Assembly (NCBI GenBank): GCA_964547015.1
Contig: CAZJKT010000010.1
Coordinates: 6,694-38,693 of the forward strand
Source of the DNA: an uncultured archaeon
GTDB taxonomy: Archaea > Aenigmatarchaeota > Aenigmatarchaeia > QMZS01
Length of the DNA stretch: 32,000 bases
Reading direction: 5' to 3'
A model generated the notes under the pieces. That model had not been told where the DNA came from and searched no databases. It saw only the letters and a list, made by a program, of their open reading frames with translations. Below are positions 1 to 32,000 of the stretch, in pieces (within the stretch, counting starts at the first letter, position 1; the number at the start of each line of letters is the position of its first letter). The translations under genes and the position numbers were made by a program.

Positions 1-3000
1 ACCGGGGACTATCCCGGAAGTGAGATAGTTGTAGGCAGCAATGACCAAAAGATATATATTCTTAACAGCACAGGCTCTCCGATAGGGGATTTTCTTGCAA
101 ATAATTTCATAAATGCTGTGGGTATTGGCGGCTTGGCAGAAAGCCCGGGTCTTGAAGCCGCTGCAGGCGGGGCAGATGGAACGGTATATATATTCAATTT
201 TGACTATTTTCCAACAAACCTTTCAATAGATGTCGGGAATAACGGAAATAGGGAATGGGTTTCGGGCCATGAAAAACTGAGAGGCTCTGAGGTTGCATCA
301 GGGGACAATATAACTGATGCAATAAACACCTATCTTGAGGCATGCTCTCCGGATGCATCAGGCAACTGCCAGATCCCTCTTGCATTTGAATCAAAGTTTA
401 AGGGAATGCTCAATATAGGCAGCCTATCGGTCTCGTACCTTTACAATGTTTCCGGGCTTTTCCAAAAAACACCTGCTTTTAGCTGGTCAAGGATAAGCAA
501 TATATCCGCGGGGGAGAGTGTAGGGTATTCTGTATACAATATTACTTTTTCCGGAATCCCTTCAGAAAATTTATCGGTATATTATCTGTTCGTCAACCAA
601 AGCGCTACGGCATGCGACTTTAACTTTGCAAAAAGAAGCGTTGCGGATATTGGGGGCTCAAAAGTGTGCGATATAACTTTAGAGCCTTTGTTTTTTGAGG
701 CGGGCGTTTCCATAAACTCAAGCGAGAGCTCTTTTTTGTTTTGGGATGACACAATGGAGTCGCAAGTCGCGATTCATTTGGATAACCTGACCGATTATTT
801 TACTGAATACGGCGAGCCTGACAGGTACACTCGGCAGGCAAATCTGTCCCTATATACGGATAACGGCTCTTTTTTGTGGGCAAGCGCTGATTGGGTGGTA
901 AATGACTCCCAAATTAAGGGTGAGGAATTTTTGAGGGTGTTTGACGGAGGAGAATGCGATATCACCCCGCCAGACGCTCAGGATGACTGCGATTCAGAAG
1001 CCCCGGAGTTTACCTACCAAAAAACCTGCAGCCAGTACAGCTTCTTTTCCTGCAAAAAGGAGACTGGGGACGGGATGTATTTCAGGTGGGCCCAGTCAAG
1101 CCTGTCTTCAGACGCGCCAACCTTATTTCAGGCAGGCGGATCATATAATTTAAGGCCGGAGCTATCCAATCTCTCGGCAATTCCAAATTCTTCCATTTGG
1201 GGGACCAATATCACTTTTTCGGCAGATTTATATGATGAAGAGTCTGATGGCGTCAATGCAACCCTGTGGATATACCATTCAGGAAATTGGCATAATGAAT
1301 CTCAAAAATCGGTTTTGGGCTCGATTTTGCAGTTTAATGTTACTTCAGCTAAGGAATGGGTAGGCGTTGCGCAGTATCTTTTTGAGTATTATGACTACAA
1401 CCTGACAGGCCTTTCCCAGATTTTCCACCTGCCACAAAACACCACAGCTAAAAACTTTACAATTGAAAAGCATAATTCAGAGGTAATCTATAGCCCTTTT
1501 TTGGGGACATTTGGAAATGCAACCTCAGTCTATCTCAATAACACAGCTTATCTTTCGGCATACATTAACGACACTGATTTGGGGGAGCCTGCAGTGGGGG
1601 CATCCTGCGCGCTATGGGTAGGGGAAATTTTGTCGGGAACAAACCTGACAAATTCAACAGGGCACTGCAATATTGTATTTTTACCAAACCAGTCCTATAG
1701 TGTCGGAGAAAAGAAATGGAAAATAGGCATTCTTGGGGATGGGGCATACAGCAACTCAAACTCAACAGAGCTTGACATTGAAATTCGCGGTGAATTGCAA
1801 ATATCCATTATAGGTGAGGAAGATATGGAATTTTATCGGGGAATGCCAAAAGAGTTTGGGGCGCAGCTTCAGGATGTTTACGGACGAACTCCAAACCTAA
1901 GCAATTACAACTGCTCTTTTAACCTTTCAGGCTCAGGAATTAATTCAAATATAGGCTCAAATATGACTTTGGAAGGAGCTTGCGCTATTTATTATGCGGC
2001 GGGATGCGGAGGGGTGTGCGCCTCGGTCGGTGAAAAGAACCTGTCAGTTCAGGCCTCCCGAATCGGGGCTGATGATTACTATGATATTTCAGGATTTTCG
2101 GCTCAGGATATGGTTCAGGCGGCCCTCAAAGATTCCCTTGTTGTGTCTGTCCATGAACCCGAAGACTTGCTTTATTACAAAGGCAGCCAAATCCCCCTCA
2201 ATGCAACTGCCGCCGACTCCTGCTCGGAAGTGGGCGATGTTATTACAGAATGGAGCCTTATTAACAAAAATTTTATCAATGTTACGGTAACAGACATTAG
2301 CGGGTCGGATAGGGAGGATTATCCGATAATTTTAGGCGCAAGCTTATTTTCCTCGGAGCAGTTTGATATCGGCTCATGGATTATAAACAACACGAAAATT
2401 ACCCTCCGGGGAGAGGAAATCCCATTTGAGATATACCCGTGGTCTGATGAGGGAGAATCTTTGCTAAACAATTCGCAGGAGAATATGTCTGAATATTCAA
2501 AAATAGTTTTTTTGGCGGATCTGCCCGCATCATCAAGCAAAACTTTTGAGATTGATTTGAGATATTACAATCCGGAATTCTACACCTACAATGTCCCTTA
2601 CAGCCTGAGGAATGCAGGATTTGGCTCAGGGAATTTTTCCTATTGGACGGAGTCTGCCTGCTCGAGTTCGGGATGCGGAGTTGAGGTTTCCGGTTCAGGG
2701 GGAATGCGCTTTGCAAACCTTTCTGCAGGAAACGGGCTGACTTCAATATTTCAGGGAATTCCAAACCACGCCGCCCATACAGGAGAGATTCAGATAAAAT
2801 ATAAGGCATGGGGGGAATTTGGGCATTCGCTCTACCCGGGAGAGCTGTATATCCAATCCGGGGATTATGTCTGCAACCTTACGCCAAGCATTCTGGAAAA
2901 TGCTGACGGCGAGGGATATGTTTCTCAGCCATCAAACTGGACTGTTGCGAACTGCGCAGATATTTCGCTCCGATCCGCCCAGAATATTTCAATTATCCTA

Positions 3001-6000
3001 AAAGACATGGGGGACGGCGGGGCTGACCCTTCAAACACAAATGCATTGATAGATTATATTTGCTTTGCGGATGCTTTTGGGGAATGCGTCAGTTTCCACT
3101 CGGGCCTGCCCGATTCCGTTGAAGTATCCTTAAAAAAGAGCCTTGGGAGCGCTGAGGAATACTTAATCGGAGGTTTTGAGGAGGTTGGCAGAAGGAAAGC
3201 TGTTGCTATTGCATCCAAGGATTATTACACTTCCGGATACAATTCTGCATATTTCAATATATCCGGCTTTGCAAAAATTGGAAATTTTACTGTAGATTCG
3301 GAATACTGCTCAAGATGGGGGGATGAGCCTTTTAGGCATATTTGCATGAGCGATGCGCACATTTCCCTTGAGGCTGAAGTTTTGGACAACTTCACGCTAT
3401 CCGGAATATATAATTACAGCGTGGGCTTTTATAATGAGTCCGGATTAATGGGCTCAAACTATACCGGTGTTGGGGGCATAGCCGAATATTTTACTTCAGT
3501 CGGAAATGAAGAAAATTATACCTATACTGCCAATATATCTTCAATGCCGGGATTGTTTTATGAGGCAGTTGAGCCAAAAGGACTGTCGCTTGATATAATA
3601 ATTGATAATGGAACAACTGCAGGGAGTATTGAGCTGAACAATACTTATGAAACCGCTTCCGGAGTTGCCCTAGATAATAACCATACTTTTATGGTTTACC
3701 TGAACCTGACAAATACAGGAAGCAGCGGAATGTATGCAATAAATATTTCGTCAACAGAGTCTGAGGGAATAATTATACCAAAGTCTTATTGCAGTCCCCT
3801 GCCTTCAGGAAACTCCTGCGGAAGTGAAATAAATATTACCGTTACCGTGGATGCGGATGCAACCCAACAGGTGATTGTTTTCAATGCTTCATGGAGAAAC
3901 GGGGATGGGAGCAACAGCTCTACTCATTCAAACCTGACAATCAGCATTCCTGAAAATAAAAGGGCGGTATTTTATGAAGAGAGCCTTTACCTGTCAGCCC
4001 CGATAACAGCCATTCGCTCAGCCAATTTTACCGTTGTAAATTACGGCAATGTCAACCTGACAGGTGTATATTATAATATATCCGGGACCGATGCCGGGGA
4101 GGTTGCCGATTGGAGCGCTTTTATGGAAAATGCCTCGAATATTGCAAAGAAAGGCGAGAGGGAGAATTATATTCGGTTTGAAGTTCCCGGAAATGACACA
4201 CTAATAGGTGTTTATTTTTTCAATATTACTGCGACGATTCCGGACTGTTCCGTGGATTGCTCGGTGACACTGCCTTTCACCTTAAATGTCACCTCGCTTG
4301 ACTGGTATATTACCCCGGACACAAATCTCTCTCGGGTTGTCGGCCTAAAAGAAGAGCTAAAAAAGCTTGGGGAGTTTAATTTGGTAAATGTAGCCCCCGG
4401 AACTTATAATTATAATGTCACTGTATCGCCTCAGGCGGGTACCTCGGCTGAATTTTTGGTTCTTAACAGGGCATCCGGACAAAAAAATATTTCGTTCTCA
4501 CTGCAAAACCAGGCTTCAATGACAATAAGCGTATATTATAATACCAGCGTTTCTCCGGAAAGCCTTGGCTCATATATCGGGAAGCACAATTACACAATAA
4601 GGGCGCGCAACCTCAATGAGAGCGCGGTTCCGCAATATGTTGACCTTCCGGTTTATTTTGAGATAATCAATTTTACTGTAGATATAATTTCGCCTGCAGA
4701 GGCTGAACCCATAGGGGGGGTTTATGAAAATGATACCTTAGAGATTATTGTTGAGGCGATTTCTGGAAACTCGCCGGTTTCTGAAGGTATGGCTTGGTCG
4801 GCTGAAGTGGGGGGAGTTGTTTGCTTAAATGAAGGGCAGGCCCAATATAATGCTACGAGCGAAAAATGGCTTATTGAATGTTTTGCCCCGGAAATTCCAT
4901 CAAACAGGATAAATAACAGCCTTACGGTTACAGGGATTTATTCCCGTGAAGGAGGAGAGGTTGAGCTCTCCGATATTGAAGAAAATGCGGTGATATATGA
5001 AGATGTGTTGCCGCCTTGGTTTAGCAGAATTGCCTCAAGCCATATCAATTACTTTTCAGATGCCCCGACGCAATCCTTTAGGGTGAATGTTACCGACAAC
5101 CTTAATATTTCCTCGGTCTGGGCAGAAATCTCGGCTCCAAGCGGCCCGAATATTTCTTTGGGTGAGGGAAACTTCACAAAAAGCCCGATAAGCGACCCGG
5201 ATTTCGAAAGCTATGAGTATATCTTTTCTTTTGCAAACCCTAATGAGGTTGGGGACTATGATATTTTTGTCTATGCAAATGATACCGGAGGCAGGGTTGG
5301 AATTGCCGGGGGGTGGTTTGAGGTATATCGCCCGATTACTGCCGCAGGAAACCTGTCAAACCCTAAAGGGGAGGGGATAAATGCGACTTTCAGGTTTTAT
5401 AGGGCAGGCCACAACAGGACTGACTTGTATTTTATGGGAAGCTACTCTGTTTTTGGCGGAGATTATAGCTGGGCGCTCCACAAAAGGAAATATGATGTGG
5501 TCGCGGAAATATTCGGCCACGAGATTGCGCTTTTGGATGCGGATTTCAATATAGAGCCAAATACCACAGATTCTCCGTTTAAGTTTGATAATTTCCCACA
5601 TAAAAACTCAGAGGATATGTCAAATATCCTTTTGCCTGATACTGCTAACCGGCAGAGCATTTTGCTTGCGGTTGTTGTTGAGTCCGCCCTAAACCTTTCG
5701 GGAGCTGAATTTAGCATAAATTATACAGAGGCTTTGGGGCAGGGGAGCTTTTCTGAAAACCTCCTTAAGGCGTTTTACTGCCAAAACTGGAATTACACAA
5801 CACGGTCTTGCTCTGAGGGGGAATTTAGCTATCTTGAAGGGGGATATGCGCCTGAAATTATCTCAAATATTTTTAATTTTTCCACAAATCACCTGTCAGC
5901 CTATGCTGTTGCGGAAAGCTCTTACCCTGATAAGTGGGGGGTTTCGCCTCCTGCCCCGGACCCCGGGACTTCCCCTGCGCCGGGAGGCTCTGCCCCAAGG

Positions 6001-7923
6001 GACACTTCTTCAGGCATTAGCGAGCCGAGGCCTTTTTGCGGCAACGGAATATGCGAAATAGGGGAGAATGCGGATAATTGCCCTCAGGACTGCTCAAGGG
6101 ACTTTCCGCTGGAAGTTGACACAAACCTTGAGGATGCGCGGATTTTCCTTGGGGAATCAAAAGAATACTGGATATCATTAGGCAACCTCCATGAGAGAGA
6201 TATAAATGCCACGATTTCATTGAGCGACAATATGGCGGGATTTATTTCAATGCAAGAAAGCCGGGTTCAGGTTCCAAAGGGAGGGCGCTTTAGGCTCAAC
6301 CTTTCGGTAACAGCCCCTCTAGATCAGGCGGTGGGGACATATGGAGGCTATGTAATTTTGGAGGCGGAAGGGAAGAAAAAATCCCTTCCAATAACACTAA
6401 GGCTTCTTGAAAGCGCAAAATTGATTTTAAAGATGGATGTTGAAATTCCCTCCCAGAAGATAAATGCCGGAAAGAACTTGAGTTTTGTGGTGAAGCTTGT
6501 GAATTTGGGTGACCGGGGGAATTTTGAGCTGAATATTGATTATCTTGTTATACGCCAGTCCGACAACAAGATTGTGAAGCAGTTCAACACTTCAGCTGAG
6601 CTTGAGTCGGCCGCTGTATTGCGGGAAACTCTTGAGCTTGGCCAATTAGAGACGGGATATTATAACCTTGAAGTATGGGCTAATTATAATGATAAGAGTA
6701 TTATGGATGTGGCAAGTTTTGAGATAGTCAAGCCATTATTCGAGTCCCCGCTTACGGTGGCTCTGCTTCTTTTGGCCCTTGCAATGGCGGTCCTTGTAGG
6801 GGGAACTTATATTTGGAACTATTACCGCGCATGGAAAAAGGAAAAGGAAAAGCAGGAGAGGTACTTATATCCTTTGGATTATAATGCAGTGCCAAAATCA
6901 GGGTTTAGGATTGGCAAATTTGCCGGTAGGGACAATGTGTTTTATTATGACCCGAGGGACCTCTCAACACATATTATTGCCGCAGGGGCGACAGGTTCAG
7001 GCAAATCGGTAACTGCCTCGGTTTTTGCCGAAGAGGCCCTTGACCGAAAGCTGCCGGTGATTGTATTTGACCCTACAGCCCAGTGGACAGGGTTTGTAAA
7101 GCCGCTCAAAGACAAAAACCTTCTGGCGCGATACAGGGCCTTTGGCATGAATGATTATGATATTAAGTCCTATCCGGGCCTAATCTATGACATAGACGAC
7201 CCTAACTTTAAGCTTGATGTTAAGAAGTTTATAAATCCGGGAGAGATTACCGTTTTCTGCCTTAACCGCCTAAAGCCGGGAGAATATGATATTGCAGTGA
7301 AAAACATAATCTCCACACTATTTTCGGAGAACTGGGAGGAGAGTACGGAACTCAAGGCAATATTTGTCTTTGACGAGGTGCACAGGCTCCTTGAGAAGTA
7401 TGGGGGTAGCGGAGGGTATACTGCGCTTGAGAAGGCCGCAAGGGAGTTTAGAAAGTGGGGGCTAGGTGTAATAATGTGCTCTCAGGTTCTTGCGGATTTC
7501 AAGGAAGCGATTGCAGGAAATGTATTGACTGAAGTCCAGCTCAACACAAAGTCTCTTGCGGATATTTCAAAAGTAAAGACAAAGTACGGGGAGAGGTATG
7601 CGGAAAGGATTACAAGAATGGGTGTGGGCGCGGGACTGTTCCAGCACCCGAAGTACAATTCAGGAAAGCCGTTTTTTGTAGAATTTAGGCCCACAAAGCA
7701 CGACCCGCATAAAATCACCGACCAGGAGCTCACGCTTTACAAGGAATATACTGAGAGGCTTGATAAGATTGGGGAAAAGATTGCCCAAATAAAATCCGGA
7801 GGGGGTTATGTTGAGAATTACGAGATTGACTATAAGCTTGCCTTAAATAAGCTTAAGAGAGGCAACTTCAGAATGTCTGAGATTTATATTTCCTCCCTTG
7901 AAAAGGCATTGGAGAGAGCATGA
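1..7923 (+). CDS. Giant cell-surface protein (5'-partial; continues upstream of the window) with one TM helix and a C-terminal cytoplasmic HerA/FtsK-superfamily (DUF87-type) P-loop ATPase domain
   Basis: Frame 1 has no stop from nt 1 up to the listed GTG at 118. The extra residues TGDYPGSEIVVGSNDQKIYILNSTGSPIGDF look like an FG-GAP/VCBS propeller blade, so the true start lies upstream. The ORF is uninterrupted to TGA at 7921-7923. N-x-S/T sequons are very dense. CARDB-like strands are present (MVYLNLTNTGSSGMYAINIS, FVVKLVNLGDRGNFELNIDY). A Pro-rich linker is followed by CGNGICEIGENADNCPQDC, then a TM helix at 6748-6816 and ATPase motifs. Confidence 0.9.
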   Translation, partial: TGDYPGSEIVVGSNDQKIYILNSTGSPIGDFLANNFINAVGIGGLAESPGLEAAAGGADGTVYIFNFDYFPTNLSIDVGNNGNREWVSGHEKLRGSEVASGDNITDAINTYLEACSPDASGNCQIPLAFESKFKGMLNIGSLSVSYLYNVSGLFQKTPAFSWSRISNISAGESVGYSVYNITFSGIPSENLSVYYLFVNQSATACDFNFAKRSVADIGGSKVCDITLEPLFFEAGVSINSSESSFLFWDDTMESQVAIHLDNLTDYFTEYGEPDRYTRQANLSLYTDNGSFLWASADWVVNDSQIKGEEFLRVFDGGECDITPPDAQDDCDSEAPEFTYQKTCSQYSFFSCKKETGDGMYFRWAQSSLSSDAPTLFQAGGSYNLRPELSNLSAIPNSSIWGTNITFSADLYDEESDGVNATLWIYHSGNWHNESQKSVLGSILQFNVTSAKEWVGVAQYLFEYYDYNLTGLSQIFHLPQNTTAKNFTIEKHNSEVIYSPFLGTFGNATSVYLNNTAYLSAYINDTDLGEPAVGASCALWVGEILSGTNLTNSTGHCNIVFLPNQSYSVGEKKWKIGILGDGAYSNSNSTELDIEIRGELQISIIGEEDMEFYRGMPKEFGAQLQDVYGRTPNLSNYNCSFNLSGSGINSNIGSNMTLEGACAIYYAAGCGGVCASVGEKNLSVQASRIGADDYYDISGFSAQDMVQAALKDSLVVSVHEPEDLLYYKGSQIPLNATAADSCSEVGDVITEWSLINKNFINVTVTDISGSDREDYPIILGASLFSSEQFDIGSWIINNTKITLRGEEIPFEIYPWSDEGESLLNNSQENMSEYSKIVFLADLPASSSKTFEIDLRYYNPEFYTYNVPYSLRNAGFGSGNFSYWTESACSSSGCGVEVSGSGGMRFANLSAGNGLTSIFQGIPNHAAHTGEIQIKYKAWGEFGHSLYPGELYIQSGDYVCNLTPSILENADGEGYVSQPSNWTVANCADISLRSAQNISIILKDMGDGGADPSNTNALIDYICFADAFGECVSFHSGLPDSVEVSLKKSLGSAEEYLIGGFEEVGRRKAVAIASKDYYTSGYNSAYFNISGFAKIGNFTVDSEYCSRWGDEPFRHICMSDAHISLEAEVLDNFTLSGIYNYSVGFYNESGLMGSNYTGVGGIAEYFTSVGNEENYTYTANISSMPGLFYEAVEPKGLSLDIIIDNGTTAGSIELNNTYETASGVALDNNHTFMVYLNLTNTGSSGMYAINISSTESEGIIIPKSYCSPLPSGNSCGSEINITVTVDADATQQVIVFNASWRNGDGSNSSTHSNLTISIPENKRAVFYEESLYLSAPITAIRSANFTVVNYGNVNLTGVYYNISGTDAGEVADWSAFMENASNIAKKGERENYIRFEVPGNDTLIGVYFFNITATIPDCSVDCSVTLPFTLNVTSLDWYITPDTNLSRVVGLKEELKKLGEFNLVNVAPGTYNYNVTVSPQAGTSAEFLVLNRASGQKNISFSLQNQASMTISVYYNTSVSPESLGSYIGKHNYTIRARNLNESAVPQYVDLPVYFEIINFTVDIISPAEAEPIGGVYENDTLEIIVEAISGNSPVSEGMAWSAEVGGVVCLNEGQAQYNATSEKWLIECFAPEIPSNRINNSLTVTGIYSREGGEVELSDIEENAVIYEDVLPPWFSRIASSHINYFSDAPTQSFRVNVTDNLNISSVWAEISAPSGPNISLGEGNFTKSPISDPDFESYEYIFSFANPNEVGDYDIFVYANDTGGRVGIAGGWFEVYRPITAAGNLSNPKGEGINATFRFYRAGHNRTDLYFMGSYSVFGGDYSWALHKRKYDVVAEIFGHEIALLDADFNIEPNTTDSPFKFDNFPHKNSEDMSNILLPDTANRQSILLAVVVESALNLSGAEFSINYTEALGQGSFSENLLKAFYCQNWNYTTRSCSEGEFSYLEGGYAPEIISNIFNFSTNHLSAYAVAESSYPDKWGVSPPAPDPGTSPAPGGSAPRDTSSGISEPRPFCGNGICEIGENADNCPQDCSRDFPLEVDTNLEDARIFLGESKEYWISLGNLHERDINATISLSDNMAGFISMQESRVQVPKGGRFRLNLSVTAPLDQAVGTYGGYVILEAEGKKKSLPITLRLLESAKLILKMDVEIPSQKINAGKNLSFVVKLVNLGDRGNFELNIDYLVIRQSDNKIVKQFNTSAELESAAVLRETLELGQLETGYYNLEVWANYNDKSIMDVASFEIVKPLFESPLTVALLLLALAMAVLVGGTYIWNYYRAWKKEKEKQERYLYPLDYNAVPKSGFRIGKFAGRDNVFYYDPRDLSTHIIAAGATGSGKSVTASVFAEEALDRKLPVIVFDPTAQWTGFVKPLKDKNLLARYRAFGMNDYDIKSYPGLIYDIDDPNFKLDVKKFINPGEITVFCLNRLKPGEYDIAVKNIISTLFSENWEESTELKAIFVFDEVHRLLEKYGGSGGYTALEKAAREFRKWGLGVIMCSQVLADFKEAIAGNVLTEVQLNTKSLADISKVKTKYGERYAERITRMGVGAGLFQHPKYNSGKPFFVEFRPTKHDPHKITDQELTLYKEYTERLDKIGEKIAQIKSGGGYVENYEIDYKLALNKLKRGNFRMSEIYISSLEKALERA
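6748..6816 (+). other. Single predicted transmembrane helix of the giant protein (PLTVALLLLALAMAVLVGGTYIW)
   Basis: A 23-residue hydrophobic stretch is followed by the basic RAWKKEKEKQER. By the positive-inside rule the downstream ATPase domain sits in the cytoplasm. Confidence 0.75.
6940..7710 (+). other. HerA/FtsK-like ATPase domain inside the giant ORF
   Basis: Walker A is GATGSGKS (6985-7008) and is followed by PVIVFDPTAQW. Walker B is AIFVFDEVH (about 7357-7383). AREFRKWGLGVIMCSQVLADF resembles the GRKyG...sQrP motif of HerA/DUF87 ATPases. Motif order and spacing match that family. Confidence 0.7.
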
Positions 7924-8007
7924 ACAAAAAATCAGTTTTGGAAAAGACGGGATATATGGTAAATAAGGGTGAGTATATTATGGCAGAGGGACTGCGCTTT
8001 TTTAATT

Positions 8008-9546
8008 ATGGGCTCTGAAGAAATAGAAGGGGGCTCGGAGAATGTTATCTCGCCGGAGGAATTCAGCGATATTGAAAAAGATGAGAGGGATATGGAGAAA
8101 AAAAGAGCGGGGCCTTTTAGGTTTCTGCAGAAAAAAGGCCGCGAGGGTTCGGCTTATGAATCCCCTGTTGCCGGAGCTCAAGGCGAAGGAAGTTCCCTTA
8201 CTGATTTGAGCCTTCGGCTCGAAAGGTTTGGGGGGAGGGTTGAGATTCTTGAAGAGGGGAGAAAAGAGACTGAAGCAAGGCTTTCAGATATTTCAGAAAA
8301 GATAGGGGAACTTCGCTCATCCCTCATTGAGAGAGATAGAACTTTTAGCGATATTTCTGTAAAGTTTGAGCGTCTGCAGGATATTGCTCAGGACCTTGAG
8401 CCCCAAAAGCTCACACGAGAGCTTGCAAAAAGGCAGCAGGAACTTGAGCAATCTAAGGCCCAGACAGAATCCAATACAGAAAAGATTGACTCAATCTTAA
8501 GAAAAATGAAGGATATGGGGGAGGATTTGGAGAAAATAAGGGGTTTTAAGGATTTGGTTTCTGTGGCTGAAGAGCTTGATAAAAAGGTAAAAATGGTTGA
8601 CTCGTTAAAGAGGGATACTGAAAGGGTTGCGGGGAAGTTTGAGACCCGGCTTTATGAGATGAATGAGGCATTAAGCAGGACAAGATCAAACCTGGAGAAG
8701 GTGAATTCCAATGAGGATGCGCTAAGGGAACTTATGCGCGCTCAGGATGAGCTTTCGCTTAAGGTTGAGAATCTTGCCAAAAGGGATGAGCTGGGCTCAA
8801 GCGAGAAGAAGTTTGAAAAATCCTTTGAGGAGCTGAGGTTTGATATGGAGTCGCATATATCTGAATTGGCAAACGCGCTCAAAAATAAGGAAGCCAAACA
8901 AGCCTCCGTGGCAGATAAAGAATCCCTAAAAAAGATGGAGGGTTTAGCAAACAGCCTTTTGGAAGAAAACAAAAAGCTGGCTTCTCGCCTGGAAAATATT
9001 GAAAAAAAGGCGGGCAATATAGATAAGCTGGAGTCGGAAATTTCCCGAATTTCAAAGTTGGGCGGGGAAAAGCATGGCGGGGCAAAGCTTTCCGAACAGA
9101 TAGAGGCAATTCAGCAAAAAGACAGGGAGGAGGCAAATAGGCGCATCTCAGAGCTTGAGCTTAGAATACTGGAGCTCTCAAAGAGCGTTGACCATAGAAT
9201 TGAAAGAAGGGTTACCCAAGAGTCAAGAAATGCCCGGGAAGCAATAAGCGCGCCTGCGGTTGAGGAGGCAAGAATAGCGGAGTGGCCTCAGCCAAGGAGG
9301 CCCGCGGTTGCCGATTCCCGCCTCAAGGCACAAAGCCCCGCAAGCTCCGTAAGCCCCGGTTTTTCGAGAGAGGGGATAAATGCTATGATACAGGATATAT
9401 ACCGAAACCTTGATGAGGGAAATATTACTGCGGCAAGAGGGCAGTTTATCCGGCTTCTTTCAGCATATGAGCGAACTGAAGACAGCAATCCCTTTGTCCT
9501 TGCAAAAATAACGGATTTGCACGGCAAGCTCAAGGAATTTGGATAG
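8008..9546 (+). CDS. Long coiled-coil protein, function unknown
   Basis: The ORF is 7969-9546. The first in-frame ATG is at 8008 (MGSEEIEGG); GTG at 7969 is an alternative start. The sequence is E/K/L/R-rich with heptad character throughout and has no TM segment or enzymatic motif. Confidence 0.75.
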   Translation: MGSEEIEGGSENVISPEEFSDIEKDERDMEKKRAGPFRFLQKKGREGSAYESPVAGAQGEGSSLTDLSLRLERFGGRVEILEEGRKETEARLSDISEKIGELRSSLIERDRTFSDISVKFERLQDIAQDLEPQKLTRELAKRQQELEQSKAQTESNTEKIDSILRKMKDMGEDLEKIRGFKDLVSVAEELDKKVKMVDSLKRDTERVAGKFETRLYEMNEALSRTRSNLEKVNSNEDALRELMRAQDELSLKVENLAKRDELGSSEKKFEKSFEELRFDMESHISELANALKNKEAKQASVADKESLKKMEGLANSLLEENKKLASRLENIEKKAGNIDKLESEISRISKLGGEKHGGAKLSEQIEAIQQKDREEANRRISELELRILELSKSVDHRIERRVTQESRNAREAISAPAVEEARIAEWPQPRRPAVADSRLKAQSPASSVSPGFSREGINAMIQDIYRNLDEGNITAARGQFIRLLSAYERTEDSNPFVLAKITDLHGKLKEFG

Positions 9547-9675
9547 TTATGTTTTGTAAAAATATGGGTAACCGAATTTAGGAGGAAAAACCTTGGAACT
9601 GTGCAGTTAAGTAAAATTTGGGATTTTGCGGCAATATTTTAGTAAAATTATGAAATATTTTAGATGTGGGGAAAC

Positions 9676-12600
9676 TTATTTTCCCGCTTTTTTGATTTCC
9701 TGCTTAAGAGTCTTTTTCTGGTAAATTTTGCGGTTGGCAATTATAAGGACTAACCCAATAGCCAGAAGGAAGGCAATCCAAGGTATCTTTGAGCTTTCTT
9801 CGCAAAGTATAGGCACAGTTTTTTCGCTGATAAGGAGCGTCTTAAATTCAGATTTGTAATAGGCTTTTAGAGTGTATTCCCCATCATCGCAAAGGGGCAG
9901 AGGGATTTTAATTAAGGATTGTTTTGGAACTTCGTCAATCTCAATAATATCTGCATAGATGAGGTCTCTTGAAGGGTTTGGACCTGAGAATTCTATTTCG
10001 ATGTAGCCGTCTTTGTTATAGGGTATCAATATAAAATCAAGGAGCATATTTTCGCGGCAGGAATACTCCAGCTTATCAAGGCTCATTATAATTTTTGGGG
10101 GGCGTTCTCGGTAAGTTATATTGACGGTTATATTTTGGCCCGAAGCTATTTCGGGTATCGGAATATCTATTCCGGTATCGGTCCTTATAAAATCATGGCT
10201 GCACTCCAGAATATCCTTAATTTCCAGAGGCAAGGTCGCGTTAAAATATGCCCTTCTTGCAAAATTTTGGATGGTTAATTGGGTGTTGAAGGTTATTATG
10301 CCCTCGCCAACCTCAATTATTTCTGTCTTTCTGCCGACTTCAAGTATTGGGGGCGTTGTAAGTTCTAGAATATAAGTGGAGCGGGCATTTTGCGCAATGT
10401 TAACTATAAAGTTCACATATTGGGCCTCTTCCTCGTGGGGTATTTTTGAAGTTTCTCCGTTAACAGACTCAAGGACATGAACACTAAGCCGGTCATCATA
10501 AACTCCGAAAGAATAGCGTTCCCTTACCTGCCTTTCGTTAGGGTTTATTATATTTATGGCTTTTATCCATTTTACCGGGCTGCCGACTATGGCTTTTAGC
10601 GGTTCCCAGGGCCCTTCCCTAATTTCAAGGTCCTGCAGCCGCCAGTATTCTCTTCTTACTTGGGTCACAATGTCCTCGAAGAAATATTTGTCCTCATAAT
10701 AATTATACCCGTAGGCCCTGGTGATGATAGTGTTTGTGCCAAAAGGAAGCTCGGAGTAGTAATTGATGTTTATTGAGTCCCCCTCATAAAAGGTCAGAGG
10801 ATTTAGAGGGTCGGACTTTAATTGGACAATATATTCGCGGTATTCGGTTTCCCCTAATTTTTTTATCCCGTTGTCTTTTACCCCAAATAGGATATTTTCG
10901 GGTATTTCGCCTCTGACGGATATTAATTTTATGCTGTAAATGTCAAGCTTTGAATTGAGGGGAAGATATATGAAAAAGATCGGGTCCCTAAGGCCTTTTC
11001 CTCCGGTATCCACAACTCTGAAAGTTGCATTATTGAAGTGGAGCGACTCTGTGAGAAGAAAATCGTTTGCGTCTTTCCTTATTATTTCAAGAACAGGCAA
11101 AGGAGCGATTCCCCCCCCACCGCCGCCCCCTCCGGGAGCCGCTGAATAGATCCCCGGAATCGTGAGCTCACGGGTAAGTATTTTTTGAGCGGGCGTCCCG
11201 CTTTTAGTTTTCCCGATGGCTGTTAGTCCGAATTGGTAGGTTTTTTGCTCATCTTCTTTGCCGCTTGATAGAATATAGGTGATTTGCGCAATATCATTTT
11301 GCTGCATCGAGAGATTGCTTAGATATATCAGGCTTCTGCCGGGCATTGAGCTTACGGAAGTTATATTAATTTCAGCCCTTCCGCTGCCGTTGGCAATATA
11401 TGCCTTTAGCCCAGACAGTGTCCAGATTTCAGAATAGCTGATATTGAAGAGAATGGAATCCGCTTGAAGATTTGCGTGGCCGATATGCCTCATTGTATCT
11501 GTTACTTCAAGGCTTCTGCCGGATTCGCCATTGCTTAATATATCTATTCGCTTATCAGCCGAAAAATCCATCTGGTAGAGCGTTGGCATATCCATATAGC
11601 CCTGCAAAATCCCGCGATAGTAGGAGCTGCCCCACTTTACTTCCCAGTCATATGCCGCGGAGTAATATATTGCTTTATTTATCGGGTCTGTAGGCAATAC
11701 TGCCGCAGGAATTCCGGTGTCATACTCATCGGTGTAGACCACTTCGCCGGGCAGGATTTCCCGATTTGGGTTTCCGGAAAGTGAAGAGGTGTTTGAATCA
11801 ACTTCATAGAGCGCCCAGCTGTGCACGCGGTATATCTGGCCGTAAGCGATATTTTTCATAAATCCCCGCACCATCCAATTTGCTTTGGGGGTAATCTCAA
11901 CGCCCTGCCTGAGGCTGCCTCTTGAAAAGCGGTCGGCAAATGAAATCCCGCTAAATGAGGCGGATTGGGTATAGTCCACGAGGGTTTCTTGGGAATCTAT
12001 ATCCGCTGAAAGAATGCCTGAATCATAATTTATGTCCGGAGCTATTGATGCGTAAAGGGTTATGTTTGCGTAAGTCCTGAGGTTTCCTGTCCATACTGCT
12101 TTATCAAAATGCCCGTTTGAATTGGAGTCCAAAATTTCAATGCTTCCGGAACTTGAGGTAGCATTAATAATGTTCATTGAGTCCCCCCCTTCAAAAACAT
12201 CCCTGTTTGCGATAAAGTTTGCGGTTATACTATTGAGGTTTTCTGAGGCATTGAGGTGAATAATAAATTCAAGGGTGTTATTTTCAGGGCCGAGGTCATT
12301 TCCGCCGATGAGGTTACGGTAGCCCATCCTGATGCTTATTGATTTATTCTGGGAGAATGTGTAGGTTGTGGCTTCATTGCTTTCATTTGTTGAAATATAG
12401 AGCCTTGTGCGATCCCCGGAATATGGGGAGGCGGCAACTGCGGCATAAGCTGTGGAATTTATGAGGTTTGTGCGGTTTAGAGTTGAAAGCTCAATTACCA
12501 CATTTTGCAAAACATCCATGGTATTTGCAAGCTCCACCTCTATTGACCCCTCATTTGAAGAGCTTATCAATGTTCCGTTATAATGGCTATAGCTTAGGCT

Positions 12601-12705
12601 TCTCTCAATAATGTATGATGTCGGCACGCAAAGCCCGATTCCGGGAATAATGCATACTGCGATAAATGCCCCCAAAAGCAGAACGCTTTTTTTGCGGCGC
12701 TCCAT
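9676..12705 (-). CDS. Large type-I membrane/surface protein (N-terminal signal or anchor, C-terminal TM anchor), S-layer/adhesin-like
   Basis: 1,009 aa. The N-terminus is MERRKKSVLLLGAFIAVCIIPGIGLC (basic, then hydrophobic). The C-terminus is IPWIAFLLAIGLVLIIANRKIYQKK (TM plus a basic tail). Many N-x-S/T sequons and an internal G8 tract are present. Confidence 0.85.
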   Translation of the reverse strand: MERRKKSVLLLGAFIAVCIIPGIGLCVPTSYIIERSLSYSHYNGTLISSSNEGSIEVELANTMDVLQNVVIELSTLNRTNLINSTAYAAVAASPYSGDRTRLYISTNESNEATTYTFSQNKSISIRMGYRNLIGGNDLGPENNTLEFIIHLNASENLNSITANFIANRDVFEGGDSMNIINATSSSGSIEILDSNSNGHFDKAVWTGNLRTYANITLYASIAPDINYDSGILSADIDSQETLVDYTQSASFSGISFADRFSRGSLRQGVEITPKANWMVRGFMKNIAYGQIYRVHSWALYEVDSNTSSLSGNPNREILPGEVVYTDEYDTGIPAAVLPTDPINKAIYYSAAYDWEVKWGSSYYRGILQGYMDMPTLYQMDFSADKRIDILSNGESGRSLEVTDTMRHIGHANLQADSILFNISYSEIWTLSGLKAYIANGSGRAEINITSVSSMPGRSLIYLSNLSMQQNDIAQITYILSSGKEDEQKTYQFGLTAIGKTKSGTPAQKILTRELTIPGIYSAAPGGGGGGGGIAPLPVLEIIRKDANDFLLTESLHFNNATFRVVDTGGKGLRDPIFFIYLPLNSKLDIYSIKLISVRGEIPENILFGVKDNGIKKLGETEYREYIVQLKSDPLNPLTFYEGDSININYYSELPFGTNTIITRAYGYNYYEDKYFFEDIVTQVRREYWRLQDLEIREGPWEPLKAIVGSPVKWIKAINIINPNERQVRERYSFGVYDDRLSVHVLESVNGETSKIPHEEEAQYVNFIVNIAQNARSTYILELTTPPILEVGRKTEIIEVGEGIITFNTQLTIQNFARRAYFNATLPLEIKDILECSHDFIRTDTGIDIPIPEIASGQNITVNITYRERPPKIIMSLDKLEYSCRENMLLDFILIPYNKDGYIEIEFSGPNPSRDLIYADIIEIDEVPKQSLIKIPLPLCDDGEYTLKAYYKSEFKTLLISEKTVPILCEESSKIPWIAFLLAIGLVLIIANRKIYQKKTLKQEIKKAGK

Positions 12706-12753
12706 ATATAATCATGTTTTATCATAGAATAAAGCCTTTAGCAAGTATTTGGC

Positions 12754-12907
12754 TTGGGTTTGAGGACTTAAGGGTTAGGGATTGGGTTTGAGGACTTAAG
12801 GGTTAGGGATTGGGTTTGAGGATTTAGGGGTTAGGGATTGGGTTTGAGGATTTAAGGGTTAGGGATTGGGTTTAAGGACTTGAGGGTTAGGGCTTGAGGA
12901 TTTGATG
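12754..12907. repeat. Head-to-tail tandem repeat, 28-bp unit (TTGGGTTTGAGGACTTAAGGGTTAGGGA), 5 full copies plus a partial copy
   Basis: Units start at 12754, 12782, 12810, 12838 and 12866, with a partial copy at 12894-12907. Each unit has 1-3 substitutions. There are no spacers. It lies in the divergent intergenic region between the 9676-12705(-) and 13087-14253(+) genes. Confidence 0.95.
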
Positions 12908-12999
12908 TTTTGTATTTCAGTAATATTATATCCTAAAGTAGCCTGTTATCGGGTAATGATGCCCGCAAACTCTTTTAATTCTGATTTCCCGTAAATACC

Positions 13000-13015
13000 C
13001 CGACCCTTGGGTCGG
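13000..13015. repeat. Short perfect inverted repeat CCGACCC-TT-GGGTCGG
   Basis: Read directly from the sequence. It lies about 70 nt upstream of the ATG at 13087. Function unknown (operator or small hairpin). Confidence 0.5.
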
Positions 13016-13054
13016 TTGGGATAAAAGCGGTTGCAATAAGTTATTTTTTGCCCG

Positions 13055-13062
13055 ATATAAAA
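13055..13062 (+). promoter_or_regulatory. TATA-like box (ATATAAAA) upstream of the 13087 gene
   Basis: An AT-rich octamer about 25-32 nt upstream of the ATG, consistent with an archaeal promoter and a very short leader. Confidence 0.35.
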
Positions 13063-13086
13063 GCCTAATAAGCGGGAAAGATAATT

Positions 13087-14253
13087 ATGGGCAAAAATCT
13101 CAAAGGCGGCCTCATTGAAAACCAAATAAGCCTTGTATTTTTGGTTTTTATAGTGATACTTGTTTTTGTTGCGGGAGCTGTTGCAAAAATGCATACCCTC
13201 GTTGCGGGCCCGCCAATAAAGATTACGACATATGGGGAGCAGATTGGGCTTGATATTTTTCCGGTTTCGGCTTTAACCCTTCTTAATTCCGATCCCGGCT
13301 CGCAGAATGCTTTTGAGAGGATTGCAGATTACGGGGGGGATGGGGTAATAATTATGCCCCGTTCTAAATTTATAAGCTATTTTGAGGATAGCCCCGAATT
13401 TTATGATGTTGATTTTAGTTTCCTAAATGAAGCGCTTATGAAAATAGAGGAAGATTATAGCCGTGACGCTTTTCGGAGGGAGTTTTGCATGATAAAGCAC
13501 AGCCAGGGCCTTGATATCATTATTGGGCTTGACCCGATACTAAGGAAGAGCGAGAATAATCCCGGATGCAGCTATTATAACCCCATAGAAACGCCGTTTA
13601 CTTTCAGCAAAAATTTTCCCTATGAATGCAGTTTTGAGGAGAAGGGCATATTTTCGGCTTTGGGGGAAAATATGAGGGTCAGGATTGCTGTTTGCTGCAA
13701 GGGAATAAAGTCCTGCGCGAATTATAAGGCTGAAGTCGGATATGATTTCTGCAATTCAGACCCTTGCGGGGTCGGGCCTTGCAGGATTGTTGCAAAGGAA
13801 AAGAGGGTGTGCGCTGAAAGCTCCCCGCCTTCAATAAGCATTCTTGCCAGGCTTGAGGGCGATAGTGAAGCCGCTTTTTTCGATAATTTGCGCGAGTTAA
13901 GGTATAAGGCTGAAGGGGAGATGCTGCAGCCGATTAGGGTGGATTTTAGGATTTTGGTTCTTCCAAATGAGGAAAAATTCAGCCGGGCGGCAATAAGGTT
14001 TGGGGGCAGAGGCGGCGGTTTTTTTGAGGCCCCTTCCCTATATGAATTAGGAAATGTCCTTGAAAGCCATAATCTGGCTAATGTTGAATATATTTCCTCA
14101 AATAACCAAAACCCGCAAGACCCGGACATGTCTAAAGGGGCAAGCCTTACTTTTAAATGGGAATATGCAATGCCCGGCGAATATCCTGTTGAATATAAAG
14201 TGTGGCATGAAAGCGGGACTTCATCAGAAGTATACCTGGTGATTATAGAATAG
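13087..14253 (+). CDS. Cys-rich secreted/membrane-anchored protein with a class-III (type IV pilin-like) N-terminus
   Basis: The N-terminus is MGKNLKGGLIENQISLVFLVFIVILVFVAGAVA: short and basic, then Gly, then QISL plus a hydrophobic helix. This resembles the archaeal class-III signal (G|QISxEF...). The rest has about 14 Cys, including CCKGIKSC and CNSDPCGVGPC. Confidence 0.8.
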   Translation: MGKNLKGGLIENQISLVFLVFIVILVFVAGAVAKMHTLVAGPPIKITTYGEQIGLDIFPVSALTLLNSDPGSQNAFERIADYGGDGVIIMPRSKFISYFEDSPEFYDVDFSFLNEALMKIEEDYSRDAFRREFCMIKHSQGLDIIIGLDPILRKSENNPGCSYYNPIETPFTFSKNFPYECSFEEKGIFSALGENMRVRIAVCCKGIKSCANYKAEVGYDFCNSDPCGVGPCRIVAKEKRVCAESSPPSISILARLEGDSEAAFFDNLRELRYKAEGEMLQPIRVDFRILVLPNEEKFSRAAIRFGGRGGGFFEAPSLYELGNVLESHNLANVEYISSNNQNPQDPDMSKGASLTFKWEYAMPGEYPVEYKVWHESGTSSEVYLVIIE

Positions 14254-14282
14254 GTTCCTTTTAATCTAAGCCCTAATTATTT

Positions 14283-16022
14283 ATGGGCTTCCCTCTTTTA
14301 GGTATTACTGCCGCCGCTCTGATAATTGCGCTTGGGGCAACTATATTCTTTGGGGGAAATTTTGCGCAGGATTACCTGTTGGAACTTCCTGAGCAGCATC
14401 TGGGGCGGCTAATTGTCTCTTACCATACAATTGACCGGTCAATAAAATCGACATTGGACAATAATGCCGGAGCCATATTTGAAAAGGCCGCTGACCGCCC
14501 TTTGGACTGGAGCGGGCTGGAAAATAAGGGCTCGCAAGAGGCGGTAGGGGAGATTATTGAGATGTACAGATTAAGCCTTGAGGGGGCGGCTCAGGAATAT
14601 TTCAATTCGGTCAGTTATGTTGGCTCAGATGTTCAGGAGGTTGTTTCTGTTGGCAGTATTCTTGAGCTTGACGGCGAAGGGATGAAATGGGAGTATCGTT
14701 ACAAAATAGGGCTTCAAAATACCTATTCATGGGATATGCACCAGGGCCTTATAAGGAACACAATAAACTCTGAGGAAAGCCACGAAATTCAGTTTGAGTT
14801 TTTGGATTTGGAAAAAGCTCATCTGTGCGCAAAATCCTTTTTTCGTGAAGCCGGGAAGGGAATCAATATAGAGGGGGTTGAGAGGCTTAAGGCAAAACAG
14901 TACACCGACAGGGCGCTCAATGAATATGCTGCTGAGGTTTCGGGGACAGTTAATTGCGCGGGATTTTCTATTGAATCAAGGGTGATAACTTTGCCTTCCT
15001 GCATTTCGGACTTATGCGGCAATGAGGGCTGGGATAATGCGGATGTTGCCCTTATAATCAGAAAAACTTATTCAGCCAACCGCGCCTCAATAGCATTCAA
15101 AAACAGCATGGGCCTGTTTAAGGGCGGAGGAAAAAGGCTTATTTCTTGCCAGACGGGCTTGGACTGCATGGGGTCAGGGACAGGAGAGCTTGATTGCATA
15201 GGCGGATTTTGCGCATCCTGTTTAGGGCAATTTGAAGGAGCGGCTTGCTCGCCTTACGGGCAGGGAACTCCTTTAGGAAACAGCCAATGCTACAAGTATC
15301 TTCGGGATCTTTCCTCAGGAGCTTTTGAAGGCTATAAATGCCTGCCATCAAAAGAAGGGATTAGGATAAGCGACGGCGAGAGGTTTTATTCAGACGGCGA
15401 AGCAATTTCCGTAAACTGCGCATCTAAAGAAAAAAAGATTCGGCTTGTGAGCGCAAGCAAGGATGATTTGGATAGGGATTACACAAAGCTTTCAAAAGCC
15501 TATTTTAACGGAATTATTTTTAGCCCTTCCGGAGCCGGAGACTCCTTAGGCGAATATTATGATGTCTGCCTGCAAAGGGATTTTCCAAGAGTCAGCGGCA
15601 GGTTTGAGGTATACCTTAAGGATAGCTTAGGGGGAGATTTATATTACAGGGCGGCTTTAGCCTATCTGGATTATTCAATAGATGGATGTATATCTAAGCT
15701 CAACAGCAGACTTATAGGATTCACGCACAATTTTGATAAAACTTCTTGCGCAGGCCTTTACCGTGAAGCAAACCTTTCAATAAACCGGGCTATCCGGTCG
15801 GTGAACTGCCCGGGGTATCATGTTGGCATTATGGAAGCCCCGGCCCTTTCCAACTGCATCATTGAATGCGGATCTGTTTCTCTTGGAGATTGCGCAAAGG
15901 AAACCGCATGGGAAAGTGAGCTGTATTCGGCATACTTAATCGGAATATGGAAAGAAGGCAATGTTATGGAACGCGAAACAGCTCTTGCAACTTCAGGATA
16001 TATACTCAATTATTCGCCCTAA
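14283..16022 (+). CDS. Cys-rich secreted/membrane-anchored protein, function unknown
   Basis: 579 aa with an N-terminal hydrophobic helix (MGFPLLGITAAALIIALGATIFFGG). A Cys cluster is present (CQTGLDCMGSGTGELDCIGGFCASCLGQFEGAAC). It starts 29 nt after the previous gene on the same strand. Confidence 0.8.
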   Translation: MGFPLLGITAAALIIALGATIFFGGNFAQDYLLELPEQHLGRLIVSYHTIDRSIKSTLDNNAGAIFEKAADRPLDWSGLENKGSQEAVGEIIEMYRLSLEGAAQEYFNSVSYVGSDVQEVVSVGSILELDGEGMKWEYRYKIGLQNTYSWDMHQGLIRNTINSEESHEIQFEFLDLEKAHLCAKSFFREAGKGINIEGVERLKAKQYTDRALNEYAAEVSGTVNCAGFSIESRVITLPSCISDLCGNEGWDNADVALIIRKTYSANRASIAFKNSMGLFKGGGKRLISCQTGLDCMGSGTGELDCIGGFCASCLGQFEGAACSPYGQGTPLGNSQCYKYLRDLSSGAFEGYKCLPSKEGIRISDGERFYSDGEAISVNCASKEKKIRLVSASKDDLDRDYTKLSKAYFNGIIFSPSGAGDSLGEYYDVCLQRDFPRVSGRFEVYLKDSLGGDLYYRAALAYLDYSIDGCISKLNSRLIGFTHNFDKTSCAGLYREANLSINRAIRSVNCPGYHVGIMEAPALSNCIIECGSVSLGDCAKETAWESELYSAYLIGIWKEGNVMERETALATSGYILNYSP

Positions 16023-16025
16023 ATT

Positions 16026-16181
16026 ATGGAGATGCCCTCAAAAATGATTTTTGGAATCCTTTTGCTTATAATGGTGCTGGTTATTGTCCTTTACGGGATA
16101 ATTGACCAGGGGATAGTCCAGGGGCTGAATTCAATCCTTGATATTGCCCGAGAATGGCTCTCAAAGCTTCTTCCAAATTAG
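16026..16181 (+). CDS. Small (51 aa) single-pass membrane protein, absent from the supplied ORF track (below its size cut-off)
   Basis: ATG at 16026 lies 3 nt after the TAA of the upstream gene. My hand translation is MEMPSKMIFGILLLIMVLVIVLYGIIDQGIVQGLNSILDIAREWLSKLLPN, ending at TAG 16179-16181. It fills the whole gap before the convergent ATPase gene. Confidence 0.5.
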   Translation: MEMPSKMIFGILLLIMVLVIVLYGIIDQGIVQGLNSILDIAREWLSKLLPN

Positions 16182-16197
16182 AATAATTAAAATCAGG

Positions 16198-18480
16198 CTA
16201 TTCGAAAGGGTTTTCAAAGTCAGGCAGGCCTTTTTTCCCTTCGGTTTTTATATATTCCTTAAGCCAGGAATACCATCTTTTGTAGATTTCATCAGTGTCC
16301 AAAACCCCTATTTCTTTTTTGACCTGCTCGGAGAATATATGAAACATGTTGTTTGAAAGGACTATTGACTGGGCTTCAACAAGTTCGGGATTTCCTGTCT
16401 TTACAGACATTTCCGAAACAGTCTTTAGGATGTTTGCGCGCAGGTTAATGTTGCCCCATACTGCTTCCCATTCTCCCCTCCACTCTTTGACTCTTCTTGC
16501 AATGTCGGTTATCAGTTCGCTTTCGCCCGCAAGAAGGGTTGGGGTCGGCTCAAGCTCATCGGTTTTTGCATTATATTCCATCAAGTTAATAAAGCCCTTT
16601 TCCCTTGCAGGGTCCTCCTGCCAGTGCTTTCTGACCTCAGTTATCTCAACAGTCCTTCTAAAAGACCTAAGCCCGTCAGCGGATTTTAAGGAATTGTTTA
16701 TAACTACGAGGTCTGTTGCCTTAAAGGATGTTGGGGGCACATTAAGGTCATTTACTACCCTGTCAAACAGCCCGAAAGCGCTGTCGCCGTGTATAGTTCC
16801 GGCCACAACATTTGCCATTGCGCCTATTCGCATCGCCTCATAAAGGGCAAGCGCTTCCTTGCTTCTTACCTCACCGATAATAAGGCAGGAGTCCCCAAGG
16901 CGGAGAGAAACCCTTAAGGCCTCTTCTGCAGGAAGCTCTGTTTCAACCATTGTTATGACCGACCTTGATTTGAGCCTTGTTACATTGTAGCCCATTTCTC
17001 GGAATTTTGTCAGAGGAAGCTCGAGGGTGTCCTCCACAGAAATTATCCGTTTGCTCTTCATAATCTGGGTAATAATCGCGCCAAGCAGGGATGTTTTTCC
17101 GGCGCTTCTTGTCCCCCCTACAAGCATAGTCCTTCCCCCGTCAACCACAAACCATAAAAGCCCTGCCGCAAGAGGGGTCATCATCCTTTGGTTTATGAAT
17201 AGGGGCAGAGTCCATGGCCTTTCCCTGTGGCGCCTGAGGGCAAACCCAAGGCCGCCCGGAGAGAGCGACTGCATTATGGCGCAAATCCTTGCCCTTCCCC
17301 CGGGAATTGACAGCTCAGTGTCAAGGACAGGGTTTGCCTCATCAAGAGGCCTGCCTGAAGAAAGCCTAAGCCTTGTTGCAAGAAGCTCGGCATCCTCGCT
17401 TGTAAGCACAATATTTGTTATGCATTCCCCGACTTCGCCGTGGAGAAGGTAAATTGGCGAGGTTCCGGGAGGGGCATTAACATAGACATCCTGCACATTA
17501 TCATCAGAGAGTATGAGCTCAAGGATTCCGATTCCTGCCGTGTACCTTACAAGCACCCTTGCTATAATTTTTAGGCGCTCATCTGAGAGAACCATGTTAT
17601 CCTCGCTTGAAAGCTCCCTTAACATATCAAGGCCGATATTATAAAAACTTTGCCTTACTTCCTCTGATGCGAGCTCTTCTCTTTCAAGAGGGCGGTGGTT
17701 TGCCATGTATCTTCTGGCTTTGTCCAAAAGCGCGTATTCTTCCTCTTCCATTTTAAATTCAAGAGGGATTAAATGGTATAAGAACCGGACTTCTCGGGGT
17801 ATTCGGTAAACCTCCACTTTGGCGTCGGGTATTGTATAGCTGTTTACAAGTTCGGACCCTTCAGGGGGGGTGGCCATGAATTTCGTGTAGGTGAACCTTG
17901 GCCGAACCGATGGGATGAAGAGCTGGCGATATATTGTGCGCTCTCCGATTTTGTATCCGGGAAGGAGGTCTTTTGCCCTCTTTATAAGCTTTGTGCCTTC
18001 CAGCAGTTCTATTAGGGGAATGAGCGCATTTTCAAGGTAGTGGCCGTAACAATTATGGCAGATTCCCTTTGTGCGCTCGGAGAGGACTTTAATGTGGCGG
18101 ATTTTTCGCCTAAGCTTTACATAGGCGCCGACAGGGTCCGCTTTTAGCTGGATTAAGATTAGGTTTCTTAGGAAGTCCACCCTTTCGGATACGCACCGGT
18201 CGCATTTGTCGGTTACAAGATTTTGGTAGGAGGTGGCTTTCAGGTCGCGGGTCGCCCTCTCAATCACTTGGGCAATTTCTATAAGCATAAGGGCGGCTTC
18301 GTAATTATATTCATACTCCCTTTCTTTTTCAAGGATAATTGCCTTTGCGTCTTTTACTGCAATAAGGTGGTTTATTGCGGCGGACATGCATTGAGGGAAA
18401 TCCTCAATAGATGAGCCGTAGATGCACTTTAGGCACTCGATTTTCAGCACATTGTTCTTGTACTCATATTTGCAGGGCAT
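16198..18480 (-). CDS. Type II/IV secretion-family ATPase (archaeal ArlI/FlaI-PilB-like) with a long Cys-motif N-terminal extension
   Basis: Walker A is GGTRSAGKTS (about 17092-17118 on the + strand). DSCLIIGEVRSKEA matches the PDxIIVGEIR Walker B/Asp-box region. AGTIHGDSA is the His box. At 760 aa it is about 200 aa longer than a typical FlaI. The N-terminus has the CxxC-like pairs CLKC, CDRC and CHNC. Confidence 0.9.
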   Translation of the reverse strand: MPCKYEYKNNVLKIECLKCIYGSSIEDFPQCMSAAINHLIAVKDAKAIILEKEREYEYNYEAALMLIEIAQVIERATRDLKATSYQNLVTDKCDRCVSERVDFLRNLILIQLKADPVGAYVKLRRKIRHIKVLSERTKGICHNCYGHYLENALIPLIELLEGTKLIKRAKDLLPGYKIGERTIYRQLFIPSVRPRFTYTKFMATPPEGSELVNSYTIPDAKVEVYRIPREVRFLYHLIPLEFKMEEEEYALLDKARRYMANHRPLEREELASEEVRQSFYNIGLDMLRELSSEDNMVLSDERLKIIARVLVRYTAGIGILELILSDDNVQDVYVNAPPGTSPIYLLHGEVGECITNIVLTSEDAELLATRLRLSSGRPLDEANPVLDTELSIPGGRARICAIMQSLSPGGLGFALRRHRERPWTLPLFINQRMMTPLAAGLLWFVVDGGRTMLVGGTRSAGKTSLLGAIITQIMKSKRIISVEDTLELPLTKFREMGYNVTRLKSRSVITMVETELPAEEALRVSLRLGDSCLIIGEVRSKEALALYEAMRIGAMANVVAGTIHGDSAFGLFDRVVNDLNVPPTSFKATDLVVINNSLKSADGLRSFRRTVEITEVRKHWQEDPAREKGFINLMEYNAKTDELEPTPTLLAGESELITDIARRVKEWRGEWEAVWGNINLRANILKTVSEMSVKTGNPELVEAQSIVLSNNMFHIFSEQVKKEIGVLDTDEIYKRWYSWLKEYIKTEGKKGLPDFENPFE

Positions 18481-18532
18481 AATATTGTCTTTTTAGATTT
18501 CATTAAGGCTTTATTGCGGATTTTATGGAGCC

Positions 18533-18548
18533 CTAAATATATATAATA
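18533..18548 (+). promoter_or_regulatory. AT-rich TATA-like element (CTAAATATATATAATA) upstream of the 18561 gene
   Basis: It lies about 13-28 nt upstream of the ATG and is followed by GAGGG (18551-18555), a possible Shine-Dalgarno sequence. Confidence 0.3.
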
Positions 18549-18560
18549 TGAGGGATTATT

Positions 18561-20786
18561 ATGGCTAAGCCTAATCCTTCGGATAGCGGCGCTTATGGAA
18601 AGAAAATTTCTGAGCGTTCAGACAGCTATTTTAATCATTCAATTTCTGAGCGTTCAGACAGCTATTTTAATCATTCAGATAAGCCCCAAGGTCCGGGGAA
18701 TTATGATACTCGAAAGGTCAGGGAAGAGGCTGTAAAAAATCACCCCTCCGAAAATACCGGATATCGGTCGGCTACTCCTGGTGAAGGTTATTCGGGCTCA
18801 AACCCTGAGCTTAAGGTAGGGCGTTCGCCTCTTGCGAGGGAATATCTTTCAAAAGCAGAGGGGGATTTAGAGGATAGGGCAAAATCTTTGGGGTTAGATT
18901 ATTCTTCAAAAGACCTTGACAGAATAGAGCAAGCTGTTGAAGGGGCTCGAAATACTGCGGCAAATCGCGAGGAGATTTATGTGAGGTCAGTCCATCGCAA
19001 AAAGGGCAGTTCACCGCAGAATGTTTATATAACTAAAACAACGGCAGGTTTAGGTGAAAGGGTTTCGGCATTGCATGAAAGAATGGAGGCAAATAAGTGG
19101 GATAACTATGAGGGTCCAAAATCGCGTAATGAGTATGAAGATGCTTCAAACAGCCTGGGGCCGACCCGTAAGGTTTCGCTTCCTGCAGGCTCTGTAACAG
19201 AGGGAGACAGGCTAAGCCCCGATAAGTTGGAGGGGCTAAAAAAGGAGGCTGAGGACATAAATTATGGCCTTAGGATGAAAAGGGGTTTTGGAAAATTAGG
19301 CGAGGTTTTTAAGAATATGTTTTCTCCCAAAAAGGATTCTTATTCTGCCAAGAGCGGCGCTGATAATACTGAGATTATAGATGAGCATAAGAAAATGCTT
19401 GGAGAAAGAAATAAGGCAATAGGTAAAATATTAAGTGAAGCTCAGAAGGTAAACACTGTTCCGGGCGAACCTGCCGCAACGATAACACCTATTAGGGAAG
19501 CCGCTGAAAGGGAGGCCGAACGTTATCGAAGAGAAACTAAGCCTGGGGATGAGGAGGCAACCGGGCTTAGAAATAGTTCGCATTCCGGGGAGGAAAATTA
19601 TGGAAATCCGGGGAAAGTTATGAGCGGCCATAAGGATGTTGGAATGTACTTTCAAGGCGAACCGGACCACAGTCATCTTAAAAAGCCTGGACTAACAAGC
19701 GATACAGGCTCAAAAGAGCCGGTTAAACCTGCAGACTGGAGATCCATTCTCGGGTTTGAAGGTATAAGCAGTAAGGACACAAGCGAAACCGAGAGTAGTG
19801 AAGCCTATGGAAATCCCGGTGCTGTGGGACCTCGCACCTCCAAATCCGTGCATATGATGTATGAAGTGGAGGGTCCGGAAACGGGTCCAAAAGGGCCAAC
19901 TTCCTCAGGGGGCTCAGGCGCTACCTCCCAAAGTAAAGCCTTAAAGGAGATGTATGAAAAAAGGCTTGCGGATAAAAATAAGGAAGGCTCTATTGAAAAT
20001 TCAGGTTTGCCTGCTGTGAAGGGCAGCGGTGGCGACCCCATCAGATATTCCGCTAAAGTTGCGAAGGAAGTTGAGCGAAGAATAAAGGATAATGGCGGGA
20101 CTTCTCAGGCTATTCCTCTTGGGGATGGCGGACACACAAAGACTTTAGGGGGTTATTCCGTTCATGAGAACCTGGTTGATGTTTCCGAACCTTATCAGGG
20201 AGATAATCCTGAAAGGGATATGGAGGAGGATGTTAATCTCAGAAAGGTGCTTAAGAGGGAGGAGAGGTATGGAAGAGAAGTTCCAGAAGGCGAATCATTT
20301 TTGGGCGAGGAAGAGCCTGTGCAGGCTAAAGACACGACATATAGGGGTTTGGGGGTTGGAAGAAAAGAAGTATATAGAGAAAATACAGGGCTTGAAGGGG
20401 GACTGGCTTATGCCCATAATAAAGATACAGCCTTTGACCCGTATACAAATATAGGCGAGAGGATTAAAAGCCTTAAAGGGGATATTGAAAGATATGAATC
20501 TACAATGGAGGCTAAAGGCAGTAATGAAGTAATTCAAGGCCTAAAAAAAGGCCATGAAAGAGAGCTTGCCCGGCTCGGCGAGGTGCTCTCGGAAAGGTAC
20601 CAGAACCTAACTCAGGCTTGGGATAGGGCAGAAGGAGACTCTTCTGTAAGAGGCGGTCTTATGAAGGATATATCTGCTTTAAAACCCTTGCTTGAAGAAC
20701 TAAGCTATGAGGTTAGGCTTCCTTGGCAAGAGAGTGAAAGAGAATCCTCAGGGGATGAAGCTGGCCAATCAGGGGCTAGGGCTTAG
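18561..20786 (+). CDS. Highly charged, low-complexity (probably intrinsically disordered) protein, function unknown
   Basis: 741 aa, rich in E/K/G/S/R, with no hydrophobic segment. It has an N-terminal exact duplication (ISERSDSYFNHS twice) and recurring YGNPG motifs. Transcribed divergently from the ATPase gene. Confidence 0.8.
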   Translation: MAKPNPSDSGAYGKKISERSDSYFNHSISERSDSYFNHSDKPQGPGNYDTRKVREEAVKNHPSENTGYRSATPGEGYSGSNPELKVGRSPLAREYLSKAEGDLEDRAKSLGLDYSSKDLDRIEQAVEGARNTAANREEIYVRSVHRKKGSSPQNVYITKTTAGLGERVSALHERMEANKWDNYEGPKSRNEYEDASNSLGPTRKVSLPAGSVTEGDRLSPDKLEGLKKEAEDINYGLRMKRGFGKLGEVFKNMFSPKKDSYSAKSGADNTEIIDEHKKMLGERNKAIGKILSEAQKVNTVPGEPAATITPIREAAEREAERYRRETKPGDEEATGLRNSSHSGEENYGNPGKVMSGHKDVGMYFQGEPDHSHLKKPGLTSDTGSKEPVKPADWRSILGFEGISSKDTSETESSEAYGNPGAVGPRTSKSVHMMYEVEGPETGPKGPTSSGGSGATSQSKALKEMYEKRLADKNKEGSIENSGLPAVKGSGGDPIRYSAKVAKEVERRIKDNGGTSQAIPLGDGGHTKTLGGYSVHENLVDVSEPYQGDNPERDMEEDVNLRKVLKREERYGREVPEGESFLGEEEPVQAKDTTYRGLGVGRKEVYRENTGLEGGLAYAHNKDTAFDPYTNIGERIKSLKGDIERYESTMEAKGSNEVIQGLKKGHERELARLGEVLSERYQNLTQAWDRAEGDSSVRGGLMKDISALKPLLEELSYEVRLPWQESERESSGDEAGQSGARA
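18606..18677 (+). repeat. Perfect 36-bp in-frame tandem duplication (two copies of ATTTCTGAGCGTTCAGACAGCTATTTTAATCATTCA)
   Basis: The copies are 18606-18641 and 18642-18677 and are identical when read directly. Confidence 0.95.
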
Positions 20787-20789
20787 CAA

Positions 20790-20808
20790 GATTTTTAGGT
20801 TTTTATTG
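20790..20808 (+). terminator. Oligo-T tracts after the 18561-20786 gene
   Basis: ATTTTTAGGTTTTTATTG lies immediately after the TAG stop. Archaeal RNA polymerase terminates at oligo-T runs. Confidence 0.35.
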
Positions 20809-20868
20809 TCAGAATAGGGCATATCTTATGTTTTTTATTCAATGGGGATGCGAAATCCGGCCTATCGG

Positions 20869-20878
20869 TTATATAAAT
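20869..20878 (+). promoter_or_regulatory. TATA box (TTATATAAAT) for the 20895-25657 operon
   Basis: A good match to the archaeal TATA consensus, centred about 22 nt upstream of ATG 20895. This implies a leaderless or near-leaderless mRNA. Confidence 0.45.
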
Positions 20879-20894
20879 CCCAACTAAGTATATT

Positions 20895-21299
20895 ATGGCT
20901 GATAATACTCAAGATACTCTTGTTCTTCAGGAACTGGTCAGGAGAGCAAACAGCCACACACAAAGGCTGAGGAATATTGACGAGCAGATTAGGCTTTTTA
21001 ACTCAAAATTTGAAACTATAGACCAGCAGAAAATTAAAACAGAAGGCTTGGTAAATGAGCGTTTTGAAAAAATAGAAAAGGCTCTTGCGGCTCTTGACCA
21101 AAATTTAAATGACCTCAAGGGCGAAATATCAAAAGTTCACGAAAGGGAAAAGACCTATTCTAAGAAAAAAGAGGTTGAGGAACTCTCAGAGCTTATAAAT
21201 CTGCTTTCCCCGATTAAGCATGAATTTGTGACCTGGAATGAATTTAACAGGGAGATTAAAAAATTGAGGAGTGATGATGCATTTACCGTTCGGACATAA
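20895..21299 (+). CDS. Small coiled-coil protein, function unknown
   Basis: 134 aa with heptad-like E/K/L/N-rich sequence. It overlaps the start of the next gene. Confidence 0.75.
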   Translation: MADNTQDTLVLQELVRRANSHTQRLRNIDEQIRLFNSKFETIDQQKIKTEGLVNERFEKIEKALAALDQNLNDLKGEISKVHEREKTYSKKKEVEELSELINLLSPIKHEFVTWNEFNREIKKLRSDDAFTVRT

Positions 21300-22092
21300 G
21301 GATGGGGGCGCGGGCGGCCTGCCCGTTGAAGAAGTAAAAAAATTGAGAGCCCAGGGAAAGCAGGACAGAGAAATTATTGTCCAGCTTAAAAATGAAGGCC
21401 ATTCTTTCCAGCAGATAGAGCAGGCTATGCTTCAGGCGCTAAAGTCAGGGGTTGGGCCCGGAAATAGCCCGGGTCAGGCCCAGGGCCAGCAGGGGCAAAT
21501 CCCGCAGGGACAGTTCAGTCAGGGCGGACCCCCTATGCAGGGAATGCCCGGCGCAGGTCAGGGATTTTCCCCTCAGGGGGCAGGAAGGCCTCAAATGGGC
21601 GGCCCGGGATTTGGCCCGCCTCAAGGCAATTTTTCTCAAGGCCCGCCTCAGGGAAATCTTCCTACAAGGGAAGCCCTCATGCCGTCGCTTCAGCTCAGCG
21701 CCCCTTCAACAGGGGTTGTTCCCCTTGAGGCCGAAGTAGGCACACCTACAGACTTGATAGAGGAGGTTGTGGAGGGGGTTGTTGAGGAAAAATTTGAAAA
21801 AGCCGACCAGAAGTTTGAGTACTTAAACAAGCAGATTGAGAAGAGCAAGGAAGATGCTGAAGCCTTAAAAAACCTGATGCTCTCCTCCTTGCAAAAGCGT
21901 GATAAGGTTATTGAGGAGCTTAGGGCAAAGCTTGTTAAGTCTGATGAGGAAATAGAGGATATTGTTATAAAATGCAATGCACTTGAGAAGGCCTTTAAGC
22001 AGTTCCTTCCCGAATTGACAGAAAAAGTGAGGATAAAAAACACGGAAAAGAAGATTGAGGCTCAAGAATCTCCCGATGAAGAGTTAAAATAG
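21274..22092 (+). CDS. Protein with a P/Q/G-rich low-complexity core and an acidic coiled-coil C-terminus
   Basis: ATG at 21274 (or 21277) is preceded by GAGGA (21266-21270). It overlaps the upstream stop by 26 nt. A run of about 70 residues is almost entirely P, Q, G, with some S, F, M, N, A and R, followed by an E/K-rich helix. Confidence 0.75.
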   Translation: MMHLPFGHKDGGAGGLPVEEVKKLRAQGKQDREIIVQLKNEGHSFQQIEQAMLQALKSGVGPGNSPGQAQGQQGQIPQGQFSQGGPPMQGMPGAGQGFSPQGAGRPQMGGPGFGPPQGNFSQGPPQGNLPTREALMPSLQLSAPSTGVVPLEAEVGTPTDLIEEVVEGVVEEKFEKADQKFEYLNKQIEKSKEDAEALKNLMLSSLQKRDKVIEELRAKLVKSDEEIEDIVIKCNALEKAFKQFLPELTEKVRIKNTEKKIEAQESPDEELK

Positions 22093-22108
22093 GATATTTA
22101 GCTAAATT

Positions 22109-23593
22109 ATGGATGAATCCGAAGCCAATGAAAGATTTAATTCCTTAAGTGCGGATACCCAGAAAAAAATCAAAGAAGCCATCAAAATCTTTGATGGAAA
22201 AATTACACTAGCGGATATTTTTGAAGGGAATACAAGGAAGATAAATTCGGCTTACCGTAATCTTGCCTTTAAATATCATCCCGATACGAGTACTGACCCG
22301 AGCGATGAGGGGATGTTCAGGTTATTGACCGAGGCCCGAAATTTTTTGAACGCCAAGGCAGATATATTTGCAAAATCTGATTTGCGAAAAATTGAGGGTA
22401 GAGAGTCTTTCATATTGGAATCGGGCCATGGTGGACGGCCGGTTTCAAAGGACAGCCAGGTTATGGCCCGTCCGGTGGTAACTCTTTTAAGCGAAGATGA
22501 GGAGCGCCAAAGGATTGAGAAAATAATTAAAGATATTGGGGGCAAAAAGGCTTTGCCTAAAGGATCAGGCTCTCATGAGGATGAAGATGAAATGGATGCA
22601 TATATCGGAAGAAGAAAGCCGAGCCCCGAAGAGCAAAAAATTATTGATGATGCAAAGAAAGGCGCAGAAGAGGCGAGGCATACTTTTGAGAGGCTCTCCA
22701 AGGATGATGGGCATGAGCGAAAATTTAACAGGCAAGATTATGGTACTGGAGAGGGCGGCATAAGAAAGGCGCTTGGGATTGGGGGCTCTCCAAGAGACTG
22801 GATAACAAATTGGCCCGCCCTTTTGCTGATGGTTATAGGGATTGGCCTTGGTTTTTATCTGAGCTTCATCCATAATTTGTGGATTTTCGGGTTGCCCTTG
22901 ATGATTGGTGGAATAATTATCGGATGGGGGCCTTACATTTCCAAATTGTTTTCGCCGCTTGGGTTTGTCAGGGGACCGTTTTCCCATCTCCTTTCAACTT
23001 CCGGCAGGGCCGCCGGAGAATTTATTCTTTGGGATGTGATTGCGGCAACATTTCTTTTTGGGGTTTTGGCTTTGTTTTTATACCTGCTGATGGGCTACCT
23101 GAGGATAGAATATTCTATAGTTCAGTTTGTAGCTTTGGGAATATTCAATTCTGCCCTTCTTATTTTGCTTTGGACTGATACCGCAAAAGAAGATAGGCCG
23201 GCGCCTGCCGCGCCCGAGCGAAAAGCATTGCCTGCCGGAAGCGAACAGATTGCCCTTCCTCCCGGGACTGAAGATGAGGGCGGCTCGGAGTCTGATGCAA
23301 AAAAAGCTTTGCCTTCAGGCGCGGATACAAAGGCGCTTTCTGAATCAGAGGAGGAAAGAAGGAATAAAGAGCAGTTGGCGATTGAGTCCGAAAAGCAGAG
23401 GCTTGCCCTTGAAGGGGAAAAGGAGCGCCTTGCATTAAAGTCACAGGAAGAACAGTTGGCAATTGAAGGGGAAAAACAAAAAATTGCCCTGCAGGCAGCA
23501 GAAAGGCTGGCGATACCAGAATTTGCCGAAAGCGCGCATTCTAAAGAGGAATTAGAGAGGCTTAAAAAGAAAAACTTAGAGGAGAGAGGATGA
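22109..23593 (+). CDS. Membrane-embedded J-domain (DnaJ-like) protein with C-terminal repeats
   Basis: AYRNLAFKYHPDTSTDPSDEGMFRLLTEARNFL carries the HPD tripeptide (22277-22285). About 4-5 hydrophobic helices span residues about 230-350. The C-terminus has KALP... and LAIE(G/S)EKQ(R/K)(L/I)AL repeats. Confidence 0.85.
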   Translation: MDESEANERFNSLSADTQKKIKEAIKIFDGKITLADIFEGNTRKINSAYRNLAFKYHPDTSTDPSDEGMFRLLTEARNFLNAKADIFAKSDLRKIEGRESFILESGHGGRPVSKDSQVMARPVVTLLSEDEERQRIEKIIKDIGGKKALPKGSGSHEDEDEMDAYIGRRKPSPEEQKIIDDAKKGAEEARHTFERLSKDDGHERKFNRQDYGTGEGGIRKALGIGGSPRDWITNWPALLLMVIGIGLGFYLSFIHNLWIFGLPLMIGGIIIGWGPYISKLFSPLGFVRGPFSHLLSTSGRAAGEFILWDVIAATFLFGVLALFLYLLMGYLRIEYSIVQFVALGIFNSALLILLWTDTAKEDRPAPAAPERKALPAGSEQIALPPGTEDEGGSESDAKKALPSGADTKALSESEEERRNKEQLAIESEKQRLALEGEKERLALKSQEEQLAIEGEKQKIALQAAERLAIPEFAESAHSKEELERLKKKNLEERG

Positions 23594-23665
23594 AGGGAAT
23601 ATCAGCAAAAATTCGGGAAATGGATTGGGGCATAATGAGACAAAATTTTGGAGAGGGGGCTAAAG

Positions 23666-25657
23666 ATGAGTAGAAGAAGATTTTATAAGGGAACCAAAAA
23701 CGACCCCGCATATGAAAATGCTTCTGTAAATGAATTATATGAGCGCTCAACTCTTGCCGCTTTTGTGTGCGGCACCCTGATATCTTTTGTTGCGGTGCTT
23801 TTTTGGAGCTATTTCCATGACTGGCGATTTTTCACAGCCCTGCCTTTTATGTCCGAGGCCCTTATCGGGATGATTATTGTGAATTTGGCAATAGTTTTTG
23901 TCCTTGCCTATCCTGCGAGGCACCCGTCGAGGAATATAATTATAATGTGCCTGATAATGCTTCCGATAGGATACCTTAATTACGGTCCTTATGCCGCAAT
24001 GATTGTCGGGCCGCTTGAGGATATAACCGGGATTGGTTTTGGAAATTTGGCGGGACAGGCTGAGGAATCTCTCCATTGCGTAATGATACTCTTTACAAAT
24101 CCTATGGCTTTTAACACGGAGTGCCAGCTTGGAAAGCAAAAGGCCCCGGAAGAAAAAAAGATACCTGTCGGGGTTGAAATAACCCGTTATGAGCTATATC
24201 CCGAAGGCGATATATATCCTCACCAAGCCCTAAGCATTATAACTGAGCTTGAAAATCAAGGGGACTATATTGCAAAGAATGTGACTATGGTTACTGAGAC
24301 CTCTTCTGTTGATGCAGAGTATCGGGTGTGCGGACAGGAAGTTTTCTCAACCCTGATTTCAAGCGGCACAAGGGAGTTTAATGATATGAGGCCGGGAGAG
24401 ATTGTGTATTACGAGCCTATTGGGGTAGTGTCCGACCCATGGAAGAGCAAAAATTGCACATATGCTGTAAACAAGCAAAAAATCGATGCGAAGATGTCAA
24501 CAAAATATTCTTATAATTACGCGACAGAGTCAAGCCTGCCGCTTACAATTGTAAGGAGCCTCAATGAGACCCATGAGAAGGTGCTTGAGTCAGGAAGGGT
24601 AAAATCCGCCCCTGTGTCGATTATAATGTACTATTCTGCTCCATTTTCACGAAAAGAGAAGGCCCTGTCAACTAAGCCCATATATATACATATGATGCAT
24701 GAGTATGGTTCAGGAGAAATTACATTTAGGGGTGTCAATAAGACGGTAACAACATATTTTGCAGGGGGAAAGGAATATGGCTCTTTAGATGAGGTAATGG
24801 CTGCGGCTATCGGAGGGGAAATTTCTTCTGAGAAACAAGGTTCTTCTGATAAAGAAGAGCCGGGTTCTGAGGGAGAAGAAAAAGGTGAAGAGGATTCCGT
24901 CTCAGAGGAAAGCGCAGAATGCAACAGTTACTGTGGCGCGGCCGGATATGGGAAAGGGTTATGTGTCAATACTTGCACAGGTATCTCTCTGGGAGAGGGT
25001 GGTGGAATGGGCTGCCCGAATGAGGATCTTAAATTCTGTTGCTGCGAAGCCCCAGCTTCAAGCCCGCCAACAGGAAATCTTTTGCTTGCCCAAGGCGACG
25101 CTGAACCTTCAGATTCCGGAGATGCTGAGGGCGAAGCTAAAAAAGAATCTGAAGGGAAATACTCAACATGCCTTGACAAAGACCGCCCGTCAAGGGAGAT
25201 TAAATTAACCGAAAAATCATGCCTTGATGCAGGGCACATACCGGTCTATAAAAAGGAGGAAAATGTTGAAAGGGGAGAGGGCAATTATGATATAATCTAT
25301 GTCTACCCTATTGGCGAGGAGAACTCCAAAAATATTGGGATTTACTGCTCAGAGGCGGACTCTTCAAATAGGGATGCGGGTGTTCAGGGGAAATGGGCCT
25401 GCGCCTGCCAAGGGGAGAAAGAAAAAAGGGTCTGCAACCTGACTTATATCGGAAGTAACGGCGAAATAAAGCTCAGCCCAAAAAAGAGAACCCCGCTATT
25501 ATACACGCTTTGGATTGATGTTACAGGATTTCCGGAGGAAGAAGAGGATGGGGTAAGCAGGGTGAGCAGCATTACCCTAAACCTGCACGCCAATGCAACC
25601 TATACTGTGCAGCTGCCATTAAGCAAGCCGATTTTTGTGGTGAACCCTCATTACTAA
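23666..25657 (+). CDS. Polytopic membrane protein with a large extracytoplasmic domain (CARDB-like segment plus Cys-rich module)
   Basis: ATG at 23666 is preceded by GGAGAGGGGG; the ORF track starts at TTG 23648. About 4 N-terminal TM helices are present. ITELENQGDYIAKNVTMV is CARDB-like. There is an acidic linker and then an 8-Cys module at 24920-25045. Confidence 0.8.
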   Translation: MSRRRFYKGTKNDPAYENASVNELYERSTLAAFVCGTLISFVAVLFWSYFHDWRFFTALPFMSEALIGMIIVNLAIVFVLAYPARHPSRNIIIMCLIMLPIGYLNYGPYAAMIVGPLEDITGIGFGNLAGQAEESLHCVMILFTNPMAFNTECQLGKQKAPEEKKIPVGVEITRYELYPEGDIYPHQALSIITELENQGDYIAKNVTMVTETSSVDAEYRVCGQEVFSTLISSGTREFNDMRPGEIVYYEPIGVVSDPWKSKNCTYAVNKQKIDAKMSTKYSYNYATESSLPLTIVRSLNETHEKVLESGRVKSAPVSIIMYYSAPFSRKEKALSTKPIYIHMMHEYGSGEITFRGVNKTVTTYFAGGKEYGSLDEVMAAAIGGEISSEKQGSSDKEEPGSEGEEKGEEDSVSEESAECNSYCGAAGYGKGLCVNTCTGISLGEGGGMGCPNEDLKFCCCEAPASSPPTGNLLLAQGDAEPSDSGDAEGEAKKESEGKYSTCLDKDRPSREIKLTEKSCLDAGHIPVYKKEENVERGEGNYDIIYVYPIGEENSKNIGIYCSEADSSNRDAGVQGKWACACQGEKEKRVCNLTYIGSNGEIKLSPKKRTPLLYTLWIDVTGFPEEEEDGVSRVSSITLNLHANATYTVQLPLSKPIFVVNPHY

Positions 25658-25669
25658 TTTTGTATATTT

Positions 25670-26044
25670 ATGTTGCGGCGGCTTTTAGGCGGAGATGGTG
25701 GAAAATACAAGCAGGCGATTCTAGTGAGGCGCGACCTTAATATGGGCAAAGGCAAAATTGCGGCTCAGGCCTCTCACGCAAGCTTAGGGGCGTATAAGAA
25801 AGCCGGAAAATCCGAGAGAAACGCATGGGAACAGGGGGGATGCAAGAAGGTGGTTTTGAGGGTTGACTCAAAAGAAGAGCTTTTGAAGTACAAGAGGATG
25901 GCCGATGAGCTTAATTTGCCAAATTCCCTGATTACTGATGCCGGGCTTACCCAGATTCCTGCATCGACCATGACCTGTTTAGGCATAGGGCCCGCCGAGG
26001 AGGAGAAGGTTGATAGGGTTATTCAAAACCTCAAGTTGCTTTGA
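25670..26044 (+). CDS. pth2: Peptidyl-tRNA hydrolase, archaeal/eukaryal type (Pth2)
   Basis: KQAILVRRDLNMGKGKIAAQASHASLGAY...KKVVLRV...ITDAGLTQIPASTMTCLGIGP are the hallmark PTH2 blocks, and the 124-aa size fits. Confidence 0.93.
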   Translation: MLRRLLGGDGGKYKQAILVRRDLNMGKGKIAAQASHASLGAYKKAGKSERNAWEQGGCKKVVLRVDSKEELLKYKRMADELNLPNSLITDAGLTQIPASTMTCLGIGPAEEEKVDRVIQNLKLL

Positions 26045-26520
26045 TGACTATGGAACTTGAAGACTTGGTTTTGGATATACAGAATAATTATTTCCCTGAG
26101 CTTAAGGGTATTGCTATTGAGGTGGTCCCCAAGCCAAAACTTAGCGCGACAATGGAAGTTTCGCCGTTTTCTGCCAAGATTCGGTTCAATCCCGAAAGGG
26201 TTGAGAAATGCGGTGAGGAAGAACTTTGGGCAACAATTGGCCATGAGCTTTGCCATTTTCTGCAATTTCGGAGGATAGGTATTTTCCAGAAATTGGCTTT
26301 GTATTTGAGGGTCGGTATTTTGAACAACTTGGATTGTCTGTCCCGTTTGGAAAAGGAGGCGGATCTAATGGCGATAGACAGGGGGTTTGGTAATGCACTA
26401 GTCAAGGCAAGGAGGAAAGCAGACGAACTCTCTTCAGCAGAGGTTCTGGCGAAGCGGAGAAAAATCTATTATTCGCCAACGGAGTTAGAAAAGCTGATTG
26501 GGCGTGTGAAAAGAATATGA
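26044..26520 (+). CDS. Putative zinc metallopeptidase/hydrolase (HExxH; SprT/DUF45-like)
   Basis: The GHELCH motif sits in a roughly 158-aa protein. The ATG overlaps the pth2 TGA (TGATG). Confidence 0.7.
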   Translation: MTMELEDLVLDIQNNYFPELKGIAIEVVPKPKLSATMEVSPFSAKIRFNPERVEKCGEEELWATIGHELCHFLQFRRIGIFQKLALYLRVGILNNLDCLSRLEKEADLMAIDRGFGNALVKARRKADELSSAEVLAKRRKIYYSPTELEKLIGRVKRI

Positions 26521-26569
26521 ACTGAAGTAACCGTGCGAAGCCTCAAACTGTTGTAGGGAGGGATTCGCT

Positions 26570-27001
26570 TTGCGGGTTGGGATATGGGTTGAAGCCGCTT
26601 TAAAGCATTTTCTGGATAAATTCCGTATGGCCGGGATATTTTATCTGGATTGGAAGTTGGACGAATTGGTGGGGTGGGAAGAAGAGAAAAGTGGTTTAGT
26701 GATAGAAGCGTTAATAAGAGGGATAGCTGCGGGCGCAGAATTCCCTCCGGTTGCGGTTCACAGTATATCCGCGAACAGATACTGCATCTCTCCCCTGAGG
26801 GAGACGCCAGACGGGCTTTTAGATGGAGGACATTGCCGGGCAATAGCCCACTACCGAACCGGAACCCCTCTCAAATGCGAGAGTTTGGACGGATTGCCGC
26901 CAGTTCCTGAAGCATGGGAAGTTCCGATAAGCGATATTCGTTTGGTTGATGATTCCGGGCAATATGAGGAGCATAAGGCGAGATTTCCCGATTATTTGTG
27001 A
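26570..27001 (+). CDS. Hypothetical protein, possibly ParB/sulfiredoxin-like fold
   Basis: LLDGGHCRAIAHY resembles the DGhHR..A motif of ParB-like nuclease domains. The start is uncertain: TTG at 26570 or ATG at 26627. Confidence 0.55.
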   Translation: MRVGIWVEAALKHFLDKFRMAGIFYLDWKLDELVGWEEEKSGLVIEALIRGIAAGAEFPPVAVHSISANRYCISPLRETPDGLLDGGHCRAIAHYRTGTPLKCESLDGLPPVPEAWEVPISDIRLVDDSGQYEEHKARFPDYL

Positions 27002-27041
27002 GCGCAGACATTATTTTAGTAATCAAACGTCTTAGTGAATT

Positions 27042-27761
27042 ATGCTCTACTTAATCGGAATCGGTCTTTGGGATGAGGGAGATATTACCCTAAAAGGGCT
27101 TGAAGCGGCCAGAATGTGCCGAAAGCTCTATTTGGAGAGCTACACAAGCCTTTGGGGCGGAAACCTTGAAAAATTAGGGCTAAATCCCGAAATTATCCAA
27201 AGGCGGGGAATGGAGGATGATATGCAGAAATTGATTGATGAGGCAAAAGAGGAGGATATCGGGATTTTGGTGCCCGGAGATGCCCTTATGGCTACTACCC
27301 ACTCGGCTTTGGCCCTTGAAGCCAGAAATCAGGGCGTTGGTATAAAAATAATCCATGCCGCATCAATTATCTCGGCTTTGGGGGAGACGGGCCTTCAGAT
27401 TTACAAATTCGGCAAAATCGCCACAATCCCCTATCTTGAGACCGATACCCCTTATCAAATCCTTGAGGGCAACCTTAAGTGCGGCGCCCATACTCTGTTT
27501 TTGCTGGATATCACGCCTGAGCGCCTAATGTCTTGCAAAGAAGGACTAAAAAAGCTCCTTGAAATGGAAGAGCGGGGCAAATTAGGGCTGATTTCTGAGG
27601 ACTCTGAGGTTGTTGTCTTTTGCAGGGCGGGCAGTTCCGAGCAACTTCTTAAATTCGGCAAAATAAGGGATTTTCTTGATTTTGGATGCACTCTTTGCGT
27701 GATAATCGCGCCGGGCAAGCTTCACTTCGCCGAGAAAGAGTTTTTGGAGTCTTTAAGGTAA
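27042..27761 (+). CDS. dphB: Diphthine synthase (diphthamide biosynthesis methyltransferase)
   Basis: MLYLIGIGLWDEGDITLKGLEAARMC..LYLESYTS...VPGDALMATTH...IHAASI...GLQIYKFGK...HTLFLLD...PGKLHFAEKE are the characteristic DphB/Dph5 blocks. Confidence 0.93.
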   Translation: MLYLIGIGLWDEGDITLKGLEAARMCRKLYLESYTSLWGGNLEKLGLNPEIIQRRGMEDDMQKLIDEAKEEDIGILVPGDALMATTHSALALEARNQGVGIKIIHAASIISALGETGLQIYKFGKIATIPYLETDTPYQILEGNLKCGAHTLFLLDITPERLMSCKEGLKKLLEMEERGKLGLISEDSEVVVFCRAGSSEQLLKFGKIRDFLDFGCTLCVIIAPGKLHFAEKEFLESLR

Positions 27762-27793
27762 CCTTAAGTTTATTTCCTCCCTACTTAATTTAG

Positions 27794-28041
27794 GCCCCTG
27801 TAGTCTAGCTCGGTCCAGGATATCGCCCTTTCGAGCCGGCATTTCTTTTAAAAAGAGATCCGGGCACTCCCAAGAAACAAGTTTCAAGGGAAGGGAAAGG
27901 TTTGAGGCTTTCGAGCCGATGACAAGAAGACAGGCGGAGACCCGGGTGAAGACTTTTCTTGCGAAGAAAAGTCCTCAACGTCAAAAGAAGCAGATTCCTG
28001 CTTCGCAGAAGGAATAGGGTATTCAAATCCCGGCAGGGGCA
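27794..28041 (+). tRNA. tRNA-Glu(UUC) gene interrupted by three modelled introns (anticodon loop 80 nt, variable region 18 nt, T-loop 75 nt)
   Basis: The acceptor stem GCCCCTG (27794-27800) pairs with CAGGGGC (28034-28040), followed by discriminator A. The exon model is 27794-27827, 27908-27923, 27942-27947 and 28023-28041. It gives a 75-nt cloverleaf with D stem GTCT/GGAT, anticodon loop CTTTCGA and T arm CCGGG-TTCAAAT-CCCGG. Caveat: there is one C:C mismatch (30:40) in the anticodon stem. Confidence 0.7.
27945..28008 (+). repeat. Conserved intron module, copy 1 (inside the T-loop intron of tRNA-Glu)
   Basis: GGTGAAGACTTTTCTTGCGAAGAAAAGTCCTCAACGTCAAAAGAAGCAGATTCCTGCTTCGCAG shares identical blocks of 12, 18 and 17 nt with 28991-29056. 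Confidence 0.9.
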
Positions 28042-28053
28042 AAACCTAAAAGG

Positions 28054-28068
28054 CTATTTAAGATTAAT
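28054..28068 (+). promoter_or_regulatory. TATA-like element CTATTTAAGATTAAT upstream of the cold-shock gene
   Basis: It lies 13-27 nt upstream of ATG 28081. The 12-mer TTTAAGATTAAT recurs at 31337-31348 upstream of the cyclophilin gene. Confidence 0.4.
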
Positions 28069-28080
28069 AGAGAATTATAA

Positions 28081-28272
28081 ATGGACGGAACAGTAAAGTT
28101 CTTCAATGCAATGAAGAATTTCGGATTTATCAGCGGCTCGGACGGAAAGGATTACTTTGTCCATTCAAGCGCGCTGAAAGAGGGAACTCGGCTTAATGAA
28201 GGCGATAAGGTGACCTTTGAGCCCACTCAGGGCGACAAAGGGATTAAGGCCGAAAAAGTCGAGAAAGTTTAG
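28081..28272 (+). CDS. csp: Cold-shock domain protein (CspA family)
   Basis: GTVKFFNAMKNFGFI is RNP1-like and DYFVHSS is RNP2-like. The 63-aa size fits. Confidence 0.92.
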   Translation: MDGTVKFFNAMKNFGFISGSDGKDYFVHSSALKEGTRLNEGDKVTFEPTQGDKGIKAEKVEKV

Positions 28273-28316
28273 AAATTATAGTTCTAGTGCGGAAATATAG
28301 TTTTGAGACAAAGTCA

Positions 28317-28349
28317 GTTTAGTTTTGGTTTTTGGGTGTTTTTTTGAGG
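28317..28349 (+). terminator. T-rich tract downstream of csp
   Basis: GTTTAGTTTTGGTTTTTGGGTGTTTTTTTGAGG contains T5 and T7 runs. Confidence 0.35.
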
Positions 28350-28380
28350 CAAAAGGTATGAATTATCATTTTTCAGTATT

Positions 28381-28722
28381 ATGGCTGAAGAATGTTTGGG
28401 CGGCGGTTTAGATGGATTGGATGTCTTCAATTATATGAATGCTTTTTGGGAAGTTTTTGATAATTACCATAGATTGGGCAAAACTCGCGAAAGAATTGCC
28501 CTAGAACTTTATCATGCGGGCGCTCCGATAACTTCTGTCTATCTCCAAGGTAAGTTGGATATAATGCAGAGCATCTCGCAGACCAATCTGGATATATTGT
28601 TGCGTTCCGGATTAATAACCCGGGAAAAAATCCTGAAACTCGCGCCTATGAATATAGCCTTCTTCCGGAAGCTAGGCAAATCCTTGATGGCTATTTTGCG
28701 CTTGCAGAGTCCAGCCGAGTAA
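28381..28722 (+). CDS. Hypothetical protein (113 aa)
   Basis: An ATG-initiated ORF in an otherwise empty gap, with no motif I recognise. Confidence 0.5.
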   Translation: MAEECLGGGLDGLDVFNYMNAFWEVFDNYHRLGKTRERIALELYHAGAPITSVYLQGKLDIMQSISQTNLDILLRSGLITREKILKLAPMNIAFFRKLGKSLMAILRLQSPAE

Positions 28723-28800
28723 AAATCTCGGAAATGGGCGAGCTCAGGCGCGCGGTTGTTGATTAATTTACCTTTTGCAAACTAAATTATGCCGAGGTGG

Positions 28801-29115
28801 CGGAGCGGTCTATCTATACCTCCCTAAAAAGAGGATGGGACCATACGCGGCTGGCTTGAGGTCATCCCTTTTCTTGAAAGAAAAGGTCTGACAACCCCAA
28901 AAGAACAGATTCGCATATCATGTTTGCTTCGCAAACGGGGCGATTCTATTGGGGGTAAAACAGGCAACCAGTTTCCCGCAAGGGAGCGCAGGTGAAGACT
29001 TTCTTTCCCGAAAGAAAGTCCTCAACGTCAAAGAAAGGGAGATTCCTGCTTCGCAGGTATATTGCCCTTTTAGTTGGGAAGAAGTCCTCTGCGAATTCAA
29101 ATCCTGCCCTCGGCG
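28801..29115 (+). tRNA. tRNA-Ser(UGA) gene interrupted by three modelled introns (D-loop about 32 nt, anticodon loop 96 nt, T-loop 103 nt)
   Basis: The acceptor stem GCCGAGG pairs with CCTCGGC, followed by discriminator G. The exon model is 28801-28822, 28855-28870, 28967-28993 and 29097-29115. It gives an 84-nt class-II tRNA with D arm GCG-GAGCGGTCTAA-CGC. The anticodon arm is GCTGG-CTTGAGA-CCAGT, with TGA at 28867-28869. The long variable arm is TTCCCGCAAGGGAGC and the T arm is GCAGG-TTCAAAT-CCTGC. Confidence 0.8.
28991..29056 (+). repeat. Conserved intron module, copy 2 (inside the T-loop intron of tRNA-Ser)
   Basis: GGTGAAGACTTTCTTTCCCGAAAGAAAGTCCTCAACGTCAAAGAAAGGGAGATTCCTGCTTCGCAG. See copy 1 at 27945-28008. 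Confidence 0.9.
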
Positions 29116-29123
29116 TATTATCC

Positions 29124-29420
29124 TTAGTCCCCTACTTCAAAACTCCCACCTTCAATCCTCAAAGCAAGCCCCTCGATTATCGCCTTTGCCACTTTCTTTC
29201 GGGCGCTTCGAAGAACCCGATGAAAAGTCGGCTGGGATATGCCCATCGCTTCTGCCCCCTCTTCTTGCGACTTCTCCAAAAAATCCACGTGCCGAATCGC
29301 CTCCCATTCCTCGACATTCAGGACAACTTCGCCAATATCGCGCATTCTGACCCCTGCCGGCTTGAAATAATTAATCTCAGGATAATTTGAAACCCGCCGA
29401 AAGCACCGCCGCCGTGGCAT
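29124..29420 (-). CDS. DUF134 (UPF0251) family predicted DNA-binding protein
   Basis: MPRRRCFRRVSNYPEINYFKPAGVRMRDIGEVVLNVEEWEAIRHVDFLEKSQEEGAEAMGISQPTFHRVLRSARKKVAKAIIEGLALRIEGG matches the family pattern as I remember it. The start is taken at the internal Met (29420), not the ORF-track 29447. Confidence 0.85.
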   Translation of the reverse strand: MPRRRCFRRVSNYPEINYFKPAGVRMRDIGEVVLNVEEWEAIRHVDFLEKSQEEGAEAMGISQPTFHRVLRSARKKVAKAIIEGLALRIEGGSFEVGD

Positions 29421-29450
29421 ATTAAGAATAAGATAAAAAGAAAACAAAAC

Positions 29451-29684
29451 CTATTCGAGCTCCCTGAGGCGCCCTTTTATCTCCTGGATTTCCTCTTCAA
29501 GCGCTTTTAGCTCCCCTTCGAGAATCTTTTTTTTCTGCTCTTTTGTGAGCTCTAAGGGCTCGGAATACCGAAATCGCCCGTAGCCGCGCCCGAATCCTCG
29601 TCCGAGGCCTGCGCCGCAAGGCCCAAGCCCTCTTCCCGTGCCCGGCCCCGCTCCGCGAGGCCCGGTTTTGTCTCTGTCTGGCAT
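29451..29684 (-). CDS. DUF5320-like small protein (Gly/Arg-rich N-terminus, coiled-coil C-terminus)
   Basis: MPDRDKTGPRGAGPGTGRGLGPCGAGLGRGFGRGYG... is followed by an E/K coiled coil. It lies 30 nt upstream of the DUF134 gene, a commonly seen pairing. Confidence 0.75.
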   Translation of the reverse strand: MPDRDKTGPRGAGPGTGRGLGPCGAGLGRGFGRGYGRFRYSEPLELTKEQKKKILEGELKALEEEIQEIKGRLRELE

Positions 29685-29803
29685 AATGAATATATATTCA
29701 TATACTATTTAAGCTTTACTTTTGAAAAGGGGGATATATCAAGGCTTAACCTCCGAATGGATATCCAAGATAAGGCCACAGTTATCTTTAATAAGTATTA
29801 ATT

Positions 29804-30778
29804 ATGAAGGAAGCGGCTAAAATCTGTGTTGAGACCTGTATGAAGATACTCCCCAGAGAAAGCGTTATTGTTTTGAGTGAGGGCAAGGAAAAAATAGCGG
29901 ATGCGCTGGCCGCCGCATGCGAAGCCAGAGGGGCAAAAGTTAGAAGGGCGACTGTTGCATTAAAGCATCACCGCCAGGAGCCTCCTAAAAATATAGAATA
30001 TGCCCTAATGGAATGCCATGCGGCTTTTCTTGCAACTGAGCACTCCCTTACCCATACTGATGCTGTCCGAAGGGCGCGCCTTAGGGGGATTAGGATTGCC
30101 TCAATGCCGGGGATTGACGAGGAAATGTTTGAGAGGGCTGTTAACACAAATTATCCGGTTATGAGAAACCGCGCCCAACGGGTCAGCCAAATTCTTGCGG
30201 AAAACGACTCGCTTGTGATAAGCTCCTCAAAAGGGACATCTGTTCGGCTCAAGAGGGGCGGAAGAAAAATTATGGTGGGGGACGGGTATGTAAGGGAAGA
30301 CAATTTAATCAACCTCCCGGAAGGCGAAGTTTACTTTGCGCCAATTGAAGAATCAGTAAGCGGAAAGATTGCAGCTGACGGATGCGGCTCTCCGGACACC
30401 GACGGAGAATTTGGAAAAATAGGCCTGATAAGGGAGCCTATTATTCTGACAATAAAGGAGGGCCGGGTTATGAAGATTGAAGGAGGGCGGCAGGCGGAAA
30501 TACTCCAAAAGTACCTCTCTGCATTAAATGACCCGGGAGCTTACAGGATTGCGGAATTTGGTATAGGGATTAATCCAAAGGCAAGGATTACAGGCAAAAT
30601 CCTTGAGTCTGAAAAATCTGAAGGCTCTATTCACTTTGCGCTTGGGGAAAACCGGGGATTTTACGGAAAGAACGCAAGCAAAATCCACTGGGACTTTGTT
30701 GTTCGCCAGCCAAAAATATTCTCGGCAAGGGGAAACCTTCTCTTAAATGAAAACATCCTGAAATCATGGAACAGGTAG
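29804..30778 (+). CDS. Aminopeptidase, M29 (AmpS/PepS-like) family
   Basis: NLPEGEVYFAP and AEFGIGINPKA....ESEKSEGSIHFALGEN resemble the conserved metal-binding blocks of thermophilic M29 aminopeptidases. Confidence 0.8.
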   Translation: MKEAAKICVETCMKILPRESVIVLSEGKEKIADALAAACEARGAKVRRATVALKHHRQEPPKNIEYALMECHAAFLATEHSLTHTDAVRRARLRGIRIASMPGIDEEMFERAVNTNYPVMRNRAQRVSQILAENDSLVISSSKGTSVRLKRGGRKIMVGDGYVREDNLINLPEGEVYFAPIEESVSGKIAADGCGSPDTDGEFGKIGLIREPIILTIKEGRVMKIEGGRQAEILQKYLSALNDPGAYRIAEFGIGINPKARITGKILESEKSEGSIHFALGENRGFYGKNASKIHWDFVVRQPKIFSARGNLLLNENILKSWNR

Positions 30779-31335
30779 AGCGGGCCGCTGAAATCCTTAA
30801 AGCCGGTGGGGTAATAGCCTACCCGACAGACACAATATACGGGTTAGGGGCAAATATCTTTGATGAAGTTGCGATAATGAGGGTGATTGCGCTAAAAAGG
30901 AGGCCGATTGGAAAGCCGATTTCGGTTGCGGTTTGCTCAATAAATATGATGGAGAATATTGCCTATCTGTCTGAAGAGGATCGAAAAATAGCAGAAAGGC
31001 TCCTCCCGGGACCTGTAACTCTTGTTTTGACGGCAAAAGAGGCGGTTTCCCCGCTCCTGTCAGGAAATACGGGAAAGATTGGAATTAGGCGGATAGATAG
31101 ACCCCTTGTTGACAGATTAATAGAGCTGGCCAAATTTCCGATTACCGCGACCTCGGCAAATATTTCGGGCGGGTCGCCTGCAGCAAAAAAAGAGGATTTA
31201 GCGGTGGCCGCGGATTTTGTTCTTGAGGGCGAATGCATGAGAAAAATCCCTTCAACTGTTGTGGACTTGGGGCAAAAGAGAATAATAAGGGAGGGGGCAG
31301 GAATTGAAAAAGTCCGCTCGGTTTTGGGAATTTAA
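30766..31335 (+). CDS. tsaC: L-threonylcarbamoyladenylate synthase (YrdC/TsaC-type, t6A biosynthesis)
   Basis: GGVIAYPTDTIYGLGANIFD...KRRPIGKPISV...ITATSANISG are YrdC/Sua5 N-domain hallmarks. At 189 aa it has no Sua5 C-domain. It overlaps the aminopeptidase stop by 13 nt. Confidence 0.9.
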   Translation: MEQVERAAEILKAGGVIAYPTDTIYGLGANIFDEVAIMRVIALKRRPIGKPISVAVCSINMMENIAYLSEEDRKIAERLLPGPVTLVLTAKEAVSPLLSGNTGKIGIRRIDRPLVDRLIELAKFPITATSANISGGSPAAKKEDLAVAADFVLEGECMRKIPSTVVDLGQKRIIREGAGIEKVRSVLGI

Positions 31336-31336
31336 G

Positions 31337-31348
31337 TTTAAGATTAAT
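31337..31348 (+). promoter_or_regulatory. TTTAAGATTAAT element upstream of the cyclophilin gene
   Basis: The same 12-mer as 28057-28068, ending 10 nt before ATG 31359. Confidence 0.35.
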
Positions 31349-31358
31349 CTGTTATTTT

Positions 31359-32000
31359 ATGGAGGACAAAGACAAATTGGAGGAGGAAGCCCCGGCGAAA
31401 GATAAGGATTTAAAAAAGAGCAAAAAGCCGCTTATCCTTATATTAAGTTTGGCTCTCTTGTTAATTATAGGAATAGGATATATAAGCATGACCGGAAACT
31501 TTACGGAAGGGAATAAGGATAAGCCTGTAAGAGTCTTACTTGAGACAAATAGGGGCAATATTACAATTGAGCTTTATGAGGATATGCCGATTACTGCAGG
31601 AAACTTTGAAAAGCTTGTTCAGGATGGAGTTTATGACGGCGTAGTTTTCCACAGAGTAATCGCGAATTTCATGATTCAGGGAGGAGACCCGACAGGAACC
31701 GGGATGGGCGACCCAAGCATCCCCGAAATCGAGGATGAATTTGTTGAAGGCCGCTCAAACCTGAGGGGAACCCTTGCTATGGCAAATCGGGGCCCAAATA
31801 CGGGAAGCAGCCAGTTTTTCATAAACCTCGTGGATAATACCTACCTTGACTGGGATAAGCCTCCAGCCACAAGCAAGCACCCTGTTTTTGGGGAAGTCGT
31901 TGAGGGGATGGATATAGTTGATAATATTGGCAAAGTTAAAACAGGCCCCGGAGATAAGCCAATTGAGGAAGTCAAAATTATAAGGGCAAGCATTATTTAG
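31359..32000 (+). CDS. Cyclophilin-type peptidyl-prolyl cis-trans isomerase with an N-terminal membrane anchor or signal
   Basis: VFHRVIANFMIQGGDPTGTGMG...GTLAMANRGPNTGSSQFFINL is a cyclophilin signature. The N-terminus PLILILSLALLLIIGIGYI is hydrophobic. The TAG stop is at 31998-32000. Confidence 0.92.
   Translation: MEDKDKLEEEAPAKDKDLKKSKKPLILILSLALLLIIGIGYISMTGNFTEGNKDKPVRVLLETNRGNITIELYEDMPITAGNFEKLVQDGVYDGVVFHRVIANFMIQGGDPTGTGMGDPSIPEIEDEFVEGRSNLRGTLAMANRGPNTGSSQFFINLVDNTYLDWDKPPATSKHPVFGEVVEGMDIVDNIGKVKTGPGDKPIEEVKIIRASII

Follow-up and report, generated by a model that had tools for sequence, protein, structure and literature searches.

Does a single archaeal gene join a giant, sequon-rich extracellular region to a cytoplasmic motor ATPase and, if it does, to which family does its product belong and what might it do? 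The question is raised by the window analysed here, a stretch of 32,000 nt from an uncultured member of the Aenigmatarchaeota, the beginning of which was read in a first-pass annotation as one uninterrupted open reading frame (ORF), running from nt 1 to 7923 and encoding both parts in one chain, with no characterised protein of this architecture known to that annotation.

The giant gene and its extracellular region

The ORF is indeed unbroken: nt 1-7923 in frame 1 comprise 2,640 codons and a stop, without an internal stop, and the frame is open at the window edge (Table 1). The part of the gene lying upstream was recovered from two other metagenome contigs, which match the window at 99.98% identity, free of indels or gaps, over 17.9 kb, and the full-length protein (P0121) is 2,979 aa long, with its first 339 codons upstream of the window and two of the 2,640 shared residues differing from the window ORF. 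From its N-terminus (MGKCTTSVIAITVFIALLLWLGLGIIFSYG), P0121 consists of a signal/anchor segment, a PQQ-like beta-propeller, a sequon-rich ectodomain of ~2,200 aa, a Pro-rich linker and a 4-Cys motif, followed by two Ig-like sandwiches, one transmembrane (TM) helix, a HerA-clade P-loop ATPase and a helical tail. The linker, Cys motif, TM helix, basic stretch and ATPase motifs all lie where the first-pass annotation had placed them.

Table 1. Features of the giant gene and of the two genes that follow it, in window coordinates
Feature	Position (nt)	Strand	Basis
SPEARE-type giant membrane protein, C-terminal 2,640 codons + stop	1..7923	+	unbroken frame; P0121; colinear orthologues
PQQ/BamB-like beta-propeller, last blade(s)	1..111	+	Pfam matches on P0121
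Sequon-rich ectodomain, colinear in Aenigmatarchaeota orthologues	112..5919	+	Pfam, TRF, sequon counts, alignments
Pro/Ser-rich linker	5920..6033	+	motif position
4-Cys motif CGNGICEIGENADNCPQDC	6037..6093	+	motif position
Two Ig-like beta-sandwich domains, membrane-proximal	6109..6729	+	AF2 model, Foldseek
Single TM helix	6751..6816	+	hydropathy scan; AF2 long helix at model residues 246-281
Basic juxtamembrane stretch NYYRAWKKEKEKQERY, cytoplasmic side	6817..6864	+	positive-inside rule
RecA-like P-loop ATPase core, FtsK-HerA superfamily, HerA-like	6904..7692	+	Pfam, PDB sequence/profile, Foldseek
Walker A GATGSGKS	6985..7008	+	motif position
VIVFDPTAQW motif	7057..7086	+	motif position
Walker B (DE) IFVFDEVH	7360..7383	+	motif position
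REFRKWG...SQ motif	about 7441..7485	+	includes FRKWGLGVIMCSQ at 7447-7485
C-terminal three-helix/coiled-coil tail	7720..7917	+	AF2 helices
Coiled-coil protein, 525 aa, cytoplasmic, no TM segment	7969..9546	+	generic coiled-coil/SMC-like matches; TM scan
1,009-aa surface protein, signal peptide + C-terminal TM anchor	9676..12705	-	no Pfam match

At least 10 other species genomes encode an orthologue, about 2,915-3,107 aa long and colinear with P0121 end to end, single alignments covering residues about 10-2979 at 31-46% identity; the fusion is therefore not an artefact of assembly, and the giant gene is a real, single ORF. The opposite reading, in which a sequencing error or chimeric join had merged a giant adhesin gene with that of a membrane-bound HerA-like ATPase of ~650 aa, could draw on the stand-alone short members of the family (620-700 aa, with their own signal peptide), on the short paralogue that comes after the giant gene in Nanohaloarchaeota and on one relative (L002) that is split by a frameshift. 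It is nevertheless exceedingly improbable and, on sequence comparison, effectively refuted: no indel separates the three near-identical contigs, which come from different samples, no frame break is found at 6.7-6.95 kb in these or in dozens of diverged orthologues, and the fused frame is retained in nearly every one of the 80 best species-genome loci. The junction contains no remnant signal peptide or start site, a Pro-rich linker standing there instead, and the downstream half of L002 has no signal peptide, so that it is the split rather than the fusion that looks erroneous. The chimeric join or hidden frameshift against which the first-pass annotation had cautioned is thus ruled out by three gap-free contigs and by a fused frame kept across diverged species.

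The propeller spans residues about 130-380 of the full-length protein, where Pfam models PF25292 (50 bits) and PF13360 (39.4 bits) both match above their cut-offs and PF13570 matches residues 167-376. The FG-GAP/VCBS-like blade that had been proposed for the very start of the frame was not recovered by Pfam and is the tail of this PQQ/BamB-like propeller. Beyond it, the ectodomain gave no Pfam match when searched as 500-aa pieces, and a repeat-built ectodomain is ruled out by TRF, which found no tandem repeats within the ORF. It is rich in strict N-x(not P)-S/T sequons, 95 of which lie in the window ORF, all upstream of the TM helix and none downstream, although the first ~270 residues hold 10 and not the 12 or more first reported. 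In the full-length ectodomain there are 111, against 33 +/- 5 expected from composition shuffles (an enrichment of about 3.3-fold), and in the cytoplasmic part none, against 1.4 expected. The ectodomain is presumably N-glycosylated.

The linker marks the point at which the short family members (~620-700 aa) have their own signal peptide instead; these homologues align solely from window residue ~2013 on, and two of them, P0070 and P0038, begin with signal peptides. The 4-Cys motif after it conforms to CGxxxCxxxENxxxCPxDC in the alignment, a majority consensus that is not invariant. Next to the membrane, where CARDB-like signatures had been suspected, no CARDB model of Pfam matches, and the AF2 model (m6341c69b0c78, mean pLDDT 90.5) instead contains two Ig-like beta-sandwiches, the first at window residues 2037-2136 (strands at model residues 33-132) and the second at 2143-2243 (strands at 139-239); their Foldseek matches are RbmA, WxLIP and transglutaminase beta-barrels. 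Because the sequons divide 111 outside to 0 inside and a basic stretch lies C-terminal to the TM helix, the predicted topology is that of the first-pass annotation, in which the ATPase is inside the cell and the giant region outside.

Class of the cytoplasmic ATPase

The C-terminal region had been likened to HerA-type ATPases, and profile search and Foldseek agree: the ATPase is a member of the FtsK-HerA superfamily and by Pfam, PDB sequence search and Foldseek is closest to HerA. Pfam models DUF87 (37.4 bits, cut-off 23.2) and HerA_C (41.7 bits, cut-off 22) are matched in their P-loop regions only; the comparisons that reach through the core are the PDB alignments and Foldseek. The PDB sequence/profile matches are HerA-type apart from one marginal match to IcmO/DotL, and Foldseek ranks HerA 4d2i first (E 3.6e-12), followed by VirB4, TcpA and FtsK, with a TM-score to HerA of only about 0.55 and an identity of 13-18%. 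Across 52 homologues, the Walker A Lys, the Walker B DE, the REFRK motif and the SQ are invariant; the catalytic motifs are intact and the ATPase is apparently active. Behind the core, AF2 predicts three helices (model residues 570-595, 601-615 and 619-635, pLDDT above 90), which form the terminal coiled coil that Reva et al. 2023 describe in the giant proteins of Nanohaloarchaeota (PMC10266531).

What the enzyme shares with archaeal HerA (Sulfolobus HerA, PDB 4d2i) and with the anti-phage SIR2-HerA and DUF4297-HerA proteins, which are its best Pfam, PDB and Foldseek matches, is the RecA-like core, the Walker A and B motifs and ARExRKxG...SQ. Unlike these, it is membrane-anchored, fused to an ectodomain and devoid of a HAS beta-barrel, the interval from TM helix to Walker A being just some 40 residues that include two short strands, and it has no NurA, SIR2 or DUF4297 partner. 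The NurA partner of HerA is usually encoded alongside it, together with Mre11/Rad50; the window proteins scanned contain no NurA domain, as the first-pass annotation had said, and no Mre11 or Rad50 domain. The NCBIfam model HerA_Thermprot reaches a score of 31.8, its cut-off being 800. A canonical HerA-NurA system was rejected, since the defining HAS barrel and NurA partner are missing, and an anti-phage HerA system was rejected on PADLOC matches that are weak and partial and on the lack of effector partners.

Membership of the VirB4/VirD4, FtsK and Ced groups was likewise ruled out in each case, their defining features being missing and the family-specific model scores falling far below cut-off. 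NCBIfam TraC/VirB4 models reach ~24 bits (cut-offs 567-590), TraD 15.8 (cut-off 366) and CedD 35.6 over 49 residues around the P-loop (cut-off 600), and FtsK_SpoIIIE scores 19.6 (cut-off 24); TrwB_AAD_bind matches with 25.8 bits over 42 residues around the P-loop, and PF03135 (CagE_TrbE_VirB) is not found in the window module, P0070 or P0082 at E values up to 10. In general layout, with a membrane anchor N-terminal to a ring-type motor in the cytoplasm, the window protein is like the coupling proteins VirD4/TrwB/TcpA, FtsK and crenarchaeal CedB. For the movement of a polymer at or across a membrane, these proteins are plausible analogues in function, but the window ATPase has neither their all-alpha domain nor a gamma domain, and neither CedA nor type IV secretion system (T4SS) partner genes.

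Kinship with the giant proteins of Nanohaloarchaeota

That no characterised protein has such an architecture does not hold. 'SPEARE' proteins were described in Nanohaloarchaeota by Hamm et al. 2019 (PMC6642349), and 'giant membrane-anchored extracellular proteins' of the same phylum by Reva et al. 2023 (PMC10266531), the named examples being those of Ca. Nanohaloarchaeum antarcticus (5,998 aa), SG9 (8,553 aa), Ca. Nanohalovita (BNXNv_0298, 8,880 aa) and Ca. Nanohalococcus (SVXNc_0300, 9,409 aa) (PMC6642349, PMC10266531). Over its last ~1,200 aa, the window protein is homologous to the giants at 30-31% identity and E values of about 1e-150 (in BLASTP, 6e-155 for the C-terminus of BNXNv_0298 and 1.8e-147 for that of the SG9 giant). 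P0092, which is 50% identical over the ATPase region, is AQV86_02330, a protein named in the Fig. 7 legend of the SPEARE/giant-protein paper (PMC6642349 / PMC10266531). More widely, 1,106 representative clusters match; among the best 150, about half exceed 2,000 aa and have the module at their C-terminal end or close to it, and at least 567 stretches of the species-genome collection encode a relative. The best genome matches are Ca. Aenigmatarchaeota MAGs, which indicate the lineage.

The features of the SPEARE description that are found here are a very long extracytoplasmic chain with a signal peptide, a single C-terminal TM helix and a homologous P-loop ATPase, to which those of Reva et al. 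add the PQQ-like beta-propeller near the N-terminus and the C-terminal coiled coil; the order of signal peptide, propeller, beta-rich ectodomain, TM helix, ATPase and coiled coil is the same, and both come from small-genome DPANN symbionts. The ectodomain defined by Hamm et al. 2019 includes laminin-G, adhesion and serine-protease regions (PMC6642349), the presence of which is doubted even for the founding members by Reva et al. 2023 (PMC10266531). No Pfam match to laminin-G, adhesion, serine-protease or toxin-like regions was obtained at E up to 1 with the whole window protein or its 500-aa pieces, and in its lack of laminin-G, protease and toxin-like regions by Pfam it departs from the giants as described. 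By homology and domain order, then, the window protein is assigned as an Aenigmatarchaeota (DPANN) orthologue of the SPEARE/giant membrane-anchored proteins, and its architecture is already published, although our literature searches for a description specific to Aenigmatarchaeota yielded only the Nanohaloarchaeota papers.

In other respects the two forms diverge. At 2,979 aa the window protein is much shorter than the 6,000-9,400 aa of the Nanohaloarchaeota giants, its lineage is apparently non-halophilic, and it has a fixed length and an ectodomain colinear across species where the giants contain many near-identical tandem repeats. The second tandem ATPase paralogue found downstream in Nanohaloarchaeota is missing from the window locus. 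The locus reveals no new kind of system; its interest is in the biology of the family, the SPEARE architecture being present in Aenigmatarchaeota also, as a compact (~3,000 aa), length-conserved gene orthologous from end to end, with an invariant, apparently active HerA-clade ATPase, a conserved coiled-coil partner and recurring surface-protein neighbours added to the picture.

Neighbouring genes and possible roles

The coiled-coil gene that follows the giant gene is conserved: of the 75 related loci with room for one, 59 have a homologue on the same strand that starts no more than 900 nt downstream. In Ca. Nanohalovita, a gene of ~520 aa follows the ATPase genes and may be its counterpart. 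Next to the coiled-coil gene of the window, the 1,009-aa surface protein has a 1,096-aa paralogue, encoded upstream of the giant gene; related genomes also have it beside their giant gene. Small one- or two-TM proteins upstream apart, neither the window nor the related loci examined yielded a polytopic membrane partner; the neighbourhood contains no T4SS, Ced or NurA components and no CedA-like genes, and neither the window nor the neighbours at a related locus (L004) include VirB3, VirB6, VirB8, T4SS channel, pilus or relaxase-like genes.

DPANN archaea are host-dependent, and SPEARE-type proteins are leading candidates for attachment to the host and extraction of material from it. For the window protein, we consider it likely that a SPEARE-type orthologue whose ATPase works as a ring motor at the contact between symbiont and host is the best explanation overall, and, by analogy, the function that we would infer first is that of a ring motor acting where symbiont and host touch. 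In such a mechanism, the ATPase would probably assemble as a ring under the membrane, as in its HerA, FtsK and VirB4 relatives, several ectodomains would extend from a single motor to bind the surface of the host cell, and ATP hydrolysis would move a polymer across the contact site or exert force there. Nucleic acid would be the most likely substrate, because most members of the FtsK-HerA superfamily move it, and the coiled-coil partner might act as a cytoplasmic scaffold or regulator. The suggestion in the first-pass annotation, of a ring motor whose giant arms would serve as an adhesin or conduit, is essentially the speculation already made in the literature. Several points bear against a motor of this type. 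With one TM helix per subunit, a ring would have at most six, which is a poor channel for DNA, and the loci examined offer neither a polytopic membrane partner nor, in the neighbourhood, T4SS, Ced or NurA components. In the gels of Hamm et al. 2019, ectodomain and TM-plus-cytoplasmic part fell into separate size fractions (PMC6642349), so the protein may be cut into these two halves in vivo, and models of direct mechanical coupling would then be weaker. A fuller version, in which the family would be the conserved core of a DPANN-host contact apparatus and a hexameric HerA-like motor with giant glycosylated arms, the coiled coil and the flanking surface proteins would bring in nucleic acid, or some other polymer, from the host through the cell-cell junction, is in our estimation unlikely; were a contact apparatus nonetheless the true reading, the Aenigmatarchaeota form, already a smaller target for biochemistry and cryo-EM, would be structurally the most tractable.

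The single TM helix per subunit and the missing channel partner would suit a structural anchor or force transducer with no transported substrate, whereby the ATPase ring and its coiled-coil partner tether, cluster, retract, remodel or extract the giant adhesin. The helical tail at the C-terminus and the coiled-coil partner in the cytoplasm, both of which are conserved, point the same way, as do the adjoining genes for surface proteins with a signal peptide and TM anchor. To our knowledge, however, characterised members of the FtsK-HerA superfamily are DNA or polypeptide translocases and not cytoskeletal anchors, and we regard this role too as improbable.

Reva et al. 2023 proposed a type IV secretion-like 'straw', with a VirB4/TraG-type motor and with the ectodomain as a channel that injects effectors into the host (PMC10266531). 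The position of the motor directly after the TM anchor, as in VirD4/TrwB, is consistent with this, as are the P-loop-centred, weak matches to the TrwB_AAD_bind, TraC, VirB4 and TraD models and the presence of VirB4 (4ag6) and TcpA in the Foldseek list at E about 2e-7. These E-values are, however, about five orders of magnitude poorer than that of HerA, the PDB matches are HerA-type with the single exception given above, and the VirB4/TraC scores fall well short of their cut-offs. PF03135, which Reva et al. cite for the downstream paralogue, is absent from P0070 and P0082, VirB3, VirB6, VirB8 and relaxase-like genes are not found nearby, and the data examined hold no sign that the beta-rich ectodomain forms a channel. 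A secretion straw is accordingly a doubtful reading of the locus, and distinctly so.

In the original SPEARE annotation, Hamm et al. 2019 suggested for the cytoplasmic domain the role of a type III restriction endonuclease degrading imported DNA (PMC6642349). Pfam ResIII does match weakly across the P-loop region, with 22.3 bits where the cut-off is 22.5, yet the suggestion is extremely unlikely, as the score is below cut-off, ResIII is a helicase/ATPase module and not a nuclease, no nuclease domain is detected by Pfam or NCBIfam, and the RecA-like core and three helices account for the entire cytoplasmic part; Reva et al. 2023 likewise reject it (PMC10266531). The published annotation is refined to that of a HerA-like motor, neither a restriction enzyme nor a bona fide VirB4.

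In the wider window, tRNA and Rfam scans gave no matches. The sole secretion-type gene, which encodes a PilB/FlaI-like T2SSE ATPase, lies about 8 kb off, and a homologue of it occurs within +/-10 kb in only two of 80 related loci.

The full-length gene and its architecture

The giant reading frame of the window runs uninterrupted from nt 1 to 7923 in frame 1 (2,640 codons before the closing stop and zero internal stops), as the first-pass annotation had read it; that a mechanical ORF list enters it as 118-7923 is due solely to its open end at the window edge. The upstream part of the gene, whose recovery that annotation had proposed, was obtained by an exhaustive search in which the final 1,200 residues served as query. 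It yielded P0121, a 2,979-aa version of the protein that has 2 differences over the 2,640 positions of the window ORF and 339 further N-terminal residues, starting with a signal/anchor sequence. P0121 is encoded on contigs of two different JGI metagenomes (3300037528 and 3300033172), both of which have the gene order of the window and match it at 99.98-99.99% identity over 17,923 nt (2-3 mismatches, 0 gaps).

Relatives are encoded in at least 567 stretches of a species-representative genome collection, the closest matches being Candidatus Aenigmatarchaeota MAGs at 60-73% identity. When the frame of the ATPase was extended upstream in each of the 80 best loci, a comparison of fused with split forms that had been suggested earlier, fusion proved nearly universal: the ATPase ends a giant open frame in nearly all, with closed ORFs of roughly 2,900-3,100 aa in about 27 and a short closed ORF (670-1,534 aa) in only about five. 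At least 10 species genomes have an ORF that BLASTP aligns to the 2,979-aa protein in one piece over residues ~10-2979 (31-46% identity), and a subclass of ~2,210 aa lacks residues ~1080-2006. Since the fusion is kept at such divergence, the giant fused gene is real. A possible join had earlier been looked for at 6.7-6.95 kb, a stretch that falls within a ~630-aa module encoded as one ORF in every family member; the informative junction is instead at ~6.0 kb, the point at which short family members (620-700 aa) start with their own signal peptide and at which the window has a Pro-rich linker with no hydrophobic remnant found. In the one split relative inspected (L002), a frameshift divides the orthologous giant gene into ORFs overlapping by 14 nt; the downstream ATPase half (P0021) starts without a signal peptide, so the split looks like a pseudogene or a sequencing error.

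By Pfam, full-length residues ~130-380 form a PQQ/BamB-like beta-propeller (PF25292, 50 bits; PF13360, 39 bits; both above cut-off), and the window begins in its last blades, so that the supposed FG-GAP-like blade at the window start belongs to a propeller of another family. In the central ectodomain, ~1,950 residues after the propeller, neither Pfam matches nor tandem repeats were found. An AF2 model of window residues 2005-2640, built from 52 homologues (mean pLDDT 90.5), shows a C-terminal module in which a pair of beta-sandwich domains is followed by a long TM helix, then by a RecA-like alpha/beta core, and three helices close the chain; the sandwiches match Ig-like and RbmA/WxLIP/transglutaminase-barrel folds, and the CARDB-like signatures claimed for the protein found no CARDB match in Pfam. 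The motifs quoted in the first-pass annotation are all present where it had placed them. Across a 52-sequence alignment the Cys motif has the consensus CGxxxCxxxENxxxCPxDC, and no variation is seen in the Walker A Lys, the Walker B Asp-Glu, the REFRKWG motif or the SQ sensor, an indication of an active enzyme. Strict N-x-S/T sequons number 95 in the window ORF, all before the TM helix, which upholds the reported sequon richness in general, the first 270 residues having 10 and not the claimed 12 or more. In P0121 the ectodomain contains 111, where composition shuffles predict 33 +/- 5, and the cytoplasmic part contains 0, bearing out a topology with the ectodomain outside and the ATPase inside.

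Features of the giant gene, its surroundings and related loci
Feature	Sequence	Position (nt)	Strand
Pro-rich linker	window	5920-6033	+
4-Cys motif CGNGICEIGENADNCPQDC	window	6037-6093	+
TM helix	window	6751-6816	+
Basic stretch	window	6817-6864	+
Walker A GATGSGKS	window	6985-7008	+
VIVFDPTAQW	window	7057-7086	+
Walker B IFVFDEVH	window	7360-7383	+
FRKWGLGVIMCSQ	window	7447-7485	+
525-aa coiled-coil protein, directly downstream of giant gene	window	7969-9546	
1,009-aa surface protein, signal peptide and C-terminal TM anchor	window	9676-12705	-
28-nt G-rich tandem repeat	window	12754-12905	
PilB/FlaI-type T2SSE ATPase, 760 aa	window	16198-18480	-
36-nt tandem duplication	window	18605-18677	
Paralogue of 1,009-aa protein, other side of giant gene	L004 (covers the region upstream of the window)	1909-5199	
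121-aa protein, directly upstream of giant gene	L004	5219-5584	
87-aa protein, directly upstream of giant gene	L004	5588-5851	
Frameshift overlap	L002 (JABAOF010039450.1)	4201-4214	
Short paralogue	L001	10001-11887	
Short paralogue	L086	10001-11878	

Kinship with SPEARE proteins and the class of the ATPase

The architecture, for which the first-pass annotation knew of no characterised precedent, is already published as SPEARE-type (PMC6642349, PMC10266531). Hamm et al. (2019; PMC6642349) described SPEARE proteins in Nanohaloarchaeota as giants of up to 8,553 aa, mostly extracytoplasmic and expressed according to proteomics, with a TM helix close to the C-terminal end and a conserved region on the cytoplasmic side interpreted as a type III restriction enzyme, and reported related sequences from Woesearchaeota, Aenigmarchaeota and Micrarchaeota. 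The re-analysis by Reva et al. (2023; PMC10266531) gave the order as signal peptide, PQQ-like beta-propellers, many Ig-like domains, TM, VirB4/TraG-like ATPase and coiled coil, and proposed a secretion 'straw' for such giants. Direct alignment confirmed the homology: the C-terminal part of BNXNv_0298 (Ca. Nanohalovita; 1,217 aligned positions) matches window residues 1463-2637 (31% identity, E 6e-155) and the SG9 giant matches residues 1450-2638 (30%, E 1.8e-147), and the similarity continues into the ectodomain for ~550 residues past the ATPase module. Of the best 150 representative clusters, about half exceed 2,000 aa (maximum 7,878 aa), with the match located at the C-terminal end or close to it. 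The window protein thus very probably belongs to the SPEARE-type family, as a new, compact and well-conserved Aenigmatarchaeota member of known architecture.

In Nanohaloarchaeota (L001, L086) the end of the giant gene overlaps by 1-4 nt with the start of a short paralogue (625-628 aa), which has a signal peptide of its own and combines an Ig-like ectodomain with a TM helix and the same ATPase, a second copy that the window lineage lacks. Relatives also occur in MAGs labelled Methanosarcinales, Heimdallarchaeota, Hydrothermarchaeum profundi and Makaraimicrobium (L024, L033, L064, L066, L083), that of H. profundi on a 1.9-Mb contig and apparently interrupted; the presence of this DPANN-type gene under such labels could reflect mis-binning or horizontal transfer.

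The proposed HerA/FtsK-family motor was borne out by database searches. Pfam scored DUF87 (37.4 bits) and HerA_C (41.7 bits) above gathering and ResIII, FtsK_SpoIIIE and AAA_10 below it; TrwB_AAD_bind reached 25.8 bits against a cut-off of 20.5, yet matched only 42 residues around the P-loop, and NCBIfam matches were fragmentary and far under cut-off (CedD 35.6 vs 600, HerA_Thermprot 31.8 vs 800, TraC 24.4 vs 567). PDB sequence and profile searches returned HerA-type chains (4d2i, SIR2-HerA, DUF4297-HerA, HerA-NurA, YjgR) beside a single marginal IcmO match, and an ARExRKxG...SQ motif is common to the window ATPase and Sulfolobus HerA. Foldseek with an ATPase-only AF2 model (pLDDT 91.1, pTM 0.90) ranked Sulfolobus HerA first (E 3.6e-12), then anti-phage HerAs, DndH-C and HerA-NurA, with VirB4, TcpA, FtsK, STIV2 B204 and EssC lower (E ~1e-7 to 1e-6). 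The ATPase is therefore an FtsK-HerA-superfamily motor with HerA nearest. Unlike HerA it lacks a HAS barrel, with only ~40 residues between TM helix and Walker A, and unlike HerA-NurA it lacks a NurA partner. PF03135, cited by Reva et al. as proof of VirB4 identity for the downstream paralogue (PMC10266531), was not found with current Pfam in family members P0070 or P0082. For SPEARE-type ATPases, annotation as a restriction enzyme or bona fide VirB4 is replaced by HerA-clade, a modest refinement.

Neighbouring genes and a proposed mechanism

Among the 75 related loci with room for it, 59 have, after low-complexity filtering, a homologue of the coiled-coil protein, which has no TM segment; it begins no more than 900 nt downstream and shares the strand of the giant gene. 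Both small upstream proteins, encoded just upstream of the window, have one or more TM segments followed by a charged helical tail, and the 121-aa TM-plus-coiled-coil protein is kept just upstream of the giant gene in 13 related loci. The flanking paralogues (~1,000-1,100 aa, no Pfam match), each of which has an N-terminal signal peptide and a C-terminal TM anchor, recur beside it in 24-28 of 80 loci and may be surface or S-layer partners of the giant protein. The neighbourhood contains no T4SS, Ced or NurA genes, in keeping with the NurA absence noted earlier.

The sequence analysis establishes the topology, the intact HerA-clade catalytic site, the conserved coiled-coil partner and the conservation of the whole ectodomain. 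In the proposed mechanism the ATPase would assemble as a ring beneath the membrane, so that several arms would project from one motor, and ATP would drive polymer movement or force generation at the host-contact site. By analogy with the FtsK-HerA superfamily, nucleic acid would be the likeliest polymer, and its translocation is our tentative reading, at clearly less than even odds. An anchoring or force role is unlikely, and effector secretion a little more so. Against a simple channel stand the single TM helix of each subunit, with no polytopic partner, and the finding of Hamm et al. (PMC6642349) that on gels the ectodomain runs in another size fraction than the TM-plus-cytoplasmic part, which suggests processing of the giant protein.

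The window is archaeal, its other genes including PTH2, Sua5 and the PilB/FlaI-type ATPase, which, with two Cys-rich proteins (388 and 579 aa) that have N-terminal hydrophobic leaders, makes up a possible type IV pilus-like set (13087-18480); of 80 related loci, only 2 have a homologue of this ATPase within +/-10 kb. The G-rich repeat (5.4 copies, consensus TTGGGTTTGAGGACTTAAGGGTTAGGGA, 91% matches) lies between two divergently transcribed genes, that of the 1,009-aa surface protein (-) and that of the 388-aa protein (+), and may be a regulatory array. The exact 36-nt duplication lies inside a 741-aa ORF and places ISERSDSYFNHS twice near its N-terminus.

Follow-up and report, generated by a model that had tools for sequence, protein, structure and literature searches.

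The window, the whole stretch of 32,000 nucleotides that was analysed, carries twelve contiguous open reading frames (g1-g12), each of which is either envelope-related or of unknown function. All twelve were confirmed at the places assigned to them previously, and the inventory drawn up in the earlier note was borne out, with the ORFs present and their domains supported. Judged by their coordinates, the ORFs form five transcription blocks, which are set apart by convergent and divergent junctions. The features are as follows.

1..7923, + strand: g1, giant surface protein of SPEARE type, its 5' end cut off by the window edge (Pfam, AF2 model, homologues)
7969..9546, + strand: g2, cytoplasmic coiled-coil protein of 525 or 512 amino acids depending on the start codon; conserved ATPase partner gene
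9676..12705, - strand: g3, type-I surface protein of 1,009 amino acids anchored in the membrane, transcribed towards g2 (signal sequence and TM anchor)
12754..12905, no strand: G-rich tandem repeat, 28-bp unit, 5.4 copies, between the divergently transcribed g3 and g4
13087..14253, + strand: g4, pilin-like secreted protein, 388 amino acids, 10 Cys (class-III-signal-like N-terminus)
14283..16022, + strand: g5, pilin-like or secreted Cys-rich protein, 579 amino acids, 20 Cys (orthologue N-termini)
16026..16181, + strand: g6, 51-amino acid protein, TM helix at the N-terminus and amphipathic helix at the C-terminus, kept in two relatives
16198..18480, - strand: g7, long-form (760 amino acids) GspE/FlaI/TadA-family type IV pilus assembly ATPase (T2SSE)
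18561..20786, + strand: g8, 741-amino acid charged, probably disordered protein; lineage-specific insertion between g7 and g9
20895..21299, + strand: g9, 134-amino acid cytoplasmic coiled-coil protein; conserved accessory of the pilus ATPase
21271..22092, + strand: g10, 273-amino acid accessory protein, found in 52/67 evaluable loci of other species
22109..23593, + strand: g11, lineage-specific membrane protein of ~4 TM helices that starts with a J-domain and ends in a charged repeat tail
23648..25657, + strand: g12, fast-evolving, lineage-specific membrane protein (20 Cys; 3-4 TM helices; ectodomain rich in Cys)

The first gene is open at the left window edge, bases 1-117 containing no stop codon. 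A longer contig from this organism gives the full length of g1, 2,979 amino acids, with beta-propeller Pfam matches at the N-terminus. The earlier description of g1 as an adhesin-HerA fusion stands, but the version seen in the window is truncated at its 5' end. The protein runs from a glycosylated beta-propeller/beta-rich ectodomain through a single TM helix into a HerA/FtsK-superfamily ATPase on the cytoplasmic side, and closes with a three-helix tip; a CGxxxCxxxExxxxCxxDC mini-module is also present. C-terminal to the TM helix, residues 2264-2359 matched the Pfam families HerA_C (34.9 bits, cutoff 22) and DUF87 (33.4 bits, cutoff 23.2), and the Walker A (GATGSGKS) and Walker B (VFDEVH) motifs were identified. 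An AF2 model (pLDDT 87.9) gave HerA from S. solfataricus as its top fold match (4d2i, E 1.7e-11), followed by VirB4, TcpA, FtsK and EssC. The ATPase may be HerA-like or VirB4/VirD4-like, given that fold and sequence searches fit either class. The HerA-NurA end-resection helicase and the defence HerA proteins, including SIR2/HerA complexes, provide the best structural matches to the core. Identity to these is 13-16%, however, the N-terminal position is occupied in g1 by the TM helix and ectodomain, and no NurA, SIR2 or DUF4297 partner is encoded nearby.

Homologues of g1 with 45-59% identity were found throughout DPANN, including Nanohaloarchaeota genes that adjoin published SPEARE proteins. 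Alignment with BNXNv_0298, an 8,880-amino acid giant of Ca. Nanohalovita, gave 31% identity over 1,217 residues (E 1e-154), and with BNXNv_0297, 40% over 600 residues. In loci L006-L009, the ATPase gene lies directly 3' of a giant ORF of 3,904 to 15,808 amino acids, and g1 aligns with the C-terminal 900-1,200 residues of these giant proteins at 31-35% identity. Proteins of this kind were described in Nanohaloarchaeota (NAR1_1133, SVXNc_0300 and BNXNv_0298; Hamm 2019, PMC6642349; Reva 2023, PMC10266531), similar sequences having already been reported from Aenigmarchaeota (PMC6642349). The architecture described in both papers, with an ATPase published as "VirB4/TraG-like", is that of g1: a PQQ-like beta-propeller ectodomain, then a TM helix, the ATPase and a helical/coiled-coil tip. 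Thus, g1 is a member of the SPEARE-type giant surface proteins. It differs from the published examples in length (2,979 against 5,998-9,409 amino acids). In 80 metagenomic SPEARE-type loci, complete fused ORFs cluster at ~2,100-2,280 and 2,900-3,000 amino acids. Neither a serine-protease nor a restriction-endonuclease domain was found in g1 (ResIII, 17.5 bits, fell under the cutoff), and no second stand-alone ATPase gene lies 3' of it; such a gene is present in just 5 of the 80 related loci. The roles published for SPEARE-type ATPases, DNA degradation and effector secretion, are conjecture.

The locus also differs from the published ones in having the partner genes g2 and g3, neither of which is described as such in PMC6642349 or PMC10266531. 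In L006-L009, the gene 3' of the ATPase gene encodes a homologue of g2 (E 1e-19 to 1e-27). A g2-like gene was present in 64 of the 73 metagenomic SPEARE-type loci that could be evaluated (at least 1.5 kb downstream, from a set of 80) and lay within the next two genes in 62 of these; these and all other synteny counts, being based on crude ORF calling, should be read as minimum values. Thus, g2 counts as a partner gene conserved with the SPEARE-type ATPase. Family searches with g2, as with g9, returned weak coiled-coil-type matches only. The neighbouring g3 starts with a signal sequence and ends in a TM anchor and basic tail; it carries 18 N-glycosylation sequons and gave no match in Pfam, NCBIfam or PDB. 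It travels with g1 and g2 in the nearest relatives: orthologues 43-47% identical occupy the equivalent position in L003, L090 and L092, and a paralogue lies 5' of g1 in L090, L091, L094 and L097. Genes g1-g3 are referred to below as module B.

The second ATPase, g7, matched T2SSE (53.6 bits, cutoff 24.9); among solved structures, archaeal GspE (2OAP) and FlaI come closest to it. The presence of two translocation-type ATPases, one HerA_C/DUF87 and one T2SSE, was therefore confirmed. The protein belongs to the GspE/FlaI/TadA family of archaeal type IV pilus and Tad-like systems (afGspE, FlaI/ArlI, CpaF; PMC4858521), but is of a long form (740-760 amino acids), its N-terminus being extended by ~200 residues that are conserved and include Cys. 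Full-length orthologues are 51-86% identical, and 80 species-level loci were retained from 574 relatives in GTDB representative genomes; among other species, 67 of these could be evaluated for g9/g10 and 54 for TadC. In other species, where the ATPase is 51-59% identical to g7, g9 and g10 lie upstream of it. A 9-TM protein of 650-740 amino acids is encoded immediately 3' of the ATPase in 45/54 loci, and scored above the Pfam T2SSF cutoff in all three cases tested; the genes 3' of it have MKG-type class-III-like N-termini. These loci thus keep the classic order of ATPase, T2SSF platform and pilin-like genes, with g9 and g10 as a conserved addition; other species also carry 3-5 5-TM paralogues in tandem, of unknown family. 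Here, by contrast, platform and peptidase genes are absent and g8, g11 and g12 are added. The report in the earlier note that PilC and prepilin peptidase are missing proved correct: no gene of the window matched T2SSF or A24 peptidase, and nor did the 10 kb to its right. In the close group, delimited by an ATPase identity of 71% or more (eight loci, six evaluable), TadC adjoins the ATPase in none of the six. We conclude that module A (g4-g7 and g9-g12) is a diverged, rearranged copy of a type IV pilus locus spread across the phylum, in which the adjacency of ATPase and PilC/TadC has been lost in this lineage. The platform of this organism is presumably encoded at another locus.

Module A includes two conserved coiled-coil accessories. 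Among loci of other species, g9 is located 5' of the ATPase in 48/67, and both g9 and g10 are present in 45/67. The g10 protein begins with a small domain of three helices, which a P/Q/G-rich linker joins to a coiled coil bearing the motifs EELVEGVVEEKW and LEKAFKxxLP. Its family numbers 297 cluster representatives at E<=1e-3, and 30 members gave weak Pfam matches to DUF7310 (14), FlaC_arch (9) and RecX_HTH1 (8). Halobacterial subclade 4F pilus loci also have a cytoplasmic coiled-coil accessory (Makarova 2016, PMC4858521). The g9/g10 pair and the g2 partner gene are not described in the cited literature and constitute useful leads.

The N-terminus of g4 reads MGKNLKG|GLIENQ and is followed by a hydrophobic stretch, as are the MKGD and MKGG starts of its orthologues, which occur only in L003 (with a weak PKD_4 match) and L010. 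Orthologues of g5 start with a class-III-signal-like MRGVAV or MKGVAV, again preceding a hydrophobic stretch; g5 itself matched no family and no PDB entry. The g6 protein resembles, in architecture only, the 51-60-amino acid proteins encoded 3' of TadC in canonical loci, jackhmmer having given no sequence link to them, and no such link was found between g4-g6 and the pilin-like families of other species. In g11, the DnaJ domain (34.6 bits, cutoff 27.8) includes the HPD motif; conservation with L003 and L004 is limited to the TM core, and the L003 orthologue lacks the motif. No family match was obtained for g12, and a search of 5.8 billion proteins found only three; orthologues occur in L003 and L004. 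The Cys-knot named for its ectodomain in the earlier note is a putative one. Nor did g8 match any family; it is present in L010 (856 amino acids) and absent in L003.

Three readings compete with that of two independent modules. The earlier note proposed that all twelve genes form a single undescribed attachment or macromolecule-exchange machine, its pilus and HerA-like ATPases cooperating like Ups and Ced in Sulfolobales. The contiguity and shared envelope or unknown character of the genes favour this, as do the retention of gene order in L003 (orthologues of every gene but g8) and in part in L010 (g3-g10, all that its short contig spans), and the occurrence, in the unrelated SPEARE-type locus L119, of a g7-like ATPase ~ten genes away. 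However, co-occurrence collapses beyond these two closest relatives. Modules A and B adjoin only in L003 and L010 (85-86% ATPase identity), where g1-g6 lie alongside the pilus ATPase; at 71% ATPase identity and below they are absent. In L090, where the g1 ATPase domain is 75% identical, g1-g2-g3 are followed by cytidylate kinase, SepF, ScpA and SMC, and L006-L009 have no T2SSE gene in the 10 kb downstream. Of 45 SPEARE-type loci from elsewhere, just one has such an ATPase within reach, a frequency close to chance placement of two loci in a ~1 Mb genome (a rough estimate, not computed). The modules also differ strongly in evolutionary rate, and the five transcription blocks argue against a single unit. 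The Ced analogy fares no better. Crenarchaeotal Ced/Ted systems (CedA, CedA1/A2, CedB, CedD; PMC9905601, PMC11823120) likewise place membrane-anchored HerA/FtsK-superfamily ATPases and small TM proteins at cell-cell contacts, and the idea of macromolecule transfer is comparable to module B. Yet no CedA or CedB homologue was found, the sole match being CedD around Walker A (28.9 bits against a cutoff of 600); Ced/Ted ATPases lack a giant ectodomain, and no VirB2-like pilin was identified in the window. A single machine is thus very unlikely. What survives of the proposal is envelope hardware with two translocation-type ATPases; its integration and novelty do not, since canonical homologues place both halves in already described kinds, g1 with the SPEARE-type proteins and g7 with ATPases that adjoin PilC/TadC. 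A lineage-specific functional coupling may nevertheless exist, because the modules stay adjacent in L003 and L010.

A further reading holds that the g7 module no longer depends on PilC and has taken on g11 and g12 in place of that platform, which would make it a novel secretion or assembly system independent of TadC. The absence of an adjacent TadC from all six evaluable loci of the close group, against its presence in 45 of 54 elsewhere, suits this; the 5-TM paralogues that usually stand in tandem at other loci are missing too, and g11-like and g12-like membrane proteins adjoin g9/g10 in L003 and L004. Eight other loci without adjacent TadC also lack g11 and g12, however, so TadC unlinking alone is not unusual. 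Furthermore, g7 keeps all its motifs and its 51-59% identity to TadC-linked orthologues, neither g11 nor g12 resembles T2SSF even at E<=1, and both diverge too fast for a core platform: identity to L003 orthologues is 24-35% for this pair against 85% for g7. Across the genes as a whole, identity to L003 runs from 24% (g11) and 30% (g5) up to the 85% of g7. We regard this reading as unlikely. Least credible, and highly improbable, is that the 25-kb stretch is a horizontally acquired island or mobile element. Many genes are hypothetical and the surface proteins evolve fast, but the "island" label finds no compositional contrast, GC content being 0.42-0.49 throughout and in the flanks alike. The window contains no integrase, transposase, tRNA or Rfam match; g12 runs into housekeeping genes, PTH2 (12 nt past it) and diphthine synthase, an order retained in L003, and relatives carry both modules in housekeeping contexts.

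The locus is therefore best read, with good confidence, as two independent envelope modules, one SPEARE-type and one a rearranged type IV pilus locus, lying side by side in a narrow lineage only. The view of this region as surface and host-interaction hardware of an episymbiont-type (DPANN) archaeon holds up, and the window is part of an Aenigmarchaeota genome, the best hits with a name being Ca. Aenigmarchaeota. In the model, the glycosylated beta-propeller/beta-sandwich ectodomain of g1 would project outward and bind a host cell, its single TM helix connecting it to the cytoplasmic P-loop ATPase and helical tip. The ATPase, probably hexameric as in its relatives and perhaps scaffolded by g2, the putative cytoplasmic partner directly 3' of it, could draw on ATP for moving or remodelling a macromolecule where the two cells meet; g3 is the accompanying large type-I surface protein. 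In module A, g7 would act as assembly ATPase, g9 and g10 as its conserved cytoplasmic coiled-coil accessories, g4 and g5 as pilin-like subunits with class-III-type N-termini and g6 as a small TM component, while g11 and g12 would be lineage-specific membrane proteins and g8 a lineage-specific insertion. The data show fold class, domain content, homologies and the synteny counts directly; adhesion, hexamer formation, g2 interaction, translocation and pilus assembly are what we infer for this organism, and pilus assembly is an assumption given that the window and the 10 kb to its right lack PilC/TadC and prepilin peptidase. Within g8, an exact 36-bp tandem duplication was observed at 18605-18677, and the 28-bp G-rich repeat between g3 and g4 was seen on contigs of the same organism only.

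The twelve consecutive genes g1-g12 (window 1-25657) of this Aenigmarchaeota (DPANN) archaeon were all present where the earlier note had placed them, and its domain calls were upheld, with HerA_C and DUF87 in g1, T2SSE in g7 and a J-domain in g11. The unity of the stretch was assessed by comparing the neighborhoods of g7 orthologues at falling ATPase identity. In L003 (GCA_016932615.1; 85% identity), one of the two closest relatives, synteny was observed for all genes but g8. The more distant L004 (71%) retained only g7, g9, g10 and proteins resembling g12 and g11, with housekeeping genes in place of the g1-g6 side, and the complete genome L005 (55%) retained only g7, g9 and g10. A g7-like ATPase was found anywhere in the locus in just 1 of 45 metagenomic loci of the SPEARE type to which g1-g3 belong. 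The SPEARE-type locus L090 runs from g1-g2-g3 (ATPase domain 75% and g3 43% identical) into genes for cytidylate kinase, SepF, ScpA and SMC. Given that the g1-g6 side is gone by 71% ATPase identity and that SPEARE-type loci almost never carry a g7-like ATPase, the single 25-kb machine proposed earlier is eliminated as a false lead. The window is two independently conserved, previously described kinds of DPANN envelope hardware lying side by side: a SPEARE-type module (g1-g3) and a pilus locus (g4-g7 and g9-g12, interrupted by the lineage-specific g8). A coupling of the two modules peculiar to this lineage, with which their joint order in L003 would agree, is unlikely. The homologies, architectures and synteny statistics are matters of direct observation. 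Identities to L003 were very uneven, as listed below, a pattern that fits well-conserved machinery in the cytoplasm alongside surface proteins that evolve fast.

Identity of window proteins to their counterparts in L003
g7, pilus-type ATPase: 85%
g9, encoded upstream of the ATPase: 74%
g1, giant surface protein with ATPase: 64%
g10, coiled-coil protein: 56%
g3, surface protein: 47%
g2, coiled-coil protein: 42%
g4, pilin-like protein: 38%
g12, membrane protein: 35%
g5, pilin-like protein: 30%
g11, J-domain membrane protein: 24%

The left edge of the window cuts g1; another, longer contig from this organism gives its full length as 2,979 aa. The N terminus of the full-length protein carries beta-propeller domains (PF13570 and PQQ_2 matches on g1 or its orthologue), and 94 N-glycosylation sequons were counted in the part within the window. 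Like SPEARE proteins, g1 has a greatly extended N-terminal region that bears adhesion-type domains and is largely extracytoplasmic, together with their single C-terminal-side transmembrane (TM) helix, homologous cytoplasmic domain, P-loop ATPase and coiled-coil tip. HerA_C and DUF87 both scored above cutoff, C-terminal to the lone TM helix. An AF2 model of the C terminus (pLDDT 87.9) showed a RecA-like core between the TM helix and a tip of three helices, with a helix at residues 40-75 preceding the ATPase core and further helices at 364-429. The best fold match was Sulfolobus solfataricus HerA, followed by defense-system HerAs, VirB4, TcpA, FtsK and EssC. Given these matches, assignment of the modeled ATPase to the HerA/FtsK superfamily is firm; at subfamily level, HerA-, VirB4-, TcpA- and FtsK-type folds were all matched and VirB4/TraG was not singled out.

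Homologues of the last 430 aa of g1, 45-59% identical and typically 620-700 aa long, were found in Aenigmarchaeota, Woesearchaeota, Nanoarchaeia and Nanohaloarchaeota, those of the last group being 45-48% identical. Relatives of SPEARE proteins in Aenigmarchaeota were already noted by Hamm 2019 (PMC6642349). Here, BLASTP aligned g1 with the giant open reading frame (ORF) of Ca. Nanohalovita haloferacivicina (L006) at an E value of 1e-154. This 8,880-aa protein, BNXNv_0298, is described as a signal peptide, an Ig-like domain, PQQ-like beta-propellers, tandem Ig domains, a TM helix, a VirB4/TraG-like ATPase and a coiled coil, in that order, with a further ATPase gene downstream (PMC10266531); Reva 2023 equates it with the SPEARE proteins of Hamm 2019 (PMC10266531, PMC6642349). 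In four unrelated loci (L006-L009), an ATPase gene directly follows a giant ORF (8,880, 15,808, 8,354 and 3,904 aa). Aligned with the giants over their last 900-1,200 aa, g1 was 31-35% identical, and its identity to the stand-alone ATPases was 40-48%. No protease or nuclease domain was found in g1 with Pfam or NCBIfam (ResIII reached 17.5 bits, below the 22.5 cutoff), and Reva 2023 disputes such domains in any SPEARE member (PMC10266531). The gene directly after g1 is g2 and not a second stand-alone ATPase such as SVXNc_0299 or BNXNv_0297. A cysteine mini-module, CGxxxCxxxExxxxCxxDC (FCGNGICEIGENADNCPQDCS; window 6631-6700, approximately aa 2170-2195 of g1), opens the conserved ectodomain segment nearest the membrane, ∼190 residues ahead of the TM helix, and is common to fused giants and stand-alone 620-700-aa ATPases.

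A metagenome scan with the ATPase-domain alignment yielded 80 more SPEARE-type loci, in which complete fused ORFs clustered at ∼2,100-2,280 and ∼2,900-3,000 aa. A second stand-alone ATPase is a variable feature of SPEARE-type loci, since L006-L009 all have one, as against only 5 of these 80. The product of g2 is homologous to that of the gene following the ATPase in L006-L009, and a g2-like gene lay downstream in 64 of 73 evaluable metagenomic loci, within two genes in 62 of those 64. A large convergent ORF followed g2 in 14 of 49. The near-universal g2 partner of SPEARE-type ATPases, described in neither PMC6642349 nor PMC10266531, is a useful increment, as are the compact fused forms in Aenigmarchaeota. 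Sequence searches of the PDB with g3 (and with the pilus-locus protein g5) were empty. In L090 (3-1973), L091, L094 and L097, the g1 orthologue is immediately preceded by another paralogue of the g3 type, so that the SPEARE-type gene is bracketed there by two related surface-protein genes; the window, cut within g1, does not reach the corresponding position.

For g1 and g2, roles in host adhesion and ATP-driven macromolecule handling are predicted. A more far-reaching proposal, offered tentatively and rather doubtful as it stands, is that g1 and g2 (nearly always co-encoded), often with convergent g3, form a self-contained, DPANN-wide, envelope-spanning machine distinct from both type IV secretion systems and type IV pili. 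A HerA/FtsK-type motor built into the adhesin would drive DNA or protein through the contact between symbiont and host. If so, study would be easiest with the compact Aenigmarchaeota forms of 2,100-3,000 aa. SPEARE-type proteins are the leading putative candidates for DPANN host attachment and extraction of material.

The pilus ATPase next to g1-g3 belongs to a separate, phylum-wide locus with its own undescribed accessories (g9 and g10, and 5-TM paralogues in other species). The g7 protein (window 16198-18480) matched T2SSE at 53.6 bits and, in the PDB, the archaeal GspE 2OAP (7.6e-30) and FlaI (6.5e-20), with CpaF also near. A fold search agreed with the GspE/FlaI/TadA-family call, and the AF2 model, of mediocre quality (pLDDT 71.8), confirmed the fold class only. 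Scanning of GTDB species genomes with the g7-orthologue alignment gave 574 relatives; among the best 80 of the 574 loci, which were retained, the named ones were nearly all from Aenigmarchaeota. Locus genes were defined by ORF calling and iterative profile searches. A typical locus begins with genes for 3-5 tandem 5-TM proteins (150-200 aa), followed by g10 and g9, which diverge from the ATPase gene; next come the ATPase gene and those for a 9-TM protein (650-740 aa) and several single-TM proteins. The counts below refer to species outside the close group, defined as at least 71% ATPase identity and including the window.

Composition of pilus loci outside the close group (evaluable loci)
g9 upstream of the ATPase: 48/67
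g10 upstream of the ATPase: 52/67
both g9 and g10: 45/67
9-TM protein adjacent: 45/54
5-TM family present: 31/47

The 9-TM protein was identified as Pfam T2SSF (PilC/TadC) in 3 of 3 tested cases (26.8-33.6 bits against a cutoff of 25.2), and the single-TM proteins encoded after its gene have MKG-type, class-III-like N termini. Given that orthologous loci encode T2SSF and class-III-like single-TM proteins, g7 is, on sequence grounds, part of a canonical type IV pilus system of archaea whose accessories are specific to the lineage. Of the Tad-like archaeal type IV pilus, the window shares the ATPase but not the T2SSF platform or the A24 peptidase (PibD/FlaK); as the earlier note had observed, neither was matched by any window gene. 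In the close group, TadC was adjacent in 0 of 6 evaluable loci and the 5-TM family was also missing, and neither the window nor the adjoining 10 kb on the right contained a T2SSF gene. A PilC concealed among the membrane proteins of the window was rejected, because no T2SSF match (Pfam, E≤1) came from g11, g12 or the proteins encoded at the same positions in L003-L005. Similarly, jackhmmer searches from the TadC, 5-TM and pilin-like families returned no matches in the window or close group. The lack of an adjacent TadC and of the 5-TM family would suit a TadC-independent role for g7 acting with g11 and g12; set against the TadC-containing orthologous loci, such a role is unlikely. For g4-g10 we infer a function in pilus assembly.

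The g9/g10 and 5-TM accessories are useful increments to the description of this phylum-wide locus, and the g2, g9/g10 and 5-TM families are concrete targets for interaction modeling and for work with cultivated DPANN. The 5-TM paralogues stand upstream of g10 (e.g. L016 622-2811; L026 6895-8481) and share the N-terminal motif nL..gF..f.LPWll.FaivyG.L. They belong to no Pfam family and have no conserved Asp, and for these reasons were rejected as the prepilin peptidase. In keeping with an important and highly conserved protein, some g7 orthologues (P0012 and P0014; 1,258-1,260 aa) contain intein/LAGLIDADG domains (PF14528, PF14890). Residues 1-200 of g7 form a conserved N-terminal extension with invariant or near-invariant cysteines (C16, C93 and C144 in the orthologue alignment), modeled (pLDDT 70-94) as a helical bundle preceded by a small beta/alpha unit and without counterpart in afGspE or FlaI. 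The extension could serve as a regulatory domain that binds metal.

Orthologues of g4 and g5 have an MKG/MRG start and a hydrophobic stretch, as in genes after TadC elsewhere, without a sequence link to known pilins; g6 resembles the 51-60-aa proteins after TadC elsewhere by size and architecture only. The g10 protein has an N-terminal domain of three helices, joined through a P/Q-rich linker to a coiled coil; its weak Pfam matches are to DUF7310 and FlaC_arch. Its family has 297 cluster representatives, and a family profile search of the PDB retrieved generic coiled coils only. The DnaJ match of g11 (window 22109-23593) scored 34.6 bits against a cutoff of 27.8, with the motif KYHPD. The L003 orthologue (6993-8576) has SYLPHN instead, and only the TM core (FGLPLxIxGxIIGW) is common to both. 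Given this loss, the J-domain HPD motif does not count among the conserved features of the locus. The homologue search with g12 returned 3 proteins only. The probably disordered 741-aa g8 is present in L010, the other closest relative, where it has 856 aa, and absent in L003; an exact 36-bp tandem duplication at its start (window 18605-18677) encodes a repeated SERSDSYFNHS peptide.

An analogy with the Ced system (PMC11823120), also drawn in the earlier note, was not borne out: the NCBIfam CedD model matched only around Walker A, with 28.9 bits where the cutoff is 600, and no other Ced-family model gave a match to any of the twelve proteins. The MoxR/vWA "novel secretion system" of Makarova 2015 (PMC5898192) is unrelated. 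Nor is the stretch a compositional island, as it is not compositionally distinct from its flanks; tRNA and Rfam scans of the window gave no matches, and on both counts a mobile-island origin is unsupported. Bacterial-type promoter and terminator scans, not applicable to archaea, gave sites not in excess of shuffled sequence.

PTH2 and other housekeeping genes begin 12 nt past g12, and the 10 kb to the right of the window holds only housekeeping and hydrogenase-like genes. On the contig extending in that direction (L170 11349-14651, ∼0.3-3.7 kb beyond the right end of the window), NuoE-like, NuoF-like and [FeFe]-hydrogenase large-subunit genes suggest an electron-bifurcating-type hydrogenase in this DPANN genome. 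Within the window, a 28-bp G-rich tandem repeat (TTGGGTTTGAGGACTTAAGGGTTAGGGA; 12754-12905, 5.4 copies, 91% match) lies between the divergent genes g3, for a surface protein, and g4, for a pilin-like protein, with matches only on contigs of the same organism. Because it contains TTAGGG-like runs that might form a G-quadruplex, the repeat is a candidate phase-variation or regulatory element.

Follow-up and report, generated by a model that had tools for sequence, protein, structure and literature searches.

Organization of the tRNA-Glu(UUC) locus

The window, by which we mean the whole 32,000-nt stretch of DNA that was analysed, carries at positions 27794-28041 of the plus strand what by its sequence is a single-copy gene for tRNA-Glu(UUC) of an archaeon of the Aenigmatarchaeota (DPANN). 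Very probably this gene consists of three exons and two introns, not of four exons and three introns as the initial annotation had proposed. Specifically, the predicted introns are one of 98 nt at the canonical 37/38 site and one of 75 nt in the T arm (Table 1). The acceptor halves (GCCCCTG at 27794-27800 and CAGGGGC-A at 28034-28041), the T-arm halves (CCGGG at 27942-27946 and TTCAAAT-CCCGG at 28022-28033) and the anticodon loop CTTTCGA, read at 27828-27834, are all present as described earlier, and the earlier view of the locus as a genuine tRNA-Glu(UUC) gene interrupted by introns, among them a non-canonical one of 75 nt in the T arm, is borne out.

Joining the exons of the two-intron model gives the 75-mer GCCCCTGTAGTCTAGCTCGGTCCAGGATATCGCCCTTTCGAGGCGGAGACCCGGGTTCAAATCCCGGCAGGGGCA, in which AGGCGGAGAC (27932-27941) stands just upstream of the T stem and which ends without an encoded CCA. 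ARAGORN calls this product as tRNA-Glu(ttc), 75 nt, with all stems paired, and it aligns gap-free with the intron-less tRNA-Glu(UUC) of locus L012. From the unspliced genomic DNA of the locus, on the other hand, no tRNA was returned by ARAGORN or by Rfam, whether at the gathering score or at E-values of up to 10.

With respect to copy number, a BLAST search of the 908-kb genome (95.6% complete) with the mature sequence matched only this locus and a tRNA-Glu(CUC) gene on contig C1 (C1:34127-34292), which has one canonical intron and lacks the kink-turn module described below. The absence of a second tRNA-Glu(UUC) from a genome of this completeness indicates that the locus is essential and not a pseudogene; the initial annotation had held that another intact tRNA-Glu(UUC), together with pseudogene-like substitutions here, would speak for decay, and no other is present among the genome matches beyond 27794-28041. 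A decaying locus might be suspected from its being missed by standard finders, and yet this reading is extremely improbable, given that no other tRNA-Glu(UUC) is available and that three species share exons conserved at 100% but differ in their introns. The mature tRNAs that the two-intron model predicts for these three species of the genus match at 75/75 positions, for a whole-locus identity by BLAST of 84% to the orthologue in G001 and 77% to that in G002. Synteny with dph5 is also maintained: the relatives of the neighbouring genes are named Candidatus Aenigmatarchaeota, and several of them retain the order dph5 to tRNA-Glu(UUC). The putative promoter element TTAAGTTTATTT lies just past the dph5 stop codon and is kept in the two same-genus orthologues, and in other Aenigmatarchaeota CTTTAAAAA-type boxes occur at an equal distance from the tRNA 5' end.

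Table 1. Features of the predicted tRNA-Glu(UUC) gene and antisense elements in tRNA introns of the same genome (positions without a contig label are those of the window; G001 and G002, related genomes of the same genus; A1, the seven-sequence alignment described in the text)
Feature	Position	Strand	Basis or content
Putative TATA-like promoter element TTAAGTTTATTT	27764-27775	+	~24 nt upstream of the tRNA 5' end
Exon 1 (tRNA positions 1-37)	27794-27833	+	Acceptor 5' strand, D arm, anticodon stem 5' strand TCGCC, loop CTTTCG; identical in G001 and G002
Intron 1 (98 nt, canonical 37/38 site)	27834-27931	+	BHB core and orthologues
Antisense element GAAAGG, Glu(UUC) intron 1	27895-27900	+	Complement of tRNA positions 31-36 (CCUUUC)
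D'-like box UUGA (non-bulged kink-turn strand)	27902-27905	+	UGA invariant in A1; NNGA in all orthologues
Kink-turn C-stem hairpin GGCT-TTCG-AGCC	27906-27917	+	Stem 100% paired, two compensatory pairs, loop freely variable
3-nt bulge GAU plus GA (bulged kink-turn strand)	27918-27922	+	AUGA, start of the C'-like box
Exon 2	27932-27946	+	A38, anticodon stem 3' strand GGCGG, variable loop AGAC, T stem 5' strand CCGGG
Intron 2 (75 nt, T arm 53/54)	27947-28021	+	Family membership; 27948-28022 at 54/55 gives an equal product
Exon 3	28022-28041	+	T loop TTCAAAT, T stem 3' strand CCCGG, acceptor CAGGGGC, discriminator A
Antisense CAAAGG, Gln(UUG) intron	C26:-4384		Positions 31-36, CCUUUG
Antisense AAAAGU, Lys(UUU) intron	C9:-30577		Positions 31-36, ACUUUU
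Antisense UUAAGU, Leu(UAA) intron	C14:+2720		Positions 31-36, ACUUAA
Antisense UGGAGU, Trp(CCA) intron	C1:-25018		Positions 31-36, GCUCCA
Antisense AUGAGC, Met(CAU) intron	C1:+105194		Positions 31-36, GCUCAU

Comparative analysis of the gene model

When the locus was used as a BLAST query on 40 related genomes, it matched orthologues in the same genus (G001 and G002) as well as in further genera and families belonging to the class. This comparison, one of the checks named initially, favours introns of 98 and 75 nt. Every intron-bearing tRNA-Glu(UUC) orthologue (11/11) has a 37/38 intron whose central helix is paired at 4/4 positions and whose outer helix measures 5 bp or more. On A1, an alignment of seven sequences for which pairs were counted over 89 cells, the two-intron model leaves 100% of the cells paired, the pair at 30:40 has changed in a compensatory manner (C:G in five sequences and G:C in two), and pairing falls to 30-56% in every one of the slid controls.

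In the window, exon 1 ends with G37 (27833) and exon 2 starts with A38 (27932), which defines a single 98-nt intron at 37/38. The central helix of its BHB is formed by CTTT (27828-27831) and GAAG (27926-27929) with 4/4 pairs, the bulges are CG/A and AC/A (the slash marking the cut), and the outer helix (27823-27827 with 27933-27937) is the 5-bp anticodon stem itself. The two 3-nt bulges around a 4-bp helix that characterize a BHB are accordingly present in the relaxed hBH form. An inner helix h' is absent from this BHB, which places the 5' splice site of intron 1 within a large loop. By itself, such geometry is no evidence, as a loose BHB scan of the 248 nt yielded 189 candidates, a number at chance level. 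Folding of the 248-nt precursor, with an MFE of -86.3 kcal/mol and constrained values of -74.0 kcal/mol for the 53/54 conformer and -72.4 kcal/mol for the decoy discussed below, likewise does not discriminate between precursor conformers.

The three-intron reading removes 80, 18 and 75 nt and takes an 11-nt direct repeat and a GAC repeat as insertion sites or BHB helices. Its arithmetic is correct, its 75-nt product is accepted by ARAGORN as tRNA-Glu(ttc), and a weak BHB-like register exists at 27836/27916, the result of a TCGA palindrome within the 11-nt repeat. It is nonetheless very improbable in light of the orthologues and the pair counts. The product carries a C:C mismatch at 30:40; on the seven-sequence alignment its anticodon stem is paired in 62.9% of the cells, with zero covariation; the 18-nt piece reaches at best 3/4 central-helix pairs (by hand); the repeat is missing from the same-genus orthologues; and the other genera have no pairing-capable strand at that place. 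The initial annotation had itself singled out the mismatch as a weak point, and this flagged mismatch pointed to the correct gene model: GGCGG at 27933-27937 is the true anticodon-stem 3' strand, which is fully complementary to TCGCC, leaves no C:C mismatch in the stem and shows covariation between genera. The supposed 80-nt intron, the mini-exon following it (27908-27923) and the 18-nt intron all come to lie inside the single intron at 27834-27931, and the GAC repeats said to bound the 18-nt piece are left with no role.

The products of the two models are identical at 72/75 positions and differ at tRNA positions 40, 43 and 44, the affected segment being GGCGGAGAC in the two-intron product and GCCGATGAC in the three-intron product. 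For tRNA positions 39-46 the two-intron model predicts GGCGGAGAC, whereas GCCGAUGAC would contradict it. The corresponding junctions are predicted to be CUUUCG/AGGCGG and CCGGG/UUCAAAU for two introns and GAGCCGAUGAC/CCGGG for three.

The 11-nt direct repeat

The exact 11-nt direct repeat CTTTCGAGCCG at 27828-27838 and 27908-27918 was confirmed; the two explanations offered for it, a footprint of intron insertion or a part of the BHB helices, did not survive the comparison. The second copy is intronic, most of it being overlapped by the hairpin at 27906-27917, and the repeat was not found in the orthologues, the same-genus sequences of G001 and G002 included; it is therefore neither an insertion site nor a BHB helix, and the strand with which CTTT is actually paired in the BHB is GAAG. 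Target-site duplications flank an insert and recur, and the 11-nt repeat does not behave in this way. At the place of the second copy the hairpin reads GGCC-AAATC-GGCC in G001 and GGCC-GAACA-GGCC in G002, and GACT-TTAA-AGTC or GAC-GTTAA-GTC in other genera, such that the identity of the hairpin to the anticodon loop is, in the sequences compared, specific to this genome. More generally, repeats that flank introns are not evidence for insertion unless orthologues agree.

As for its origin, the repeat could reflect local copying of the anticodon loop into the hairpin 80 nt downstream, by patch conversion or template switch, in place of independent substitutions. A single event of this kind would account both for the changed loop and for the compensatory replacement of C:G by U:A in the stem relative to G001 and G002, and an exact 11-mer within 250 nt is improbable by pure chance. 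However, the conserved module already dictates GGC...GCCGATGA, which left only about six positions that needed to match, and the repeat was picked post hoc among very many windows, with no further patch of the same sort seen. Local copying is unlikely in our estimation. The repeat is due either to chance or to a short local copying event, and whether it arose by copying or by substitutions, it has no splicing role. A third exact copy of CTTTCGAGCCG occurs on the minus strand at 8215-8225 of the window, in surroundings without tRNA features, and is taken as chance.

The T-arm intron

Intron 2 is a member of a genome-wide 'NRAAGAC...GTCCTNWAYGTCAAA' intron family, which is characterized by the core GTCCTNWAYGTCAAA and a first hairpin of 10 bp, numbers at least 16 copies in the genome, and occupies 37/38, 53/54, 59/60 and D-loop sites. 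In the window copy the hairpins span 27951-27973 and 27987-28004. Its BHB is relaxed, with a central CCC/GGG plus G.A (3/4) flanked by 2 bp of outer and 1 bp of inner helix, and its placement at 53/54 is by analogy with the family members that start with N-RAAGAC and with G002 (L003), where the T-arm intron sits at 53/54. Family members at 53/54 in tRNA-Ser and tRNA-Met show the same start and 4/4 central pairs (by eye). In G001 (L002) the T-arm intron is located one nucleotide further, at 54/55, with a perfect BHB (CCGG/CCGG), and the 3' parts of the T-arm introns of this same gene are unrelated between G001 on the one side and G002 and the window on the other. This difference looks as if the intron had moved by one nucleotide, or had been replaced, between congeneric species.

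The conserved 5' end of the family, TGAAGAC, can also pair with the T-loop TTCA to give a decoy BHB (27947-27953 with 28022-28028), and the tRNA-Ser gene of the window has the same potential (by eye). Cleavage between 27952 and 27953 and between 28027 and 28028, a 59/60-like register, would make use of 4/4 central pairs (TGAA/TTCA) and of the whole T stem as a 5-bp outer helix. This register is nevertheless highly improbable and was rejected: its T loop, UGAAGAU, would lack U55, C56 and A58 and be non-functional, a perfect and conserved TTCAAAT stands ready on the 3' side, the register is absent from G001 and G002, and the 5' bulge GAC is paired within the conserved 10-bp hairpin of the family. 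Registers 54/55 to 60/61 of the T arm were examined, and a valid T loop results from 53/54 or 54/55 only.

The 5' part of intron 1 showed no significant similarity to the T-arm intron family in the window (score 21, reached by 78/500 shuffles). In G002, the canonical and T-arm introns of tRNA-Glu share a 28-nt stretch of 75% identity (L003:1557-1584 and 1673-1700), which hints at modules shared between the two introns.

A predicted kink-turn and antisense module in the canonical intron

The hairpin that overlaps the second repeat copy is the centre of a conserved element of intron 1. Its layout is that of a kink-turn, with a GA directly 5' of a canonical stem and a 3-nt bulge followed by GA on the 3' side; in the nomenclature of box C/D RNAs, a stem-loop here separates a D'-like box from the beginning of a C' box (R-U-G-A). 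In A1 the hairpin is preceded by an invariant UGA and followed by NAU-GA, and on the bulged strand ATGA is invariant in A1 and NRU-GA is found in 11/11 orthologues. UUGA-stem-loop-stem-GAU-GA is thereby predicted to be capable of forming the kink-turn or K-loop of an internal D'/C' motif.

Immediately adjacent is a short antisense element, GAAAGG, which lies one nucleotide upstream of the D'-like box and is complementary to the anticodon region of its own tRNA. This arrangement sets A27897, five nucleotides upstream of the box, opposite U34. The antisense pairing is 6/6 in 10 of 11 orthologues and 5/6 in one, with a constant distance to the box. Compared with the ~8-12 nt expected of a guide antisense, the duplex is just 6 bp, while the N+5 register is exact at U34. 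A terminal box C (RUGAUGA) was not found by eye at the 5' side of intron 1, nor was a D box 12 nt after the C'-like box, and the kink-turn of terminal C/D boxes seen in a box C/D guide sRNA is missing. With a 6-bp antisense, no terminal C/D boxes and a 12-nt C-to-D' spacing that is inapplicable, the element is a half-mer guide at best. Not every archaeal enzyme is known to use half-mers efficiently.

A loose kink-turn scan of the genome was uninformative (303 hits). Motif scans with stricter filters, in which the context of each match was checked, revealed five further canonical tRNA introns that carry a kink-turn or K-loop together with a 6-nt antisense to their own anticodon, set at N+5 opposite nucleotide 34 (Table 1). 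On this basis we tentatively read intron 1 as a self-targeting single-kink-turn guide for 2'-O-methylation of U34 ahead of splicing or at about the same time, one of six such candidates in the genome, a reading that we hold at slightly under even. Judged from the motifs, it is nearly a matter of balance, tipping a little to the negative, whether the module really guides U34 methylation.

A purely structural role would dispense with methylation: binding of L7Ae to the kink-turn might stabilize or chaperone the intron, presenting the BHB to EndA, or might protect the excised intron. This is consistent with the single kink-turn and the antisense of just 6 bp, and with the position of the non-canonical stem of the kink-turn, which abuts the BHB central helix where h' is missing. 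We consider a structural role on its own somewhat unlikely, as it leaves unexplained why a 6-mer tracks six tRNA anticodons at a fixed N+5 register and why the antisense pairing competes with the BHB.

Two further loci were noted in the relatives. At L023:811-960 (QMZV01000069.1, Candidatus Aenigmatarchaeota), a tRNA-Glu(UUC) has apparently three introns (by eye), in the D loop, at the canonical site (35 nt) and at 54/55 (17 nt), and its 35-nt intron contains little beyond the guide/kink-turn module and the BHB strand. L018 contains a seemingly three-intron tRNA-Glu(CUC) gene, with introns in the D loop and at 37/38 and 59/60 (by eye).

Proposed processing and relation to known systems

The genome encodes the proteins that such a pathway would require. 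A splicing endonuclease EndA (PF01974 match, C3:19359-19631; one EndA gene found) and an RtcB ligase (PF01139 match, C3:56416-57720) are present, as are genes for L7Ae, Nop5 and fibrillarin. In the sequence of events we propose, the TATA-like promoter would drive transcription of the pre-tRNA, and L7Ae would bind the kink-turn and recruit Nop5 and fibrillarin. Pairing of the antisense with positions 31-36 would then lead to 2'-O-methylation of U34, with the intron acting either in cis or, once excised, in trans. The RNA would subsequently refold into the BHB form, and EndA would cut between 27833 and 27834, 27931 and 27932, 27946 and 27947, and 28021 and 28022, after which RtcB would join the exons and CCA would be added. 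This order (guide pairing, refolding, cleavage, ligation, CCA addition) is conjectural, and splicing and methylation of the tRNA are themselves predicted from the gene sequence. Taken jointly, the two-intron gene, the intron module and the presumed processing nonetheless form an account that we regard as likely.

Multiple-intron tRNA genes and families of related introns have reportedly been described in Thermoproteales. As there, the present gene combines protein-spliced BHB introns at canonical and non-canonical sites, and relatives of these introns are scattered among many tRNA genes and sit at many positions. The present case differs in its DPANN lineage (Aenigmatarchaeota), in introns that are long and structured, and in having one EndA gene found where an alpha-beta pair is typical of Crenarchaeota.

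Within the DPANN, an alpha4-type EndA with an L3 insert accompanies heavy tRNA gene disruption, and standard tools are unable to complete the tRNA sets; that survey was made without Aenigmatarchaeota genomes (Kaneta et al. 2018, PMC5829648). The single EndA gene and many non-canonical introns seen here are in keeping with those DPANN archaea.

The classic intron-borne box C/D guide is the intron of euryarchaeal pre-tRNA-Trp (Haloferax volcanii, Pyrococcus sR50), and nucleotide 34 of the Trp, Met and Leu(UAA) tRNAs of Pyrococcus is a known box C/D target (PMC7994747). In common with the pre-tRNA-Trp guide, the module described here has an intronic antisense beside a kink-turn box that sets nucleotide 34 of its host at N+5, guide pairing competes with the BHB, and fibrillarin, Nop5 and L7Ae are encoded in the genome. 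In contrast to it, there is one kink-turn of D'/C' type with a real stem, no terminal C/D boxes and an antisense of 6 bp, and the host is tRNA-Glu(UUC), with the wobble uridine as the predicted target. By its sequence, this U34-directed intron antisense, set beside a single kink-turn, would represent a variant form of the guide in pre-tRNA-Trp.

A further parallel is the elongator tRNA-Met of Nanoarchaeum equitans, whose 66-nt intron contains a stable C/D-like RNA proposed to be a C/D sRNA (Randau 2012, PMC3491384). Both are cases of a DPANN tRNA intron outside tRNA-Trp proposed to act as a C/D sRNA, with both functions predicted, and they differ in that the N. equitans RNA comes from tRNA-Met and is drawn with a C and a D box, whereas ours comes from tRNA-Glu. 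Our literature searches returned no published intron-borne single-kink-turn antisense to U34 for tRNA-Glu.

If the guide is real, these archaeal tRNA introns would gain a function and with it a reason to persist, and the pre-tRNA-Trp paradigm would extend to U34 tRNAs with a minimal half-mer architecture. A guided Um34 would also make two old questions testable, namely for what reason archaeal tRNA introns are kept and what the minimal size of a box C/D guide is. For gene finding, the locus illustrates that hand-curated models built on comparison are needed to recover DPANN tRNA sets: nearly the entire tRNA set of this genome is concealed by introns. Over the whole genome, the Rfam tRNA model placed 4 tRNAs above the cut-off, despite its completeness of 95.6%.

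Follow-up and report, generated by a model that had tools for sequence, protein, structure and literature searches.

Two tRNA genes lying 1 kb apart in an archaeal genome carry T-loop introns that begin at the same tRNA position with a common module of 62-64 nt, and the hairpin within this module differs between the two copies while being paired in both. The locus raises the question of what kind of element the module is, and at which level, RNA or DNA, its sequence is constrained. The window, i.e. the whole 32-kb stretch of DNA that was analysed, derives from a member of Candidatus Aenigmatarchaeota (DPANN); its Dph5 protein shares 86% identity with the Dph5 of a Ca. Aenigmatarchaeota MAG, and relatives keep the gene order Dph5, tRNA-Glu, Csp. 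In the raw window both tRNA genes were missed by ARAGORN and by an Rfam search at gathering scores, and Rfam in E-value mode returned no known RNA family either. After removal of the hand-delineated introns, ARAGORN recovered perfect cloverleaves from the spliced sequences, tRNA-Glu(ttc) and tRNA-Ser(tga), the latter with a long variable arm. Both are genuine tRNA genes and heavily interrupted, tRNA-Glu(UUC) (27794-28041; exons 27794-27833, 27932-27946 and 28022-28041) by two introns and tRNA-Ser(UGA) (28791-29115; exons 28791-28812, 28845-28860, 28967-28992 and 29096-29115) by three. Both genes and all intron features given below are on the plus strand. A DUF134 gene on the minus strand (29124-29345) points into tRNA-Ser and ends 9 nt away from it. 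No EndA gene is present within the 32-kb window.

A sequence-only reading of the window had described the shared module as a hairpin set among three identical blocks, and the blocks of 12 nt (27945-27956 and 28991-29002), 18 nt (27968-27985 and 29015-29032) and 17 nt (27992-28008 and 29040-29056) are found as described. The 18-mer and the 17-mer occur twice each in 32 kb with 3 mismatches allowed, against chance expectations of 0.03 and 0.09. The spacer between the second and third blocks had been given as 4-7 nt and measures 6 and 7 nt. Both hairpins pair as claimed, with the C:G pair displaced by one step, but they are longer than had been recognized: including TGAAGAC...GTCCTCA, the arms reach 14 bp with one conserved A.C mismatch. 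The common start of the two introns was also correctly seen; it can be placed at 53/54 or 54/55, and bulge-helix-bulge (BHB) geometry favours 53/54.

The Glu T-loop intron (27947-28021; 75 nt, 53/54) contains the first module copy, of type A (27947-28008). Its hairpin (5' arm 27947-27960, loop 27961-27963, 3' arm 27964-27977) includes a pyrimidine tract, Y (CTTTTCTT, 27953-27960), and a purine tract, R (AAGAAAAG, 27964-27971), and is followed by a linker (27972-27982), a second purine tract, R' (AAAAGAA, 27983-27989), and hairpin 2 (CCTGC-TTC-GCAG, 27997-28008). The second type A copy (28993-29057), in the Ser T-loop intron (28993-29095; 103 nt, 53/54), is built alike, with a 5' arm at 28993-29006, the loop CCCG at 29007-29010, a 3' arm at 29011-29024, Y (CTTTCTTT, 28999-29006), R (AAAGAAAG, 29011-29018), a linker (29019-29029), R' (AAAGAAA, 29030-29036, then GGG) and hairpin 2 (CCTGC-TTC-GCAGG, 29045-29057). 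The two modules are identical at 58 of 68 positions. Their differences are confined to both hairpin arms, the loop, the purine tract and the bases just 3' of the tract, and the roughly 40 flanking module bases show none.

The remaining introns of the window resemble this arrangement to varying degrees. A related hairpin had been reported in the Ser anticodon-loop intron (28861-28966; 106 nt, 37/38); it is present, at 28867-28886 and not at 28877-28896, and is part of a type B module. In this variant GTCA (28861-28864) pairs with TGAC (28889-28892) as an outer stem around Y (CCTTTTCTT, 28867-28875) and R (AAGAAAAGG, 28878-28886), followed by the linker (TCTGACAACCCC, 28887-28898), R' (AAAAGAA, 28899-28905) and hairpin 2 (TTTGC-TTC-GCAAA, 28923-28935). 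The Glu anticodon-loop intron (27834-27931; 98 nt, 37/38) holds a degraded module copy, represented by a hairpin (27835-27865) and the purine tract AAGAAA (27872-27877), and carries the hairpin GGC-TTTCGA-GCC (27906-27917) near its 3' end; compensatory changes preserve the hairpins of this intron in the orthologues of L004, L005 and L007. The Ser D-loop intron (28813-28844; 32 nt) shows a small hairpin, CCTC...GAGG, without a third tract.

The position of the module relative to the splice sites is constant. Every copy starts 1-2 nt past the 5' splice site, and the long pyrimidine/purine hairpin occupies the place of the intron-side helix h' of the splice motif, which supports the earlier proposal of a scaffold for the splicing endonuclease. 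At its 3' end each intron has 4 nt complementary to the local exon, forming the central helix H, and then 2 nt. BHB motifs are described in a canonical hBHBh' and a relaxed HBh' form, with two 3-nt bulges cut after the second base and a 4-bp exon/intron helix between them, at 37/38 as well as at non-canonical sites (PMC5829648). A corresponding geometry, with cuts placed after the second bulge base, can be read at Glu 37/38, Glu 53/54, Ser 37/38 and Ser 53/54, the four introns other than the Ser D-loop intron. The Ser T-loop intron has the canonical 4-bp H helix CGCA/TGCG without mismatch, 3-nt bulges GG|T and AA|T, and helix h'; its 3' end, AAGTCCTC-TGCG-AA (29082-29095), is pairable with the intron start GAAGACTT plus exon CGCA. 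It can be read as a relaxed motif of the HBh' type, in which the exon-exon helix h would be missing or reduced to one wobble. The H helices of the other three introns are CTTG/CAGG (one G.U) in the Ser anticodon intron, CTTT/GAAG (one G.U) with bulges CG|A and AC|A in the Glu anticodon intron, and the relaxed CCCG/AGGG (3 bp plus G.A) with bulges GG|T and TA|T in the Glu T-loop intron; in L071 the helix is CGTG/CACG. Unlike the helix h' of described BHB motifs, that of most module copies is a self-contained hairpin whose 3' strand is set apart from the central helix by the linker, R', the second hairpin and variable sequence, so that the predicted structure would be a junction and not a simple stem.

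A search for further copies was positive. Pattern scans and a hairpin scanner list copies in about 12 tRNA species from several Aenigmatarchaeota MAGs and metagenomes, located in introns of the D-loop, the anticodon loop and the T-loop. The module-bearing genes are Glu, Ser(UGA), Ser(GCU), Asp, Arg, Ala (two), Lys, Trp, Val, Leu and Thr, with identities beyond the window assigned by eye, and the sites are the D-loop, 37/38, 53/54 and the T-loop after TTCAAA or TTCGAA. True matches of the genome scan come exclusively from Aenigmatarchaeota MAGs, namely L009 (Ser(GCU), D-loop), L032, L038 (Asp, T-loop) and L045, and the metagenome scan adds gene copies for Arg, Ala(CGC), Ala(GGC), Lys, Trp, Val, Leu and Glu; about 36 of 43 linker-pattern matches in genomes and about 35 of 51 in metagenomes, nearly all in bacterial DNA, were discarded as chance. 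MAG E05-068 alone has at least five type A copies over three contigs (L045, identical to L004; L032; L038), and a type A copy including AGGTTCCTGCTTCGCAG is found in L105, a relative at just 57% Dph5 identity. Turnover is visible at orthologous sites: Ser(UGA) of L098 is without T-loop and D-loop introns and that of L005 without the D-loop intron, the module at the Ser anticodon site is of type B in the window but of type A in L004, and the Glu 53/54 site shows three different 5' hairpin variants. A 46-nt insertion in the hairpin 3' arm (L004, L032, L090) was considered as a nested BHB intron and rejected, as no 4-bp H helix was seen by eye at its borders. With copies at several positions, in many tRNA genes and in related genomes, the mobile intron core suggested by the sequence-only reading is the right description at the level of the family. 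Judged by their sequences, these are proliferating tRNA introns of the kind described for Thermoproteales.

Covariation of the hairpin, which the same reading had taken as a sign of selection on RNA, holds in a formal test. Alignment of 32 modules with MAFFT and RNAalifold recovered the hairpin core alone; since differences in run length misalign the tracts, a base-anchored gapless alignment was used instead. Here 92% of the cells are paired, seven of the nine pairs show double changes, and 36 double-change cells were counted against 10.2 ± 2.3 in shuffled data (0/500). A third co-varying tract had been overlooked. R' lies 9-12 nt downstream of the hairpin and is the parallel complement of the pyrimidine arm, i.e. 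the mirror of the purine arm: every U-A pair is faced by A and every internal C-G pair by G, with the exception of the basal C-G pair(s), where R' has C instead of G. Perfect R' matches number 25/39 against 6.8 expected (0/20,000 permutations). Parallel pairs fit 94.4% of the cells (57-77% in slid-register controls), with 23 double changes against 8.5 ± 2.2 (0/500 shuffles); as the copies share descent, cell counts of this kind overstate independent events, and the 13 distinct cores that are matched provide the safer measure. At four internal G.U wobbles R' retains A, so that it is the pyrimidine arm, not the purine arm, that R' tracks. An antiparallel pairing between R' and the hairpin arm does not exceed the level of shuffled data, and a direct-repeat relation between R and R' performs worse than the mirror in 17 of 24 asymmetric cases.

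Orthologous introns show how this match behaves over time. Six orthologous Glu 53/54 introns have five different cores, with a matching R' in each. The orthologous Glu anticodon intron is old, and four of six lineages have an imperfect R' match there (0.67 in the window copy); as this intron must still be spliced, the match is not indispensable for splicing. A parallel register is incompatible with ordinary RNA pairing, and owing to this third tract it is uncertain that the sense RNA rather than the DNA is the target of selection.

The order of the tracts has a precedent in the intrastrand triplex motifs of prokaryotic genomes (PIT/BoxC), which are grouped into classes I-IV (Hoyne and Maher, 2000; Holder et al., 2015, PMC4666352). 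Y and R form a Watson-Crick hairpin, as class II requires, and the succession of pyrimidine, purine and mirror purine tracts corresponds exactly to class II on the sense strand and to class IV on its complement; by sequence, the pattern is the code of an intrastrand triplex. Like PIT/BoxC, the module is a dispersed repeat family. PIT/BoxC elements, however, are bacterial, intergenic, G/C-rich and studied as DNA, and covariation is not part of their definition, whereas the module copies are A/T-rich, lie inside archaeal tRNA introns and are necessarily transcribed. The three-way covariation as observed here is a new result.

Taken together, the module probably represents the conserved 5' domain of tRNA introns that are predicted from their BHB motifs to be spliced by protein and that have proliferated and been turned over in Candidatus Aenigmatarchaeota, with a real three-way constraint; this degree of confidence covers the family, the splice-site part and the reality of the constraint jointly, and does not extend to an RNA triplex. 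For a new insertion, only a few 3'-terminal intron bases would have to fit the new exon, which would explain how one 5' domain serves about a dozen tRNA species at sites in the D-loop, the anticodon loop and the T-loop. The three tracts could fold into an intrastrand triplex, with the hairpin and a fold-back third strand in the class II order Y-R-R'. Our preferred, though tentative, reading is that the pre-tRNA or intron RNA makes this triplex in cis and that it may hold the splice-site hairpin as a rigid rod. The broader proposition of a natural intrastrand triplex element with co-evolving strands, be it an all-RNA purine-motif helix at the splice site (A.A-U / G.G-C, 7-11 layers) or a DNA triplex, is regarded as rather doubtful.

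An RNA triplex meets with several difficulties. With the 7-bp lower stem formed, about 5 free nt are left to return R' to the Y/R tract. According to Semerad and Maher (1994, as cited in PMC4666352), RNA strands do not form purine-motif triplexes, experimental evidence both for and against such triplexes involving RNA is reviewed elsewhere (PMC7583470), and molecular dynamics describe an antiparallel GAA RNA triplex aided by Mg2+. No natural all-RNA purine-motif triple helix was found in the literature searched. The predicted structure would share a fold-back strand and in-register triples with the known major-groove RNA triple helices, such as the telomerase pseudoknot, the MALAT1/PAN ENE and the SAM-II and preQ1 riboswitches. 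In those, the third strand consists of pyrimidines (U-rich) and runs parallel to the purine strand (PMC7583470), while the sense RNA of the module would need a purine third strand, antiparallel, over 7-11 consecutive layers.

In a serious rival reading, in itself unlikely, the triplex code would act on DNA and the RNA would need the hairpin only. Either the single-stranded sense (non-template) strand would fold as a class II purine-motif intrastrand triplex during transcription or replication, or the duplex would adopt H-DNA at the R/R' mirror repeat, and the resulting polymerase stalling and recombination would lead to spread of the intron family or its exchange among tRNA genes. A homopurine mirror repeat is the defining sequence requirement of H-DNA and Y-R-R' is the class II motif; purine-motif triplexes are well established in DNA and reported not to form in RNA, and dispersed bacterial intrastrand-triplex repeats (BoxC/PIT) have been linked to genomic instability (PMC4666352). 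The gain, loss and replacement of family members at orthologous sites, and the decay of the R' match in an old, fixed intron still requiring splicing, would also be in line with a DNA-level role. On the other hand, the match persists through five variants among the six orthologous Glu 53/54 introns, which suggests selection on resident copies and not just on transposing ones, and the position and orientation of the module are fixed at the 5' splice site. Furthermore, destabilization of essential, highly transcribed tRNA genes should be counter-selected, and no mechanism is known that turns such breaks into spliceable insertions at new tRNA positions.

It is improbable that R' engages in Watson-Crick pairing with another partner, such as a downstream pyrimidine element, a loop pseudoknot or another RNA, the mirror relation being a by-product. 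Complementarity does exist: in many full-length copies the 3' element GAATTTGGCTAA can pair with GTCAAA (linker end plus R' start), the pairings GAAGCAG/CTGCTTC and GAAAGGG/CCCTTTT are available to the window copies, and the best complementary runs come to 7.1 against 5.5 in shuffled targets (0/300). Yet the partner changes place and register between copies, and several candidates are simply the Y arm belonging to the following intron. R' and the arm show no more direct antiparallel pairing than expected by chance, and an outside partner fails to predict that the position of G in R' tracks that of C in the arm, as seen in 13 variants. The loop is more complementary to the bases after R' than in permuted pairs (CCC/GGG, CTC/GAG, GC/GC; 0/5000), but this signal comes largely from close relatives. 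A loop-to-tail pseudoknot was rejected as geometrically incompatible with an in-register third strand, despite the signal.

The chances are smaller for an antisense transcript as the functional molecule. On the complementary strand the module reads as a Hoogsteen pyrimidine tract, pyrimidine arm and purine arm (class IV), an order of U.A-U / C+.G-C known to fold in RNA, and pyrimidine-type intrastrand triplexes form in RNA (PMC4666352). The conserved sense A.C mismatch in the lower stem of type A becomes an antisense G.U wobble, so that the antisense hairpin would have 14-16 uninterrupted pairs, and the DUF134 gene next to tRNA-Ser is directed into it. G.U wobbles in the Y/R tract of several copies, however, would be A.C mismatches in the antisense strand, a sense RNA explains the position at the 5' splice site and the fixed orientation, and convergent genes are not general at other loci.

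Some archaeal tRNA introns encode C/D guides, and GUGAAGA at the intron start is one mismatch off a C box, so that a trans-acting small RNA freed by splicing (a C/D-box or H/ACA guide, or a telomerase-like template RNA) might be considered; this reading is largely refuted and very improbable. RUGAUGA is absent from all five introns of the window and CUGA from both T-loop introns, and guides of the C/D-box or H/ACA type were rejected as none of their boxes is present; the variable tracts are low-complexity purine/pyrimidine runs and not guide-like. Type B gave a sub-threshold Rfam match to ciliate telomerase RNA (RF00025; 24.4 bits, E 0.35) spanning stem II, GUC and CAACCCCAAAA, but the threshold is 52 bits, the match is gone from a whole-window scan at E<=0.5 and is taken as chance, and all Rfam families score below gathering. 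The module resembles the C/D-box guide RNA of archaeal tRNA-Trp introns in being a conserved RNA element within a tRNA intron, but it is without C/D boxes or an Rfam match, and its conservation resides in the splice-site hairpin and low-complexity tracts. Finally, a recent neutral duplication or gene conversion without functional meaning, for which the 100% identity of the blocks outside the variable tracts in genes 1 kb apart could be cited, has been refuted by the finding of more copies, in about 12 tRNA species, several MAGs and lineages down to 57% Dph5 identity, while the covariation statistics and the fact that the window copies differ solely by coordinated changes in three tracts also speak against neutrality, leaving it a negligible chance.

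The closest known system is that of the transposed tRNA introns of Thermoproteales (Fujishima et al., 2010, Mol Biol Evol 27:2233, via PMC4033280). They share with the introns studied here similar sequences across tRNA species and positions, multi-intron genes, the lack of an ORF and splicing by a protein endonuclease, the last being predicted for the present introns. Thermoproteales, however, belong to Thermoproteota and the present host to the DPANN Aenigmatarchaeota, and the introns described here have a defined, structured 5' domain that abuts the 5' splice site in every copy, as well as a tract with three-way covariation, neither of which is reported for Thermoproteales introns in the literature searched.

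Since standard tRNA finders miss such genes entirely, the tRNA complements of these genomes are under-called. Ever since 'transposition' was inferred for Thermoproteales, the means by which ORF-less archaeal tRNA introns multiply and move between tRNA genes have, to our knowledge, been an open question. DPANN would provide a second, independent lineage with a young, abundant and well-defined intron family, whose architecture combines a modular 5' domain fixing the 5' splice site with a short, exon-adapted 3' end. At the sequence level, the three-way covariation is the signature that a three-stranded structure under selection would leave, and it leads to two sharp hypotheses, a splice-site RNA triplex or a mobility-promoting DNA triplex. 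If the triplex forms at the DNA level and drives spread, it would be the first mechanistic handle on the movement of ORF-less archaeal tRNA introns.

The tRNA-Glu(ttc) gene (27794-28041, +) is interrupted by a 98-nt intron at position 37/38 (27834-27931, +) and a 75-nt T-loop intron at 53/54 (27947-28021, +), and the tRNA-Ser(tga) gene (28791-29115, +) harbors a D-loop intron of 32 nt (28813-28844, +), an intron of 106 nt at 37/38 (28861-28966, +) and a T-loop intron of 103 nt at 53/54 (28993-29095, +). The introns were delimited by hand upon direct inspection of 27700-29300, and after their manual removal both genes match in ARAGORN with perfect cloverleaves. Both T-loop introns carry a module, i.e. 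a 5' domain composed of a hairpin with a pyrimidine arm (Y), a loop and a purine arm (R), followed by a linker, a third purine tract (R') and a second hairpin. The identical blocks of 12, 18 and 17 nt that the sequence-only reading had described in them are exact in extent and position; the 18- and 17-nt blocks occur twice each in the window even with three mismatches, versus 0.03 and 0.09 expected. Both hairpins are perfectly paired as claimed, with a C:G pair displaced by one step between the Glu and the Ser copy, and the helix extends outward from them to TGAAGAC/GTCCTCA (14 pairs, one A.C mismatch). The variable spacer exists as well, at 6-7 nt rather than 4-7 nt, and the related hairpin of the Ser anticodon intron is present at 28867-28886, not at 28877-28896. 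In a global alignment, 58 of 68 positions of the two modules are identical. They differ in the arms and loop of the hairpin and in the purine tract that follows the linker, including the bases immediately 3' of this tract, and nowhere else; the lower stem, the second hairpin and what is left of the linker are the same.

R', a purine tract 9-12 nt downstream of the hairpin, tracks the hairpin in parallel register: a pyrimidine arm C T^a C T^b (C T^c) is accompanied by an R' of C A^a G A^b (G A^c). In the window, the Glu arm CTTTTCTT goes with R' CAAAAGAA and the Ser arm CTTTCTTT with CAAAGAAA; among related loci from MAGs and metagenomes (denoted by L numbers), CCTTCTTTCTT goes with CCAAGAAAGAA in L088, CTTTTTCT with CAAAAAGA in L057, and CTTTCTTTTT with CAAAGAAAAA in L004. 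Choosing hairpins blind to G positions yielded 39 distinct arm/tract pairs, including antisense and coding-region false positives, of which 25 match perfectly, whereas permutations give 6.8 (15 at most); 0/20000 permutations exceeded the observed mean score, and 13 distinct cores are perfectly matched. Pairs were also counted on a gapless, base-anchored alignment of 27 distinct rows. Here, parallel arm-to-R' pairs fit in 94.4% of cells with 23 double-change cells (8.5+-2.2 in shuffles; 0/500), and hairpin pairs in 92.2% with 36 (10.2+-2.3; 0/500), counts that overstate independent events because the copies are related by descent. Antiparallel arm-to-R' pairing fits 76.9% of cells versus 77.5% after shuffling (410/500 shuffles reach the observed value), its double changes being no better than in shuffles, and slid registers of the parallel pairs give 57-77% of cells and 1-4 double-change cells. 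Six orthologous Glu 53/54 introns (window, L004, L098, L005, L007 and L088) display five different cores with a matching R' in each; the older orthologous Glu 37/38 intron shows a perfect match in 2 of 6 lineages only. A direct-repeat model of R and R' fits more poorly than the mirror relation.

Since no copying process makes a mirror repeat, this relation must be selected. To our knowledge, the triplex is the only pairing scheme that demands a mirror repeat. In a triplex of this kind, the duplex is joined by an additional purine strand in antiparallel orientation to its own purine strand, with A placed over A-T(U) and G over G-C. Judged by sequence, the mirror code of R' is clearly that of an intrastrand triplex: the Y-R-R' order of the module is the same as that of the 'class II intrastrand triplex motif', consisting of a pyrimidine, a purine and a mirror purine tract on one strand, and its complement reads as class IV, the pyrimidine motif (PMC4666352).

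Additional elements surround this core. The second hairpin, xxGC-UUC-GCxx, co-varies as well (CCTGC/GCAGG, CCGC/GCGG, GTCGC/GCGAC, TTTGC/GCAAA). The hairpin loop tends to complement the bases just after R' (CCC/GGG, CTC/GAG, TCC/GGA, GC/GC; in the window, 29007-29010 with 29037-29039), with a mean complementary run of 1.79 versus 1.33 in permutations (0/5000). A loop-tail pseudoknot is possible, but hard to square with an in-register third strand. Farther 3', many full-length copies contain ATATCA and GAATTTGGCTAA elements; ATATCA(CC) and GAATTTGGCTAA are conserved in the introns of L071, L078, L090, L032, L098, L005 and L007, both are absent from the two T-loop introns of the window, and GAATTTGGCTAA is able to base-pair with GTCAAA where the linker meets R'.

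All copies of the module start at the 5' splice site, with T-GAAGAC, T-AAAGAC, A-TGAAGAC or G-TCAT directly following the exon. The standard bulge-helix-bulge (BHB) geometry encompasses 4 exon bases, 2 exon bases, the cut, 1 intron base and a helix on the 5' side, and 4 intron bases, 2 intron bases and the cut on the 3' side. Read mostly by eye, the central helix H is CTTT/GAAG at Glu 37/38, CTTG/CAGG at Ser 37/38, CGCA/TGCG at Ser 53/54, CCCG/AGGG (3 bp plus G.A) at Glu 53/54 and CGTG/CACG in L071. With the module starting at the 5' cut and the H helices fitted, the hairpin thus occupies the exact place of the intron-side helix h'. In most copies the 3' strand of the hairpin does not adjoin the central helix, so that the BHB motif encloses a multi-branch loop. 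A second AAGTC(C/T)TC, located immediately ahead of the 3' splice site in the Ser T-loop intron and in L071, L078 and L090, is able to pair with the intron start instead, which yields a fully canonical h'. The module would be a portable 5' domain, with only about the last six intron bases having to fit each exon.

We tentatively favor sense RNA, acting in cis, as the molecule that uses the putative triplex code, a possible reading to which the fixed position at the splice site, the in-situ co-evolution within the resident Glu T-loop intron and the G.U wobbles in some hairpin arms point. Use by DNA, as a non-template-strand triplex or H-DNA, is a less probable but serious rival, in favor of which the chemistry of purine-motif triplexes speaks. 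Pyrimidine-type intrastrand triplexes are reported to form in RNA and purine-motif ones not to (PMC4666352); a review cites evidence both for and against purine-motif triplexes with RNA (PMC7583470), and in molecular dynamics antiparallel GAA RNA triplexes are aided by Mg2+ (PMC9631886). DNA is also favored by the existence elsewhere of dispersed triplex repeats with a link to instability, by the turnover of the intron family and by the decay of the R' match in an old intron whose splicing is still required. Antisense RNA is a very improbable user, the sole hint being an A.C mismatch in the lower stem of type A; this mismatch would be a G.U wobble on the antisense strand and occurs in all copies seen (GAAGAC/GTCCTC or AAAGAC/GTCCTT; in the window, 27947-27953 with 27971-27977 and 28993-28999 with 29018-29024). 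The remainder of this rough split falls to another partner of R' or to none of these. Among known RNAs, a C/D or H/ACA guide was rejected, as the boxes are missing and no Rfam family reaches gathering score. A telomerase-like RNA was rejected as well, its match being sub-threshold (ciliate RF00025, 28862-28942, 24.4 bits, E 0.35). In this match, a hairpin like stem II precedes GUC..CAACCCCAAAA, similar to a template-boundary element followed by the template; the match probably arose by chance.

The module is an intron family rather than a local duplicate. Scans of relatives' genomes and of metagenomes bore out the existence of further copies in other tRNA genes and positions, ruling out a recent neutral duplication of the two copies. 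Two forms are distinguished: type A (T|GAAGAC-Y-loop-R-GTCCTC-AACGTC-R'...) and its sister, type B (G|TCAT-CC-Y-loop-R-GG-TCTGAC-AAC-CC-R'...). The closest relative, L004 (86% Dph5), carries type A in its Glu T-loop, Ser anticodon and Ser T-loop introns; type B resides in the Ser anticodon intron of the window, the Ser D-loop intron of L004 and the Glu T-loop introns of L005 and L007. Scanning one genome per species for the type A linker gave 43 matches, the hairpin-bearing ones being found only in Aenigmatarchaeota MAGs: L009 (Ser(GCU), D-loop), L032, L038 (Asp(GUC), T-loop) and L045, which equals L004. The others, nearly all in bacterial DNA, are without hairpin and were dismissed as chance. 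Metagenomes add hairpin-bearing copies in Arg(UCU), Ala(CGC), Ala(GGC), Lys(CUU), Trp(CCA), Val(CAC), Leu and Glu genes, where tRNA identities outside the window were assigned by eye; as the scans used exact linker patterns, divergent subfamilies are under-sampled. Even in L105, a relative of only 57% Dph5 identity, a type A copy is present, and its second hairpin is the same. A structured insertion of about 46 nt lies at the same point of the hairpin 3' arm (AAAGAA[...]AGTCCTC) in three type A copies, L004 (Ser T-loop; 46 nt, 5191-5236), L032 (~473-518) and L090 (~1125-1170), and ends in ...CGTCTG(A/C)A(A/G)GACGC(A/G)GG; it could be a nested element or an additional domain, and no clear BHB was seen at its borders. 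Occupancy differs between lineages: the T-loop and D-loop introns of Ser(UGA) are absent in L098 and the D-loop intron in L005, and the Ser anticodon site is occupied by type B in the window and by type A in L004. For Thermoproteales, this pattern has been named intron transposition (Fujishima et al., 2010, as summarised in PMC4033280); a literature search returned no report of it for Aenigmarchaeota.

The contig is archaeal, its diphthine synthase (Dph5; 27042-27761) being 86% identical to a 'Candidatus Aenigmatarchaeota' MAG protein, and the order Pth2, Dph5, tRNA-Glu, cold-shock protein is found again in relatives. A 2601-aa ORF (118-7923, +) occupies the first quarter of the window, and a weak Rfam match to the bacterial ribosomal protein L20 leader (9603-9701, +; 29.5 bits versus a gathering score of 58.7, E 0.048) is probably a chance hit in an archaeal contig. 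A DUF134 gene (29124-29345, -) is directed toward tRNA-Ser and stops 9 nt short of its 3' end; transcription running on into tRNA-Ser would yield antisense RNA across the intron modules. In the Glu gene, 11 nt of the anticodon loop region (27828-27838; CTTTCGAGCCG) recur exactly within the anticodon intron (27908-27918), where they form the loop of a hairpin near the intron 3' end. Relatives retain this hairpin, with different loops and with stem changes that are compensatory (GGCC-AAAT-CGGCC, GGCC-GAAC-AGGCC, GGCG-GTAAAA-CGCC). On the unspliced 32 kb window, ARAGORN found zero tRNAs and Rfam no family at gathering score, the tRNA model included, because each of the two genes carries two or three introns. 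Standard tools will therefore under-call the tRNA complements of such DPANN genomes.

Follow-up and report, generated by a model that had tools for sequence, protein, structure and literature searches.

A tRNA-Ser(UGA) gene with three introns and a repeated, structured intron family in a relative of Candidatus Aenigmatarchaeota

In the Thermoproteales, single tRNA genes carry up to three introns, and Pyrobaculum calidifontis has 71 introns in 46 tRNA genes (PMC8450103, PMC4033280). Transposed families of tRNA introns, in which similar introns occupy different sites, are also known from this group (Fujishima et al. 2010, as summarized in PMC4090602 and PMC4033280). Non-canonical tRNA introns and splicing endonucleases (EndA) with special loops have been described for ARMAN-1/2 (Micrarchaeota) and other DPANN archaea (PMC3239211, PMC5829648), and Kaneta et al. 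proposed that the incomplete tRNA sets of new DPANN genomes point to disrupted tRNA genes still to be identified (PMC5829648). In the Asgard lineages Atabeyarchaeia and Freyarchaeia, 92–95% of the tRNA genes carry introns (PMC11291895). For Aenigmatarchaeota, we found no description of tRNA introns in the searchable full-text literature.

Here we describe a tRNA-Ser(UGA) gene that appears to be split by three introns, located in a 32-kb stretch of archaeal DNA that we refer to as the window. The locus resembles the multi-intron genes of Thermoproteales in carrying no more than three introns, in placing them in the D-, anticodon and T-loops, in its relaxed splice junctions and in escaping ordinary gene finders; it differs from them in its DPANN host, in its long introns and in the single structured module that most of these introns carry. 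The first-pass annotation of this DNA regarded three-intron genes as mainly a feature of Thermoproteales and a few other archaeal lineages, and in Thermoproteales they are indeed known; the lineage here is instead a DPANN one, a relative of Aenigmatarchaeota, and the three-intron tRNA gene is a known kind of gene in a new lineage. As in the transposed families of Thermoproteales, near-identical intron stretches recur at different sites and in different tRNAs. By contrast, the reviews through whose descriptions we made this comparison do not mention several features seen here: a 5' module that stays constant while the 3' end is specific to the site, a further covarying hairpin, a mirror purine tract and nested inserts. 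With the disrupted tRNAs of ARMAN and other DPANN archaea the locus shares the type of host and the relaxed motifs, and it matches the hidden-gene expectation of Kaneta et al. The Asgard case is similar in that nearly all tRNA genes are interrupted, often repeatedly and at non-canonical sites (18 of 18 here); it concerns a different superphylum, and a shared intron module is unreported there (PMC11291895). The intron family with its structured 5' module, site-specific 3' end and mirror tract thus seems undescribed so far.

The features of the gene, as we draw them, are the following.

28791..29115, forward strand: tRNA-Ser(UGA) gene, 325 nt, four exons and three introns, CCA not encoded
28791..28812, forward strand: exon 1, comprising the 5' strands of the acceptor and D stems and the D-loop to about position 21; identical in the related contig L001 described below
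28813..28844, forward strand: intron 1 (I1), 32 nt, in the D-loop at about 21/22 (our own numbering), family module absent
28845..28860, forward strand: exon 2, comprising the 3' strand of the D stem, G26, the 5' strand of the anticodon stem and the anticodon loop as far as G37; anticodon TGA
28861..28966, forward strand: intron 2 (I2), 106 nt, at the canonical 37/38 site, family A
28862..28917, forward strand: family-A module copy in I2, hairpin CCCTTTTCTT/AAGAAAAGG, linker, mirror purine tract AAAAGAA at 28899–28905
28967..28992, forward strand: exon 3, comprising A38, the 3' strand of the anticodon stem, the variable arm of 15 nt and the 5' strand of the T-stem as far as G53
28993..29095, forward strand: intron 3 (I3), 103 nt, in the T-loop at 53/54, family B
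28993..29048, forward strand: family-B module in I3, P1 hairpin pairing 28994–29006 with 29011–29023, linker AACGTC, mirror purine tract AAAGAAA at 29030–29036
29045..29057, forward strand: second hairpin in I3, CCTGC-TTC-GCAGG, 3' of the mirror purine tract
29096..29115, forward strand: exon 4, comprising the T-loop from T54 onward, the 3' strands of the T-stem and the acceptor stem, and the discriminator G73

When the introns are removed, ARAGORN calls the remaining 84 nt a tRNA-Ser(tga). The product has the hallmarks of a class II tRNA-Ser, all of which had been listed in the first-pass annotation and can be read directly from the sequence: a variable arm of 15 nt (TTCCCGCAAGGGAGC), a 3-bp D stem (GCG/CGC), G73 and the T-loop TTCAAAT. 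The variable arm has a 4-bp stem, and the anticodon is TGA. Base composition follows the same division, with 64–67% G+C in the exons and 43–47% in the introns, against 45% for the genome. The termini GCCGAGG...CCTCGGC-G are present as that annotation claimed, and its 84-nt spliced sequence is recovered letter for letter by joining 28791–28812, 28845–28860, 28967–28993 and 29097–29115. Its coordinates fared less well. It had the gene start at 28801 and extend over 315 nt; the start lies 10 nt earlier, at 28791, and the length is 325 nt. A 32-nt D-loop intron was correctly recognized, with coordinates (28823–28854) shifted by 10 nt from 28813–28844. For the second intron the end at 28966 holds, and the start at 28871 and the length of 96 nt are replaced by 28861–28966 and 106 nt. 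The third, drawn at 28994–29096, gives the right product, and the bulge-helix-bulge rule favors 28993–29095; the two versions do not differ in product, since a T flanks either end.

In its unspliced form the locus is invisible to standard tools, as had been anticipated. ARAGORN found no match in it with or without its intron mode, and Rfam detected no tRNA, C/D or intron family in the gene, either at gathering thresholds or at E<=10. Across the whole 32-kb window, ARAGORN and Rfam at gathering thresholds reported no RNA gene, and ARAGORN found no intact tRNA-Ser there. That standard tools leave about 144 kb of DNA from this lineage without a single annotated tRNA explains how tRNAs come to be 'missing' from genomes of this kind, for which completeness estimates and inferences about codon usage need special handling.

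We considered whether the inserts might belong to other classes of RNA. The core of a group I or group II ribozyme comprises hundreds of nucleotides; the introns measure only 32–106 nt and match no Rfam intron family even at E<=10, and we rejected self-splicing introns. A C/D box sRNA consists of box C (RUGAUGA), box D (CUGA) and guides, as in the intron of the euryarchaeal tRNA-Trp; reading the introns revealed no box C, the gene contains no match to a C/D family, and an intron-encoded sRNA was likewise discarded. A match of ciliate telomerase RNA to intron 2 scored 24 bits against a threshold of 52 and is a chance match to CAACCCCAAAA.

The genes surrounding the locus in the window are archaeal (PTH2, DUF134 and Sua5/YrdC), with many open reading frames that have no Pfam match, and the closest homologues of the DUF134 protein carry the name Aenigmatarchaeota. 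The 22-mer of exon 1 has a single match among 185,579 species genomes, in contig JBNGEE010000036.1 from a Candidatus Aenigmatarchaeota MAG (L001), whose DUF134 protein is 93% identical to that of the window. Judged by these relationships, the host is an archaeon related to Candidatus Aenigmatarchaeota (DPANN). DUF134 homologues outside L001 did not extend the synteny: they are at most 64% identical, lie in a different operon (ArsP/Nitro_FeMo-Co) and have no tRNA-like sequence nearby.

L001 carries the same four tRNA-Ser exons in the same order, identical to those of the window at 84 of 84 positions. Its introns measure 92, 97 and 149 nt, compared with 32, 106 and 103 nt in the window, and also differ in family. 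Synteny between the two extends over 23.7–30.7 kb of the window at 66–84% DNA identity (75–84% in the genes adjoining the tRNAs) and includes a second hidden gene, which encodes tRNA-Glu(UUC).

27794..28041, forward strand: tRNA-Glu(UUC) gene, 750 nt upstream of tRNA-Ser, two introns
27794–27833, 27932–27946 and 28022–28041, forward strand: tRNA-Glu exons, 75/75 identical in L001
27834–27931, forward strand: tRNA-Glu 37/38 intron, 98 nt
27947–28021, forward strand: tRNA-Glu T-loop 53/54 intron, 75 nt, with a family-B module at 27947–28001

The two tRNA genes together have 159 exon positions, and for all of these to remain unchanged at roughly 82–84% identity has a probability of about 1e-12 to 1e-14. 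The exon identity, taken together with the tRNA call, is far beyond chance.

A second relative, the metagenome contig L048, shows a less interrupted version of the gene. Its tRNA-Ser(UGA) has a single 75-nt intron at 37/38 and is found unaided by ARAGORN in intron mode. The D-arm GGAGTGGTTAACGCG and T-arm GCAGGTTCGAGTCCTGC of this orthologue are uninterrupted and align with the predicted spliced junctions of the window, so that two of the three junctions are independently confirmed. In its anticodon stem, G27.U43 is replaced by a C-G pair, a compensatory change. Either L048 never had the D- and T-loop introns or it lost them. The call on the spliced product and the agreement of both orthologues, L001 and L048, support the three-intron tRNA-Ser that the first-pass annotation had proposed.

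These relatives also bear on the quality of the assembly. Copies of the intron module recur at different loci with hardly any change in sequence, and repeats of this kind can mislead assemblers, so one might suspect that the window derives from a chimeric contig in which copies of the module were mis-joined. This is the least probable of the alternatives we weighed: the order of the four exons is repeated in the independent assembly of L001, an analogous architecture is present in about 15 independent metagenome contigs, and the order of the exons always yields a correct cloverleaf.

We next describe the splice junctions, to which we applied the geometry established for the archaeal splicing motif, four helix bases on each strand followed by a 3-nt bulge that is cut after its second base. 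At I1, the central helix pairs GGTC (28807–28810) with GACC (28839–28842), all four pairs being formed, and the bulges are TA|T and AT|A. Its inner helix consists of CTAT/ATGG (4 bp) plus CCTC/GAGG; there is no outer helix (0 bp), and a 4-nt asymmetry intervenes before the D stem. At I2, CTTG (28855–28858) pairs with CAGG (28961–28964) in four of four positions, one of them a G.U, with bulges AG|G and CA|A. Here the anticodon stem provides an outer helix of 5–6 bp, the contiguous inner helix is 1 bp long, and the 5' site abuts a hairpin, GTCA..TGAC, in a multibranch loop. At I3, CGCA (28987–28990) pairs with TGCG (29090–29093), again in four of four positions, with bulges GG|T and AA|T. The outer helix is 1 bp; the inner helix is 2 bp when contiguous and 6 bp with an A.C mismatch (GAAGAC/GTCCTC), and its GAAGAC strand has two possible partners, a nearby GTCCTC (29018–29023) and a distal GTCCTC. 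A bulge-helix-bulge can therefore be drawn at all three junctions. None of the three has the strict hBHBh' form and all are of the relaxed HBh'/hBH types, for which the first-pass annotation had allowed, so splicing would depend on an endonuclease with relaxed specificity. Cleavage of such motifs requires an endonuclease of the (alpha-beta)2 or epsilon2 type or a DPANN enzyme with the L3 loop (PMC5829648); genes for a splicing endonuclease and a ligase were not found within the 32-kb window. For the precursor as a whole, the fold of minimum free energy differs from the splicing-competent one: when the three central helices are enforced along with the stems of the acceptor, D and anticodon arms, the fold has -112.1 kcal/mol, versus -121.4 kcal/mol for the unconstrained minimum.

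The junctions could in principle be set in other registers, which would change the mature sequence. I3, whose boundaries are ambiguous by one T, could for example be excised through a TGAA/TTCA helix, the T-stem then forming the outer helix, and this 4/4 helix with its 5-bp outer helix is available in every family-B intron at 53/54 of the T-loop. The resulting T-loop would be TGAAGAT, which lacks T54-Psi55-C56 and would be non-functional. What the mature form should look like is set by L048, in which the T-arm is contiguous, and ARAGORN accepts the products as we drew them. Splicing at such registers is highly improbable, and we retain the boundaries listed above.

The same rules apply well beyond this locus. 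A metagenome scan with the 20-nt core of the intron module returned 51 loci, of which about 15 are genuine and about 35 were discarded by context as chance 20-mer matches; every genuine match sits in a different split tRNA gene. A scan of viral contigs with the same core gave one chance match, in which the hairpin is absent. We modeled 17 split tRNA genes (five Ser, four Glu, four Ala, and one each of Arg, Lys, Trp and Val) with 32 introns in total. ARAGORN called all 17 spliced products tRNAs with sensible anticodons, and the Ala genes carry G3:U70, as read from their sequences. Of the unspliced genes it called none, apart from the tRNA-Ser of L048 in intron mode, and in its default mode, without intron search, it found no tRNA in the approximately 144 kb that make up the window, L001 and 16 related loci. 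None of the 18 tRNA genes seen in the window and on related contigs is uninterrupted; 17 of them were modeled and one, in L007, was identified by eye.

Across the 32 introns, the central helix is fully paired (4/4) in 25 and paired at three of four positions in the other seven, a count somewhat inflated by our having drawn the boundaries of the comparison set by eye and partly with the motif in mind. When the boundaries were displaced within the same genes, 4/4 pairing occurred in 2.6% and 3/4 pairing in 14% of cases, and the excess is far larger than the freedom of by-eye boundaries permits. The exons contribute 14 different tetramers to this helix, each matched by the 3' end of its own intron.

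The tally also speaks to the foremost alternative, in which the tRNA-Ser gene is dead, disrupted by three repeat insertions that are never removed, and the UCA codon is read by the product of another gene. Two of the three inserts do belong to a repeat family found in many places, and the search for an intact copy spanned the 32-kb window, so that a paralogue elsewhere in the genome is conceivable. A dead gene would not be expected to keep exons identical to those of L001 at 84 of 84 positions while its flanks are 75–84% identical and its inserts differ, nor would random insertions end in sequences complementary to the exon just upstream, as do 25 of the 32 related inserts (with the inflation mentioned above) against 2.6% by chance. 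Moreover, with 18 of 18 tRNA genes on these contigs interrupted, they cannot all be dead. We regard disruption without removal as very unlikely, and we put the probability that positions 28791–29115 represent a functional, spliced, three-intron class II tRNA-Ser(UGA) gene at roughly 0.9.

For such a gene, the archaeal pathway suggests the following order of events. A pre-tRNA of about 325 nt would be transcribed, and at each junction the last four exon bases before a 2-base overhang would pair with four bases near the 3' end of the intron to form the central helix. A broad-specificity EndA would then cut after the second base of each bulge, and an RtcB-type ligase would join the four exons into the 84-nt tRNA and probably circularize the introns. 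CCA would be added after splicing.

Most introns in the comparison set carry the module, and their lengths range from 32 to 154 nt, mostly 75–150 nt. The first 53 nt of I3 and of the 37/38 and T-loop introns of L001 are 93–100% identical; between the 53/54 intron of the window and the 37/38 intron of L001, a 53-nt stretch is 98% identical, and 47–53 nt are 98–100% identical among the T-loop intron of the window, the 37/38 intron of L001 and an intron in the tRNA-Lys gene of L037. I2, in turn, has homologues in the D-loop intron of L001 (z=11) and in the 37/38 intron of L048. These homologies indicate that the same sites in two close relatives are occupied by different members of the family. 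The module is present in Ser, Glu, Arg, Ala, Lys, Trp and Val genes as well as in a truncated gene in L044; its insertion sites are 37/38, the D-loop and, within the T-loop, 53/54, 54/55 and 59/60. Closely similar introns are thus found in different tRNA species and at different positions, the pattern of a transposed or mobile family. As we read these similarities, the family has evidently spread from site to site and from gene to gene, by movement or by copying. Candidate routes are recombination, gene conversion between introns, and reverse splicing with subsequent reverse transcription. The same tRNA-Ser, with one or three introns in three relatives and with different family members at shared sites, provides a snapshot of intron gain and transposition of the kind for which a review has called (PMC4033280).

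The structure of the module offers a clue to how one element might serve so many positions. It is about 56 nt long and begins at the first or second base of the intron, directly after the 5' cut, with a P1 hairpin of 12–13 bp. Twelve of these base pairs are 98.9% paired over 15 copies, with double changes at three pairs. A second hairpin, at about intron position 50–54, has the apex GC-UUC-GC on stems that covary freely. A covariance model (R1) scored 61–78 bits in 18 matches to family-B copies, 15 of them distinct, and 78.1 bits on I3 of the window. R1 also aligns to family-A copies over their full length, at 15–35 bits (20.5 bits, E ~0.008, for I2), which indicates that A and B form one superfamily. 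Judging from this layout, the constant 5' hairpin, one base past the 5' cut, could act as an inner helix beside the 5' bulge, and only the 3'-terminal 6 nt or so of the intron would need tailoring to a new insertion site. A constant 5' hairpin combined with a short, site-specific 3' end would make the same element workable in any loop of any tRNA. This amounts to a testable rule for the spread of the family, in which a constant hairpin abuts the cut and a 4-nt complement at the 3' end is specific to the site.

Upon closer inspection of the module, we noticed a correspondence between the hairpin and the purine tract that follows it. The pyrimidine arm of the hairpin has the form C-T(n1)-C-T(n2), and the tract, which comes after a linker of 6–12 nt, the form A(m1)-G-A(m2). 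In 22 of 22 copies m1 equals n1, and in 18 of 22 m2 equals n2, over 12 run-length combinations with n1 ranging from 2 to 5 (permutation test over combinations, p<5e-5). The test was anchored on run lengths, free offsets being uninformative in A-rich tracts, and the run lengths of I2 were corrected by eye. The purine tract is a same-direction complement of the pyrimidine arm and therefore a mirror image of the hairpin's purine arm. Such a tract cannot be produced by antiparallel pairing or by direct or inverted duplication. The rule would fit a purine-motif triple helix on the sense strand, a classical pyrimidine-motif triple helix (U.A-U, C+.G-C) on the antisense strand, or, in duplex DNA, a mirror repeat of the H-DNA type. 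Purine-motif triplexes are poorly tolerated with RNA strands, which makes a role at the level of DNA or of an antisense transcript as likely as one in the intron RNA. We found nothing relevant on tRNA introns with a triple helix in the full-text literature searched.

Taken together, these features allow a broader and tentative reading. I2 and I3 may represent an undescribed mobile structured element that resides in essentially all tRNA genes of this Aenigmatarchaeota lineage, whose hairpin and mirror tract fold as an intramolecular triple helix (or as H-DNA in the gene). The triplex would be required for one of two tasks, presenting the 5' splice site wherever in a tRNA the element sits or driving the recombination that copies it from intron to intron. 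We consider this reading possible and, as a whole, rather unlikely. A triple helix, if it does form, would be unusual as a structural element of an intron. Separately, we tried to interpret nested 46–48-nt inserts as introns within introns, an idea that we dropped on finding no bulge-helix-bulge register common to the three cases.

The tRNA-Glu gene provides a further copy of the module within the window: a BLAST search of the introns against the window places a copy of the 5' part of I3 at 27968–28008. Finally, upstream of the tRNA-Ser gene we noted by eye the following element.

28762..28770, forward strand: candidate archaeal TATA element ATTAATTTA, an A/T-rich box at -29 to -21

This box is a candidate promoter element for tRNA-Ser. 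Directly 5' of +1, the gene carries TTAT, which recurs in 14 of the 17 related split tRNA genes.

The purine tract that lies 3' of the hairpin in the intron module is a mirror of the hairpin's own purine arm. This holds across the 22 module copies in L001-L051, the related contigs bearing split tRNA genes, with the first purine run equal in length between tract and arm in 22/22 copies and the second in 18 of the 22. Within tRNA-Ser(UGA) of the window, the tracts occupy the following positions:

28899-28905, mirror purine tract, intron 2
29030-29036, mirror purine tract, intron 3

Judged from sequence, the geometry of the mirrored tract would be that of an intramolecular triple helix or H-DNA. 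Intron 2 also drew an Rfam match to ciliate telomerase RNA (window 28862-28942, + strand; E=0.33), based on a hairpin followed by GUCUGACAACCCCAAAA. At 24.4 bits, below the gathering score of 52, we judged it a chance resemblance.

Two of the related contigs, L021 and L028, carry tRNA-Ala GGC genes with identical exons, and the orthologous T-loop introns differ in their module: the L021 variant is TTTTCTT/AAGAAAA/AAAAGAA (loop GCA), the L028 variant TTTCTTT/AAAGAAA/AAAGAAA (loop CCCG). The tail 3' of the purine tract varies with the loop, being GC beside GCA and GGG beside CCCG. The pattern suggests that the entire module was replaced through gene conversion, and possibly that loop and tail are in contact.

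The module hairpin is itself interrupted in three introns by a homologous two-hairpin insert of 46-48 nt (CCT-hairpin-GGCC-hairpin-AGG), at exactly the same position in each:

L001, about 1641-1686, - strand, insert
L040, about 1131-1177, + strand, insert
L013, about 5936-5983, - strand, insert

We sought a bulge-helix-bulge register common to the three inserts and found none. Possibly this is another small element, with the module element as its target.

The window contains a second split tRNA gene, overlooked by standard finders, along with the two ORFs listed here:

27794-28041, + strand, tRNA-Glu(UUC) with two introns
28081-28272, + strand, 63-aa cold-shock-domain protein (Pfam CSD, E=5e-19)
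118-7923, + strand, 2601-aa ORF, HerA/DUF87-type ATPase segment at about residues 2264-2359

The tRNA-Glu introns measure 98 nt (37/38) and 75 nt (T-loop, 53/54), the latter containing a family-B module, and the exons are identical to those of L001 (75/75). The cold-shock-domain gene sits between the two split tRNA genes, a layout kept in L001, from which a 113-aa ORF (window 28381-28722) is absent. The ATPase segment is the sole Pfam signal in the 2601-aa ORF; of the nine other long ORFs scanned, six gave no Pfam match.

Upstream stretches of 50 nt were compared for the 17 split tRNA genes of the window, L001 and L007-L051: fourteen have TTAT directly before the first base of the tRNA, and around -25 there is an A/T-rich box. 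Together, these probably form the tRNA promoter and start context of the lineage.

Another recurrent element, GGCGCCGTYCGA...ACGAGCG, occurs in a further gene and within intron 2 of the L007 tRNA-Arg:

L007, 6753-7045, + strand, tRNA-Thr(UGU)-like gene, element in both introns

It also lies downstream of tRNA-Ala in both L021 and L028, followed in L028 by the tRNA 3'-end-like sequence CCCACCGGGTCCA, which could represent a split or alternative 3' exon.
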